In this document: positions 1-61,242 of the stretch, one piece after another
How the letters are laid out: each line of letters starts with the position of its first letter
Numbering within the stretch: position 1 is the stretch's first letter
Virus record (IMG/VR): IMGVR_UViG_3300031994_005355
Length of the DNA: 61,242 nt
Source of the DNA: a virus
Taxonomy: Duplodnaviria; Heunggongvirae; Uroviricota; Caudoviricetes
Direction: 5' to 3' (one strand)
Program-made: the position numbers and the translations under genes
The notes under the pieces: generated by a model
The model's database searches: none
The model's input: only the letters and a program-made list of their open reading frames with translations
What the model was told of the DNA's origin: nothing

Positions 1-2
1 CG

Positions 3-2711
3 GATAATTATTGCTACACATCGTATGATATTAAAGAAGCATTGAGTGGTGTGACTGTACGTAAAGAAGCAACTGTATCTGATAATACGACAGGTTGGCA
101 GTATACAACTTACAATCCCTATTCACCTGCATTAAGCTATGCTTTTGTGTCTGCTATTTATAGAGATAAATCAGCATTCTCACTTTTGCAGGATTGTTCT
201 AATTACTCACCGATATTTATGGCGTCTTCTGAATTACCGTCACAAGCATCAAGTGATAAAGGTATATCAAAGACATTACAAAATACAATTTACAACTGGG
301 CACTTTTAAAGAATTTAGAGAGCATGTCCCAAATAACCTATACATACTCTCTTGATTTAGAGTCACCAATATTCTGTGATATTTATGGTAATATACTAAC
401 TGCATCGGGACTTGTTATCATTCCTGCTGCATCGAACGCAACACTTTGGTCTAATGACTGGGGTAAAGAGCAACCAGGTATAGGTCTATATACTTGCTAT
501 GGGAATACGTATCATATTCCAGTAACAGTTGATACACAGCAATTAGCATACAAGTGGATGCCTGAAGAGACAAATACTTATTGGATGCCACGTTCACGTA
601 TTCTTGAGTCTGATTCTTCTGACGATTCAATTGACTTTGCAAATCTTAATGAGTATGACGAAGAAGCAAAAGAATTAGCAATAATGTATATGGATGAATT
701 CTTAATGAATGATGCACATATAAACTGGTGGTGTTATTCAGGAATTATATCTGAAGTAATGCGTGGAGCACCTATAGAAAGTATTGATTCAGCTAAAGAG
801 GGACTTCGTGATTTGAATGAAGATATTGACGGAATTACAATGGCTGCTAAACTAGAACGTCTTGAGAATAGTCTTAAGAATTCTATGAAGCAGAATAGTT
901 TATTTGTAATACCGGATTTCACTCGTGTAGAACACGTAGAATACTTCCTTGCATTCATTATAAAGATTATGGCAATACTTACAGTCTTTGTTGTAATTGT
1001 CTTAGTTTATCGTGATGGTGCTGCAGGTGAAATTGGACCGACTACATTTGGTAAAACCATATGGGCGATATTCTTGGTATTCATGAGTATATCCATGATA
1101 CCTGCTATATTCCAGTTTACATATTATGGTTCTAATAAATTACTACTACAAAATGAATCTTCTCGTATAGCAATGTTCACACAAGAAAAATTCCAGTCTG
1201 GTATTGAAGTTGGTGTGACAGATACAAGAGTACCTTCAAATACAAATGATTTAATGATACAGTTAGACTGGGTTGACATTCCTTGGTATGATTATTTAAG
1301 TGAGATGATTTTTGGTGAGTCACTTACTCAAATGAATCAATTACGTGAACGTGCTTATCAATCGTCTTTTGTTGCAAGACAGCCAGACGTTGAAATGTAT
1401 AATGACGGTGTATATGTCAGTGTAACAAATGTTTTAGACTCATTGACATTGAATTATACTTACGGCTCACACCTATATGAAGTAAGTTCAGCTTCAGAGA
1501 ACAGTATTGAAACAGAATATGGCGATGATAACGATATAGGTTCTGCAGATGATAAGAACATTACGATAAAGAATAATAGTGAGGCACAATCGCTGTCATT
1601 CTACAGCCCATACTATGTTTTTGTTAAAGCTATAGTATCTAATATAAACAAATACAATTATGAATCTGATACATACAGATATACAACTAAATATATGAGT
1701 GGTTCGCGTCCAAAGACGGTTGGACTTTGTAATGCCTATTTCACAAGTCCATATTTTATGGAAGATTGTTCAGACATATTCCATTTATATGAAGTCTTAG
1801 ACGTAACACCACCGACTGACGACCAGATCGAAGATCCTATATTCACAACATCTGAAATTGAAAAGATGAAACTCTCACGTTGGTATGTAAATCCTATGGA
1901 TGAATACAACACACCAAAACGTATTGCGAATATGGATGATTATGCACGTAATTTCATAGCACGTAATAAAGATTTGATGAATAAAATTTCTGATGAAACG
2001 TTCATTAAAGTATTTTGCCTGGATTGTGCATTACACTTCAATCAGTTATATGGTATACAGGAAGCAAGTACATATGAGATATATAATCTTGACTCAAATG
2101 ATCTACTGCGTCTTGCAATATGTAAATCAGATGATGCAATGCTTGCAACTCCAATGTCCTATGCACGTTACGTTTACACATATGGTGGTGAAGCCGGTGT
2201 CATAACTGCAGCAGTTTTATTGTTAGTTATGTGGGCAGGTTCAATTATAAAACCTTTGTGTACAGTTATAGTGTTCTTAGTAATATTTATTTCGATATTT
2301 GTAAATAAAGTACTGTTTAGACGTCCAGGTGGTTTTGGTGGTTATCTCATAACTGGTGGACTATTATGTATTACAAATATTGCACATGCTGTATTACTGA
2401 AACTTTCTACTTACTTACCTTCATTTGGATTCCCTACTTTCGTATGTCTAATGTTGTTAATTGCACTACAAGTCATATATTTAGCAATACTTGCAGTTGT
2501 GACGGCTATTGCTGTTGGTGAATGGGAAGATGCTGGGTATGAACATTACAAAGCTCAAGCCCAAGCAATCAAAGCACATAAGCAAGGTCGTATGGCTGAT
2601 CAGTTAAGTCTTGATATACCATATCATAAAGATAACCATGAATACTACAATGACTTAGTGAATAATTATAAACGTAGACATACAAATCAGAATAATGAGA
2701 AAATAGATTAA
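3..2711 (+). CDS. Large polytopic membrane protein, VirB6/TrbL-like candidate (5'-truncated, at least 902 aa)
   Basis: Frame is open from base 3 (DNYCYTSYDIKEALSG...), so the real start lies upstream of the window. Two clusters of hydrophobic helices (FLAFIIKIMAILTVFVVIVLVY...; VITAAVLLLVMWAG...IAVG) are separated by a large soluble loop. Lies upstream of VirB4. Confidence 0.5.
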   Translation, partial: DNYCYTSYDIKEALSGVTVRKEATVSDNTTGWQYTTYNPYSPALSYAFVSAIYRDKSAFSLLQDCSNYSPIFMASSELPSQASSDKGISKTLQNTIYNWALLKNLESMSQITYTYSLDLESPIFCDIYGNILTASGLVIIPAASNATLWSNDWGKEQPGIGLYTCYGNTYHIPVTVDTQQLAYKWMPEETNTYWMPRSRILESDSSDDSIDFANLNEYDEEAKELAIMYMDEFLMNDAHINWWCYSGIISEVMRGAPIESIDSAKEGLRDLNEDIDGITMAAKLERLENSLKNSMKQNSLFVIPDFTRVEHVEYFLAFIIKIMAILTVFVVIVLVYRDGAAGEIGPTTFGKTIWAIFLVFMSISMIPAIFQFTYYGSNKLLLQNESSRIAMFTQEKFQSGIEVGVTDTRVPSNTNDLMIQLDWVDIPWYDYLSEMIFGESLTQMNQLRERAYQSSFVARQPDVEMYNDGVYVSVTNVLDSLTLNYTYGSHLYEVSSASENSIETEYGDDNDIGSADDKNITIKNNSEAQSLSFYSPYYVFVKAIVSNINKYNYESDTYRYTTKYMSGSRPKTVGLCNAYFTSPYFMEDCSDIFHLYEVLDVTPPTDDQIEDPIFTTSEIEKMKLSRWYVNPMDEYNTPKRIANMDDYARNFIARNKDLMNKISDETFIKVFCLDCALHFNQLYGIQEASTYEIYNLDSNDLLRLAICKSDDAMLATPMSYARYVYTYGGEAGVITAAVLLLVMWAGSIIKPLCTVIVFLVIFISIFVNKVLFRRPGGFGGYLITGGLLCITNIAHAVLLKLSTYLPSFGFPTFVCLMLLIALQVIYLAILAVVTAIAVGEWEDAGYEHYKAQAQAIKAHKQGRMADQLSLDIPYHKDNHEYYNDLVNNYKRRHTNQNNEKID

Positions 2712-2718
2712 TAAAACA

Positions 2719-2744
2719 GGCTTGGGGTATAAAAGCCCCAAGCC
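2719..2744 (+). terminator. GC-rich hairpin after the first ORF (putative terminator or mRNA-processing stem)
   Basis: GGCTTGGGG-tataaaag-CCCCAAGCC is a perfect 9-bp inverted repeat 8 nt after the stop. It has an A-rich 5' flank and no clear U-tract. Confidence 0.55.
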
Positions 2745-2830
2745 ATATCAAGTGTGAAAACTAAAAACACACTATATTTTTACTAAGCCTTTAATATATA
2801 TAAAAGAATAATGAAAGGAGGTGTTTTTAA

Positions 2831-4510
2831 ATGGCACTGTCAAATGTCCAGCGTGCTGCTGTAGCAATTGTGTCTGCAACAACACTTATTGCAGGTGGAA
2901 CTGCTGCTTATAATATGTATATGTCTAAATATGTAGCACAACCTTTAACTTTACTTGAGAAACATGAAATACCAACAGCTGTTGATAATTTCAACATACC
3001 ATCAGGTTTATCAGGTAAAGATATAGCAGCAATGGCAGCAAAGGTATGGATACATTATGCTGAGTCTGGAATAATTTACAGTCAGAATTCATGTACAAAA
3101 ATTTATGTTGATCGAGCATATAAGTATAATAAAATGGTAGAAGAATTTAATAAAAATCCTGATTTAAAAAAGAAATATTCTTCACAAGATCCATTGAATA
3201 AATTCCCATTCAATAGAACTGCAGACTGTAACTCCTATGTAAAAGATGTTCTGGATAAATGTGGTATACGTCCTCCAATGGGTTGGGCAGAAACAGGTAA
3301 TTTAGTTCAAGATAAAGACCCTAGTAGAAATTCAAATTCTGAAACTGAGATATTAAATTCCTATAGTGCTAGTTATTTTAAAAATGAAGATAATATAGCA
3401 AAAGATCCAAATTGGAAATTGATATTTTCAAATAAAACAACAGAAGAGTTAAAAGCAGGTGAAGGATTAAGTCCAGGTGATATAGCTGCATGTGAAGGTC
3501 ATGTACAAATTTATCAAGGAGATGGTCTTTGGTGGTCTTGGGAATCTAATTACTTAAATGATGCAAAAAATCCTGATGGTCTTACTGAAAGACGAACATA
3601 TACTGAATTTGAAAAAGAAGTACTCCATGCAAGAAGTAATGATAATGATAGATACATTTATGATGATACATTTCCAAATAGTATAGAATATAAAATGCCT
3701 TGTCCATTGAGAGATCATGGACCTGACACTAAGTGGACTGTAATGCGTTATGATGGTAAATCTTATGGAGATCCAGAAAACCCTGCACCATATATTGCAA
3801 AAATAGCTGGACATTGGGGTAAAGATACAGAACCAAATCCAGAAAATAAAGATAGAATATATTTAGGCACAACTAAGAAATTAGTTTTAAATAAACGTCC
3901 AATAAAAGATAAACCAATAATAGAATATACGTATGACGATATTTATAATGCTTATCGTACAAAATGGAAAGATACAGAAGATGTATGTCCTAAGTTATCT
4001 AACTATATGGCTTGGGAGTTTAGTCCTGGGAGTGAACACCCTTGGAATGGAGCAAGTTGTAGAAGTTATGATCAATCTAAATTAAATCCTGTTGGAAAAG
4101 ATAAGTCACAATGGTATCAAGATTCAAAAACAGCAATTAATGCAACTACTGTTGAATATGTATTAATTACTAGGTCAGAACCACATGAATTAAGATATTA
4201 TCAAACAGACATAGTAGATACAAAAGCACATACATTTTTAAGTAACACAAATAATAAATTAAATTGGATTATTCAAACGGGGTTTGCTTTAGGTAAAAAT
4301 TCTAGTAAGCCTGGAATATTCTATACAAAAGCAGGAGGTAATTCAGATAATTATTCAACACAGTATTCTAGTGAAGTTGGTAGCAATCAATTTTACAATG
4401 ATGCACAGCAATGGTTAAGTAATGGTTTAATGGAATTACGAGCAATCAATCAAGCAGACAAAGACTGTGAAGGTAATTATTATATCGTTGGTATACGATA
4501 TTTTAAATAA
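2831..4510 (+). CDS. Secreted/anchored peptidoglycan hydrolase, NlpC/P60 domain plus an unidentified C-terminal domain
   Basis: N-terminal hydrophobic segment; ADCNSYVKDVL (catalytic Cys) and PGDIAACEGHVQIY (His) match the NlpC/P60 pattern. The C-terminal DTKAHT segment is reminiscent of RlpA/3D-like barrels (weak). Confidence 0.7.
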   Translation: MALSNVQRAAVAIVSATTLIAGGTAAYNMYMSKYVAQPLTLLEKHEIPTAVDNFNIPSGLSGKDIAAMAAKVWIHYAESGIIYSQNSCTKIYVDRAYKYNKMVEEFNKNPDLKKKYSSQDPLNKFPFNRTADCNSYVKDVLDKCGIRPPMGWAETGNLVQDKDPSRNSNSETEILNSYSASYFKNEDNIAKDPNWKLIFSNKTTEELKAGEGLSPGDIAACEGHVQIYQGDGLWWSWESNYLNDAKNPDGLTERRTYTEFEKEVLHARSNDNDRYIYDDTFPNSIEYKMPCPLRDHGPDTKWTVMRYDGKSYGDPENPAPYIAKIAGHWGKDTEPNPENKDRIYLGTTKKLVLNKRPIKDKPIIEYTYDDIYNAYRTKWKDTEDVCPKLSNYMAWEFSPGSEHPWNGASCRSYDQSKLNPVGKDKSQWYQDSKTAINATTVEYVLITRSEPHELRYYQTDIVDTKAHTFLSNTNNKLNWIIQTGFALGKNSSKPGIFYTKAGGNSDNYSTQYSSEVGSNQFYNDAQQWLSNGLMELRAINQADKDCEGNYYIVGIRYFK

Positions 4511-4555
4511 TTAAATACAAACTACTTTACACAAACTTTTAAAGGAGGTAACATT

Positions 4556-5119
4556 ATGTTTAAACGAACTATTTTAATCACACTTGTAGCTTTATTTATC
4601 ATTTCTATTATTGCTGTTATAATATATTATAACATACATAATAGTAAAATCAAAGAAGTAGAAATATCTCATATGGAAGCTGAAGAACAGCAGCAGTCTT
4701 ACAAAAATATTGTAGACTTAAATAGTGACCATGGAGATGATGTAATTCAGGAGCGTGTAGAACATGAAGGTTATACATATGTAAAAGCAGACCATACTCC
4801 AATTGATAAAGAAGAATTTAATGAATATTTTTGGACACTTTATTATGATTGTATGGATACCACAACACTTTATCCTGAAATGCATATTTATAAAACATTA
4901 ATAAAAGATAAAGATAACGCACGTCTTTACACAATAAGTACAGAAGTTCTACCTATAGAAGATGTTACTGGAATGATGTTATTCGATGGAGTTGATACAT
5001 ATTATTTAGTAGTCAATTTATCTAGCATATCTTCAGATTATACTTATTGTTATAAAGAAGCAACTGATCTATTCAAATTGAATGAAGATAAATGTTATAT
5101 GGTAAAGATTAAGGAATAA
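4556..5119 (+). CDS. Membrane-anchored hypothetical protein
   Basis: Strong SD (AAAGGAGG); single N-terminal TM followed by an acidic extracellular domain. Confidence 0.75.
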   Translation: MFKRTILITLVALFIISIIAVIIYYNIHNSKIKEVEISHMEAEEQQQSYKNIVDLNSDHGDDVIQERVEHEGYTYVKADHTPIDKEEFNEYFWTLYYDCMDTTTLYPEMHIYKTLIKDKDNARLYTISTEVLPIEDVTGMMLFDGVDTYYLVVNLSSISSDYTYCYKEATDLFKLNEDKCYMVKIKE

Positions 5120-5121
5120 AT

Positions 5122-6180
5122 ATGAATAAATATGTAAGACGTGCCACTGGCGCAAAGAAAGAAACAATTCCTTTTCTTCTGGACATAGAACACTTTTATG
5201 GGCAGAGTGAGGGGCGCTTAACGCCCTTCATTCTGACTATAACCATAGGTGGTGCTCCCGCAGTACTCTATGTCTATTTCGGACTATTTAATGTTATACC
5301 GTTATGGTTATTCATACCTTTCAATCTCTTGGTACTTATTCGTGCTGCAATGATAATACTTGGACGTGAGTCTTACAGATTAGATATGTATCGTAGGTCT
5401 CTTTATGATGACTATATTGGTACTGCTAATTTGGTAAACATACGTACAATACATAGTGGTAATCCAAATGCACCTAGTGACCAAGATGGTTTAGTTGAAT
5501 ATACTAATGGTACTATTGCATATTATTTACTCGCCTATAATGGAACAATACAAAATGATGACCAACACGCTATAAGTGTTAAGCATTTGTTAGAGTCTAT
5601 TATAGGCGACAGACCGTTTGATATACATGTACTAAACGATAATCAAACGTCTAATTTGTATGAATATTATAAAAAGATTCAGAACTTTGAGAAAAATGAA
5701 GCAGCAACAAACTTTGTAAAAATTATAGACTATTGTCGTAATGAAGCAATGACAAAGTCTATGATACAAGCAATAGTAATAGTTCTCAAAGGGAAGAAGA
5801 GTGACTGGAAAGAGATGTCAGTCAGTATAAAGAATGCGTTAGCATCAAATGATGCAAAAGCTTTCAAGTCACTGAAGTTATTGACTACTGATGATGAGAT
5901 TGGTGCTATCATAAATCGTGATACAGATACGATTGTAAATATAAATGAACTGTTACGACGTAAGTACCGCACAGGTGACTATGGTGATTCTAAAGTGCTT
6001 AAGTTTAATGCAACTAATAAAGAAACTATTCATCTAGGTGTTAAACCTGAAGAAGCACTTCTACCTAAATCACAGAAAAGCACTTTCCATGTACGGTATG
6101 ATACTGAAGAATTAGTACCAGACCCTTATGAAGAACAATTCGAGTTAGTACCTGAAACAGATGAAGGAGTGTATAACTGA
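5122..6180 (+). CDS. Conjugation membrane protein, VirB3/PrgI/TcpE-like N-terminus with long cytoplasmic C-terminal domain
   Basis: Two adjacent N-terminal TM helices (FILTITIGGAPAVLYVYFG; LWLFIPFNLLVLIRAAMIILG); located upstream of VirB4. Confidence 0.45.
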   Translation: MNKYVRRATGAKKETIPFLLDIEHFYGQSEGRLTPFILTITIGGAPAVLYVYFGLFNVIPLWLFIPFNLLVLIRAAMIILGRESYRLDMYRRSLYDDYIGTANLVNIRTIHSGNPNAPSDQDGLVEYTNGTIAYYLLAYNGTIQNDDQHAISVKHLLESIIGDRPFDIHVLNDNQTSNLYEYYKKIQNFEKNEAATNFVKIIDYCRNEAMTKSMIQAIVIVLKGKKSDWKEMSVSIKNALASNDAKAFKSLKLLTTDDEIGAIINRDTDTIVNINELLRRKYRTGDYGDSKVLKFNATNKETIHLGVKPEEALLPKSQKSTFHVRYDTEELVPDPYEEQFELVPETDEGVYN

Positions 6181-7397
6181 TGCATGATAAAGCCGTCATA
6201 GTTATATCGACGCTAGTTGATGCAAATATAAAATCATATCAGATTGATACTGAATTTTATATATTCAAAACAATAGATGGGTTAGCTGAATATCTTGACA
6301 CAAAACCTATCCGTGCTGAAGCATTATTCTTTACACGTGATGTTTGTGGACAAACAAATAAAGCTTTCACATTCCTATATGAATTAACAAATAACAATAG
6401 CTATCTTAATGTAGGTAGAGTTGTTTATATAACTGAAGAAAACTCACCTGAACTTGAATCCGTTAAATATCTAATAGATGAGCATAAGATACAAAATTGG
6501 GATATCATTGAAGGTGGTTTAACAAAAGCATTTGTAACTGAAGTTATAAATGGTACTGCACAAATAGACTCAATCAAGTTAAAACATAAAGCAGTCTATC
6601 GTCAGCCACGCGCAGAGTATATACGTTCTAAAATAAAAGAATATCAAACCTTAAATCAAGAATATACTGACGATGAAAAAAATTTGTCAGATATTCAAGA
6701 CATAGGTCTACCTGAAGTTGAATATCGTGATGAACCATTATTACTTGAAAAGGTGTACATAACTGGAGACCCGAATGACGAACGTACAGCATTTGCATTC
6801 CTTGCTGCCCAATATCTTTCAAGGTCTGCTAAAACTATAATAATTGAAAGTGATAATGACTATCACAAGTTGACAGAATTCTACACTAAGTCAGGTGTAC
6901 AAGCAACTACAATCACGATATCAGAAATATATCAGAATATTGAGATTGCTTTAAAGAAAATAAGAGAAGCATCAACACAATTAGTAGTAATAACTTGTGT
7001 TGATAGAATTATGTTTGATTATAGTTTTATAATCAATTTCCTTTTCTACAACTTAATAAATGATTTTAGGTTTATGGTAGTTGAAACTGACTTCAATGAA
7101 ATGCCTAGTGCACAACATTTAACTGTTGTTCTTCCTGATACAGTAATAGGTTGTTTACAGTTAGGTGAACAGATTGACAAATCAGTTTTACCATATGCAA
7201 GTTTTGTTGCAGTTGATCTTAACGCAATACCTGAAGTACATCTTCCAAGTAGTTTAGTAATATCAAAAATTTTAAGAGATGTTCTAACATATGAAGATAT
7301 AAGATGTGTTGTCGTTAACATAAGCAGTTTAAGACTTAATGGTACTGCCTATGATTTAGGTTCAGTATTAAATTATGATTTAGTGCGAGGTTACTAA
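6180..7397 (+). CDS. Degenerate MinD/ParA (CpaE/TadZ-like) protein with receiver-like N-terminus
   Basis: KVYITGDPNDERTAFAFLAAQYLSRSAKTIIIESDNDYHKL has the ParA P-loop/helix/strand layout but lacks the GK[TS] residues. Confidence 0.45.
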   Translation: MHDKAVIVISTLVDANIKSYQIDTEFYIFKTIDGLAEYLDTKPIRAEALFFTRDVCGQTNKAFTFLYELTNNNSYLNVGRVVYITEENSPELESVKYLIDEHKIQNWDIIEGGLTKAFVTEVINGTAQIDSIKLKHKAVYRQPRAEYIRSKIKEYQTLNQEYTDDEKNLSDIQDIGLPEVEYRDEPLLLEKVYITGDPNDERTAFAFLAAQYLSRSAKTIIIESDNDYHKLTEFYTKSGVQATTITISEIYQNIEIALKKIREASTQLVVITCVDRIMFDYSFIINFLFYNLINDFRFMVVETDFNEMPSAQHLTVVLPDTVIGCLQLGEQIDKSVLPYASFVAVDLNAIPEVHLPSSLVISKILRDVLTYEDIRCVVVNISSLRLNGTAYDLGSVLNYDLVRGY

Positions 7398-8554
7398 TGA
7401 AGAAATATTTTTACATTACGATACTACTAGTTGTTGCATTACTTACTGCTTGTATAAAGCAGCCAGAAGAAGTAGTATACGATTCAAATTTACAGATAGT
7501 ATCACAGGGGCTTACTGATGAACAGGTGTTGGAACAGATAGAGAAAGGATTGAAGAAATACAAAACTTTATCTGCACATTGTATAACTGTAGTACAGTAT
7601 TCTACTGTACCGGAAGATGGTTTCATAACAGTATCAGATAATGCAATATATACTAATGTTCAAAATGCAGATGTGACTTTATCACAGGATAGAATAGAAG
7701 TTTATAATTTAAAGACATTAAAAGAGAATCGACCTATCACAATGACAAATTGTGTTAATGATTTTGAAGCATTAGAACGTTCTAAGTCATATAAGTATTT
7801 AGGTGATAAGATATATGGTGAAACAGTATCCGATGATATTATTACAAGATACTTTTATGATAATGGTGAAGTTAAGAGTTATGAAGCAGATAAACAAGCA
7901 TTTAAATCTATGAATTATTTTCCTGATTTAAATTCAATTGAAGATATCACAATCAAAAAGAGCCGTAAATACTATTGTGTAGATGGTTATAAACATAGTC
8001 CAGATAATGGTGCTATACTTCATATATTGCTTGTTGTATCAAGAAAAGATTATACCCCTACAACAACTAAGGTTACATTAACAAATCCAGAATTCTTAGA
8101 TGTTGACAATGGTTATGCTTACGTGCAGTATGAAACATTACAGTGGTGGTATAAAGATTTCAATAGAGACTTCCGGGTTAATATTGATACTTCTAATGAT
8201 TATAGTGTTGAAGTTACACCAGTTGAAGGCAATAGAAGATATACAACAAGTGCTAATGACGCTTATACTATAATATCTGACAAGTTTGAATATAATGGTG
8301 ACTTTGCTTCTGTATTCATTGATATTGCAGAAGATGATTTGGGTCTTTATAATTTAGAACCATCAGATATTGATAATATTGAAGTAATCGGTATAGTAGA
8401 CAACAATACTGAAGAACCTATCGTATATGAATCAGAAAAGCGTGGTCTTAGTTTTAAAACTGATGTTATTAAAGTGACAGACACGGATTTCTATCTTGCA
8501 TATATACGAAGTAATAATAATGGTTCATTAGATATCAGAAAGGAAAGCGAATGA
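7397..8554 (+). CDS. Lipoprotein, unknown function
   Basis: Signal peptide MKKYFYITILLVVALLTA-C with lipobox LTAC. Confidence 0.75.
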   Translation: MKKYFYITILLVVALLTACIKQPEEVVYDSNLQIVSQGLTDEQVLEQIEKGLKKYKTLSAHCITVVQYSTVPEDGFITVSDNAIYTNVQNADVTLSQDRIEVYNLKTLKENRPITMTNCVNDFEALERSKSYKYLGDKIYGETVSDDIITRYFYDNGEVKSYEADKQAFKSMNYFPDLNSIEDITIKKSRKYYCVDGYKHSPDNGAILHILLVVSRKDYTPTTTKVTLTNPEFLDVDNGYAYVQYETLQWWYKDFNRDFRVNIDTSNDYSVEVTPVEGNRRYTTSANDAYTIISDKFEYNGDFASVFIDIAEDDLGLYNLEPSDIDNIEVIGIVDNNTEEPIVYESEKRGLSFKTDVIKVTDTDFYLAYIRSNNNGSLDIRKESE

Positions 8555-9666
8555 AATACATAGCTTTACTAGAACCGGACAATGATTTAATTATAAAAGG
8601 AATTACTTGCATAACTTCTTTGCAGGAGTTATACACTTCTGTATGGTTAAATGAATGTACAGAACTTGAAATAACAAAACCATTTGCAAAGAAGTATTTT
8701 ACTTATCAAGGACTTATTGCATTTGTACGTTCAACAGCTGCATTATTTCCTAATATGACCTTACATATTGATGATACTCTATATAAAGATATGGATGATA
8801 CTGTTAGGAATTTAATGCGCTATGAAACTCCACAAGAAATGAGTTATGCTTTAACAAAGAGTCCTGAACGTACAATGCAAGTAATACATGAACTTTGTAA
8901 GTATTATTTTGAAACACAGGTGGACTCAACTGTTGCTTCAAATAAACTTGCAACTTTCTTAATGCAAATAACTTCTTTACAACAGACTATACATGAGAAA
9001 GATAAAACGTTATATGAAATGACAAATAAATATAATGAAACATATGCAGCACTACATGCATTAGGTTCACGTTTAAATTTTCAGTATGAAAAGACTATAG
9101 ATGTTGAAGCACTGTTTCATTTAAGAGATAATCAATTTATAAAGATTTTATATCTTAAAGAGATTACTCGTGTACATTATACAGATACTATGTTATACTA
9201 CTTAGGTGAAATTATAAAAACACTTTATGGAGAGCCTATACGTACAGTTATTATAGGACCCTATTATAGTTACAAGAACAGTGCTATGTATCCAGCATTT
9301 AAGGAGCATTGGAACTTGACATACAAAGATGTATATGATGCAGATATCTATATGGCTGGTTTCCAACCTAAAGTTATGACAGATATTCTACAAAATGCAA
9401 ATCATATACACTTCCTTGTGGTACTTGACAGAAGTGGTTGTAATGCACCATTTATAGATGGTTCTAATGTAGAAACTGTATACACTGTATCTGATTTGAA
9501 AGATGCTGAAGGTATAGATCCAAGTCATCTAATATCTTATAGCCCTGATACTTTGAACATACCCTACATTGAAAACTTTGAAGGAAATACAACAGAAGAA
9601 AAAATAAAAAAATATTCAACCATGCCTGTTATAAGAACCCTAATAGACATGCTTGAGAAAAGGTGA
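8551..9666 (+). CDS. Hypothetical cytoplasmic protein with central coiled coil
   Basis: 371-aa ORF with ATGA overlap; heptad-like LATFLMQITSLQQTIHEKDKTLYEMTNKYNE. Confidence 0.7.
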   Translation: MKYIALLEPDNDLIIKGITCITSLQELYTSVWLNECTELEITKPFAKKYFTYQGLIAFVRSTAALFPNMTLHIDDTLYKDMDDTVRNLMRYETPQEMSYALTKSPERTMQVIHELCKYYFETQVDSTVASNKLATFLMQITSLQQTIHEKDKTLYEMTNKYNETYAALHALGSRLNFQYEKTIDVEALFHLRDNQFIKILYLKEITRVHYTDTMLYYLGEIIKTLYGEPIRTVIIGPYYSYKNSAMYPAFKEHWNLTYKDVYDADIYMAGFQPKVMTDILQNANHIHFLVVLDRSGCNAPFIDGSNVETVYTVSDLKDAEGIDPSHLISYSPDTLNIPYIENFEGNTTEEKIKKYSTMPVIRTLIDMLEKR

Positions 9667-9669
9667 TAC

Positions 9670-10626
9670 ATGAAGTTAGCGAAATATCTACCAATTAACA
9701 TTGGTTGTTCTAATGCTGCCATTTATACGGCAACAATGACATTTCCTATAAAATTACTTCGTGAAGCATACTCCTATATAATGGGAGATATGTCTAATCT
9801 TAATATAACACTCAATCAAGGCGTGTTAACATTCCGCACAAATCCGGAATATTCTTGGACTATTCCGGAAATAGTTGCGGCATACAATTATTATAAAGTT
9901 GCTAAAGAGAATGATTTTAGTTTCATACCTATCTATACAGCTGATATGAAGCAACCTTTTGCTCTTATATCTTCAATGGTACAAGGTACTAGATTCGTGT
10001 ATTTATGTATGACTGGAGAAGCTCTTGAATTAAGACGTAAATCATACTATCAGTTATTCACACAGTATACAACTGCTAAGTGTGATCCTGTAGATTTCTA
10101 CAGACTGTTTCAGATTATAAAAGATATGACTCAGCATCCTAAAACGTATTTAGATGCACTTATATCTGGGCGTGATCAGAATGAAGAGTGTATGATTATG
10201 TCACCGTATAAGATAAAATCATACAACAACAACACAGTATTTGAGACAGAATACTATGAAGAGTTGATTTCTATAAATGAAGAAAATCCAGAAGGAAAGT
10301 ATTTCATATTAGTTGAAGATGAAATTCATAGTAAAGATGGCTGTGAGATATATACATTTGATGATGTTGAATACATTAAGAGTGTACATAATAAAGTATA
10401 CGCAACTAAATCAAATTACTATGAAATCTTCATAGAAAGTAATACAGATCATCCAAGGTTTTATGTGTCTACAGATTTTAAGCATATAGTAGATGCATAT
10501 TCGTTTAAGTATCACACACCAAATAATGCAGCTCTTTTAGAGTATCTATATAACATAACTAATCAAGGTATTATTAAAGATTCAGTTGCTGTTCTTATAG
10601 ACAACATTTTGAAGACAAATGCTTAA
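9670..10626 (+). CDS. Hypothetical protein
   Basis: 318-aa ORF with SD GAAAAGGTGA; overlaps virB4 start. Confidence 0.7.
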   Translation: MKLAKYLPINIGCSNAAIYTATMTFPIKLLREAYSYIMGDMSNLNITLNQGVLTFRTNPEYSWTIPEIVAAYNYYKVAKENDFSFIPIYTADMKQPFALISSMVQGTRFVYLCMTGEALELRRKSYYQLFTQYTTAKCDPVDFYRLFQIIKDMTQHPKTYLDALISGRDQNEECMIMSPYKIKSYNNNTVFETEYYEELISINEENPEGKYFILVEDEIHSKDGCEIYTFDDVEYIKSVHNKVYATKSNYYEIFIESNTDHPRFYVSTDFKHIVDAYSFKYHTPNNAALLEYLYNITNQGIIKDSVAVLIDNILKTNA

Positions 10627-12655
10627 ACCAAAAAATAAAAAGAAGCAACAAAAGAAACTTAATACTGTTAAGTTGTTCAATGAGCAGAGTGGTAAGCGTG
10701 AAGAGTTTGAGATTGAGGAAGACATTGATTCCATAGATATTAACAAACTTAAAGATATTGCCAAAGAACGTAAAAGTAAAGAGAAGTTTATACGATTACG
10801 TATGTGGGTATCACTACTTGTGTCAGCATTCAACAATGATAGAGGTATAATACCTAAAAATATTGGTAATAATGTTCTTATCACAAATAATCAATACACT
10901 ACTAAAAATCATTTATCACAGATGATTATAGTGCAAGAGATGTCTGAATATACTCCGCTAATGTGGATGTCAGATTTACTTTCAGAAGTGAAGGATACTG
11001 CACCTGATATATTAGTAGATATAACTGTTAAATGTATGCCGTACTATATTGATGTGAATGGTTCTGGTATGACGTCTAGATTGCGTACTTGGAATATGAC
11101 ACTCGACAATCCTATAATAGGAAAAGAAAGTGTACGTCGTGCATCACGTTGTTTATTCACATATGACATAGTGAAAGCAGGCGCAAAGCTGTATAAAGGT
11201 TATACCTATATAATTGTACGTGCTACTACTGGTACTAAATTAAGTAAAGGTGTAGAGCAAGTATGTGCGTATCTTGGTTCCATAGGTGCAGTCTATAAGA
11301 AAGTCAATAACAATATAGAAGAGCATATGCAATTCTCTTTACTTGTTAGTGATAAGCGTCCTGCTCATTTGAAAGACTTAAACCCGGTTATATATTCGAC
11401 AGAAACCTTGGCACAGTCATTACCTGGAATACAAGGAATGAATAATACTAAAGGTGTTTTATTTGGGTTTGATAGAATATCTAATTATCCATACTTCATA
11501 GATTTCAAAGCATCCGCTAATGCTAAGAATGTTATGATTGAAGCAAACTCTGGTTTCGGTAAGACCTATATGGCTGAGTCTTGGTTATATCCTTTTTATG
11601 CAGATGGATTTAATATTTGTGTAATGGATATTAAAGGTACAGAATTCGCAGCCTTTACAAAAGCATTACATGGTGTAACAATCTCTATGCGTAATGATAC
11701 ACCGTACTACATAAATACTTTTGTATGGGATTCAGAAGAAAAGTTTGGACGAGATGCAAAGACTTATGCGAATCATCAACTTAGATTATCAAAAGAGAAA
11801 ATGATGATTATGGCAGAACCAAAACCAGAAGAAGTTGCATCAACTGAGTCTTTACTAGATGAATTCTTATATTACACATATGAGCTTATTGGCTCACGTC
11901 CTGATAATGAGAATACTTGGACACGTACAAAAGGTTTAACACCTTACATAATATTTGAGTATTTTGAAAAATATATTTCACATGAAATACAGAATAAATA
12001 TCCAGATGTTGCGAAGAAAACATTGGAACGTTTACGTATTTATATGTCACGCACAGGTTCAAACTCTCATATATTCGGACGTCCATTTGCTTATCGTGAA
12101 GTATTAAATAACAGAGTACTTACATTTGACTTTGGTATACTTGAAGAGTCGACAGACCAAGATCCTGTACTATTCAAGTTACACGTATTAGACATGACTA
12201 TTGTAAATGATGCATTCGTATCACATAAAAAGAACCAAGGACAATGGACAGTAAAAGTACTGGAAGAGTCTCAGATAGTTGATGATTACTTGACTAAAAT
12301 ATATACACGTGAAATAACATTACGTCGTGCACAAAACCAGGTTACCATACTATTAGGTAACTCGATAGCCGCACTTTATAATAACCCACTTTCACGACCT
12401 ATACTAGACAACCTAAATATACTTGCAATGGGTGCTATAAATAAGGCATCACGTAAATTCCTCATTGAAGACTTTGGATTAAAAGATGACCAGAATATAC
12501 TATTACAAGATATACAAGTTAATGGTGATTTAAATCACACATTCTTACTTGTAAATCGTATGGAGTCAGATAGTACAACTGCATTGCTACAAGCAGCAGT
12601 TCCTGACGAAGTACGTAATAGTTCTCTATTTAGAGTTGTTGATACAGAGGAATAA
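10619..12655 (+). CDS. virB4: VirB4-family conjugation/T4SS ATPase
   Basis: Walker A NVMIEANSGFGKT, following VMDIKGTEF, C-terminal FDFG and Walker B-like VKVLEESQ, then RRAQN...LGNS; domain order is typical of VirB4/TraE. Confidence 0.85.
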   Translation: MLKPKNKKKQQKKLNTVKLFNEQSGKREEFEIEEDIDSIDINKLKDIAKERKSKEKFIRLRMWVSLLVSAFNNDRGIIPKNIGNNVLITNNQYTTKNHLSQMIIVQEMSEYTPLMWMSDLLSEVKDTAPDILVDITVKCMPYYIDVNGSGMTSRLRTWNMTLDNPIIGKESVRRASRCLFTYDIVKAGAKLYKGYTYIIVRATTGTKLSKGVEQVCAYLGSIGAVYKKVNNNIEEHMQFSLLVSDKRPAHLKDLNPVIYSTETLAQSLPGIQGMNNTKGVLFGFDRISNYPYFIDFKASANAKNVMIEANSGFGKTYMAESWLYPFYADGFNICVMDIKGTEFAAFTKALHGVTISMRNDTPYYINTFVWDSEEKFGRDAKTYANHQLRLSKEKMMIMAEPKPEEVASTESLLDEFLYYTYELIGSRPDNENTWTRTKGLTPYIIFEYFEKYISHEIQNKYPDVAKKTLERLRIYMSRTGSNSHIFGRPFAYREVLNNRVLTFDFGILEESTDQDPVLFKLHVLDMTIVNDAFVSHKKNQGQWTVKVLEESQIVDDYLTKIYTREITLRRAQNQVTILLGNSIAALYNNPLSRPILDNLNILAMGAINKASRKFLIEDFGLKDDQNILLQDIQVNGDLNHTFLLVNRMESDSTTALLQAAVPDEVRNSSLFRVVDTEE

Positions 12656-12663
12656 ATTAAAAT

Positions 12664-12695
12664 AGGGGCACACATGTGCCCTATGAAAGGATGTG
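12664..12695 (+). promoter_or_regulatory. Hairpin+RBS motif copy 1
   Basis: AGGGGCACA-CA-TGTGCCCT followed by ATGAAAGGATGTG; 9 nt after the virB4 stop. Confidence 0.6.
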
Positions 12696-12700
12696 ATTAT

Positions 12701-14023
12701 ATGATAGAATGTAAGGTTAATATAGAAAAAGATATATATCTTATGCATAAAGATATAAAAGTAATGCAGATTAATATTGATGAGAACAGATATACTATAT
12801 TGAATGAAAAATATATGCCATTTAATTTTCGAGATGCTTTTCTTGTACATGAAGTAAAAGATACGTATACTGAATATGATGCAATACAAATAGCAAGGTG
12901 TGTACGCAAAAATGCAGCACGGTTCACTAATTGGTTGTCACATCGTGTACTTCTTTTAACTCAAGCAAATGCAAAGCGCTTATATCAGGCTTATCGTTTA
13001 GTACAAAGAGATGATGAAGGGACAAAAGCAAAATTAGCATTGACATATCGTGCACTATCAATATTGGATAATTACTGGGTAAAAAACCTTGATGACAATG
13101 CATCATGGGAAGATGTAAATCTACGTAATAATTCTTTGAGTGAAGCTGTTACACAAATAGCATTACATGGTAGATCTCTTACACTTAATGGTATGCCAGA
13201 CCCTTATGCTTTTTCAACAAATGGTGCTTATGCAAAAGCATGGCATCGTGATGAAGATAAGTCACTATGGTTATATAAAGCTGGCTATAATAATTCTGAA
13301 GAACGAATTGAAGTAGAATGTTCGAACATACTAGATAGATGTAATGTAGCTCATTGTCATTACGAACTACGACAAGACGATGATTTAAGAGTATGTGCTT
13401 GTCCTTCAATGACTTCAGATGAAATCTCTATTGCGGATGGTGATGTATTTTCTTCTTATTGTAATATACACAATTTAAATGTAGATAAAGAACTTGTTAA
13501 TCTTGATCCTGATGGATATTACAAAATGTTTATAATTGATTACTTACTTGCAAATAGAGATAGGCATACACAAAATTGGGGTATTTACTATAAAAATGAT
13601 ACAATGGAGATTTTAGGATTACATCCTTTATTTGATCATAACAATGCATTTGAAATTGATGTAATGCAAAATGAAGATTTTGAAAGTCACTTTCTTAATC
13701 ATACATTAAAAGAGAATGCTATGTATGCTATGAAACAAGTAGATTTCCATTTTACGGAACCAATTACACGTGATTTATTCCTAACAGATAGACAATACAA
13801 AACATTTATGTCTAGAGCAGGACAGCTTGGTATAAGTGTACAAACTCTTACTAAAGATGATTTATATGTACAATATGGTGGTTTTCAAAAATATAAAGAC
13901 AGTGTTTTGAGTATACTACCACCATCACAACGCAATGCTGAAATCTCAAAAGATTATATAGTATCATTGAAATATGCTTTACAAGCTGTACAAGGAACAC
14001 ATAATTGTTATAGAATTGATTAA
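12701..14023 (+). CDS. HipA-like/CtkA-like Ser/Thr kinase
   Basis: GAYAKAW...LYKAG (Gly loop/Lys), ERIEVECS, IDYLLANRDRHTQNWG (catalytic loop) and PLFDHNNAF. Start moved from track 12674 to ATG 12701 after the SD. Confidence 0.85.
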   Translation: MIECKVNIEKDIYLMHKDIKVMQINIDENRYTILNEKYMPFNFRDAFLVHEVKDTYTEYDAIQIARCVRKNAARFTNWLSHRVLLLTQANAKRLYQAYRLVQRDDEGTKAKLALTYRALSILDNYWVKNLDDNASWEDVNLRNNSLSEAVTQIALHGRSLTLNGMPDPYAFSTNGAYAKAWHRDEDKSLWLYKAGYNNSEERIEVECSNILDRCNVAHCHYELRQDDDLRVCACPSMTSDEISIADGDVFSSYCNIHNLNVDKELVNLDPDGYYKMFIIDYLLANRDRHTQNWGIYYKNDTMEILGLHPLFDHNNAFEIDVMQNEDFESHFLNHTLKENAMYAMKQVDFHFTEPITRDLFLTDRQYKTFMSRAGQLGISVQTLTKDDLYVQYGGFQKYKDSVLSILPPSQRNAEISKDYIVSLKYALQAVQGTHNCYRID

Positions 14024-14067
14024 TGCGCATACGTATACGAACCATAATAGAAAAATAGGAGTAATTT

Positions 14068-14442
14068 ATGAGATATTTTGCAGGAGCGATATATTTTGGT
14101 GATTTAGAAGAATGGGGTATATCAGTATCAAAAGAAAGTGCTCAAACAATTGCTAATAATTTACCTAAAGTAACAGCATATTGGCGTACTATTCCAAAAC
14201 CTGAATCACAAGATTACACAGACTGTATCAATCATTACTTTAAATATGAAGCAACAGAATTATTACGAACACATGAACATGCTTTATATATGTGGTTTGA
14301 TGATAATAAAGCACAGTTTGCTTATCTTACTTATGGTAATGGTTATTTTCTTGGGTGTGAAGATATTACTGGTATGTCACCACGTGAATATATCAATAAA
14401 GTACAATTATTTATGAAAATAGATTTGGAGATGCCGCTATGA
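14068..14442 (+). CDS. Hypothetical protein
   Basis: 124-aa ORF with SD AGGAG; ATGA overlap with the next gene. Confidence 0.7.
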   Translation: MRYFAGAIYFGDLEEWGISVSKESAQTIANNLPKVTAYWRTIPKPESQDYTDCINHYFKYEATELLRTHEHALYMWFDDNKAQFAYLTYGNGYFLGCEDITGMSPREYINKVQLFMKIDLEMPL

Positions 14443-14963
14443 TTTGGTATAACATTATTCCACAATTACAACAATTACCAGACTACATACAAGTAATACA
14501 TATAGCACTAGATTTTCTATTGTATTTTATAGGGATGTTTATGTGGTACAAATATCTAGAGTTACCTAAATGGAAAAGTTTAGTACCAATGTACAATTTA
14601 TTTCCATTATGTAAAAAGATTGAACGTATAAATTTTGCATACATTATAAATGGTACTTGGCTTACTTATGTAGTAGGATTAGCTTGTTTTCGTTCATATG
14701 GATTGGACAAGCAATTATTTACACCATATGGATTCGGTGTATCTTCAACACAGAATATACAAGCAATGGGAATTTATATGATCTTATTTGTACTATTGTA
14801 TCTTAATTTTGTATTTGCAAAAGTACTATGGTTATTAATAGCACATAAATATAAATTATCCTATAAATATGCAATATTAGCAGTTCTCTCTGCTGGTTTA
14901 GCATTAATACTTATGCAAGTAAAATTGAAGAAAGAAGTCAGTACACAAAATTGCTATAGGTGA
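14439..14963 (+). CDS. DUF5684-like membrane protein
   Basis: Four hydrophobic helices and the WKSLVPMYN motif resembling the W-x-A/S-x-I/V-P-x-Y-N signature. Confidence 0.55.
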   Translation: MIWYNIIPQLQQLPDYIQVIHIALDFLLYFIGMFMWYKYLELPKWKSLVPMYNLFPLCKKIERINFAYIINGTWLTYVVGLACFRSYGLDKQLFTPYGFGVSSTQNIQAMGIYMILFVLLYLNFVFAKVLWLLIAHKYKLSYKYAILAVLSAGLALILMQVKLKKEVSTQNCYR

Positions 14964-14969
14964 AATATT

Positions 14970-15470
14970 ATGCGTTGTTTAACATTTCAATCGCCAGATG
15001 TACTGGCAACAATTCTCTCAGATAAAATCTATAAAGCTGACCCAACCTATGGACGTGAGAAAAATGATTACTCTTATGAACGTGCTCGTTTAAAAGGAGC
15101 TGAACCCATCTGGTTATTTGCAAATCCAGAAATTGAAACTGGAATTACGGACCAGGAGAAGTTAGCTGAATTTCTAATTTCATGTCATGATGCCATGTCC
15201 TTAGAATGGCACCATGGACTTGGTTCTATGTTCTGTCTGGAAGTTGAGGTTTATAAGTTCATACGAGGACAGACAGGTGCTACTAGTAAATATGAATGTA
15301 TCACAGAACAGCTTACTAAAGATCAACTGATTGCTACTTACACCTATTATCCTAAGTACAACTTAGTGCCTATTGATAAGTATCAAAATACAAAAACATT
15401 TCTTGAAAAATGTAATGGTGGTTTTGTACAATACCCATCAATCATTGGATATTACAATGTAAGACAATAG
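14970..15470 (+). CDS. DUF3841-like protein
   Basis: N-terminal LTFQS, PIWLF and LEVEV motifs recall DUF3841 proteins (from memory, not searched). Confidence 0.35.
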   Translation: MRCLTFQSPDVLATILSDKIYKADPTYGREKNDYSYERARLKGAEPIWLFANPEIETGITDQEKLAEFLISCHDAMSLEWHHGLGSMFCLEVEVYKFIRGQTGATSKYECITEQLTKDQLIATYTYYPKYNLVPIDKYQNTKTFLEKCNGGFVQYPSIIGYYNVRQ

Positions 15471-15477
15471 AATAAAT

Positions 15478-15519
15478 TAAGGAGTCTTGAAGACTCCTAT
15501 GAAAGAAGGTGATTAAATG
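15478..15519 (+). repeat. 42-bp direct repeat copy A (hairpin+RBS+ATG)
   Basis: TAAGGAGTCTTGAAGACTCCTATGAAAGAAGGTGATTAAATG; 40/42 identical to 16893-16934; contains the 8-bp stem AGGAGTCT/AGACTCCT. Confidence 0.9.
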
Positions 15520-16521
15520 CAGTTTATAGATTATGATTGGAAAGCTTATAGTAGATTAGATAAAAAACAGCGAAGTGAGCAGATAAGTCATCTTATACCA
15601 TGTGGATATGATTATGATTTATATGACTTAGAATTTACATTTGTGCCATTAAAAGAAATGCAGACTATAAGTCAAGAGATAGATGACCTTTACAATGATA
15701 TCAAAATAGTAGACAACACAGTACAATTGGAACATGAAGTTTATTTTACTTCAAAAATTGAAGGTGCTGATACAACTATTCAGCGTACACATGAGTTAAT
15801 CACACAAGAAGATAAACCTAAAAACTTTAGTGAGAATATGGTTATAGGCGCATATAATGCTACTAAGTTTCTTAATTTACATCCAGGAAAAATGTCTGTA
15901 GATTTAATTTTGGAAACTTGGAATATCCTAGTTGAAGATGCCTGTGCCAATTCAAGTATTCGTGGTGAACGATTTAGAACAGGTAATGTACAAGTAGGGA
16001 AGCATGTAGGTATGCATAAAGATTATATTGAAGGAGCTATTGAGAAGTTTGTAGACTATTACGAATCAATAGATCTAAATAACTATCCATACATTAAAGC
16101 TGCTATATTACATTATATCTTTGAATTTATACATCCATTTTGTGATGGTAATGGAAGGCTAGGTCGTTTACTAATGCTGAATTATCTTATAAATAATGAC
16201 AAAGAAAAGTTTAAGGCAATTGCCGTAAGTCCTGCTATAGATGCTGATAGACAAAGTTATGACTATAATTTCAATATATCTGAAAATGTATATAATGACA
16301 TAACTCCTTTCATTATTTATATGCTTACAGTATTTAGAGATTCTATGAAAGGATTGACTGAAACTAAAGATTATGAGTTTCTTGTGCAACAATTTTGCAG
16401 ACAAAATAAAATTTGTTATGGAATATCTAAAAGATTGTTTAAAAATGATGGTTACAATAATAACGACTTAGAACAATTCTATGAGTGGCTACTAGAAGGT
16501 AATGGATTTAAAATTGACTAA
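15517..16521 (+). CDS. Fic-domain protein (class II, intramolecular inhibitory helix)
   Basis: Canonical HPFCDGNGRLGR motif; N-terminal TSKIEG fits the (S/T)xxxE(G/N) inhibitory motif; FRTGNVQVG flap. Confidence 0.92.
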   Translation: MQFIDYDWKAYSRLDKKQRSEQISHLIPCGYDYDLYDLEFTFVPLKEMQTISQEIDDLYNDIKIVDNTVQLEHEVYFTSKIEGADTTIQRTHELITQEDKPKNFSENMVIGAYNATKFLNLHPGKMSVDLILETWNILVEDACANSSIRGERFRTGNVQVGKHVGMHKDYIEGAIEKFVDYYESIDLNNYPYIKAAILHYIFEFIHPFCDGNGRLGRLLMLNYLINNDKEKFKAIAVSPAIDADRQSYDYNFNISENVYNDITPFIIYMLTVFRDSMKGLTETKDYEFLVQQFCRQNKICYGISKRLFKNDGYNNNDLEQFYEWLLEGNGFKID

Positions 16522-16557
16522 AAGGTACACATTAAATATGTGAAAGAAGGTGATAGT

Positions 16558-16884
16558 ATGGCTGAGATAGGTTCATTAGAATGGATATTTGAAGAAATGG
16601 ATAAGTCAGAGTATAGAGACTATTCAGAGTATTTTAAGGTAAAAGACTACAAAAAGCATATGGAAGGTAATATTTATGTTCTTGATGAAGATATAAATAT
16701 TGACAAGTTTATGGATGAGAATAACTTCACTGGTGGTTGTTATTTTGACCAAGCATCAAGACTTGTGGTTGCTTATGTTTTAGAAAAAGATATCGAGGAA
16801 CTGCATAAAAAATACAGTGAGTCTAATTTAAGATGGCAGTATAAAATTTACTACCCTAACACTCCAGAAATTGTTACACTGTAG
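16558..16884 (+). CDS. Small acidic hypothetical protein
   Basis: SD GAAAGAAGGTGA immediately upstream; start moved from track 16540 to ATG 16558. Confidence 0.7.
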   Translation: MAEIGSLEWIFEEMDKSEYRDYSEYFKVKDYKKHMEGNIYVLDEDINIDKFMDENNFTGGCYFDQASRLVVAYVLEKDIEELHKKYSESNLRWQYKIYYPNTPEIVTL

Positions 16885-16892
16885 TATAAATC

Positions 16893-16934
16893 TAAGGAGT
16901 CTTAAAGACTCCTATGAAAGAAGGTGATTATATG
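16893..16934 (+). repeat. 42-bp direct repeat copy B (hairpin+RBS+ATG)
   Basis: TAAGGAGTCTTAAAGACTCCTATGAAAGAAGGTGATTATATG. Confidence 0.9.
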
Positions 16935-17474
16935 TTAAATTTATGGTTTACTAAACCAATAGAAAATGAATATATAGGTAAAAAAGATACTTGGTTTCCA
17001 TTAATCTTTCAGAAAGAATGGATGAATGATCAGATTATGATTGATGTGTGTGATATGGTTCGTCATCATAAGTATCTAGGTGATGGTGCTTGGCGTAATG
17101 AAAAAGGTTTTATATGTGGACCAGATAAATTACCTGGCACACTTAAGACATTGATAATGATGTGGAACATGCCTGATGAAATATTTCCTATTGTGTACGT
17201 CGGACCGATTGCAAATCATGCTTTAAAATTAATAACAGACCAAAAAGATATAGATATTTCACACGGAAGTATTTTTGCTTTTACGTGGGATCCGGAACAA
17301 ATGGTACGCCTAATGGAAGTAGATGGTCAACCTATTATAAATGTAAATGAAATGTATGAATATCTATATGATCTTGGAAGAGTTAAAGATATGTATACAG
17401 ACGTTATTTGGAACTTTACGAGAGGTGGTATGAAAGATTATGAGCAAACATATCTTAAACACACCATTCACTGA
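16932..17474 (+). CDS. DUF4869-family protein
   Basis: MLNLWF...WF..EWMND...GPDKLPGTLKTLIMM...VG matches the DUF4869 pattern (MLNIYF...LSGGVKTLIL...CG). Start at ATG 16932 inside the repeat. Confidence 0.7.
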   Translation: MLNLWFTKPIENEYIGKKDTWFPLIFQKEWMNDQIMIDVCDMVRHHKYLGDGAWRNEKGFICGPDKLPGTLKTLIMMWNMPDEIFPIVYVGPIANHALKLITDQKDIDISHGSIFAFTWDPEQMVRLMEVDGQPIINVNEMYEYLYDLGRVKDMYTDVIWNFTRGGMKDYEQTYLKHTIH

Positions 17475-17580
17475 CATTACATTTGAACCAGAATATAAAG
17501 TATCCTTATGGGTTGGAATTGGCGCAGATGGTAAAAGTGCATTTCAGAGATTAACTATAAAGAGTTTTATGAATGGTTAA
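17440..17580 (+). pseudogene. Truncated P-loop ATPase fragment (46 aa)
   Basis: SD AGAGGTGG; MSKHILNTPFTDITFEPEYKVSLWVGIGADGKSAFQRLTIKSFMNG* contains a strand plus Walker A-like GIGADGKS and stops shortly after. Not in the ORF track. Confidence 0.5.
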
Positions 17581-17602
17581 AAAATAGTAACGGTAATATC
17601 TA

Positions 17603-18709
17603 ATGTCATTAAAAACATTTTTATATATCTCTTGTGTGTTATCAGTTCTTATTTGTATCTTAACTGTGATACAATTTAAGAAAGCACATACAGAGTATAA
17701 AGTTAGTTACAAGAAAATTGAAATAGGTATTGAAAAGCCTAATGTGTACTATTCACCTGAAACATTAGCAGATGGCAGTAATAATCAGCAGTTAATAATA
17801 AACAATATTACTGATAGTACACAAAATAAACAACAATTACAAACAAATACTTTAACTACTCAAGAATATCAAAAAGTAGTAAATATGGTTGACATTAGTT
17901 ATCCAAATGCTAAATTGTATCAAATAGCAGATCAATATTATCAAGTCTATTATGATAATCAACGTGTGAGTCCGTTATTTCCCTTAGCACTTGCAAATGT
18001 TGAAACACCTGGACGTGCTGATAATAATATAACTTGGTCAGCATTATTTCCTTCAAAAGTAGTAGACTTTGATTTAATAGATAACTTTAATGTTACATAT
18101 GTTGCACAAGATCCCATAACATATAATGCTTTAATGCATGAATACTCTACACGTGATCGCGGTGCATTACAAATGTCACCCACTTATGGCACTAAGAATG
18201 AATCATATAATTCACAAATGACAGGAACAGAAGTTGAGAAACTTTCCGCAATAAATATAAATCCTAAAGCTGTAAGTTGGGCACAAGGAGCGTCCAGTTA
18301 TAGTGGTGATCGCTTTAATATAAAGGATGTATGTCTGCGTTTAGCAAGTGCTGACTATAATGCAGTACAAGACATACAAAAGCATAATGTTAATATAGAT
18401 TCTGAAATCGAATTAATAATTATGATGGCAATGTATCATCATCGTTCAGGTGTATGGCATGTTGATGGTGCAGGTGGTTGGAGAAGTTTTGATAAAGCAC
18501 TTGCATATGCTAAATATTTAGCATCACAAGATATGGTCACAAGTCTGAATGATATTTATAAAAGTTCTGAAGCATTGACATTAGATGGTAAAGTAGCACT
18601 TAAATTATGCCCAGAATGGAATAAATACACAACGTCATCATTAGAAGCAAGTTACCCAATTAAGGCTTTATATTCTTATATAGTTTTATTACATAAATAT
18701 GGAAAATAA
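17603..18709 (+). CDS. Membrane-anchored lysozyme-like/lytic transglycosylase-fold protein
   Basis: N-terminal TM; PLALANVET (catalytic Glu at helix end), RGALQM (GxxQ) and MAMYH motifs of the lysozyme/SLT superfamily. Confidence 0.55.
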   Translation: MSLKTFLYISCVLSVLICILTVIQFKKAHTEYKVSYKKIEIGIEKPNVYYSPETLADGSNNQQLIINNITDSTQNKQQLQTNTLTTQEYQKVVNMVDISYPNAKLYQIADQYYQVYYDNQRVSPLFPLALANVETPGRADNNITWSALFPSKVVDFDLIDNFNVTYVAQDPITYNALMHEYSTRDRGALQMSPTYGTKNESYNSQMTGTEVEKLSAININPKAVSWAQGASSYSGDRFNIKDVCLRLASADYNAVQDIQKHNVNIDSEIELIIMMAMYHHRSGVWHVDGAGGWRSFDKALAYAKYLASQDMVTSLNDIYKSSEALTLDGKVALKLCPEWNKYTTSSLEASYPIKALYSYIVLLHKYGK

Positions 18710-18742
18710 GGGTACTCATGTACCCTCATGAAAGGAAGTGAT
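18709..18742 (+). promoter_or_regulatory. Hairpin+RBS motif copy 4
   Basis: AGGGTAC-TCAT-GTACCCT followed by CATGAAAGGAAGTGAT, then TTG start at 18748. Confidence 0.6.
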
Positions 18743-18747
18743 GCATA

Positions 18748-19563
18748 TTGAAACATGCAACAGTTAAGTACACACTTGCAGTGTTAGGTTCAGTAGTATC
18801 AATCGGTACTGCATCTATGATAGCAAGTAATCAGTGGTCAAGAACTGATTACCTAGATTCGTCCAATCCGATTGCTATTACATTACCTAATACTATTGAT
18901 GTATTTACAAATATTTCTCCTGATGTAGAAGAGTTAAAAAATAAAGATGCTCCATTAGAAAAAGAGAAAGATAAAACAAGTAATGCACAACAACCAAATG
19001 TCGAGTTACCTGCACCTGTAAATCCTTCTGATAAATTAAGTTATATATGGTCAGAATTGACAAAAGTAATGTCTGATGAAGCCGCTGCTGGTGTTATGGG
19101 AAACTTACAAGCAGAACATGGTTTTAAAACAGATGATACCCCTAACGGTTTAGGTATGGTACAATGGACTGGTGGACGTAAAACACTTGCACAAACACTT
19201 GCACAACAGTTTGGAATGCTACTTAATTCAGTTGAATTTCAAGTAAAGTATATCTTAATGGAGTTAGGTGGCGATGCAGGTAATGGTGTAAGCAATCAAT
19301 ATAGAAGCGATGCAACTCATGTAGCTAATTATGCAAATGCTATTGGTGCAGCATCAAGGATTGCGGGTCGTACACTACCAACTTCTGTAATAATGGATGC
19401 TAATTCATTTAAATCATGCAATGATGTAGACTTAGCTGCAATGTCTTGGATGTGTTTATATGAACGTCCAAGTTCTTCGATAAAAGCAGATGGGACTCCT
19501 GTATGTCACGCAGATGTAAGAGCAAATGCTGCACAATCAATATATCAGACTTATCACAGATGA
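18748..19563 (+). CDS. Phage-tail-type lysozyme (Phage_lysozyme2-like) with N-terminal signal/anchor
   Basis: AAAGVMGNLQAE, GLGMVQWTGGRK, FQVKYILMEL, YERPS, RANAAQSIY motifs. Confidence 0.85.
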   Translation: MKHATVKYTLAVLGSVVSIGTASMIASNQWSRTDYLDSSNPIAITLPNTIDVFTNISPDVEELKNKDAPLEKEKDKTSNAQQPNVELPAPVNPSDKLSYIWSELTKVMSDEAAAGVMGNLQAEHGFKTDDTPNGLGMVQWTGGRKTLAQTLAQQFGMLLNSVEFQVKYILMELGGDAGNGVSNQYRSDATHVANYANAIGAASRIAGRTLPTSVIMDANSFKSCNDVDLAAMSWMCLYERPSSSIKADGTPVCHADVRANAAQSIYQTYHR

Positions 19564-20240
19564 ATACATTATTAATAACTTGTACATTAGCAATGATTGC
19601 ATTTGTAGTTTTATATTTACGTATAAATAAACACATAAGTACACGAATGTGTATAATAGCAATCATTGTTATCATACTATTAGATTTTCTTTTGATTTTT
19701 ATTCTATCTAAATTCAGTCAACCTGAAGAGTCGCCAGATACAGAGAGTACAGTATCTACAGAGGTGTCAGAAGAAATACAACTAACACCTATAGAAGAAA
19801 GATATAAAACAGTATATGATTTAGGTACTGAGTTCACAGCTGATGAACTTAAAGATGAAGATACTATGTATTCTGAATTGATTTCATATGTTAGTGATTT
19901 CACTATGAATAATAATTACCCATTTCCTGGATACATTGGTTACATAAATACAGATTCAGATGGAACACATTTTTATTTCTATACTTATTTAGGTACTCAA
20001 GTCTATGACTGTGTACCTGTAGGAAATAAGTTATACATAAATTTTTATGGTTCAGTATATAATAAGGGGTTTAAAGGAATAATCTATGGTAATGTGAACT
20101 CCACAAGAATAAATATAAAAGGACTTGAAAAACGTTTGATACGTATGGGTCTTAATGATTTCTTTACTATCACAGATGTTACAGATAAAGAAGTAACTGT
20201 TACATCACCTAATTGTGGTACTCACACATTACGGATATAG
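19560..20240 (+). CDS. Membrane protein (2 TM) with acidic extracellular domain
   Basis: ATGA overlap with the lysozyme stop gives start 19560 (track 19503); two N-terminal hydrophobic helices. Confidence 0.7.
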   Translation: MNTLLITCTLAMIAFVVLYLRINKHISTRMCIIAIIVIILLDFLLIFILSKFSQPEESPDTESTVSTEVSEEIQLTPIEERYKTVYDLGTEFTADELKDEDTMYSELISYVSDFTMNNNYPFPGYIGYINTDSDGTHFYFYTYLGTQVYDCVPVGNKLYINFYGSVYNKGFKGIIYGNVNSTRINIKGLEKRLIRMGLNDFFTITDVTDKEVTVTSPNCGTHTLRI

Positions 20241-20247
20241 GTAAATT

Positions 20248-20982
20248 ATGAATAAAAAGTTATTAGTTATAATTTTAGGAACACTATCAACGATAATAAC
20301 AATATCTTTATTTCTAATGTCGACTGGTTCTTTACATAACCCAGAAGAAGTCTCACGTAGGTATCATGAAAATTTAGATAGCACAGCCTATCATTCAATA
20401 GTTGCACAGACTATTATAGAGATGTTTCATGATTTTATTGAACCTAAACATTCTGAAGAAAACCCTTTAGTAGAAGCTGGACATAAACCAGGCGAACGTG
20501 AATATGGTGGTGGCGAAGGTGATACACCTGGTGAAGTTCCACCGATAACAGGTGAAGGAGGAGCACGAATTGCCTCAGCTGCACAATCACTATTCTATGA
20601 CTATGCTATAAATAGACACTATTATTACAGTCAATTTAATTTTACTGAAGCTACTGATTGTTCACACTTCGTGTGTGACGTACTTAATTCTATAGGAATT
20701 AGAGTCGAATATCAAAGAGCCGTTAAGTGGTACACTAATGGGCAAGTAGGTTTTACAAAAGTTGCAACAGTGCAAGGTGCCAATGCTGGAATTTCGATAG
20801 CACAGCCAGGTGATATATTTGCTAGGGATGGACACGTGATGATATATGCTGGCAATGGTAAATTCTGGTCGTGGGGTGGTTATAATAATCAAAAAGTAGA
20901 CCGCAACTTTCCTAATGGCAATACAAACCCTACAACTAGTAATAGTTCATCAATACATACAATATGGAGATATACTCAATGA
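20248..20982 (+). CDS. NlpC/P60 peptidoglycan endopeptidase, membrane-anchored
   Basis: TDCSHFVCDVL and QPGDIFARDGHVMIYAGNG; N-terminal TM. Confidence 0.85.
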   Translation: MNKKLLVIILGTLSTIITISLFLMSTGSLHNPEEVSRRYHENLDSTAYHSIVAQTIIEMFHDFIEPKHSEENPLVEAGHKPGEREYGGGEGDTPGEVPPITGEGGARIASAAQSLFYDYAINRHYYYSQFNFTEATDCSHFVCDVLNSIGIRVEYQRAVKWYTNGQVGFTKVATVQGANAGISIAQPGDIFARDGHVMIYAGNGKFWSWGGYNNQKVDRNFPNGNTNPTTSNSSSIHTIWRYTQ

Positions 20983-21695
20983 AAGTTAAACATTTTCTGA
21001 TTATTATAGGTTTAATAGTAGTAGCATTAGTAACGACAATACTTGTTTTCTTTGTATTTGGTAATAAGAAATCAAATATTGAACATGCACAAGTACAACA
21101 GTATATGGAAGAGAATACAGCAACTACTTTAAGTAAACCAATCGAGAGTGCTACTGATGTAGCAAACATTGAACGTTATGATGGAGACGGTTCTAAAATT
21201 GATTTACAAAGTAGTGCAATAGTAGAAACAAGTAATTTGAATGCTACTGGTAAATATATTTCAAATAATATTTATGATGCACAAGAATGTGCTCACTTAA
21301 AAGATATAAGTGACGCATATTTACATACACTTGGTTATACAGAAGATTTTCAGTATATTTATAATAAACAAAATGACATCATAATAATTGAAGTTTTAGA
21401 CGCGGATATTGTACTCACAGTAATAGGTGACGATGATGTCTATCTTACTGAAAACTCTAATGTGCCAATAGTGTATAAATGTGATGTAACAATTGAACAA
21501 GAAAATCTGTTACAATCATATTTCCTATCAAAGTACGATCCCTATAAAATAGCTTTATATTTACTTCAGAATAATGAATCTGGTATAGTATACAAAACTA
21601 CTAACAGTGATGAAGCAATTGAAGTTTCATGGGATGAAATAAAAGAACAAATAGAGGAGATGTTACATGACGAAGCAGGAGACGGAGACTTCTAA
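20979..21695 (+). CDS. Membrane-anchored hypothetical protein
   Basis: ATGA overlap at 20979 (track 20964); single N-terminal TM and acidic ectodomain. Confidence 0.7.
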   Translation: MKVKHFLIIIGLIVVALVTTILVFFVFGNKKSNIEHAQVQQYMEENTATTLSKPIESATDVANIERYDGDGSKIDLQSSAIVETSNLNATGKYISNNIYDAQECAHLKDISDAYLHTLGYTEDFQYIYNKQNDIIIIEVLDADIVLTVIGDDDVYLTENSNVPIVYKCDVTIEQENLLQSYFLSKYDPYKIALYLLQNNESGIVYKTTNSDEAIEVSWDEIKEQIEEMLHDEAGDGDF

Positions 21696-22290
21696 TCGTA
21701 ATAATCGAATTGCCTTAATTGTCGTACTAATTATTTTCATGTTACTTTTAATTTTAGTTTTAATCTTTTCAGTGAAACCTAAAGAGGAAATAGAAGAACC
21801 TACACAGGAGATTACTGAAACACAAGAACTTGCGATGGATGCTATAGAAAAAGGCATGATACAAGTTGAAAGTAATATGCGACAAAAACTATCAGATATG
21901 GGATTTGAATCCAAAATTCCAGTAGATACTTGGTTTTATTATGATCAATATGGTTTACTGCGATACACTTCTCAAGTGCGTTATAGTAATCTTTGGGTAG
22001 ATACAGGCGACGCATACGACACAAGTAAATATAAATGGCAGGAACCTGAACGAATTCTAATTGGCAATGAACAAGTTGGTAATCCAAATGACTACAGAAC
22101 TAATGAATTCATTACACAGGCAGAAGATCCTAATAATACTTACTATGTAGAAGAGGTTGATGACAAGCATGTTATATTTGTTGATCCTAAGACAAATACA
22201 ACGTACAGATCAACCTATATACTTCAAGCTCATGCTTTCCAAACTGAAGAGCTTAACGAAAATTATTACGACTATATTTCTCATATTTGA
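21667..22290 (+). CDS. Membrane-anchored hypothetical protein
   Basis: SD GAGGAG; TM IALIVVLIIFMLLLILVLIF; acidic ectodomain. Confidence 0.7.
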   Translation: MTKQETETSNRNNRIALIVVLIIFMLLLILVLIFSVKPKEEIEEPTQEITETQELAMDAIEKGMIQVESNMRQKLSDMGFESKIPVDTWFYYDQYGLLRYTSQVRYSNLWVDTGDAYDTSKYKWQEPERILIGNEQVGNPNDYRTNEFITQAEDPNNTYYVEEVDDKHVIFVDPKTNTTYRSTYILQAHAFQTEELNENYYDYISHI

Positions 22291-23123
22291 AAAAGAAACG
22301 ACCAATAAAACAATCAATATTTATAGTGTTTGCAGCCGTTGGTATAATTGCTTATGTAGCATTTATGGTAATGAGTTCTTCACTCATAAGTACTGAAAAT
22401 ACATTGTTAAGTTATCTATGGGGACAGCAAAATACGTTACTTAAACCTACTGACATTTCTATGATAGAGAGTGCTCAAGAAGTACGTACAGATGCAAATG
22501 ATGCATCCCCAGACAAAGTAGATACTAAAGATAAATCAAAAACCATTTACGTAGACCCTGGTCATGGTGGTGATTCATCAAAAGGTCCTCGTAATGGTAC
22601 AAAGCCTGGTGGACCATTTAAATGTGATCCCAGTCTTACAGAAGCTGTCAATAATTATGCAGTAGCATTGCAAGTTAAATCTTTGCTTGAGAAAGAAGGC
22701 TATAGTGTACAAATGTCACGCAATCAAGCGGATGGTACTTCAGCTATTGGTAATTATGAACGTGGTAAACAAGGAGCAAGATGTGACGGTTACATAGCAA
22801 TTCATTCAAATGGTGGTATGGGACCTGGTTGTTTACTAGTCGTTCCAGATAATTTTGCTACGGAATATAACCATGAAATGGGTGATAAGTTTTTAGAGTT
22901 AATGAATAAGATTGGTATAAATACAAATGCAACAGCATACTGTGTCGAATTGATATATTCTGGACAAGGATACAAAGAAAATGGTGGTGACACCTCAAAG
23001 TTCTTGTATTGTGAAATTGGAGCACATGATGATATGCAACAATCACAGTTTATATCTAGCGACGATGGTAGAAAGGAAATTGCAAAATGTATCGTAGAAG
23101 CATTTCTAGTTTGCATGAAATAA
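22287..23123 (+). CDS. N-acetylmuramoyl-L-alanine amidase (Amidase_3), membrane-anchored
   Basis: IYVDPGHGG, EAVNNYAVALQVKSLLEKEGYSVQMSR, IAIHSNG, LYCEIG give the zinc ligands and the catalytic Glu. Confidence 0.9.
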   Translation: MKKKRPIKQSIFIVFAAVGIIAYVAFMVMSSSLISTENTLLSYLWGQQNTLLKPTDISMIESAQEVRTDANDASPDKVDTKDKSKTIYVDPGHGGDSSKGPRNGTKPGGPFKCDPSLTEAVNNYAVALQVKSLLEKEGYSVQMSRNQADGTSAIGNYERGKQGARCDGYIAIHSNGGMGPGCLLVVPDNFATEYNHEMGDKFLELMNKIGINTNATAYCVELIYSGQGYKENGGDTSKFLYCEIGAHDDMQQSQFISSDDGRKEIAKCIVEAFLVCMK

Positions 23124-23139
23124 GAAAGGATTAAATACA

Positions 23140-26100
23140 ATGCACAAGTCATTAAAACGGTTTAGTATCTTACTTGCTTTTATGACTTTATGTACATCAT
23201 CACCTGCTTTCGCTGATGTAGTAGCAACTGCACAAACCGGTGAGAACTCAAAGGTTAGCATCTTCGAAAGACTTGATAGTGCAAATTATCCGGACTCTTA
23301 TTATAATGACGAGTTTACTTGGTCTGATGTTAATCAGCAAGTAATAGATAAGTCATATCCTGAAGGAGATCCAAGACGTTACACATTACCTTGGGGACGT
23401 AAACGTAAAGGTATAATAAACGGTAACGAAGTAGGTAGTATAGGATTACGTGAGAAGCAGCTCACAGGTCGTGACTGGATGATTGTAAATCCTAACTACA
23501 AACCTAAACAGGGAACACCACTTTATGATGATGAAGTAAAAGCTTTTAATAACGGTAACATTCTTTGGAATAAAGTTAGTAAAGCTGTTTACGATAAGTG
23601 GATGAGTTTTGAAAATGGACCTGGTGACTCACCTTTTTATGAGACTGGTGAATACGGAACCATAAAGCAATTATCTGTTGCTGGTAAGAATTATGGTGAA
23701 GTAAAAACTAAAGAAGCTCATAAAGTATGGGTGACAACATCTGAGCGTCCTCAGGACTATAAGGATACAAATGGTAAACCATATGAATATGATGCAGATA
23801 CTGACAATGTCTTCAATTTAGATAAAACAAAGAAGACGCAGTTAAATGCATTAGTAAAAGATCCTTATGGTGACAATAAAACTGATTATCAGTACACACG
23901 TTCACGTTATCAAGTTGTGGTACGTCATAAAGCTCGTGGTACTGATCATCACTCAGAATACTATATAAATGGTAGATCATATGCTTCAAATGATCCAACA
24001 GTTCCAGCATATAAGTTTGAAGCAAATGTGACACCTAAACTTAATATATCTGAAGAGTACTTAGATTTCAAACCTTTTGGTAAGATAACTTCTTGGGATC
24101 AGTATAAAGATCAGATAGATCCTCAAGGTGGTTGGATGTTCAAGACTGCTTATGAATCTTGGGGATTTGAAGACTACGATTATACGGGTGAGAATGGTTA
24201 TATTCTTTATGATTTTGATAAAGATACATTCTATAATCACGCTGATGATGGAACTTATCCTTTAGCAAAGCATGATGCTATTGAAGGCGCTAATGTTCCT
24301 TCTTCTGGCGGTGTAGTACGTCCGTATGAAGAAGGTATGTTCCAAAAGTATGATCCTACAAGAAATCTATATACACAGATACCTAATCCTGGTAACTATA
24401 AGAATTATCAGTTATATAAATACTTTATTCCTGCTACAACAAAAACTTCTAATTATACAGTAAATGATTTACCTAGCATATATACGAAGACTGGTAAATA
24501 TGTAGATCAGAAGCCTGAAGAAGATAGCAAAGAATGGACATATAAAGAACGTGTAACTGATGTAGATGATATAAATAATTCTGATTTCACTTACGGATTA
24601 TTTCACTCACATAAACTTGTTAAAGGACAGTTAGATTCATATAGTTCCAGTCCGTATTTTGGGACTCACTTCAATATGGATCAGACTTATGTGAATGCAC
24701 GTACACATGCTATTGTACGCGGATATATACGAGACAGTGAAGAGCCTGCTTTATACGCAGCTGATAATCCATATAATAATATGTGGAATAATCTGTGGTT
24801 TACAGATGGTACGTTCACTGTACCTCGTACAGGTTCGGCACGTACACAGGATATTGACGATGCAAATTTCAAACCTCAGTTCATGTCTTGGGATCCTAAC
24901 TTTGAGTATTATAAAGCTCTTAAGACTGCACTGTTAAAAGCAGATAAAATAACTACTGCTGGTAAAGACACATTTACAATACAGAACCCAAGTTTCAAAA
25001 CTTCAGGTACAGCAACATTCGATAAGAATAATATGTATACGGTTTCTTCTAAAGACATAACAGAACCTGTATCTGTATGGAGTGATTGGAAAGATGATTC
25101 CATATCTGTTACAATTCCAAGTGGAAACTTTTATTACGATCAATCTTCTGTAAGGAGTCAACTACAAAATTTCTTAAATTCATATAATTCTTTACGTGAT
25201 ACAAGTACAAGACAGTACTCAAGTATAAATAATCCTAGTATTTCAACATATCTTAGATGTGAAAGCAATTACCATAACGATCATACATATCATATTTCTG
25301 GAAGTACTACATCAGTTGTATCGGAATTAATAGATAGAATTTATAATTACTATTATGATCATCCTTATAATCATCACTACCCTTATAATCATCCTTATTA
25401 TTATGATAATTATATGAGCAGCGACGTAACTAAATTCACTGTTACATATAAGTATCGTGACCTCACGACTACACAAGAAAAAGTTGGTACTGCATATACT
25501 GTAAAGCTTAATGGAACTCTTGTAGCACCTGGCTCACTTGGTGATAGTGCTTCAGATTATCAAAAGTTCTTAGAGCTTTCTTATAATGAAAGAAGTTCAA
25601 ATACAAACTATGTTGGTACAGGTGCTTGGTTCAAAGCAATATTCAAAGAATATTCAAAGGCAGCACTGTATCAGGATTACGATCATAAGACACTTACATC
25701 ACGTCCTGGCGAACAAGGATGGGTACAACCTGCACGTGATATGAACTTCCAACCTCGTTCTCATGAACGTAAACAGTATTTCACATTTGATATTTATACA
25801 CGTGAACTTGCGGCTGATGGTAACACATATTACACATACAATACACCTATAGCAATGTTTGATGATAATGCTGACACGTCTATAAAGAAACTTGATGGTG
25901 TGGAGGTTACCGGAACAAAAGCACGTACACGTTCTGAAGATTTATTCCAGTATCTATTCCGTACAAACTTCATTTATGATGCTTTACAGGAGTATATGGA
26001 CTGGACACCTAATAATAATTTCTACACAGATAAACTAGATACTAAGTCAGATTCAGATAAAAACGCTGTAAATGAGAAATACTTCAATAGATATACTTCA

Positions 26101-29100
26101 CGTACTTCAACTGAAAAAGTTATGCGTGATGGTGCAGAAGTTGAAGTTGTAAAAGCAACAAAAGCACTTAGTAAGGAGTTTTCATACTTCCCTTACACAG
26201 ATGCATCTAATGTAAACTTTACTTATAACAATAATATTCTTCAGAAGTATTCTTTATGGCTTACACAGAAAGGTATGACTTATGAAGATTTCTGCAAATA
26301 TGGAAAAGACTCTAATGGTAAACAAGTACCTATTTCCTATAATAATAAAGGTATAAAGATTTACAATACTGAGGACGTTATTTTCCAGCAAGTACTTATG
26401 AATAATCATGGTGAGACTGTTCAAGCGTTTGTACCTGCAAATAATCAGACACGTAGCCTATATGCAAACGTACACTTTGATTCTGATGAAGGAAACAATG
26501 TCGTAGACGATGAGTTTGAAGTTTGGCCTTCTGGTATAAAAGAAATCAAAGCAGCTTGTACTGCAGGTGATTATGCAAATCTTGGATATGTACAATTCTT
26601 AAATACAGATTCAAAAGTAGGTGATACTAAGAAAGTTTCTGGACGTTCATATACACATTCAACTAATTTTGACCCATACTTGAATGGTGCAGTTGTATAT
26701 CCTACAAAGAATAGGTATAATGGTGTAATTGAAAGACCTGTTTATGAAACACAAGAAAAGGATATTTATGGCGTTATACAGAATGTCGAGATACCTACAG
26801 TACATTATTATACGGTTTTAGTAAATCCTTTAGGTTACACTCTTGACACTGTAAACTGTGCTGCAGCTGTGCAACAGGAAGATATAATTGATGAATCACA
26901 TCATGATTCATTAGCAAACTTCTTAAATATGGCATCAGCAACATTCGCATTTACTGATGGTAAAGACACTGACACACACATAAATCCTGCATGGTGTTAC
27001 AATGTGGCTTTCAAAGTAAATGGCAATGCTAAATTAGACTATGAAGCTAGTCTTGGTGACAACTTTATGTTAGATTCTCTAGATACATTAAATAGATCTT
27101 CTACAGGTTTAGTAGCTGCCTTAAATTACTATAGTTATGAAAACTTTAATAAAGAAAACCAGAGTTATACAATACAAAATACACCATATGTTTTACAGCC
27201 TACAACAGATAGAACAAATTGGGATTATGCAAATAATGTATGGAATGGTTATGGTTATAGTTATACAGGTTCACAGGCAGAGGGTGGTATGAATGATGTA
27301 AAAATGTATAGGGGTAATAATCCCGAAACTAAGACTTTACACCTTGATGCTAATGGAATAATTATAAATGATGAATTTACATTATATGCTGCTAATGAAG
27401 AAGAAGCTAAAAAAATACATAAACAAAGTCAACAAAAGCCAAAAGACGCTGAACTTACTGAGGAATCTTTGATAAGGTTAGTTGAACCATATCACACTAA
27501 ATCTATAAACGTACAAATTTCTGATTCAGGATTGAATGAACTAGAACTTAACTCAGAAACTATAAAAAATATAAAAGGCTACGATCAAAATTCAGCTGAT
27601 GTAGATAATCCTAATTACTATAAACCATCTACAATATATTTTCCTCGTTTATATAATAAAGATCTTGTATTTGAAAAAATGAAGATAAATGGTGTATATG
27701 ATTATTATGATACAAATAAAGACCCATTAGCACAGACACAAGATTTTGAAAATAACACTAAAAATATACAGTACATGTCTACGCTACCTAGATTTAACAA
27801 TCAGAATATGACTTTAACACAAGCAACCGATACTGCGTTAGCATTAAAAACCCAAATACATATTCCTAATGTATTTGCTGGTACACCTGTTATGTTATTA
27901 GCATTACCCGAGTACGAACAAGGATTACATCATTTAGACACTAAAGTTACTAAAGGTCTAGAAGTTGACTATTATGTAAATCATCCAGATTTTAAAAATA
28001 TAACAGTGCGTGCTGACAATAGTATTGAAGAAAATAAACAATTTCAAATACGCACTTATACAAATTTAGATTCAATGGGTATTAATCGTTGTATGTTTAT
28101 AATGCCAACACAAAACATTAATATAACATTTAATTCAGATACTGTAGATGTAGTTTACGCACCATCGGTATCAAAACAATTTGAATTAACTTCATTAGAT
28201 GAAGTGTCTAATTTTTATGTAAATATGTATAATATTGTAAGTAAAGGCACAACAGGATTAACAGCTGGATTTTTACATACAACTCCTTATACTCAAGATG
28301 TTACTGATGGAATAGACTTAATTAAAGATGAAGACTATATTATACAAAATAATAATAATGCAGCTAATAAAGATAGAGTATTTTGGGTACCAAGTAAATA
28401 TCAATATAAATCATCCTATGCATCATCTAAAGATAAACCATGGAGTAAGTCTAAGAAAGATCAGTTTTATAAATATTGGTATGATGATTATGGTACAGGG
28501 TTTCACTCAGATTATGAGAGTAATAGTTATGCATATGTGAAAAATAAAAAACGTATTGCACATTATAATTACTTCAAGAGAGACTATCAAGATGAATTAA
28601 GCGATGGTACGATAATTCACAAGTATGTTACTCCATACGAATGGTATGATAAGGCGTCAAAGGATAAACGAATTTATATTTACTCAGTTGTGGATAGTGA
28701 ACGCTCAGCGAGTGATTCAGATTCAGAATCCGACCTAGCTACTGATAGTGACCAACCAGCTGACCAACGTCTTTATTCAGCACTATATATAGAGCTTCCA
28801 CAGAATAATAAAATACCATATTTTACATTAACACCTTTTGCACCTGGTACATATTTTTCGTCATATCCTGGAATAAAGAAAAATACGATAGATGATTATA
28901 TACAAGCACAATTAGATAATCCACAAGGTGTATATACACCATTAGCTAAAGCTACATTAACAGCTACGGAACCTACTAGCACATCTGCACCTACTACTTA
29001 TGAATATAATGGTGGTAAATATTGGGACGTTCCTGTTGAATTTACTGATATACTAGATAACAAACATATAGATGTGAGTGCCACAAAAAACACTAAAATA

Positions 29101-32100
29101 CCATTTATTACATTAGACACATCTACAATTAAAAATAACTTTGTAGATATAGATAATATAGATAATAAAGTTATGAAAGCAATAGCAGTATCTGATCGAA
29201 AGGACGCTATTACATCTAACATTGAACAATTATTAAGTACATTAAGTATAAGAGATATATCTTTAGATGAGATTGTACAAGTAAAACCTTCTTATAAAAC
29301 CTTACGTAAGAAAAAGAAAATTGGACAAAATCAAACTGTTAAGCAATATTCAGACGGTAAAGTAGTACAAAAACAGAAACTAAAGAAAGTACAACTAAAT
29401 AAATTATACACAGTAAAGAAAATGAAATACAAGGCTAAATTATCAAGGGCAGAATTAGATAAATGGTTACAATTTGCTTCTGTGCGTGACATGATAAGTG
29501 GTGGAGATCCAGTTGAAGATGATGTACTACAAGAATACTACGTATTTCCAGAACATGCATCATCAAATTCTTATATATTAAAACATCTAACAAATTTCTC
29601 AAGAGAAATAAGTGAAGATATTAACAAGGATAAACCAGATAATGTTTCTCTAGAAGGATTTAAATACGCTGTTGATAATTATGATTATAGATTGGCATTA
29701 TCTTATTTAGGTTTACCATTATTAACAATACAACCTGTAACCATAGGTACAGTAAATAAGAAACTTATGGATAGTCTATGGAAGCATGTCAATAATAAAA
29801 ACGAAACTACTGAATTAAGAAATAAAGTAATGCAAAATAGACAAATATTTAGTACAGCACCAATTGACGATTATGTAACTAACTTACTAGGATATGGTAC
29901 CTATATGTTTAAAAATGGCAATGGAATAGCTTTCGGATTCGGTAAGGATTATTCAATTTTCCAATCCAGTTACACAGATACTACTGATCTTTATGCGTAT
30001 TATAGAGGTAATCCTATTGGTGCAACACGACCAAAAGTATTATTATTTGATATATTTACACAAGCTAATATAAATCCAGAAACAGGAAAACTTAAACGTG
30101 TTAGGGAACGTAATGAAGCTTATACTAAAGTAAAGGATAGGGACCCAGATGAAGAATATACAGAACCTAAGTATGAATATTCCTATCATGTAGCTAATGG
30201 ACGAAAATTAAATACTATACTAAATTCAAATTCTTCTTATGTCGCATTTGTAGGTTACAATAAAGCGAAAAGTTTAGTTAAAAAGAGTAAAGATATAACT
30301 TATAAAATGCCAAGCCATCTAAGTTTATATGGTAGTGATGATGACGGTGATGATGATGATGACATATATGATCCTGATGAAGTAGAAGACCAAACTAATG
30401 ATACAGGTAATGATACAGAAGATGAAGCATCTGATGATGGTGATGTGTCAGGTTTAACTGAAGACCCAGATACAGAAAAAGATTGGGGACAAAAAGGTCT
30501 TTGGAGTACATCTGTTTACACTATTGATGGTTCCACACAAGAAAAAGCACGTAATTCTAAAAAATATGCTAAACAAGTATATGGATTTTCTTGGAGTGGT
30601 AACTATATGATAGGTCTTACAGGTTCTGGTTCTGGAAGTAAAAGTAAACGAGACTCTTATATAATTATGCAACCAAATGAAACAGGTCAGATTATAAATG
30701 TATATGGCATGAATTCGAGCTATTCTAATCCTGTAGCGATGGTAATGCGTGATAATATATTACTTCTGAAAGAAACTAATAATGGTGTAATGCTTTTTAA
30801 GTGTACACTAACTAGTTCAAATTATTTTAAAGAAGTTAAAAATGAGTATAACAACATTATGAATAAGGAATATGATAAAGATGATTATACTAAAAAAGAA
30901 ATTGCAGAAGATAGACTAACTATGTTACGTGCTTTATTACTGAATAGTATGTTAAAGGGAGATAAAGATGATACAACAGTAATACCACCAGCACAAACTG
31001 CCAACTTATACACTAATACAAATGATGCCGTTAAAAATATCATACCTGGTTTTATGATAGGTAGTTCTGATTATAAGAAGTATGGTGACACTAATTACAT
31101 TTACTACAGTGGTAATTATACATGGGAAGCTAGTACAGCAGATCCTGATGAGTTTAGTACGTATTCCAAAGGTGTTGTGTATAATCCTGATGGTACAGTA
31201 GCTTATGTACAATCGGGTAAAGAATTCTATGATAGCTCACTTAAACAAGCAGCAAAAGAGGCTAAGAAAAAATATAAAGTAAAGAAGAAAAAATTAAATA
31301 GTAACAACATATCTGATAGTGTAAATTATATTACAAAACCTAGAGTTGCTGGTCTTGAGAACGTACCATTAGATAGTAGTAATTTAATTGTACACGGTAC
31401 TGGTGGTGCATATCCAATGCAGATAAATTCTAGTTCAAAGAAATCAGTATTTGGGGTCACCGGAAACTATAAAGCAGATATAGATTATTATGTACTATCT
31501 GGACCAGAGTATAAACCAAACAAATATCCACAGTTATCAATTAAAAATTCTTATAGAAACATAAATATGAATGGTATTGAACATATGGGTTACATAATAG
31601 CACCACAACCTGTAAATAATGATGAACAAAAACGTACGGGTTTTGAAGTTGTATATAGTGGATCATATGTTATACCTTACTTAAATATGTTTATTAATTC
31701 TTTCGAGTATTCAATAATTAGTAGTGCTCCAGGGTACACACAACTAGATATAGATAATCTTCATGCAAGTGATTACAATATAGAACATTTATTATTTTAT
31801 TTAATGAATGGTACTCCCGTACAATCTTCTGATACACTGTTACAATATTTTATGGCACAACCAATGCTATTTGTTAATGTTACTCAATGGTATGGAATAG
31901 CACTTGATCCAGGTATATGTATATACCGTGGGGATGGTTGTAGGTTTAGTAATGAGAGTTATATACAATTATATGATCTAATGTTACAATATTCAGCAGT
32001 ATATAATACATATGCAAAAGGACAAGGTGTTGCTGTAGAAAATGCAGATCAACATAATAGATATTATAAATCTACAAATGCAGAATTAGCAGCTTACAAA

Positions 32101-39357: not shown

Positions 39358-40096
39358 TGGTGTACCTGATAATGAAGTAATTGATATCGACACATATTGT
39401 CCTAAATGTGGTGGAACTGGTATAACACCTTTTGGTGAAGTATGTACCTGTCCTAATGCACACCATGCATTTGGTGTAGGTGTGAGTTGTTTAGATGTTC
39501 CTAAACAATATGCAGGACGTCACTTCAATAGTAAGCTAGTCCCTAGTGACTGCGGTCCAACTTATGGTTCATACTTACAGAAATTCCACGATAATATAAT
39601 TGCAATGAAGTACGTGAATTATAATTGTTTAATATGTTCACCTATTGCACATTCTAAAACTGTTCTAGCATATTCTGTGCTTGAAAGTCTCTTTCGTAAA
39701 AACATTCCTACTTTTCCAGTATGTACAATATTGGAACTACGACGTATCTTACGTGATATGGATGCTGGAGTTACAGGTGACTATGGTTTTTCAACTCCTG
39801 TGTCAAATCTTATGTCAGCACCATATATCTTTGTAAAAATCCCTATGATTCTTTCTTGGGAAGTTTATCCTACTATGGTAGATATTCTAGACAGACGTGT
39901 TCGTAGAAATTTATCTACAATATTTATCTTTGACGGCTACATTGATGATTTAGAAAAATTTGATAAATCAAATATACTGCGTAGCATAAAAGGTAATGGT
40001 ACATTTCACACTATTGATGTTCATAACTTCTATAAAATATCACATGATTCTGATATACAGAAGTTTAATGATATGCTAAAAGAATTTCAGGCTTAG
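39350..40096 (+). CDS. DnaC/IstB-like AAA+ helicase-loader homolog with N-terminal Zn-binding motif and degenerate Walker motifs
   Basis: CPKCGGTG...CTC; LICSPIAHSKTVLAYSV at the Walker A position; DILDRRVRRNLSTIFI matches the C-terminal DnaC pattern. Track start 39338. Confidence 0.65.
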   Translation: MFNGVPDNEVIDIDTYCPKCGGTGITPFGEVCTCPNAHHAFGVGVSCLDVPKQYAGRHFNSKLVPSDCGPTYGSYLQKFHDNIIAMKYVNYNCLICSPIAHSKTVLAYSVLESLFRKNIPTFPVCTILELRRILRDMDAGVTGDYGFSTPVSNLMSAPYIFVKIPMILSWEVYPTMVDILDRRVRRNLSTIFIFDGYIDDLEKFDKSNILRSIKGNGTFHTIDVHNFYKISHDSDIQKFNDMLKEFQA

Positions 40097-40104
40097 GAGT
40101 AAGA

Positions 40105-40551
40105 ATGGATTATGTAGCATTTGTTGATGGTTCTTATGGTGAATATGAAGGTAAGAAGATGTATGGTTCTGCCGCAATATATGCACCAGTTGGAACTACA
40201 GATTGGACAATACTTAAATATGTAGGAGATAATCCTGAATATCTTCAACATCGTAATGTAGCTGGTGAAGTGTTTGCTGTAATCTCCTTATGTAATCATG
40301 TTTTAGAAAATGTCAAGGACTGTTCAAGTCTTTTGATATGCTATGACTACACAGGAATAGAGATGTGGCCTACAAACACTTGGAAAGCAAAGAAACCACT
40401 ATCAATAGCATATAAAAATTATATGCAGCAAATAGCGATACCACAATTAAAAATAAAATTTCAACATACACCTGGACACTCTGGAAACGAAGGTAATGAG
40501 ATCGTGGACAAGTTAGCACGCGAAGTTGTTTACGATAAGTTAAGGGAGTAA
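40105..40551 (+). CDS. rnhA: Ribonuclease HI
   Basis: AFVDGSY, RNVAGEV, CYDYTGIEMW, HTPGHSGNEGNEIVDKLA supply all four acidic catalytic residues. Confidence 0.92.
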   Translation: MDYVAFVDGSYGEYEGKKMYGSAAIYAPVGTTDWTILKYVGDNPEYLQHRNVAGEVFAVISLCNHVLENVKDCSSLLICYDYTGIEMWPTNTWKAKKPLSIAYKNYMQQIAIPQLKIKFQHTPGHSGNEGNEIVDKLAREVVYDKLRE

Positions 40552-40553
40552 AT

Positions 40554-41951
40554 TTGGATACCATATTCAAATATTTTGTAGAACGGGAAAAGGATCCTAA
40601 ATGTCTAATTTATGCAAACTGGTTTGTTGATAGATTTCCAGCAAATGAATTTGAAACTGATGAACGCATAATGTATGACTTTATGACCTATTGTGTCACA
40701 CTTAATGTCCCGTTAAAAGATAAGTATTTAGATACTTATTTAACAACCGAATTACGTAAAGTATTACGCAAGACGAATGTACACGTTCTTGGTACAGAGA
40801 CTCTTTCATATGAAGACCCTTCTGCTTTTGAGTCGGCTCTTCAAATTACAAAGAATGTTTTGAAAGATGATTTCTTAACTCTGTCTACTATGGATTGTGA
40901 CATGATTGATTTTGCTGTAGATATGAAAGCTTATATGTATAACAAGTCAAAAGAGCGTACAGCCACAATAATGTCTAATGCATTTGAAAAGATGCAAGAT
41001 ACAGACGATTCTTCTGGCAGTATAGACTACTTACTTGTTGAAGCTGAATCTATTAAAAGTATCTACGATCCTGTAGCAGTTGATGAGTTGGTCGAAAATA
41101 TTGACACTTCATCTCAAATGTCTAAGGTTGCGGAATTCGGATTACCTGCTATCGATAAAGATTCAGATGGTATATGGACTACACAGTTAGTCGGTGTTGA
41201 AGCACAGCCAGGTACTGGTAAAACACGTTTCACTTTAAATATAGTTTATAATGCAGCAACGCTACATAAAACTGATTGCCTATTTATAACGTTAGAGCAG
41301 AAACGTGAAGAAGTAGAAGCAATGCTTCTATCTAAACATATATTCACTTTATTTGGTATCGTAATGCCAGATAAATTGATAAAGAGAAATAAAGTACCTA
41401 AAGAGTATAAAGCTCAAGTTGAGTCAGCACGTATAGACCTATTTCAATCTAATAAATATGGTAAGATTGTAATAGAAGAAACAGATATGTATGTCGAAAC
41501 ATTTATAAAACACATAAAGCGTTTAGACAGACAGAAAGGTCCTTTCAAGTTAATATGTTTGGATTATATGGGACTACTTGAATCTCAAGGAGAAGTATAT
41601 CACAAAGAGAAGACTCTATATGATATTATAAAGTCTGGTTTCAGACAATTCAAACGTTATGTACGTACCTCGAATAAAGCGGGTATTGCAATTTCACAGT
41701 TTAATAAAGAAGGTATTGAAGCTGGTAAAAATGATAAGCAAATCACAACTTCTATGGCAGAAGGTGGTCAGGCAGTCTATAGAAATACTGACTTTAATAT
41801 CGCAATGTCTATGACCGAAACAATGAAAGGTCAGCAGAAACGACGTTTATCACAACCTAAGGTCAGAGACTCTGAAGGTTTTGGTAACATACTAATAAAC
41901 ACACAATTAGGAATATTGTATTTTGAACAAGTTGAACAAGTTGAAGTTTAG
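40554..41951 (+). CDS. dnaB: DnaB-like replicative helicase (SF4)
   Basis: Walker A AQPGTGKT, FITLEQ, ICLDYMGLL (Walker B), ISQFNKEG and following SF4 motifs; TTG start. Confidence 0.88.
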   Translation: MDTIFKYFVEREKDPKCLIYANWFVDRFPANEFETDERIMYDFMTYCVTLNVPLKDKYLDTYLTTELRKVLRKTNVHVLGTETLSYEDPSAFESALQITKNVLKDDFLTLSTMDCDMIDFAVDMKAYMYNKSKERTATIMSNAFEKMQDTDDSSGSIDYLLVEAESIKSIYDPVAVDELVENIDTSSQMSKVAEFGLPAIDKDSDGIWTTQLVGVEAQPGTGKTRFTLNIVYNAATLHKTDCLFITLEQKREEVEAMLLSKHIFTLFGIVMPDKLIKRNKVPKEYKAQVESARIDLFQSNKYGKIVIEETDMYVETFIKHIKRLDRQKGPFKLICLDYMGLLESQGEVYHKEKTLYDIIKSGFRQFKRYVRTSNKAGIAISQFNKEGIEAGKNDKQITTSMAEGGQAVYRNTDFNIAMSMTETMKGQQKRRLSQPKVRDSEGFGNILINTQLGILYFEQVEQVEV

Positions 41952-41960
41952 GAGTAGATA

Positions 41961-42731
41961 ATGAAAGAAGAACTTACAGCTAGTGACTTAGCCGATTTAC
42001 ATGCTAAGTACCTAACGGAAGAAGAACGTCATTTAGATGGACCTCCTCCAACAATAAGACTGAGTCACAAGAATGTTAGTGATGTGTATAACATTGCACA
42101 GTCATTTATCTCAATGTATAATTACATTCAGAATGAAACTCCAAATCAGTTATGTACAATTGATTTAAATGGCACTTCAGCACAATGTGATTATGTCCCG
42201 TTCATTGCATTAAAGACTTTAATCACATTAAGTATAACCTCAGACCAGCAACTTTCTAAAATATGTATAAACTTATTTAAGAAGTTATTATCTGGCACGT
42301 CAGTACAAACTGACCATGGTATTGTAATTACTCAAGAAACATTTGAAGAGTATATTAGCAAGTTACAATTACTGACTTACTATGGACAAGAGATTTTACG
42401 TGGTATAAGATATGCTGCATACCCTTCAACATATCTACTTATATACTGGCGTGAGATATCTTTCTGTGGTGAAGACAGATATGAGAATGCTAAATTTGAA
42501 GGTGAACGTTATATAATACATCATACAGAAATTGAAAACGAAAAGGATTTAGATGATGTATTAAATAAAGCCTATGCTGAAGCAAAAAGTAAGAAGACAT
42601 TCTTACAGAGTTTCAACACAAAGGACGTACCTAAACCGTTGATAGGAATGATGTATCTTACATTCTTAAACAATCCAGATGTATTTAAAGAATACATAAT
42701 AAACAGAAGTAAGGATGGGTTTATGGTATGA
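41961..42731 (+). CDS. Hypothetical protein
   Basis: SD AGGAG; 256 aa. Confidence 0.7.
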   Translation: MKEELTASDLADLHAKYLTEEERHLDGPPPTIRLSHKNVSDVYNIAQSFISMYNYIQNETPNQLCTIDLNGTSAQCDYVPFIALKTLITLSITSDQQLSKICINLFKKLLSGTSVQTDHGIVITQETFEEYISKLQLLTYYGQEILRGIRYAAYPSTYLLIYWREISFCGEDRYENAKFEGERYIIHHTEIENEKDLDDVLNKAYAEAKSKKTFLQSFNTKDVPKPLIGMMYLTFLNNPDVFKEYIINRSKDGFMV

Positions 42732-42886
42732 AAGCTTTTACATTATCAGGAAACATTTTTATGATTCTGATTATTATAGCTTTCATTTTTATTGCAGCTA
42801 AAGTAGTAAAAACTGGAAAGCATTTGGTAATTGGAATCGCATTAATTTTGGCATTTATCTTTTTCATTTTACCCAGATTATTTTAG
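42728..42886 (+). CDS. Small two-TM protein (52 aa), not in ORF track
   Basis: ATGA overlap; MKAFTLSGNIFMILIIIAFIFIAAKVVKTGKHLVIGIALILAFIFFILPRLF*; stop merges with the next SD (TAGGAGG). Confidence 0.65.
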   Translation: MKAFTLSGNIFMILIIIAFIFIAAKVVKTGKHLVIGIALILAFIFFILPRLF

Positions 42887-42894
42887 GAGGTCTA

Positions 42895-43347
42895 ATGAAA
42901 CCTAGAATAAAACCATATTACACAAAAATTACACGACGTAATAAATATACAATAATTGTAGCATCTATTATACTAATAGTAAATCTCATAATGATATTTT
43001 TGAGTTATCCAGAGGTGCCTGCCTTATATAAAGTAACGGTAATCCTGGATTACATTAGTATAGCTTACATCATACTAGCAATCATAGAACGTGTTAAATT
43101 TTATAAACCAATTGCAAATAGTGTATTTTTAGTTAAGTATATTGGTTTATATAATGCACCATTCAATATATTATATCCTTGGAACTATAATAGATTGCTT
43201 GCTAAAGTAGTATACAATGACATGGAATATCCTGCATTTGTACCTAAAGAACTACAGCCTAATCATACATATAAAGCATATAGGTTTGGTAACTATTTCT
43301 ATGTAAAATTATCTAAGAATGAAAGGGTGTTTACAAATGAACTATGA
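42895..43347 (+). CDS. Membrane protein (2 TM)
   Basis: SD AGGAGG; two N-terminal TM helices. Confidence 0.7.
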   Translation: MKPRIKPYYTKITRRNKYTIIVASIILIVNLIMIFLSYPEVPALYKVTVILDYISIAYIILAIIERVKFYKPIANSVFLVKYIGLYNAPFNILYPWNYNRLLAKVVYNDMEYPAFVPKELQPNHTYKAYRFGNYFYVKLSKNERVFTNEL

Positions 43348-43819
43348 AGCACCTATTACAATACCAGAATATTTTAAAACATATGTAGATCCTAGTGTAG
43401 ATCTCACAGTTACACATAATGTTCCTTGTCCATTTCATAATGAGCAGTCTGGTAAATCATTTACGTATTCTGCTGATAAAAATATATGGAGATGTTGGGG
43501 AGCATGTCACTTTGGTGGAGATGTGTTTGCATTACATCAATTACACTATCATCTTCATACACGTGAATCCGCAATTAAAAGTTTATATAAACTTTTGGGA
43601 AAAGATTATGAATTAGTACCTACATTTGAAAAGCGTGCTGTTCATATAGATAAAACAATGGTGGAGCGCAATACACTCTATGCTAGGGCTTGTGAGATAG
43701 CAAACAATTTAAAGGATATAGATGCATATATAGAATTAGATTATATTCTGAGTAAGGTGCCGTTTGACACAGATGATATAAAGAATTACATACAAAAGTA
43801 CGAGGTCAAGGTAAGTTAA
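43337..43819 (+). CDS. Stand-alone CHC2 zinc-finger (DnaG primase zinc-binding domain) protein
   Basis: VPCPFHNEQSGKSF...WRCWGACHFGGDVF; no Toprim catalytic domain follows. Start moved to 43337 after SD GAAAGGGTG (track 43319). Confidence 0.8.
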   Translation: MNYEAPITIPEYFKTYVDPSVDLTVTHNVPCPFHNEQSGKSFTYSADKNIWRCWGACHFGGDVFALHQLHYHLHTRESAIKSLYKLLGKDYELVPTFEKRAVHIDKTMVERNTLYARACEIANNLKDIDAYIELDYILSKVPFDTDDIKNYIQKYEVKVS

Positions 43820-44121
43820 TGTCAAGAGATATTATTGAATTTTGTACAGATAAGTTAGGTATCACAGTTGAGTCTTCAAACTTTGAAAAATTATATGATG
43901 AAAAAACAATCACTTCAAATGATACCGAAATGCATTTACTTAACGTGCTCACAGAGTACTTTAATCATACAGATAATATAAGTAAGTTACCTTTAACAGC
44001 ACACGCACTTGATCAGTGCTATTTAAGGTGTTTATATACAATGGACGATGTAAAGAAGCATATGAATTTATTAGACACAAAAACACAAAATGAATTCACA
44101 CGCTTTGGGTTAGCAGTATGA
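43819..44121 (+). CDS. Hypothetical protein
   Basis: TAATG overlap; 100 aa. Confidence 0.65.
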   Translation: MSRDIIEFCTDKLGITVESSNFEKLYDEKTITSNDTEMHLLNVLTEYFNHTDNISKLPLTAHALDQCYLRCLYTMDDVKKHMNLLDTKTQNEFTRFGLAV

Positions 44122-44134
44122 GGTAAATATATTT

Positions 44135-45007
44135 ATGTTCGTACAATACAATAACTCTCGAACATTAAATTTTGATATGTCATCGAGAGTAGACCCTTTG
44201 GATTATAATGGTGAAATAGTTGTAGCTATGGATCCAAGTAAAACTAATTTTGCTACCGTAATTGGAACTCCTGATGGACGCGTTATTGAAATAGTAGAAT
44301 TTTCTGGGAATAACAGGTCCAAAGGTCCTATTGAGGATACTACTTTATATTGTGAAGAACTAAGAACTTTCTTTACACAATACTTTGCTAATGCACAAAT
44401 TTATTTAGTGGGTATAGAAGCAGTAATAACTGTTAAAGGTAAACGTGCTGATCATGTGTCTCATATTTCTAATGTAACACTCAATGAAATACGTAGTACA
44501 GTATTAAGTTACTTTATGCATGAATATGGGATACATATACAAGAAATAAATAACTGGGCATGGAAACATGCAGAACTTCCTGAAGGTTACAGACATCCTT
44601 ATGAGAAGTATTCAAAGAAATATATACGTGATACAGACCCTACAAATCCTCTAGTAAACTATTTTCATGAAGATGCTTGTGACGCATTCTTCATATATAA
44701 ATACATGGTAGACACAATGTGTAAAAACTATATGTTAATTTGCACACAAGTAGAACCATGTGATACTGAGTATGAGTTAAGTGTGACAGAGTTAGATTCA
44801 CCGTTCATAGATGGATTGCGTGAAGTATCTTATAATGATATGTTTACTATTAAAGATAATGCAAACTTCTTTGTAAATAGGAAAATTACAGGATGTTATT
44901 TTAAAGTACCTATAAATACATTAGACCTGCCTACAATCTATGAATGTGCAGGAGGAATATCACAAAATATATTTAATGATGATGAATGTCTGGTAGTAAT
45001 ATTATGA
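44135..45007 (+). CDS. RuvC-like (RNase H fold) nuclease / Holliday junction resolvase candidate
   Basis: VVAMDPSKTNFATVI (D1), VGIEAV (E), EDACDAFFI (D-x-x-D) acidic tetrad; extra C-terminal domain of about 90 aa. Confidence 0.7.
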   Translation: MFVQYNNSRTLNFDMSSRVDPLDYNGEIVVAMDPSKTNFATVIGTPDGRVIEIVEFSGNNRSKGPIEDTTLYCEELRTFFTQYFANAQIYLVGIEAVITVKGKRADHVSHISNVTLNEIRSTVLSYFMHEYGIHIQEINNWAWKHAELPEGYRHPYEKYSKKYIRDTDPTNPLVNYFHEDACDAFFIYKYMVDTMCKNYMLICTQVEPCDTEYELSVTELDSPFIDGLREVSYNDMFTIKDNANFFVNRKITGCYFKVPINTLDLPTIYECAGGISQNIFNDDECLVVIL

Positions 45008-45153
45008 GTATAATATTCAAAATAATAAAAGATACATTCCTAGCACTATTAATATGCTCAGCATTTTTAACTTTGAAAAAGAATAAAGAAAGTAGTTTCT
45101 TAATGTTGGCATTTTTGATAATATTTTTCTTATTAGGAATTGATGTCTTTTAA
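45004..45153 (+). CDS. Small two-TM protein (49 aa), not in ORF track
   Basis: ATGA overlap; MSIIFKIIKDTFLALLICSAFLTLKKNKESSFLMLAFLIIFFLLGIDVF*. Confidence 0.6.
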   Translation: MSIIFKIIKDTFLALLICSAFLTLKKNKESSFLMLAFLIIFFLLGIDVF

Positions 45154-45169
45154 TGAAAGGTTTTTCCAA

Positions 45170-46288
45170 ATGAAAAGGTCAAGAATACTATTAATTGTAC
45201 TATTTGTCGTGCTATTAGCTACTATTGGTGTGATACTATATCTGTGGCACCAAGATAAACAGTCATGGGCGATAGAGCGTGCAAATGCCGCAACTAGTCT
45301 TGAAGCGGCTACAAGTAAGTGGGGTTCACCTGTATATTGTTATACTGTAAAAACTGGTGTAAGATCAGGTGACCTAGTTAATCAGAATGATTTGCAACAG
45401 ATTGAAATTCCTTCTATTATTGATTCATCTTATTACGTAAAAGATCCTTCCAATATAGTAGGTAAGTATTATAAGATTGCAATATCAAATCCAACAATTT
45501 TAACAAATGATATGTTCATTGATGATAAAGTAACAGATGATATGCGTAGCTTTGATATAAGTCTAACTTCATATTCAACTGGTTTAAAAGTTGGAGATTA
45601 CATAGACATATATTTCACAGCACCATATGGAGATCGTTACTTAGTACTATCAAAACTTAAAATAAGAAAAATATCTAATTCTGGATTACTCACATGTTAT
45701 CTGACGGCAACACAGAGACATATCTACACAGGTGCACTAATTGATTATTACTTGAATTCAGACTATGGTGCAACAATGACTGGCGAACGTTATATTGAAC
45801 CGGGTATGCAGCAGAAAGCTGTTGAATACTATCAGGTACCGGAAAACATTCAGGCATTGCTTCATTATGATCCTAATGTGACTGCTGATGAAATTAGTGA
45901 ACTAGATGCGTCTCAGGCACAGCGTGAAAGTATTGAACGTGCACTTGCTATCTTCCGTACGAATGAAGATACAGTTGAGTCTGATGCTGGTAAACTTAAA
46001 GCCGGACGTGATGCAACTACTGCTTTAATAAATACTGAAACACAGGCAGAAGCTGCTATGAACAATGTAGATGTTGGAGCTTCAGAATTATGGGATGATG
46101 CTTCCGGTGCTGCTAGTGATGCTGCTAGTGCTGCTAGTGATGCTGCATCTGGATTTACAGAGAGTTCAACACCTGAAACAGAGAGTAATATGGATGGTGG
46201 CGATTACTCAGATACTGGTACAACAGATACTGGTACAGCAGATACTGGTACAGCAGATACTGGTGATACAGGAGACGTAGCACAGTGA
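45170..46288 (+). CDS. cpaB: CpaB/RcpC-like Flp pilus assembly protein (SAF domain)
   Basis: N-terminal TM; SAF-like VKTGVRSGDLVNQNDL...VGKYYKIAI; GLKVGDYIDIYFTAPYGDRYLVLSK; heads a tad-like operon. Start 45170 after SD GAAAGG (track 45140). Confidence 0.7.
   Translation: MKRSRILLIVLFVVLLATIGVILYLWHQDKQSWAIERANAATSLEAATSKWGSPVYCYTVKTGVRSGDLVNQNDLQQIEIPSIIDSSYYVKDPSNIVGKYYKIAISNPTILTNDMFIDDKVTDDMRSFDISLTSYSTGLKVGDYIDIYFTAPYGDRYLVLSKLKIRKISNSGLLTCYLTATQRHIYTGALIDYYLNSDYGATMTGERYIEPGMQQKAVEYYQVPENIQALLHYDPNVTADEISELDASQAQRESIERALAIFRTNEDTVESDAGKLKAGRDATTALINTETQAEAAMNNVDVGASELWDDASGAASDAASAASDAASGFTESSTPETESNMDGGDYSDTGTTDTGTADTGTADTGDTGDVAQ
46109..46270 (+). repeat. In-frame tandem repeats in the CpaB tail
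   Basis: GCTGCTAGT three times (46109-46138) and 15-bp GATACTGGTACAGCA-type unit four times (46211-46270; DTGTA/T). Confidence 0.9.
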
Positions 46289-46869
46289 TTATAAATATAA
46301 TTGGTAAATGCGACCATAGACCTGTAGACTACACACTTATAAAACTTCTACAGGTTTATGGTGACGTAATTTATATGACTGACAACACTAAAGCATTGTC
46401 CATGTCTGATACTAAAGAACGTGGCGGATATTTTCAAAATGTCTGCATCTCTACTTTTGATAAATCACAACAGTTTGAACCTTTAAAATATGAACATAGT
46501 TATGAGTATATAATAATATCCGGTGTCATAGTACAACCATCTGACATTTCTATACATTGTACACAGACTACACCTGATAAACAGGAAAAGACTATGTTCA
46601 AGAATGACATATCAGAGTATAAATATCTGATAGAGTTATACAGTGATAAGAATAAGTATTTCGGTCCAGATTTAGCTGCAACTTTAAAGGAGTTTGAGAA
46701 AGGTGTCAATATGGTACCTATATCTGCTGGGTTGACAAATGATTTGGCAACTTGGTTATCTGAACCCTTAAAAGTAAGACCTGAATACATATATGAAACA
46801 ATAATGGGTAAAGCTCCACGGAAGAAGTTTCCTATTCCAATAAAGCTTCCAAAATTTATTAAGAGGTAA
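46285..46869 (+). CDS. Tad-locus accessory protein (possibly degenerate P-loop fold)
   Basis: GTG start overlapping the cpaB stop; IINIIGKCDHRP occupies a P-loop-like position without GKT. Confidence 0.5.
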   Translation: MIINIIGKCDHRPVDYTLIKLLQVYGDVIYMTDNTKALSMSDTKERGGYFQNVCISTFDKSQQFEPLKYEHSYEYIIISGVIVQPSDISIHCTQTTPDKQEKTMFKNDISEYKYLIELYSDKNKYFGPDLAATLKEFEKGVNMVPISAGLTNDLATWLSEPLKVRPEYIYETIMGKAPRKKFPIPIKLPKFIKR

Positions 46870-46872
46870 AGT

Positions 46873-47703
46873 ATGGCTTTTAAAGTACTAATGTTTTCAC
46901 CATTACACAATATAGGCTTAACTACAGTAACTGCAATGATTGCACACACATTCGCCTATAAAGGTTTCACATCAATGATAGGATACACTGATGTATATAA
47001 TGCAATACCAAGATACTTTGGTGTCACTGATCTTGATGACCCCACACGTTCAATTACACAGGTAATACGTATGGTGGATTCTAACTCAATAAATTCTAAA
47101 GATATTCTGAAGTATGCATATCAGTATGACATTAAACATAAAGCATACTTTATGAACTTCGGAGATTCTAGACTTAACGACACAGCACAGCACAGAATAC
47201 TTGATTATGTATTCACAAATGTGCCAACAGATTTAACAATCTTAGACATGTCTGAAGCACCTGATAATGGATTTGCACAAGAGATGATACAGAAGGCAAC
47301 ATCTATATTCATTGTGACAGACTTATCAGACAAAGGTCTTATGATTGCAAAGAACTGGATGGAGTCAGATTTATTCCCTAGTTTAGATGACGTGTATATC
47401 ATATTAAATCATTATGAGGATGTTGTTATACCGTGGAAAAGAATGGCAGATAAATTAAATGTATTACCATCACACGTGTGTAAATTACATCATAACCCAT
47501 TCATTACACAGGCATCATTGAACAATGCTTTACATACACTTGTACCTCTTATAGAGGCACATGAGCCTAAAGTAGCAAATCTAAATAATGATTTGAAAGA
47601 AATAAATCAGGCGATTAATGACTATGCTTTACAGAAGCGTAATCACATTAATTTCCAGGATGCTTTAGCTAAGCTGCAGAGGAAAACGCATATAGGTATT
47701 TAA
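46873..47703 (+). CDS. CpaE/TadZ-like MinD/ParA-family protein
   Basis: VLMFSPLHNIGLTTVTAMIA (deviant Walker A), TILDMS, IFIVTD, ILNHY; located directly before TadA. Confidence 0.65.
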   Translation: MAFKVLMFSPLHNIGLTTVTAMIAHTFAYKGFTSMIGYTDVYNAIPRYFGVTDLDDPTRSITQVIRMVDSNSINSKDILKYAYQYDIKHKAYFMNFGDSRLNDTAQHRILDYVFTNVPTDLTILDMSEAPDNGFAQEMIQKATSIFIVTDLSDKGLMIAKNWMESDLFPSLDDVYIILNHYEDVVIPWKRMADKLNVLPSHVCKLHHNPFITQASLNNALHTLVPLIEAHEPKVANLNNDLKEINQAINDYALQKRNHINFQDALAKLQRKTHIGI

Positions 47704-47706
47704 TCT

Positions 47707-49641
47707 GTGCAAGTAACTGTAGCTATCGTCATAATGGCTGTTGCTATTTCTGTCTGTTTAGTTTTGTACTTCAAAAATCTAGCGACAGTACGTGAAATAG
47801 AAGGAGCTAATATACGTAGTGTTGAAGACCTCAACGCTTATGTAATAAAAGAGTTATCAGAACTAATAAAAGATAAAACTATAAAGTCTAAAAATGATAG
47901 AGAATATGAAATTGCACGTGAACGTAAAATAAGAATTGAAGAAGCGTTTACAAACTGTCTTGATGGTAAGATGGCTGATAAGAATATCATCAAAGACTTA
48001 ATAAGTAAAATAATTTCAACTAAGTTCAAAACATTTGCAGACTTAAATACTATATTTAACTTCGACCAACCTCAGGTGTTAAATGGTCATTATAAACTTG
48101 AAATCCTATTTGAGTATTTATATAATGATTACACACTTGATGCTATGTCCTATTTGATACACAAGTATAATCTTGATAGGACACGGTATGTTATTGAGGA
48201 TGGTACCGTACCTTCATACTTAATAACTAAAGAGGACATTGATGATATTTATGCAACAGAAATTCCATATGGTATAGATTACACTACTGCAATTTCTGTT
48301 GCATCAACAATTGTATACGAAGCCATAAAAGGTTTTGGGTGTGTGGATACATTACTTACAATGAATGTTGATGGACTTAATATAGGTACATCAGGTTCTA
48401 TTATGAATTCATCAACAAGTAATAAGTATCCAGCTACACAGTCTATCTGGTTATACTTTGAAGGTAAACACTTACATCTACGTTTCCTAGATATGATGCG
48501 TGAAGAGGAAGTTCGTAGAGTAATCACTCTGATTGCCCGTTACAACAATCCGGGACCTCTTACTGAGCGTCGTGGTTTCCTTGTAAATACAATGCATGAC
48601 CATTCTCGTGTGCTTGCATTGCGTCCTCCTGCATCTGAATACTGGGCAGTTTTCGTACGTAAATTCGTACTTAAGAATAAGACTCTTGAAGGACTTTTAG
48701 ATCCACAGGATACAGATCGTGAAACAGGTCAGCCTTTGTTTGATGATGAAGGTCAGCCTATTAAGAAGTATCATAATGCTTTCTTACCTATAAAACTTAT
48801 ACAGTTACACATGGAAGCAAAAGTTACGACTGCATTTACAGGACGTCAGGGTTCAGGTAAGACCACAACCATGTCAGCCTCAATTAAACCTGTGGATGGT
48901 CGTTATAATGTCCGTGTATTGGAACTTGCACCCGAGCTTTATCTTCGTGAGCTTTATCCTGAACGTAACGTATTATCTGTTGCAGAGACACCATACATTA
49001 CAGCAGAAATGTTACAGGATGCTCTTAAGAAATCTGATGCCGCATTGACAATCGTCGGTGAGGTTGCAACTAATGTCGTTGCAGCACGTATGCTTCAGAT
49101 GGGTCAGGTTGCTACTATCTTTACAATATTCTCACATCACGCAGTTACAACAGAAGACCTTGTACATGCTATTACAAACTCTGTCGTTGCTGACTCAGGT
49201 GGTACATTAAATCCTGAAACAGTTGAACCTCAGGTTCTTGAGGTTATAAAGGCTGATGTACATCAGGATTATGATACACATGGTAATCGTTATATTGAAC
49301 GTATAACTGAAATCATACGTTTGGACAATACACCTTATCCTCTACCTAATGATAATGAATCCTCTACATCTTATGATATACGATTACGTAAAGAATTCTA
49401 TGAACGTATGACTGACCGTAAGCATTTCGAAGTAAAAGACATAATACGTTTTGACCATACAACATTTACATATTATACTGTGAATATGTATTCACCTGAA
49501 TTGCTTAAACGTATTATGCACAACCTTGAAGATGATGTACGTGACAAGTGGCGTAAATGGTTGATAGATACTTGGAGTGGTAAGTATGATATCAATTGTT
49601 GTAAGCAATACCCACCACGTTACGTTATGGGTGAAGAATGA
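47707..49641 (+). CDS. tadA: TadA/CpaF pilus assembly ATPase
   Basis: Walker A AFTGRQGSGKTT, VLELAPEL (Asp box region), TIVGEV (Walker B), FSHHA (His box), R...RP in the N-terminal domain. Confidence 0.88.
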   Translation: MQVTVAIVIMAVAISVCLVLYFKNLATVREIEGANIRSVEDLNAYVIKELSELIKDKTIKSKNDREYEIARERKIRIEEAFTNCLDGKMADKNIIKDLISKIISTKFKTFADLNTIFNFDQPQVLNGHYKLEILFEYLYNDYTLDAMSYLIHKYNLDRTRYVIEDGTVPSYLITKEDIDDIYATEIPYGIDYTTAISVASTIVYEAIKGFGCVDTLLTMNVDGLNIGTSGSIMNSSTSNKYPATQSIWLYFEGKHLHLRFLDMMREEEVRRVITLIARYNNPGPLTERRGFLVNTMHDHSRVLALRPPASEYWAVFVRKFVLKNKTLEGLLDPQDTDRETGQPLFDDEGQPIKKYHNAFLPIKLIQLHMEAKVTTAFTGRQGSGKTTTMSASIKPVDGRYNVRVLELAPELYLRELYPERNVLSVAETPYITAEMLQDALKKSDAALTIVGEVATNVVAARMLQMGQVATIFTIFSHHAVTTEDLVHAITNSVVADSGGTLNPETVEPQVLEVIKADVHQDYDTHGNRYIERITEIIRLDNTPYPLPNDNESSTSYDIRLRKEFYERMTDRKHFEVKDIIRFDHTTFTYYTVNMYSPELLKRIMHNLEDDVRDKWRKWLIDTWSGKYDINCCKQYPPRYVMGEE

Positions 49642-51635
49642 ACCTAAGTATAGATCCTGTTAAAATCTATATGTACGGTATAGCTATCTTTGCATTCTTC
49701 TTTTCACGTTTAGTTTATAAACGCTGGTTCAGAAGGCTTTCAAAGAATAGAAAGTTCTCTGTAATGAGTGCAAGATACACATTCTATTCACACTTTATAC
49801 CGACAAAGTCACTGTTTAGTAGGTTATCTGAGAGAATTGCATCTCTTTCGATATACAACTATATGGAGATACGCTACAAAACTGTAGAAGTCTTCGAAGA
49901 CGCTCTTTTACCTGCAACAGGCATATTCCTATTTGTACTATTCACATTTAGGGATCTACTGTCAGCAGCACTATCTTTATTCTACGCCTTAACTGTCATT
50001 AATGCTAGTATTAATAAAAGTATCGATGAGGTTAATTCAGAAGAAGTAAGTCAAATGTCGGTTCTTCTGGGGCGTGTAAGAGAAGCCTATGTTAGAACAC
50101 ACTCAATACCTGATGCTTTAAGCACAATAAACGTACCTATAATTTTAGAGAGTCAAGTAGGTGAAATCCATGCAATGATGACTACAGTTGATGGAGGTAA
50201 CCAACTTGCTAGATTCTGTGAAAAGACACCTAGTCGTATTATGCGTACTTTTGCAACAACATGCTACCTTCGTAATGACTCTGGTGACGATGGAATAGAA
50301 GCCGGAGGCGTAACATTTACTGACGCACTAGCACTTATAAAAGATGAGGTTGATGCGGAACGTATACGTCTGTATAATCAAAAAGTTATGTTCCAGTCAC
50401 TAGATAAGTTACCTTGGGTACCTCTTGTAGCATATCCTTTAATTGTTGCAGCATATTCAAGAATTATACCTGCAACAAAAGGAGTCTTTGATGGATTCTG
50501 GGGTTACCTTATCAAGATCGTTGTTATGTTGACATCACTTATTTGTTACTATCTCTTGACTACTATAAATAATGCCTCTACAGCAGCCGTAGATGATCGC
50601 ATTTACTCTTACACTACATTATTGCAAAATCCTATAGTAAAGAAGTTTGCAGATAGTTTAGTACCTCATAATTACATAAAGTACCGTAAACTTAAAGACA
50701 AATTATCACACTGTTTATCTTCTAAGTCGCCAACGTATTTCTATTTAGAGAAATTTTTAAACATGTGTGTATTTACAGTCTTTTCGATTATCATGTCTAT
50801 GTTTATCATACAAATGTCAAAGAATGCTGTATATCATTCAGTTGAGTCTGCTTCCATGATGTCAATTATGGAAATGAATGAATTTCAAAAAGAAGCTTTG
50901 TTTGAATTTGATAAACAAATCTTAGCTGGTCCACCACCGAATAATGATGAAGGACAGCTAACCAGACAATTACAGGCTGTTATGCCCGGTGCTACTGATT
51001 TGGATATTGACTCTCAAGTCGAGCGTATAGAAACTAAATATAAAACTTATCATAACCTACATTTCTGGTGGTGGTTTGCATTTATTTACATCGCTGCTGG
51101 ATTCGCAGGTTGGATGTCCTCAAACTTACTTTTAAAATTGAGAGTAAGCTTGGTCAATGATGAGGCTATGCGTGATATATTACAGCTACAAACTGTAATA
51201 GCAATATTAATGAATACACAGCTTGACACCTTTTCAGTTATATACTGGTTAATGCGTTCAGCTGACATACATAAAGGTGTTCTTACTGAATGTTTCAATG
51301 AATATCCTAGTAACCCAGAAAGAGCGATACAACATATGGGATTTAATGCAGCACTTCCAGAATTCCAATCTATATGTGAAAAGCTAAAGTCTACAGTTTA
51401 TCAAATCACATTATTTGATGCTTTCGCAGACTTAGTTAAGGATAGACAAAGTATTCTTAAACTGCGTGAAATAGCACAAAATGATGAATTGAAAAGAAAA
51501 CGTATGCAGGCGTCGCCAATAGCAAAAGCTCCTATGATGGTTTGGATGTTTACATGTTTCATTCTACCAATTGTAATCGTTACAGTTAATTCTGCAATAC
51601 CAATGATACAAAAATTAGGAGACACGTTAGGATAA
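49638..51635 (+). CDS. Fused TadB/TadC-like inner-membrane platform protein
   Basis: 665 aa with two repeated units of TM helices plus cytoplasmic helical domains (SIPDAL...; LQTVIAILM...); follows tadA. Confidence 0.7.
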   Translation: MNLSIDPVKIYMYGIAIFAFFFSRLVYKRWFRRLSKNRKFSVMSARYTFYSHFIPTKSLFSRLSERIASLSIYNYMEIRYKTVEVFEDALLPATGIFLFVLFTFRDLLSAALSLFYALTVINASINKSIDEVNSEEVSQMSVLLGRVREAYVRTHSIPDALSTINVPIILESQVGEIHAMMTTVDGGNQLARFCEKTPSRIMRTFATTCYLRNDSGDDGIEAGGVTFTDALALIKDEVDAERIRLYNQKVMFQSLDKLPWVPLVAYPLIVAAYSRIIPATKGVFDGFWGYLIKIVVMLTSLICYYLLTTINNASTAAVDDRIYSYTTLLQNPIVKKFADSLVPHNYIKYRKLKDKLSHCLSSKSPTYFYLEKFLNMCVFTVFSIIMSMFIIQMSKNAVYHSVESASMMSIMEMNEFQKEALFEFDKQILAGPPPNNDEGQLTRQLQAVMPGATDLDIDSQVERIETKYKTYHNLHFWWWFAFIYIAAGFAGWMSSNLLLKLRVSLVNDEAMRDILQLQTVIAILMNTQLDTFSVIYWLMRSADIHKGVLTECFNEYPSNPERAIQHMGFNAALPEFQSICEKLKSTVYQITLFDAFADLVKDRQSILKLREIAQNDELKRKRMQASPIAKAPMMVWMFTCFILPIVIVTVNSAIPMIQKLGDTLG

Positions 51636-51639
51636 ATAA

Positions 51640-52212
51640 ATGACGTCTGAATTAATTGGATATATACCTGAAGATGCTGAAGTTCGTGAGATTCTCATGA
51701 ATGAAAACAGTGACGAAATCTTCTATATGTTCAAAGCAAATTTTCGAGGAATAGACATGGATGTCTCTATATCCTCGTACACTTATGATGGTGCCAAAGG
51801 TACTGTAAAAATTATAGGTTCATATTGTACAATGAAATGTACAGATGATGATGGTAAAACCGTACATGTACCCTACATATATGCAGTTGATATAAGTGAG
51901 GTAGATGATGATACACCGTTAACTAATAAAGTATCTTTCAATATAAGAATTACAAAGACTTATAAGTATCTAATTACTGAACAAGGATTAGAACTGCTAT
52001 TTTTATTTGGAACTGTACTTAATGTGTTTAATGGTATAGAAGTATATAAGATTTGTCTTAAAGGGGCTAATGCTAGAAAGTATAAAAATTGTGCCAAAGG
52101 TACAAGCTTTACCGCGACAGCATATCTTAAGAGTTATGGAAAAGGTATTGAGTTCATAGTGGACGAGATACTAGATGAAGAACAAGAAACAAAGTTAATG
52201 AAGGAGATTTGA
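51640..52212 (+). CDS. SSB-like protein (probably tandem OB folds)
   Basis: C-terminal half NKVSFNIRITKTYKYLITEQG...YKICLKGANARKYKNCAKGTSFTATAYLKSY...EFIVDEI follows the SSB strand pattern (N-x-V, T-x-x-G, W/x-G-x-x-A, KG-x-x-x-x-x-G/A-x-L). Confidence 0.5.
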   Translation: MTSELIGYIPEDAEVREILMNENSDEIFYMFKANFRGIDMDVSISSYTYDGAKGTVKIIGSYCTMKCTDDDGKTVHVPYIYAVDISEVDDDTPLTNKVSFNIRITKTYKYLITEQGLELLFLFGTVLNVFNGIEVYKICLKGANARKYKNCAKGTSFTATAYLKSYGKGIEFIVDEILDEEQETKLMKEI

Positions 52213-52216
52213 TTGT

Positions 52217-52870
52217 ATGAATATTCAGGAAGGTAAAGATACCTCGGAAGGCGGCGTTAGCTTACTGTTAGTTGTACTTGTTATAGCAGTGTTTGTAGCA
52301 CTTGCTGTATTTGGTTTGAACCTGTTCACAAAAGGACAGAACAGAATGTCACAGACTGCTGGTACTCTGGACTCAGCACAGTTCTCAGCTTATGATAATA
52401 AGATGATTACTGGTGATGAAGTTCTCTCAGCAGTACGTACATATCTTGCTCAGAATATTGTTATTGTTGTTGATAACAATAATGCAGACCTTGATGTAGT
52501 TACTGGTACAAAGGATGCTGGAGCAGATGCAGAACTTACTGTAATTTCTAAGTATCCTGATGATATTAAGACTCCTGCTGCATACAATGTAGGACTTAAA
52601 GCAGCACTTCAGTCAGCACCTGGTGAAACCAAACTTGTTTGGAATCATTTAGATGGTAGACTTTATGCAGCTAAGGCTCCTAATAATACTGAGAACTTAG
52701 CACTTACTTCTGAAAAGAATTCTAATATCAGACCTATTACATCTAAGGTTATCGGAACAGAAACATCTGCTTATTTCGTTGAGTCAGGTGCAAACTATTA
52801 TGCCGTTCTTATTAACGATCCTTCAACTAAGACAGTTAATGGTATCTGCTTTATAAGACAGGCAACCTAA
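52217..52870 (+). CDS. Pilin-like protein, candidate major pilin
   Basis: Short leader MNIQEG, then KDTSE and a long hydrophobic helix; YDNKMITGDEVLSAV motif; biased codon use (CTT/GGT/GCT/AAC); followed by a strong hairpin. Confidence 0.65.
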   Translation: MNIQEGKDTSEGGVSLLLVVLVIAVFVALAVFGLNLFTKGQNRMSQTAGTLDSAQFSAYDNKMITGDEVLSAVRTYLAQNIVIVVDNNNADLDVVTGTKDAGADAELTVISKYPDDIKTPAAYNVGLKAALQSAPGETKLVWNHLDGRLYAAKAPNNTENLALTSEKNSNIRPITSKVIGTETSAYFVESGANYYAVLINDPSTKTVNGICFIRQAT

Positions 52871-52879
52871 TAAAAACTC

Positions 52880-52918
52880 AGGTGTGTACTTCATGTGCAC
52901 ACCTTTGAAAGGATGTGG
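52880..52918 (+). promoter_or_regulatory. Hairpin+RBS-like motif copy 5
   Basis: AGGTGTGTAC-TTCAT-GTGCACACCT followed by TTGAAAGGATGTGG; 10 nt after the pilin stop. Confidence 0.6.
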
Positions 52919-52963
52919 TTAATAATCCTAAATAGTGAAAAATAAAAAGTGAGGATATAAAAT

Positions 52964-53575
52964 ATGCGTACAGACGAAGGCATTGAGATAACCGAACAAG
53001 GAGTCTCCTGCTTAGTTGCAGTAGTATTCTTGAGTATATTCATAATGATTTATGCATTCAACTATCAGATACAGCAAAGGTTTGAAGTTGAACAAAATGA
53101 AATCAAAAATAATCAAGAGTATGCAAAAGTTGCTGCTTATGATGGCTCGACTATAAATGGTCAGGATATTGTAAGCTTCATAACTACATACCGTGGAAGC
53201 ATACCTGTAATAATTACAGGAAGTTCAGCATCAACTATAGTGTACTGTTCAGACACTACAGAGTATGGAGCATTACGTGGTTCTTCGTCATACAAACTTT
53301 ATCGTATAAAGGATGATGGTAATAGTCTTGAATCAACACTTGGAACATTAGATAGTAATACAAGTGAAGTATTACCCTATCAAGAATTTGAAAATGGTAA
53401 AGCAAAATATGATGCCGCGACTGTAATTAAAAATCTACAGAATAGAATAAAAGATTACAGACATACATCTCTTGGTGCTACAGATGGATTATATGGTAAT
53501 TGGGAAGCGACAATGTGGTATGAAGACTCTACATGTAGACTTCCAGGAGCATTAGTGGTAAAGGTGGTTGGTTAA
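52964..53575 (+). CDS. Pilin-like protein (paralog 2)
   Basis: MRTDEG-IEITEQGVSCLVAVVFL...; YDGSTINGQDIVSFI motif paralogous to 52217. Confidence 0.65.
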   Translation: MRTDEGIEITEQGVSCLVAVVFLSIFIMIYAFNYQIQQRFEVEQNEIKNNQEYAKVAAYDGSTINGQDIVSFITTYRGSIPVIITGSSASTIVYCSDTTEYGALRGSSSYKLYRIKDDGNSLESTLGTLDSNTSEVLPYQEFENGKAKYDAATVIKNLQNRIKDYRHTSLGATDGLYGNWEATMWYEDSTCRLPGALVVKVVG

Positions 53576-54147
53576 TGAACACACAAGAAGGTACAGATCT
53601 ATCTAAAGGTGGCGTAGCATTACTAATGGCAGTAATTGCTATATCTTCAATCGCATCATTATTCTTCTTCTTAAACACACGAACAAACAATTATATGGCA
53701 CGACAGATAGATGCAAAGAATACTTCTTTAAGTACAGCATTACGTGAGTTAAGTTATGAAGACCAAGTGCCAGTACAAAGTGTATACTCTACACTGACTC
53801 AAATAAAAGATCCTGAATTAGAATTTATTGCTATTGTAACTAGCAATACAGGTTCACCTACGGTAAATGTATATACCTATCAATATGAGAATGAGAGTGA
53901 GACATCACAGCGTTTAACTAAACTAAAAGATGATTTAAATAATACTGTGTTGAATGGTATTAGTCAACGTTACAAACCATCTGGACGTTATGTTGAAGAT
54001 GCTTGTGCATACCTACATAAGAATATAACTAAGTATGCTAAAGTATACTACACAGCAAAAGAAGTAGATAATACAACTAATACAGTATTACCTGCATATC
54101 TTGTTATAGTAATAGATCCAAATAAAGTAGTAGGAGCCGGGACATAA
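53575..54147 (+). CDS. Pilin-like protein (paralog 3)
   Basis: MNTQEG-TDLSKGGVALLMAVIAI...; TAATG overlap. Confidence 0.65.
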   Translation: MNTQEGTDLSKGGVALLMAVIAISSIASLFFFLNTRTNNYMARQIDAKNTSLSTALRELSYEDQVPVQSVYSTLTQIKDPELEFIAIVTSNTGSPTVNVYTYQYENESETSQRLTKLKDDLNNTVLNGISQRYKPSGRYVEDACAYLHKNITKYAKVYYTAKEVDNTTNTVLPAYLVIVIDPNKVVGAGT

Positions 54148-54860
54148 TGAAAGAACCAATTGATGCTATTTTTGATTTAATAATGACTGTTCTAATTCTT
54201 ATGATAGGACTATTTAATATATCACAGTATGCAGTTTGGGTTAATTCAAATGTATTTGCAGATGTCGCACATGATAAGATAAAAGCTGCATCAACTTACA
54301 CAGAACCTAAATTATCTGATTATACACTTACAGCGGAACAAGTTGCATATATGGTACATTTTAAAAGAAATGACTTTACAATGGCTTGCCCAACTTTGTG
54401 CTTAGATTTACCTGTACAAAAAGGAAGCTCCACAACTAATAAAATATACGTAGAACCTATGCGTGGTATACAGTGGACAGGATATGTACAAGGTGAACTA
54501 TTAAGGAATCAGATAGGACATAATTTGTATTATGGTGATAAGTATAAAATCATTGCCCGTCAATGGAGACCTGAAGATGGTGGATTCGCTATGAACGGAC
54601 ACGTCATATATCCCATTGAATGTGCTATAACAAATCAAGAAGCAGCTGAAAGAACTAATCCTATGTTTGGTATTTCAGGTGTGGATTACTTTATGACTAA
54701 AGACGAAATCATAGATGGTGTTAGCACTAAAGTAGTTGTCAATAATGAAAAGTCAAATGTCATCTTTGGTAAAGATGAAGAAGGTAATGTAATGATTGGC
54801 GGTGGTGACGACCCATACTATGGTTGGAGAATTTGGACAATTGTCCCTAAAGAGGATTAA
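54147..54860 (+). CDS. Minor pilin-like protein
   Basis: N-terminal hydrophobic helix; YTLTAEQVAYMV resembles the pilin paralog motif. Confidence 0.5.
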   Translation: MKEPIDAIFDLIMTVLILMIGLFNISQYAVWVNSNVFADVAHDKIKAASTYTEPKLSDYTLTAEQVAYMVHFKRNDFTMACPTLCLDLPVQKGSSTTNKIYVEPMRGIQWTGYVQGELLRNQIGHNLYYGDKYKIIARQWRPEDGGFAMNGHVIYPIECAITNQEAAERTNPMFGISGVDYFMTKDEIIDGVSTKVVVNNEKSNVIFGKDEEGNVMIGGGDDPYYGWRIWTIVPKED

Positions 54861-54862
54861 AT

Positions 54863-55210
54863 ATGAATTACGAGAATGTGCCTACAAACACAATTAGTAT
54901 TGATGAACATATAAATAATCTGGTTCAGGATAGTCGTACATTAGTGTATGATTTAGCTCAATCGGATGCTTTAAATTATGATGTTATCGAATTTAAAGCA
55001 GATATACCGGAGCGTCCTGAGCCAGAACTGTTCGTATCTATGGTAATGCGTTGGGTTGAAATATCACAATTATATAATAAACCAATACGAGTATACGCAT
55101 ACGTAAACAATAATAAATCAGAGAAGTATATACAAAGACTTGTATCTTCTCGTGAAGATATTTCAGTAACAATAATACCATATTATTTGAGAAAGAGGAC
55201 TACTAGATGA
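54863..55210 (+). CDS. Hypothetical cytoplasmic protein in pilin cluster
   Basis: 115 aa, SD AGAGG, no TM. Confidence 0.65.
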   Translation: MNYENVPTNTISIDEHINNLVQDSRTLVYDLAQSDALNYDVIEFKADIPERPEPELFVSMVMRWVEISQLYNKPIRVYAYVNNNKSEKYIQRLVSSREDISVTIIPYYLRKRTTR

Positions 55211-55701
55211 AAGATTTAGCTGGTAAGTTTATAGGATTTATTCTTGCCTTTTTCTTAGCTGTTATTGCGATACCTGTTAATCGTGCATCACAGCAAGAGA
55301 TGCTTACTCGTAGACAAGTAGTGACTGAAATGAATAACTTCTTAGATGAAGTGGTGGACTCAAAACAGTACACACCTCAGATGCGTAAAGAGTTGGTCAC
55401 AAGATTGAATGCTTATGGTGTTGCAATGGATTTTACTGTTGTAAAAGAACAAAGATCAGTCGATGCTTCAATAAATCCAGATGGTGCATTAAGTGTTGAT
55501 ACTGGTACAGCAGTAGTCCGTTATATAAGAGTGCCCATGGATGATATGGGTGAGAATGACATCATAAAATTTCAAACAGGAGACAGAGTAGGTATTGAAG
55601 CACATAATTTGACAATAAGTACAACACAATATTTAGCACATTATCTAGCTGGATTGTTTGTACCACCATTCAGATATGCGCTTTATGAAAGAGTAAGGTA
55701 A
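55207..55701 (+). CDS. TadE-like minor pilin
   Basis: N-terminal TM; FLDEVVDSKQYTPQM...LNAYG resembles pseudopilins of clostridial tad-like loci. Confidence 0.5.
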   Translation: MKDLAGKFIGFILAFFLAVIAIPVNRASQQEMLTRRQVVTEMNNFLDEVVDSKQYTPQMRKELVTRLNAYGVAMDFTVVKEQRSVDASINPDGALSVDTGTAVVRYIRVPMDDMGENDIIKFQTGDRVGIEAHNLTISTTQYLAHYLAGLFVPPFRYALYERVR

Positions 55702-56801
55702 TGACAAGATTTAATATTCTTTTTACGATTATACCTCTGCTTTTTATAACGTATTGGTACACTTCAATTGTACACCTTCATACAAATGAAGTAGAGGCTC
55801 TAAATACATATATGTTAAGTCTTCAAGTAAATAATGCTGCAGACGCTGCAGTAGAAGAATTACGTATGTATTCAGAGAACACAGATATTGACTATATGAC
55901 TGCATCAATAAATGTAGACCCTACTGCAGCAGTAAATGAGTTTGAGTCAATGATGTGCAATAACTTACAGCTCCCTATCACTAGGGACACAATGGATTTC
56001 GTTGCAAATAATTATATCAAGATTCTTTTAATTTGTATTGACAATGGTTTCTATACTTATATGAACCAAGGTGTGAACAGTACAAAGAAAGCATTTATAT
56101 CTTATCCTATGCTACCTTATACTGGACATTTAAATTTATACGATCCAGCGGATGAAGGTATCATTGATGATTCTGAAGATAAATTATATGCAATGACAAT
56201 TCCATGTGATAAGTTATATGAGTGTACTTATGCAGAAAATGAAGCAGGAGCAATAAGTGTACAAGCAGTAACTACTGTTAAGAATGGTGCAGAAGTATAT
56301 GTTCCGTCACCTTCAGTTAAACAGCAAATGCGTGATAGTATAAACGACAGTGTTGAATACTTCTTACGTTCTGCTATCTATGAAACATATTCAAGTTCAG
56401 AACCAAGTACAGTCATCATGCCTTCCGGAGTAGATACAATTCATGGTGGACAGGGTATTGATGGTCCTACTGTATTTGCAGTAGTAGATACAACACATGA
56501 AAACAGAAATCCATATAAAGCAGCATTCGGTGTTGGTGGTTCATCTGTAATTAAGAATGACCCTATCGTAGCATGGATAGAACCTGCATCTGATTCACAA
56601 CCCTATGCACGTAAGTATTGGGCATGGCAATCACAACTTGAAGATCGTGGTTGGATGGACAAAGACGGTGATGGAAATTACAAAGATCCTGAACATGCAC
56701 AGATGTTACAGAATGCAGTTATCTTTTCTACACCATTTGAAGCAGCAGAACATGGATATAACCAATCGTGGGAGGTGAGTGCATATCATGCAAAAGATTA
56801 G
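55701..56801 (+). CDS. TadG/TadE-like large minor pilin
   Basis: N-terminal TM; VNNAADAAV helix and IDNGFYTY motif; last gene before the giant adhesin-like ORF. Confidence 0.45.
   Translation: MTRFNILFTIIPLLFITYWYTSIVHLHTNEVEALNTYMLSLQVNNAADAAVEELRMYSENTDIDYMTASINVDPTAAVNEFESMMCNNLQLPITRDTMDFVANNYIKILLICIDNGFYTYMNQGVNSTKKAFISYPMLPYTGHLNLYDPADEGIIDDSEDKLYAMTIPCDKLYECTYAENEAGAISVQAVTTVKNGAEVYVPSPSVKQQMRDSINDSVEYFLRSAIYETYSSSEPSTVIMPSGVDTIHGGQGIDGPTVFAVVDTTHENRNPYKAAFGVGGSSVIKNDPIVAWIEPASDSQPYARKYWAWQSQLEDRGWMDKDGDGNYKDPEHAQMLQNAVIFSTPFEAAEHGYNQSWEVSAYHAKD

Positions 56802-61242: not shown

Follow-up and report, generated by a model that had tools for sequence, protein, structure and literature searches.

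Hairpins joined to extended Shine-Dalgarno sequences at gene junctions of a huge phage-like element: candidate RNA-level modules

Among the known signals that protect bacterial mRNA from decay, the 5′ stabilisers of Bacillus are those closest to the junctions described here. The RNase Y sites of B. subtilis are found in unstructured, AU-rich RNA that is often followed by structure, and in the cggR-gapA and glnRA transcripts a hairpin at the cleaved 5′ end protects the product from RNase J1 (PMC11780869). The aprE leader is stabilised by a 5′ stem-loop and by ribosome binding without translation, and STAB-SD and a polypurine 5′ stabiliser act likewise, according to entries 106, 109 and 179 in the reference list of PMC3997798.

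The DNA considered here, hereafter the window, is the whole analysed stretch of 61,242 nt from a huge, phage-like element of the sheep gut. Its gene array is very long and co-directional, and intergenic DNA amounts to 1,122 nt, or 1.8% of the total. Seven junctions of this array (12665, 15480, 16525, 16895, 18709, 35906 and 52880) carry a module in which a hairpin is joined to an extended Shine-Dalgarno (SD) sequence, and the genes concerned are mostly accessory (add-on) genes. A first-pass annotation had listed five copies and a weak sixth; the five hold, the sixth (16525) proves to be a decayed member, and a seventh at 35906-35945 had been missed.

The Bacillus 5′ stabilisers (aprE, cryIIIA STAB-SD, the SP82-derived polypurine, cggR-gapA and glnRA) resemble these modules in that a stable hairpin stands beside a strong complement of the 16S rRNA 3′ end, after the first gene of a polycistron and with an A/U-rich single-stranded stretch just upstream. 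STAB-SD, like the module at 52880, is an SD-like element without a start codon. By this likeness, the aprE, cggR-gapA and STAB-SD stabilisers appear to be close analogues. In contrast to them, the modules are dispersed and repeated at seven junctions of a mobile element, fuse hairpin and SD within 2-3 nt and have no sequence homology to those leaders.

A comparable architecture occurs in the promoter-early stem-loops (PeSLs) of T4-type phages (Arbiol et al. 2010, PMC2839356; PMC4122927). They share with the modules the unit of stop, AT-rich stretch, stem-loop, SD and start, the frequent G·T pairs and G-rich/C-rich arms, the repetition in hyperplastic regions beside accessory ORFs, and apparently the presence of cassettes between two units in one genome where a relative has one unit. 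However, the modules lack the sigma-70-type -35/-10 promoter of PeSLs, span only 29-47 nt between stop and start where PeSLs take about 100 bp, belong to a Gram-positive-like host and have far shorter homology between units. The SAS/ESAS of Cluster K mycobacteriophages (Pope et al. 2011, PMC3203893) consist of a conserved 13-nt asymmetric SD-containing motif, placed as here just 5′ of the starts of some non-structural genes; about half have an inverted repeat immediately upstream, all keep one orientation, and their function is unknown. SAS motifs stand 3-8 nt before the starts of a subset of genes and the module motif 3-5 nt before those of six, but its sequence differs from that of SAS (GGGATAGGAGCCC), which makes it an analogue rather than a member. 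The module 13-mer is a generic anti-SD complement, the host phylum is different, and the 17-bp ESAS repeats follow a genome-wide consensus, whereas module stems of 6-13 bp are unrelated in sequence.

The E. coli REP and clostridial cip-cel processing/stabilisation hairpins are also intercistronic, placed after stops, devoid of a U-tract and able to set differential mRNA stability; unlike the modules, they are not joined to the next SD. REPs are conserved in sequence, number in the hundreds, occur in either orientation and are associated with RAYT transposases. The modules do not belong to this REP/RAYT class, as their stems are unrelated beyond an AGG/CCT base in most copies and the window encodes no transposase. 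Integron attC sites are imperfect palindromes at cassette boundaries in promoterless gene arrays, 57-141 nt long, with R''/L''-L'/R' cores (GTTRRRY), extrahelical bases and a tyrosine integrase, IntI.

All modules lie on the + strand. Module 1 (12665-12697) occupies the junction between the stop of a VirB4/TraG-like ATPase gene (12655) and a HipA-like gene (ATG 12701), and consists of the hairpin GGGGCAC-acat-GTGCCCT (12665-12682), then AT and the extended SD GAAAGGATGTGAT (fold -12.8 kcal/mol; 45.3 bits in the covariance model described below; SD duplex -17.2 kcal/mol). The stem had been read from 12664, but that leading A is unpaired; the hairpin is real from 12665 and closes with a G·U pair. 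Modules 2 (15480-15513) and 3 (16895-16928) precede a Fic gene (ATG 15517) and a DUF4869-like gene (ATG 16932), respectively, and have the hairpins AGGAGTCT-tga-AGACTCCT and AGGAGTCT-taa-AGACTCCT, each followed by AT and GAAAGAAGGTGAT (folds -11.2 and -11.6 kcal/mol; 46.4 and 47.6 bits). Their whole stop-to-start spacers are near-duplicates, 95% identical over 42 nt (family D3). Between them, the degenerate member at 16525-16554 keeps a 5′ arm, AAGGTACACAT, similar to those of modules 1 and 4, but only a 5-bp stem (fold -3.8 kcal/mol, z -1.0), while its extended SD GAAAGAAGGTGAT is intact upstream of a 108-aa gene (ATG 16558; SD duplex -16.0 kcal/mol).

Module 4 (18709-18742) overlaps by 1 nt the stop of a conserved 368-aa gene and precedes a lysozyme gene (TTG 18748), with the hairpin AGGGTAC-tcat-GTACCCT, then CAT and GAAAGGAAGTGAT (fold -11.5 kcal/mol). 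In module 5 (35906-35945), the hairpin ATGTCACAC-ctaaaca-GTGTGACAT holds the upstream stop codon (35916-35918) inside its loop, and is followed by TT, CAAAGAAGGTGAT and the start TTG 35950. Module 6 (52880-52919) is the hairpin AGGTGTGTAC-ttcat-GTGCACACCT, which contains a single U·G pair and folds at -16.2 kcal/mol, then TT and GAAAGGATGTGGT; this tail is not followed by a start codon, and the next gene begins at 52964 and has a weak SD of its own (duplex -8.4 kcal/mol, against -16.6 for the orphan tail). A related strong hairpin of 10 bp (2719-2744, + strand; fold -20.8 kcal/mol, z -5.9) lies 7 nt past the stop of a 902-aa gene and probably marks a transcription-unit boundary. About 65 nt of AT-rich spacer lie between it and the SD with the strongest predicted pairing in the window (2812-2825, start 2831; -19.5 kcal/mol).

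The five copies originally listed have perfect stems of 7-10 bp (-11.2 to -16.2 kcal/mol). They had been placed 0-11 nt after a stop codon, and four do begin at 9-10 nt, 18709 being the exception. Hairpins measure 18-25 nt, their stems are perfect and without extrahelical bases, and loops and upper stems are not conserved among copies. Many stems, though not all, open with AGG and close with CCT; 35906 does neither. RNase III targets in B. subtilis are duplexes of 10-36 bp, roughly two helical turns (PMC11780869), and the window stems fall short of an RNase III processing site of the T7 or SP82 type.

This arrangement departs strongly from chance. Only 10 strong hairpins (at least 7 bp with at least 4 G-C pairs) occur in the 61,242 nt, six of them within the 1,122 intergenic nt and a seventh across a stop codon. 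A hairpin abutting an extended SD was found six times in the window against 0.08 per shuffled window, that is, in 6/20 cases in the window and 6/22 in close relatives, against 1/75 in distant relatives and 16/503 in unrelated DNA. A covariance model, as the first-pass annotation had proposed, was built from five copies (three from the window, two from relatives) and recovered the held-out window copies at 18709 (31.9 bits, E 1e-6), 35906 (24 bits, E 1.5e-4), 52880 (21.7 bits) and 16525 (17.1 bits, E 0.011), with nothing else below E = 0.1 on the window + strand. It also recovered four held-out copies in close relatives and gave no matches in about 227 kb of distant relatives; the genomes that carry the family form a narrow clade, in which ATPases are at least 67% identical. 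Rfam yielded no match in the window at the gathering threshold.

In the model-fitted alignment, 96.7% of cells pair and 7/8 pairs change on both sides, against 35-54% in slid controls, a count that is partly circular, as the presence of a hairpin decided which members were picked and the structure guided the alignment. Covariation had also been suspected among the three copies that share CATGT(G/A)C, and there it comes down to one compensatory change from C:G to T:A (12664 versus 18709). Allowing sense-strand G·U pairs adds three modules and 10 wobble pairs, whereas A·C pairs, the antisense equivalent, add one module and three pairs. This asymmetry points to the sense strand, although it is modest (10 versus 3).

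The tail is an extended Shine-Dalgarno sequence. Its consensus in the five originally listed copies is GAAAG(G/A)A(T/G/A)GTG(A/G)T, present in all five at 2-3 nt from the 3′ side of the stem. The pattern TGAAAGRANGTG has seven exact occurrences in the window, all on the + strand, and GAAAG(G/A)ANGTGAT stands 3-5 nt ahead of the start codon at six genes. Its earlier reading as a Bacillota SD is upheld: it matches the complement of the 16S rRNA 3′ end at 11-12/13 positions (with Bacillota 16S as the reference), and the module genes rank 2-6 and 12 among the 56 window genes in predicted SD:anti-SD duplex energy. The module duplexes reach -16 to -17.2 kcal/mol, and the orphan tail of 52880 is as strong. 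Between stem and SD there is an invariant T (triplet NTG/TGA), for which anti-SD pairing does not account.

Comparison with relatives shows that the structure persists where its sequence does not. Hairpins with unrelated stems are kept after the ATPase gene in the window, L001, L003, L131 and L130, after the 368-aa gene in the window, L002 and L131, and after a 217-aa gene in the window, L132 and L134. L002 also has an orthologue of hairpin 2719 (4993-5022), again with an unrelated stem. Stems in relatives reach 13 bp only when G·U pairs are counted, the overall range being 6-13 bp. L132 repeats the layout of 52880, with a hairpin, an orphan SD, about 40 nt and the real SD, next to a neighbouring protein that is only 48% identical. 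On the other hand, the module is absent at the orthologous junctions of L002 (after the ATPase) and L130 (after the 368-aa gene), so that each module is dispensable.

These observations lead us to favour, tentatively and as a plausible rather than an established reading, RNA-level junction modules made of a predicted exonuclease barrier and an autonomous ribosome pad. The most likely role of hairpin and strong SD is to stabilise and independently translate the next gene. The proposal of an RNA processing/stability signal for these hairpins is the best-supported candidate, because stem sequence varies while structure stays at orthologous junctions, wobble pairs lean to the sense strand, spacing to the SD is fixed, and the start-less layout recurs in a relative. 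Under this RNA-level reading, the hairpin would block 3′-to-5′ exonucleases arriving from downstream. The single-stranded, A/U-rich stretch immediately before it looks RNase Y-like; a cut there would leave the hairpin as a 5′-terminal stem-loop, which could block 5′-to-3′ decay of the RNase J1 type jointly with a ribosome or 30S subunit bound to the very strong SD. Because the hairpin stands between the upstream stop and the SD, translation of the downstream gene would begin with ribosomes newly recruited to a super-strong SD, rather than being coupled to the gene before it. The outcome would be a portable expression adaptor that frees an inserted accessory gene from its neighbours, and the start-less 52880 copy and its counterpart in the relative would be as expected of an element that only stabilises, like STAB-SD or the aprE leader. 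The modules would then belong to a known type of signal, in a form that is new and specific to this lineage. Counted against the RNA-level reading are the shortness of the window stems, the dispensability of each module, the modest wobble asymmetry and partly circular covariation count, and the invariant T before GAAAG, outside anti-SD pairing.

The 15-50 nt shared at several junctions could, as a side effect of RNA-level modules, offer homology patches for cassette gain and loss, and a PeSL-like linker role of this secondary kind is possible. That recombination is the main role, with repeated stop-to-start spacers serving as short homologies for cassette excision, insertion or swapping without gene breakage, is unlikely, even though T4-type PeSLs provide a precedent (PMC2839356). 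As first proposed, four modules are inside or border a variable island, the hotspot between the ATPase and 368-aa genes. These two genes are adjacent or nearly so in L005, L009 and L011; in the window, L002, L003, L130 and L131, differing genes lie between them. Moreover, the near-identical spacers at 15480 and 16895 flank exactly the Fic and 108-aa gene pair, and L003 has an extra RelA/SpoT-like gene between two modules where the window has one module. However, the genes inserted in the hotspot cassettes of L002 and L130 have plain junctions, the modules at 18709, 35906 and 52880 sit between conserved genes, and stems differ save in one duplicate pair, leaving only the SD tail of about 15 nt as shared homology. 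The DUF4869 gene of L001 is only 29% identical to that of the window, which excludes a simple module-to-module deletion, and the relatives are too diverged for tracing cassette events. Viable gene indels must in any case end in intergenic DNA, here barely more than the module, and homology alone does not account for perfect pairing and the G·U bias. The earlier proposal of an ssDNA-hairpin recombination site that marks cassettes is weakly supported; its stems would be heterogeneous, and the window encodes no recombinase.

A role in transcription is a somewhat more doubtful explanation, the hairpins then being terminators or attenuators that work without a U-tract for a factor-assisted or non-host RNA polymerase, or else terminators of antisense transcripts only. 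The hairpins do lie directly 3′ of stop codons and are G+C-rich, the likeliest transcription-unit end (2719) and its L002 counterpart also have no U-tract, and at the L134 junction orthologous to 52880 the hairpin has a distal T-run. On the sense strand, however, the absence of a U-tract noted at first is confirmed: no terminator-like site was called on the + strand between 2000 and 20000, modules included, tails read AUGAAAG or UUGAAAG, and 35906 and 52880 (tail TTTGAAAGG), judged by eye, have none. The U run expected 0-2 nt past the stem of an intrinsic terminator is thus missing. Efficient termination would also silence the next gene, as there is no promoter room between hairpin and SD; promoter-like sites are absent at the modules (95 matches overall against 116 expected from shuffles), and terminator-like sites are not enriched (3 found against 4.7 expected from shuffles). 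Three hairpins (2719, 12666 and 15480) do score as terminators with a T-run when the minus strand is read, owing to their A-rich upstream side, but A-richness is the ordinary composition of this coding strand, and the wobble bias is sense, not antisense.

Improbable, too, is that the hairpins have no dedicated function, being neutral leftovers that drift through few gaps while strong SDs mark genes unable to use translational coupling. The loss of modules at some orthologous junctions, the decay of 16525 and the narrow clade agree with it, and yet the extreme enrichment at junctions, the perfect stems with unrelated sequences at three orthologous junctions, the conserved orphan layout and the tight link with the strongest SDs all argue otherwise. 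We give still less weight to recognition by a protein, be it an element-encoded translational regulator, an endoribonuclease or an RNA polymerase using N4-like hairpin promoters just before the SD. N4 virion-polymerase promoters have stem and loop sizes resembling the 7-8 bp and 3-4 nt of modules. The recurrent AGG/CCT stem base, the fixed 2-3 nt to the tail, the unexplained invariant T and the giant proteins of unknown function encoded nearby would suit such a site; nevertheless, loops and upper stems are unconserved, 35906 and several relative copies are without AGG/CCT, the giant proteins have no Pfam hits or PDB sequence match, and no RNA polymerase or candidate hairpin-binding protein was identified. 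Finally, single-stranded DNA hairpins worked by a site-specific enzyme, whether integron attC-like or REP-like with a Y1 transposase, are close to refuted: although hairpins lie at cassette 3′ ends and conjugation-like genes might give the element an ssDNA stage, a Pfam search of all window ORFs found no integrase, recombinase or transposase, the 18-25 nt hairpins lack attC length, extrahelical bases, a GTTRRRY-type core and any hairpin sequence in common, and such systems have no role for a fixed weld to the SD.

A broader picture, rather unlikely as a whole, is that the modules are plug-and-play adaptors which insulate the mRNA stability and translation of inserted toxin- or defence-like genes and double as cassette crossover points, in huge phage-like elements (about 250-290 kb) that form a clade in rumen and gut Bacillota. 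If true, they would be a promoter-less Gram-positive counterpart of the T4 PeSLs, and the start-less copies would be dedicated ribosome-docking stabilisers.

The hairpins described in the first-pass annotation at 12664, 15480, 16895, 18709 and 52880 are all present at these positions; their stems pair perfectly over 7-10 bp, with folding energies of -11.2 to -16.2 kcal/mol. The sixth copy, which had been called weak (16528), reaches only -3.8 kcal/mol. When the 61,242 nt are scanned mechanically, only ten hairpins have a stem of 7 bp or longer with four or more G-C pairs. Intergenic DNA, 1,122 nt in all, contains six of them, and a seventh strong hairpin, at 35906-35930, carries the upstream stop codon inside its loop. 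Six of these seven junction hairpins are followed, 2-3 nt further on, by a 13-mer with at most two mismatches to GAAAGGAGGTGAT, a combination expected 0.08 times per shuffled window. The covariance-model scan that had been suggested was run, unfiltered and on both strands, with R1, a model of the module trained on five copies, three of the window and two of relatives. The copies kept out of training, at 18709 (E 1e-6), 35906 (1.5e-4), 52880 (6e-4) and 16525 (the weak copy, 0.011), were all recovered, with no further match below E = 0.1 on the + strand of the window. Since R1 recovers held-out copies, the family in the window comprises seven modules, including a decayed one. As noted earlier, no module carries a U-tract on the sense strand. 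A stem that opens with AGG and closes with CCT, previously taken as a hallmark, is indeed frequent, although it does not define the family, being absent from 35906 and from several copies of the relatives.

At 15480 and 16895 the whole stop-to-start spacer is duplicated (95% identity over 42 nt), which makes this pair the sole dispersed non-coding repeat of such quality in the window. The weak copy (16522-16557) has kept a 5′ arm like that of modules 1 and 4 (AAGGTACACAT) and lost its 3′ arm, and a related strain (run X6) has lost 1 nt and gained 5 nt in the same interval, which hints at decay and turnover of modules. There is also a related strong hairpin at 2719-2744, detached from its SD. 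Both here (2719-2744) and in the related locus L002 (4993-5022), a strong hairpin that lacks a U-tract lies just behind the giant first gene, and in another relative, L001, one at 5042-5069 follows a small 146-aa gene located after the giant gene; the three stems are unrelated, two of them open with AGG and close with CCT, and an AT-rich spacer comes after each. If these three hairpins end transcription units, the terminators of this clade would generally lack U-tracts.

The other half of the module is its tail, and the 13-mer GAAAGGAGGTGAT with which it is compared is complementary to the 3′ terminus of 16S rRNA in Bacillota. The duplex energies calculated with GAUCACCUCCUUUCU for the 25 nt upstream of each of 56 starts bear out the earlier proposal that the tail is a Shine-Dalgarno sequence: module genes occupy ranks 2-6 (-16.0 to -17.2 kcal/mol), behind gene 2831, the gene that follows the detached hairpin, and 35950 ranks 12. 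These ranks make the module a hairpin joined to an exceptionally strong SD. Pairing with the anti-SD leaves two features unaccounted for, an invariant T and an NTG. The T just before GAAAG is invariant in eight aligned copies, and every copy has it save 35906 (C); likewise, an NTG and then AAA come directly after each stem save 35906 (12683-12701, 15499-15517, 16914-16932, 18727-18750 and 52905-52922 in the window; 12069-12095 in L001). The NTG is in frame with the annotated start at 12664, 16895 and 16528, as well as in L002 and L003, and otherwise opens a mini-ORF of 4-8 codons, whose stop overlaps or abuts the real start at 15480 (TAAATG), 18709 (TTGA) and in L001; in 52880 and L003 4612 the mini-ORF just ends, with no start close by. 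Two other arrangements were considered and rejected: an SD-sequestering switch, because by inspection the 3′ arm pairs with the SD over only 3 bp, and an AGGAG of the hairpin acting as SD for an ATG just after the stem, because 14 nt lie between the two and the stem hides the AGGAG.

One copy lacks a gene to start. At 52880 the tail runs into TAA-rich sequence without a usable start, the next gene lies 45 nt further on, and the duplex energy of the start-less tail is -16.6 kcal/mol, against -8.4 for the real SD of that gene. In L132, which is part of the same 247-kb element as L002, the orthologous gap neighbours a 665-aa protein (48% identical) and holds a long hairpin, 3 nt, a start-less CAAAGGAGGTGAA, ~35 nt and then a real SD and an ATG; the two gaps have no small ORF in common. 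The recurrence of this start-less layout in L132 suggests that the SD-like tail has a role other than starting translation of the adjacent gene. For SD-mediated stabilisation of mRNA outside Bacillus, a start-less copy conserved in two diverged elements is a clean test case provided by nature.

An A/U-rich single strand, a stable hairpin and a very strong ribosome-docking site, in this order, match the known RNA-stabilising layout of the Bacillus 5′ stabilisers, the closest functional analogues of the module. In Bacillus, RNase Y cuts AU-rich unstructured RNA, often with structure downstream, and a hairpin at the new 5′ end of the cggR-gapA and glnRA products guards against RNase J1 (PMC11780869). 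As far as the references in PMC3997798 indicate, the aprE leader owes its stability to a 5′ stem-loop together with ribosomes that bind without translating, and STAB-SD and the polypurine stabiliser work via SD-like sequences. We tentatively favour, at slightly less than an even chance, the module as an RNA-level stabiliser that also permits independent translation, and we infer every step of this model beyond the sequence features. The hairpin would halt 3′ exonucleases and would uncouple downstream translation from the upstream gene, for which reason a very strong SD would be needed.

The relatives' loci are stretches around ATPase homologues, those with an ATPase identity of at least 67% being counted as close. 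In a descriptor scan, a hairpin abuts the extended SD at 6/20 sites for the window, 6/22 for close relatives, 1/75 for distant relatives and 16/503 for unrelated DNA, and R1 matches among relatives are confined to L001, L002, L003 (twice) and L131 (twice). The 18-mer CCTATGAAAGRANGTGAT appears in 39 and 69 stretches of public viral and genome collections, which by a rough estimate is about the level of chance; only 3 of these 108 have a hairpin ending at CCT, and none is a new member. Because the tail alone gives 18-25 bits with R1 on such pattern-selected loci, they are biased as a background, and the distant relatives were used as the unbiased one. The descriptor scan, the R1 matches and the 3/108 hairpin rate together indicate that the family belongs to one narrow clade. 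The sole outside match resembling a full module lies in a goat-abomasum Clostridia MAG (L089 5191-5234), where AGGGCAGG...CCTGCCCT is directly fused to ATGAAAGAAGGTGAT (34.5 bits with R1).

Orthologous junctions, which follow the ATPase and the conserved 368-aa and 217-aa genes, keep the hairpin and not its sequence. After the ATPase the arms are GGGGCAC/GTGCCCT in the window, AGGGCACA/TGTGCCCT in L001, AGAGGGTTAAC/GTTAACCTTCT in L003 and GGGGAC/GTCCCC in L131, and L130 has a stem of 10 bp whose loop contains the stop codon; behind the 368-aa gene they are AGGGTAC/GTACCCT in the window, GAGCCGCATC/GATGCGGTTT in L002 and GGACAGAAGCT/GGTTTCTGTCT, with three G·U pairs, in L131; the junction after the 217-aa gene is represented by 52880, L132 and L134. 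When 12 members are aligned by fitting to the model, the proportion of paired cells is 96.7%, versus 35-54% in slid controls, and both sides change in 7 of 8 pairs; structure is thus the common denominator of the modules, but since members were chosen for having a hairpin, the alignment does not demonstrate independent covariation. A symmetric strand test, in which allowing G·U adds three modules and ten wobble pairs and allowing A·C adds one module and three pairs, points modestly to the sense strand.

The long ORFs of the window (G+C 30-37%) are all on the + strand and include a VirB4/TraG-like P-loop ATPase (10619-12655, +), a HipA-like kinase, a Fic protein, a DUF4869-like protein, several cell-wall hydrolases, an RNase H, a DnaB-like helicase and a primase zinc finger. 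Most of the remaining proteins, a 3270-aa giant included, have no match in Pfam or PHROGs, ten core proteins gave no hits against PHROGs, and Rfam and tRNA scans of the window were empty. One contig with the ATPase is 293,727 nt long, and many of the 267 ATPase homologues lie on contigs of 150-290 kb; no relative of the ATPase occurs in viral_contigs and only a single distant one in genome_contigs, and a megablast of the island against phage and plasmid collections gave no match. The runs that contain this stretch are sheep and bovine gut metagenomes, and a sheep-gut metatranscriptome matches the element at 100% identity, as short assembled contigs.

By tblastn synteny, the conserved gene order is large protein, 5122, 6180, 8551, 9670, ATPase and 368-aa gene, and in L005, L009 and L011 the last two are adjacent or separated by a short gap. 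In the window this gap (12656-18709) contains seven genes (HipA-like, three small, Fic, 108-aa and DUF4869); there are four extra genes in L002 (12015-15215), two in L131 (7321-9555), a single PAS-GGDEF gene in L130 (4434-5978), a RelA/SpoT-like gene and then a HipA-like one in L003 (4659-6237), and a DUF4869-like gene directly after the ATPase in L001. The gap is thus an insertion hotspot, with toxin-, signalling- or defence-like fillings that differ by relative (HipA-like kinase, Fic, DUF4869, RelA/SpoT-like, PAS-GGDEF, PilZ). In L130, AbiEii and HipA_C genes lie just beyond the 368-aa gene. Two contigs from a sheep-gut RNA library share the HipA-like gene only from a point 16-18 nt into the CDS (window 12717-12719) and differ upstream; one of them has a shorter N-terminus and a different SD (AAGGAAGG). 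The HipA-like gene therefore exists in another context, with its breakpoint in the region of the start.

In the window the modules divide the hotspot into the units HipA-124-174-166, Fic, 108 and DUF4869...368; the inserted genes of L002 and L130 have ordinary junctions. The 95%-identical spacers around the Fic and 108-aa genes, and the extra L003 gene sitting between two modules, have the look of events mediated by the promoter-early stem-loops (PeSLs) of T4-type phages. Recombination linkage as the main role is nevertheless rather unlikely: besides those ordinary junctions, the DUF4869 gene of L001 is only 29% identical to that of the window, three modules stand between conserved genes, the window encodes no recombinase, and a viable gene indel can terminate only between genes, where there is hardly anything but module.

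Somewhat less probable still are terminators, either lacking a U-tract or antisense. Efficient termination is unlikely, as the sense strand lacks a U-tract and leaves no space for a promoter. On the minus strand, T-rich runs follow the hairpins at 12666-12681, 15480-15498 and 2719-2744 and score as intrinsic-terminator-like, so these three could stop antisense transcripts; the total of terminator-like sites is not above shuffle expectation. That the modules have no function at all we regard as improbable, a little more so than termination. Hairpins recognised by a protein, N4-like promoters among them, are quite improbable, and both giant proteins (3270 aa, 23140-32952, +; >1488 aa, 56779-61242, +) argue against an N4-like polymerase, as neither has a Pfam family or a sequence counterpart in the PDB; versions in relatives are even larger (4595 and 3398 aa). 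Single-stranded DNA sites of the attC or REP type are very improbable.

Beyond the Bacillus stabilisers, the closest genomic analogues include the PeSLs (PMC2839356; PMC4122927), which unlike the modules include a promoter, and the start-associated SAS/ESAS repeats of Cluster K mycobacteriophages (PMC3203893), which are consensus inverted repeats of unknown function. The modules are thus a lineage-specific new family of a known kind of signal and not a new kind; as the general principle is already known, the gain lies in the family and its context, not in a new mechanism. If the stabiliser reading is confirmed, they would provide a compact natural hairpin-plus-SD insulator for operon design in Bacillota, and would explain how a very large mobile element expresses acquired accessory genes, such as those for the HipA-like kinase, Fic and DUF4869 proteins and others, inside a one-strand array of tens of kilobases without a promoter per gene.

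What the first reader, a model, noticed from the sequence alone, without database searches (positions are those of the whole stretch)
18748..22290. Hydrolase genes are each followed by coupled, surface-exposed acidic proteins (effector-immunity-like pairing)
Seen: lysozyme then 19560 (ATGA overlap); NlpC/P60 then 20979 and 21667 (ATGA overlap); also 2831 then 4556, and M15 peptidase then lipoprotein 35481. The partners are mutually dissimilar, membrane-anchored and face the same compartment as the enzymes. Known: T6SS Tae/Tai and Tge/Tgi pairs have this organisation. Inference: cognate inhibitors or regulators that protect the donor wall, or entry-exclusion factors.
Basis: inference. Interest (0 to 1): 0.7.

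Follow-up and report, generated by a model that had tools for sequence, protein, structure and literature searches.

The report
Conserved wall-hydrolase operon with orphan partners
Three cell-wall-cutting enzymes in a giant rumen phage-like element sit between three membrane-anchored proteins of unknown family, and this six-gene order is kept in two distant relatives, but nothing yet shows that the anchored proteins are immunity proteins for the enzymes.

Summary
The genes are real and the enzyme calls hold: Phage_lysozyme2 (18748), a weak NlpC/P60 (20248) and Amidase_3 (22287), all with their key catalytic motifs. The non-enzymes at 19560, 20979 and 21667 each have a strongly hydrophobic N-terminal anchor, an acidic linker and a conserved globular domain. 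They match no Pfam, PHROG, NCBIfam or PDB family.

New here: the order B-C-D-E-F-G recurs in a second metagenome contig (L001, 35-48% protein identity). B-C-D recurs in a third (L002). So this is a conserved module.

The "pairing" itself is weak.
- The stretch lies in an unbroken run of 13 genes that all carry a membrane anchor or signal (12 N-terminal, one C-terminal). Enzyme-then-partner order occurs as often as chance predicts (3 seen, 2.8 expected).
- Overlapping genes are the norm in this window (24 of 54 junctions).
- The 21667 "ATGA overlap" is really a 29-base overlap.
- Three enzymes have no small partner after them, and the lipoprotein is not acidic.
- The enzymes carry Sec-type signals and act on the producer's own wall, so they are not delivered effectors.

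My best reading (about 0.4) is accessory or tethering subunits of a local wall-remodelling complex. Cognate inhibitors remain possible (about 0.25). The complex prediction gave no verdict.

The parts
17603..18709 (+). A: 368-aa protein with a strong N-terminal anchor and no recognised family. It is the first gene of the 13-gene run of anchor- or signal-bearing proteins. Another note suggested an SLT-like fold; that was not confirmed here.
18709..18726 (+). 7-bp G+C-rich hairpin between A and B, directly before B's ribosome-binding site (GAAAGGAAG).
   Evidence: -15.3 kcal/mol, z -2.77
18748..19563 (+). B: exported Phage_lysozyme2-domain muramidase-like enzyme. TTG start. Its N-terminal segment is weakly hydrophobic and rich in Gly/Ala/Ser/Thr, so it is signal- or SAR-like. 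The QAEHGF motif is conserved in L001.
19560..20240 (+). C: orphan-family protein with two N-terminal transmembrane helices and a positively charged loop between them, then an acidic linker and a conserved C-terminal domain (56-63% identical to L001 in 30-aa blocks). It has an ATGA overlap with B.
20248..20982 (+). D: exported NlpC/P60-type peptidase with Cys (DCSHF) and His (GHVMIY) present. It has a signal-like N-terminus ending in MSTG and a Gly/Pro/Glu-rich linker.
20979..21695 (+). E: orphan-family protein with one strong N-terminal transmembrane helix. It is the most acidic protein of the window (pI 4.23). Only one relative was found among 1.84 billion representative proteins. It has an ATGA overlap with D.
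21667..22290 (+). F: orphan-family protein with one strong transmembrane helix and an acidic linker. It is the best-conserved partner (48% identity to L001). It overlaps E by 29 nt, and F's Shine-Dalgarno site lies inside E's C-terminal codons. The confident model part (residues 51-127) is a long helix followed by four strands.
22287..23123 (+). G: N-terminally anchored Amidase_3 (N-acetylmuramoyl-L-alanine amidase). The DPGHGG and HSNGG motifs are conserved. TTG start overlapping F's stop (TTGA).
23140..32952 (+). H: 3270-aa secreted protein with a signal peptide ending AFA|D and no Pfam domain. It follows G in place of a small partner.
2831..4510 (+). g2831: 559-aa protein with an NlpC/P60-like region paralogous to D.
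   Evidence: blastp 1e-7; no Pfam hit
4556..5119 (+). g4556: 187-aa acidic protein with a strong N-terminal anchor and no family. It starts 45 nt after g2831 and has its own Shine-Dalgarno site.
33009..34181 (+). Exported YkuD-type L,D-transpeptidase. It is followed by another enzyme, not by a partner.
34514..35488 (+). Exported Peptidase_M15_4 (D-Ala-D-Ala carboxypeptidase type).
35481..35918 (+). 145-aa probable lipoprotein (lipobox LLTSC), pI 6.4, with an 8-nt overlap with M15 and no family.

Best explanation
18748-23123 is one conserved, co-translated operon of Sec-exported wall-acting proteins in a rumen phage-like giant element. Three intact peptidoglycan hydrolases (lysozyme B, NlpC/P60 D, amidase G) alternate with three proteins of new families (C, E, F). 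Each of these has a very hydrophobic, stable membrane anchor, a flexible acidic linker and a conserved globular ectodomain.

I think C, E and F are most likely non-catalytic accessory subunits. They would hold, position or gate the hydrolases at the membrane. Two of the hydrolases (B and D) look releasable. Wall cutting would then stay local and sub-lethal, for example to open the thick Gram-positive wall for the element's own envelope apparatus. That apparatus is suggested by the VirB4/TraC-like ATPase, the polytopic proteins, the giant secreted proteins and the pilin-like genes nearby.

Shown: gene structure, enzyme domains, anchors, synteny and conservation. Inferred: export topology, any contact between partner and enzyme, and the purpose.
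For: - Same order B-C-D-E-F-G in L001 at 35-48% protein identity and 42% against 33% GC. B-C-D order in L002.
- Partner globular domains are as conserved as the catalytic cores. Best 30-aa blocks: C 63%, F 63%, E 56%, against B 76%, G 63%, D 60%. Anchors and linkers drift.
- Enzymes and partners share one build: anchor or signal, 30-70-aa linker, globular domain.
- Tight coupling runs through D/E, E/F and F/G in both elements, with overlaps of -4/-29/-4 and -1/-32/-4 nt. That fits equimolar production of a set rather than separate enzyme-to-partner pairs.
- Partner anchors score Kyte-Doolittle 2.95-3.84. B scores 1.77 and D 2.0-2.5, with Gly/Ala/Ser/Thr-rich segments.
- No terminator-like site lies in 17000-24000.
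- Context: a 13-gene run of anchor- or signal-bearing proteins and a weak VirB4/TraC-type ATPase at 10619. That ATPase's nearest plasmid relatives in Bacillus are followed by an anchored M23 peptidase and then an anchored 209-aa protein.
- Contigs from an RNA library, 100% identical, cover parts of B to G. This is a weak hint of expression only.
Against: - No binding or complex is shown.
- C, E and F have no detectable homology or confident fold match to any scaffold, including VirB8/PrgL/TcpC types.
- The T4SS-like context rests on sub-threshold hits, and no coupling protein or relaxase was recognised.
- Only two relatives exist, both on short contigs, so the conservation argument has n = 2-3.
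- An inhibitor would show the same synteny and coupling.
Confidence: 0.4

Rival explanations
1. Cognate self-protection inhibitors. C inhibits lysozyme B. E and/or F inhibit NlpC/P60 D or amidase G. Inhibition takes place at the membrane face, so that exported hydrolases do not lyse the producing cell.
For: - Immediate downstream position with ATGA coupling for B/C and D/E.
- The partners are predicted to face the same compartment and are more acidic than most window proteins; E is the most acidic of 55.
- The partners stay with the enzymes in the relatives.
- The confident part of the F model is a helix packed on a small sheet, an arrangement shared by cystatin and PepSY inhibitor folds. The match is weak: Z 5.1, and TM 0.30 to a PepSY cluster.
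Against: - The enzyme-then-partner order is no more frequent than chance in the 13-gene run, P = 0.62.
- B/C coupling is not conserved in L001.
- G, A, YkuD and the giant protein have no small partner, while D has two.
- No match to the lysozyme- or endopeptidase-inhibitor or T6SS-immunity families held in Pfam or NCBIfam.
- The helix-plus-sheet arrangement is very common, and Z below 8 is not diagnostic.
- The enzymes are not delivered effectors.
Confidence: 0.25
2. Functionally unlinked exported proteins. C, E, F, g4556 and the lipoprotein have jobs of their own, such as wall or receptor binding, superinfection or entry exclusion, or channel parts. They sit next to hydrolases only because the element groups its exported genes in one operon.
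For: - 13 consecutive anchor- or signal-bearing genes, and a chance-level adjacency count.
- Overlaps are the norm in this window, 24 of 54 junctions.
- The partners are unrelated to each other.
- The ectodomains are rich in conserved aromatic residues, as in binding modules.
- Precedent: the ICEBs1 exclusion protein YddJ acts on the VirB6 homologue ConG, not on a hydrolase (bioRxiv 10.1101/2021.01.25.428195).
Against: Strict retention of the interleaved order, and of the E/F and F/G overlaps, across about 60% protein divergence suggests more than loose grouping. Exclusion proteins usually diverge fast, whereas these globular domains are well conserved.
Confidence: 0.2
3. A phage lysis cassette. 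B and D are secretory or SAR endolysins held at the membrane, and C, E and F are holin-, antiholin- or spanin-like timing factors.
For: B and D have weakly hydrophobic Gly/Ala/Ser/Thr-rich N-terminal segments like SAR domains. C has two transmembrane helices, as class II holins do. Earlier notes regard the contig as a huge phage. The lysin domains hit phage tail-lysin PHROGs.
Against: - C, E and F are 207-238 aa, each with a conserved extracytoplasmic globular domain of roughly 90-150 aa. Small holins with a charged tail look different.
- The same run holds wall-building or wall-editing enzymes (YkuD L,D-transpeptidase, M15 carboxypeptidase) and a 3270-aa secreted protein, which do not belong to lysis.
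- There are no holin or spanin family hits.
Confidence: 0.07

Closest known systems
T6SS amidase and glycoside-hydrolase effector-immunity pairs (Tae/Tai, Tge/Tgi); from general knowledge
   Same: A peptidoglycan hydrolase gene is followed directly, often with overlap, by a small exported protein gene. The NlpC/P60 superfamily is involved.
   Different: Tae and Tge lack Sec signals and are injected into neighbouring cells by a T6SS. Here the enzymes carry Sec-type signals or anchors, no T6SS genes were recognised, the partners match no immunity family, and the numbers do not pair up one to one.
Gram-positive conjugation modules (ICEBs1 conG-cwlT-yddI-yddJ, Tn916 orf15-orf14-orf13, pCF10 prgK/prgL, pCW3 tcpG/tcpC). 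Gene orders are from general knowledge; YddJ/ConG exclusion is from bioRxiv 10.1101/2021.01.25.428195.
   Same: An N-terminally anchored wall hydrolase (lysozyme and/or NlpC/P60) lies beside small N-anchored proteins, a polytopic VirB6-like protein and a VirB4 ATPase. The order g42 (889 aa, polytopic), g2831 (NlpC/P60), g4556 (anchored) mimics conG-cwlT-yddI.
   Different: There are at least five separate single-domain wall enzymes here instead of one bifunctional hydrolase. The VirB4 hit is sub-threshold. No coupling protein or relaxase was found. The partners have no detectable VirB8/NTF2 homology. The host element is regarded as a huge phage.
Membrane cofactors and secreted inhibitors of Bacillus D,L-endopeptidases: SweC/SweD with FtsEX-CwlO (PMC6705773) and IseA, inhibitor of LytE-type enzymes (PMC7299342)
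   Same: These are non-catalytic proteins that activate or inhibit NlpC/P60 hydrolases from the membrane or within the wall. They are the functional classes proposed here.
   Different: There is no sequence similarity. Those are chromosomal housekeeping regulators, and they are not encoded in a tight interleaved operon with their enzymes.
SAR and secretory endolysins of phages (P1 Lyz, phage 21 R21, oenophage fOg44 Lys44); from general knowledge
   Same: Phage-encoded wall hydrolases are exported by the host Sec system through a weakly hydrophobic N-terminal segment, as in B and D.
   Different: Those systems have one enzyme plus a small holin or pinholin. Here there are three to seven enzymes, including synthetic ones, and the partners have large conserved ectodomains.
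Phage G (megaphage of a Bacillota host) TraC-like and TraD-like genes (PMC12484599)
   Same: A huge phage of a Gram-positive host carries T4SS-type ATPase homologues of unknown role, as the window does at 10619.
   Different: tblastn found no match between the window's ATPase or F and any record in the phage collection. No linked hydrolase-partner block is described there.

Membership tests
T6SS Tae/Tai and Tge/Tgi effector-immunity pairs | The effector lacks a Sec signal and is delivered by a T6SS (Hcp/VgrG/PAAR linked) | tested here: not met
   B, D and G all start with a hydrophobic Sec-type signal or anchor. Pfam scans of 53 of the window's 55 ORFs gave no T6SS family.
T6SS Tae/Tai and Tge/Tgi effector-immunity pairs | The immunity protein belongs to a known Tai/Tsi/Tgi family | tested here: not met
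   No significant Pfam hit for C, E or F: two sub-threshold transmembrane-segment hits for F, none for C or E. No PHROG hits, and only weak transmembrane-segment hits in NCBIfam. PDB profile searches were empty.
T6SS Tae/Tai and Tge/Tgi effector-immunity pairs | The immunity protein binds and blocks its cognate effector specifically | not testable with these tools
This needs biochemistry.
T6SS Tae/Tai and Tge/Tgi effector-immunity pairs | One immunity gene lies directly downstream of each effector gene | tested here: inconclusive
   True for B/C and D/E. G, A and YkuD have none and D has two. The adjacency count is at chance level.
Gram-positive conjugative T4SS module | VirB4-family ATPase | tested here: inconclusive
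   g10619: TIGR02746 TraC-F-type E 2.8e-6 (25.5 bits, cut-off 567). P-loop_TraG E 1.9e-4, below cut-off. 22-24% identity to Bacillus plasmid DUF87 proteins.
Gram-positive conjugative T4SS module | Coupling protein (VirD4/FtsK-like) and relaxase | tested here: not met
   No such family was found among the window ORFs scanned with Pfam. The rest of the 294-kb contig could not be read.
Gram-positive conjugative T4SS module | VirB8-like (NTF2-fold) N-anchored scaffold among the small proteins | tested here: inconclusive
   F model pLDDT 62; residues 51-127 are confident (helix plus four strands). The best matches are cystatin-fold 4r80 (Z 5.1) and 2k3d (Z 5.0). VirB8 is not listed, but all Z values are low. 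The C model was unusable, pLDDT 47.
SAR/secretory endolysin lysis cassette | Endolysin with a weakly hydrophobic, Gly/Ala/Ser-rich N-terminal segment | tested here: met
   B: Kyte-Doolittle 1.77, Gly/Ala/Ser/Thr fraction 0.56. D family: 1.98-2.47 and 0.33-0.44. G is not of this type: 2.8-3.0.
SAR/secretory endolysin lysis cassette | Adjacent small holin or pinholin (usually under 150 aa, transmembrane helices plus a charged tail) | tested here: not met
   C, E and F are 207-238 aa with conserved extracytoplasmic globular domains and no holin family hit.
Proteinaceous lysozyme or endopeptidase inhibitors (Ivy, MliC/PliC, PliI, PliG, IseA) | Sequence membership in one of these families | tested here: not met
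   No Pfam or NCBIfam hit of that kind and no PDB hit. Fold-level similarity could not be judged because the models are poor.

The most novel reading that the evidence does not exclude
C, E and F are three new families of membrane-anchored, cis-acting 'self-immunity' or gating proteins. Each would be matched to one exported hydrolase. Together they would let a huge phage-like element remodel the wall of its living Gram-positive host with a full set of lytic enzymes, without killing it, until release is wanted.
Probability: 0.2. Interest if true: 0.7.

Novelty: new variant of a known kind. Interest (0 to 1): 0.4.

Why it matters
If the anchored proteins do control or position the enzymes, this would be a compact, conserved kit for cutting a thick Gram-positive wall locally from the inside. 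It is carried by a giant rumen element whose biology is almost entirely unknown. It would add three protein families to the short list of known hydrolase regulators. It would also bear on how huge phages, or phage-like plasmids, handle the host envelope during long infections. As it stands, the solid gain is smaller. It is a six-gene module conserved in three uncultured elements, together with a correction: the apparent 'pairing' is mostly a by-product of a long operon of exported proteins.

Tried and rejected
- Complex prediction for D (residues 100-244) with E (32-238): score 0.01, no verdict. It counts neither for nor against binding.
- ESM Atlas look-ups for C, E and F: no feature hits. 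The Atlas models have pLDDT 0.37-0.48 and their structure rows are meaningless.
- AF2 model of C alone: pLDDT 47, unusable.
- Fold searches with the F model in PDB (Foldseek), PDB wide (VIA), AFDB clusters, the Atlas and BFVD: nothing above the noise.
- PDB sequence and profile searches for A, D, C, E and F: nothing.
- Relatives of C, E and F in IMG/VR, JGI metagenome contigs and GTDB genomes, by protein, by alignment and by a degenerate DNA pattern: none.
- blastn of the block and tblastn of F and the ATPase against phage records: none. blastn of the block against plasmids: none.
- Word-index searches with E and with B found only themselves.
- hhalign among the partner alignments: no paralogy. 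The best result was a 25-residue C-terminal motif shared by F and C, probability 34%.
- Cluster members: only near-identical copies, so no population-level comparison was possible.
- Longer contigs carrying the L001 proteins: none.
- Strain variants: a bovine-gut contig of 158,883 bp covers the block at about 94% identity. The difference table was truncated, so per-gene substitution rates could not be computed.
- Parts of the block without RNA-contig cover are not interpreted.
- The upstream start for C at 19503 was rejected, because C's homologues align from 19560 and L001 has a strong Shine-Dalgarno site there.


Full report
WHAT IS THERE

The window is low in G+C (about 33%) and every ORF of 90 aa or more that looks like a gene lies on the + strand. 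It is part of a 293,727-bp ENA metagenome contig. Sequencing runs that hold the stretch come from sheep and bovine gut. Earlier notes of this scan regard the contig as a huge phage of a Bacillota host. I could not check that, because no genome is held for this window.

In the finding's stretch the genes are:
- B 18748-19563: Phage_lysozyme2, E 6e-19.
- C 19560-20240: no family.
- D 20248-20982: NlpC/P60, E 7e-5, just at the Pfam cut-off. It has the Cys motif DCSHF and the His motif GHVMIY. It is a paralogue of g2831 at 1e-7.
- E 20979-21695: no family.
- F 21667-22290: no family.
- G 22287-23123: Amidase_3, E 4.5e-10.

An independent gene caller on the source contig chose the same starts.

CHECK OF THE OBSERVATION

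The ATGA overlaps at B/C and D/E are real. The claimed ATGA overlap at 21667 is not. The letters are there, but E stops at 21693-21695, so E and F overlap by 29 nt. F/G overlap as TTGA. g2831 and g4556 are 45 nt apart. M15 and the 35481 lipoprotein overlap by 8 nt, and that lipoprotein has pI 6.4.

C, E, F and g4556 have acidic ectodomains, pI 4.05-4.65. However, 16 of the 55 window proteins have pI below 4.8, and the enzymes are acidic too.

The key point is that 17603-37720 is an unbroken run of 13 genes that all carry a membrane anchor or signal. Twelve of these are N-terminal and one is C-terminal. Within that run A is followed by B, G by a 3270-aa protein, and YkuD by M15, so 'each hydrolase' is not followed by a small partner. 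Shuffling the run gives 2.8 enzyme-then-partner adjacencies against 3 observed, P = 0.62. Overlapping junctions are also the norm: 24 of 54 in the window. The arrangement is therefore real, but as a 'pairing' it is not more than chance.

NEW EVIDENCE: THE BLOCK IS A CONSERVED MODULE

Word-index searches found nothing but the query for E and for B. An exhaustive HMMER search with E found one relative at 37% identity, E 1.8e-32. Its 4,054-bp contig (L001, 42% G+C) carries B', C', D', E', F' and G' in the same order. Protein identities are 47, 37, 39, 35, 48 and 43%.

A profile of C then found a third member on a 1,201-bp contig (L002). That contig reads lysozyme C-terminus, C'', then an N-anchored ORF.

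So all six ORFs are genuine, selected genes, and the interleaved order is kept across deep divergence. The D/E, E/F and F/G overlaps are kept as well: -4/-29/-4 nt here and -1/-32/-4 nt in L001. B'/C' in L001 are separated by 12 nt and C' has its own AGGAGG site.

No further relatives were found in IMG/VR, JGI metagenomes, GTDB genomes, phage records or plasmid records.

ANATOMY OF THE PARTNERS

Each partner has an N-terminal transmembrane part, a variable acidic linker and a conserved globular domain. C has two helices with a conserved positively charged loop between them, which puts the C-terminal domain outside the cell.

In 30-aa blocks the partners' globular parts reach 56-63% identity between the window and L001. 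The catalytic cores reach similar values: B 76, G 63, D 60.

The partners are unrelated to each other by blastp and hhalign. They match nothing in Pfam, PHROGs, NCBIfam or PDB beyond transmembrane-segment noise.

Models are poor. C has pLDDT 47. F has pLDDT 62, with a confident part at residues 51-127 that forms a long helix on a four-stranded sheet. The best structural matches are a designed cystatin-fold protein and Lin0334, at Z about 5, and a PepSY cluster at TM 0.30. All of these are within the noise range.

The hydrophobic segments differ between the two groups.
- Weak and rich in Gly/Ala/Ser/Thr, like signal peptides or SAR domains: B (Kyte-Doolittle 1.77), the D family (1.98-2.47, followed by MSTG), M15, YkuD, and the giant protein (1.59, with AFA|D).
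- Strongly hydrophobic: C, E, F, g4556 and g36494 (2.95-3.84).
- G and A also have strong anchors.

So B and D may be released from the membrane while their neighbours stay in it.

CONTEXT

Upstream lies a weak VirB4/TraC-type ATPase, g10619. Its nearest relatives in the plasmid collection are DUF87 proteins of 136-216-kb Bacillus plasmids. In one of these the ATPase is followed by an N-anchored M23 peptidase, an N-anchored 209-aa protein and an FtsK/SpoIIIE protein.

Phage G, a megaphage of a Bacillota host, is reported to carry TraC- and TraD-like genes of unknown role (PMC12484599).

No terminator-like site lies in 17000-24000. A stable hairpin sits just before B's ribosome-binding site.

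Contigs from a sheep-gut RNA library, identical to the window, cover parts of B through G. DNA carry-over cannot be excluded.

INTERPRETATION

The T6SS analogy fails on its defining points. The enzymes have Sec-type signals, there is no delivery system, the partners belong to no immunity family, and there is no one-to-one pairing.

What remains is a conserved operon in which three lytic enzymes and three stably anchored, non-enzymatic ectodomain proteins are made together. I rank the readings as follows.
1. Accessory, tethering or gating subunits of a local wall-remodelling complex that serves the element's envelope machinery: about 0.40.
2. Cognate cis-acting inhibitors: about 0.25.
3. Unlinked exported proteins such as exclusion or binding factors: about 0.20. 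ICEBs1 YddJ, which targets ConG, is the precedent.
4. A lysis cassette with SAR-type endolysins: about 0.07.

The one complex prediction allowed gave no verdict, so the choice between readings 1 and 2 needs the bench.

VERDICT

The immunity interpretation cannot be decided and is weakened on several counts. The durable result is a six-gene hydrolase-plus-orphan module conserved in three uncultured elements. Interest is moderate.

Noticed in passing
window 17603-37720: Thirteen consecutive genes all carry a membrane anchor or signal, twelve at the N-terminus and one at the C-terminus. At least five, and possibly six, are peptidoglycan enzymes (lysozyme, NlpC/P60, amidase, YkuD, M15, and perhaps A). 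One is a 3270-aa secreted protein with no Pfam domain.
   Followed up: partly
window 21667-21695; L001 2861-2892: The unusually long E/F overlap (29 nt) is conserved as 32 nt in L001. F's Shine-Dalgarno site is encoded by E's conserved C-terminal E-E/G-M codons.
   Followed up: partly
window 21421-21436: Strain variants in two bovine-gut runs show a cluster of small insertions and deletions inside E. This is the same spot where the window and L001 proteins need an alignment gap (around IGD-DDVY).
   Followed up: no
window 18709-18726: A 7-bp G+C-rich hairpin (z -2.8) lies directly before B's ribosome-binding site. Another note lists it as one of a dispersed hairpin family.
   Followed up: partly
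window 10619-12655; L003 10350-23968: The VirB4/TraC-like ATPase is 22-24% identical to DUF87 proteins of 136-216-kb Bacillus plasmids. There the ATPase is followed by an anchored M23 peptidase, an anchored 209-aa protein and an FtsK/SpoIIIE protein. A protein with a transmembrane hairpin lies upstream, as g5122 does here.
   Followed up: partly
window 52217-54147: g52217, g52964 and g53575 share their N-terminal 45-100 residues (blastp down to 3e-9). This looks like a small family with a common pilin-like leader or anchor.
   Followed up: no
window 19356-22963: Contigs from a sheep-gut metatranscriptome library, 100% identical to the window, cover parts of B, C, D, E, F and G. This is a hint of expression. 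It was not controlled for DNA carry-over.
   Followed up: partly
window 23140-32952 and 56779-61242: Two very large exported proteins, 3270 aa and more than 1488 aa, have no Pfam domain at all at E up to 0.05.
   Followed up: partly
window 21820-21884 (F residues 154-178) and 20148-20222 (C residues 197-221): F and C share a weak 25-residue motif near their C-termini (..F/Y.I.EV.DK.V.....P...T), hhalign probability 34%. It may be a common small beta-hairpin unit.
   Followed up: no
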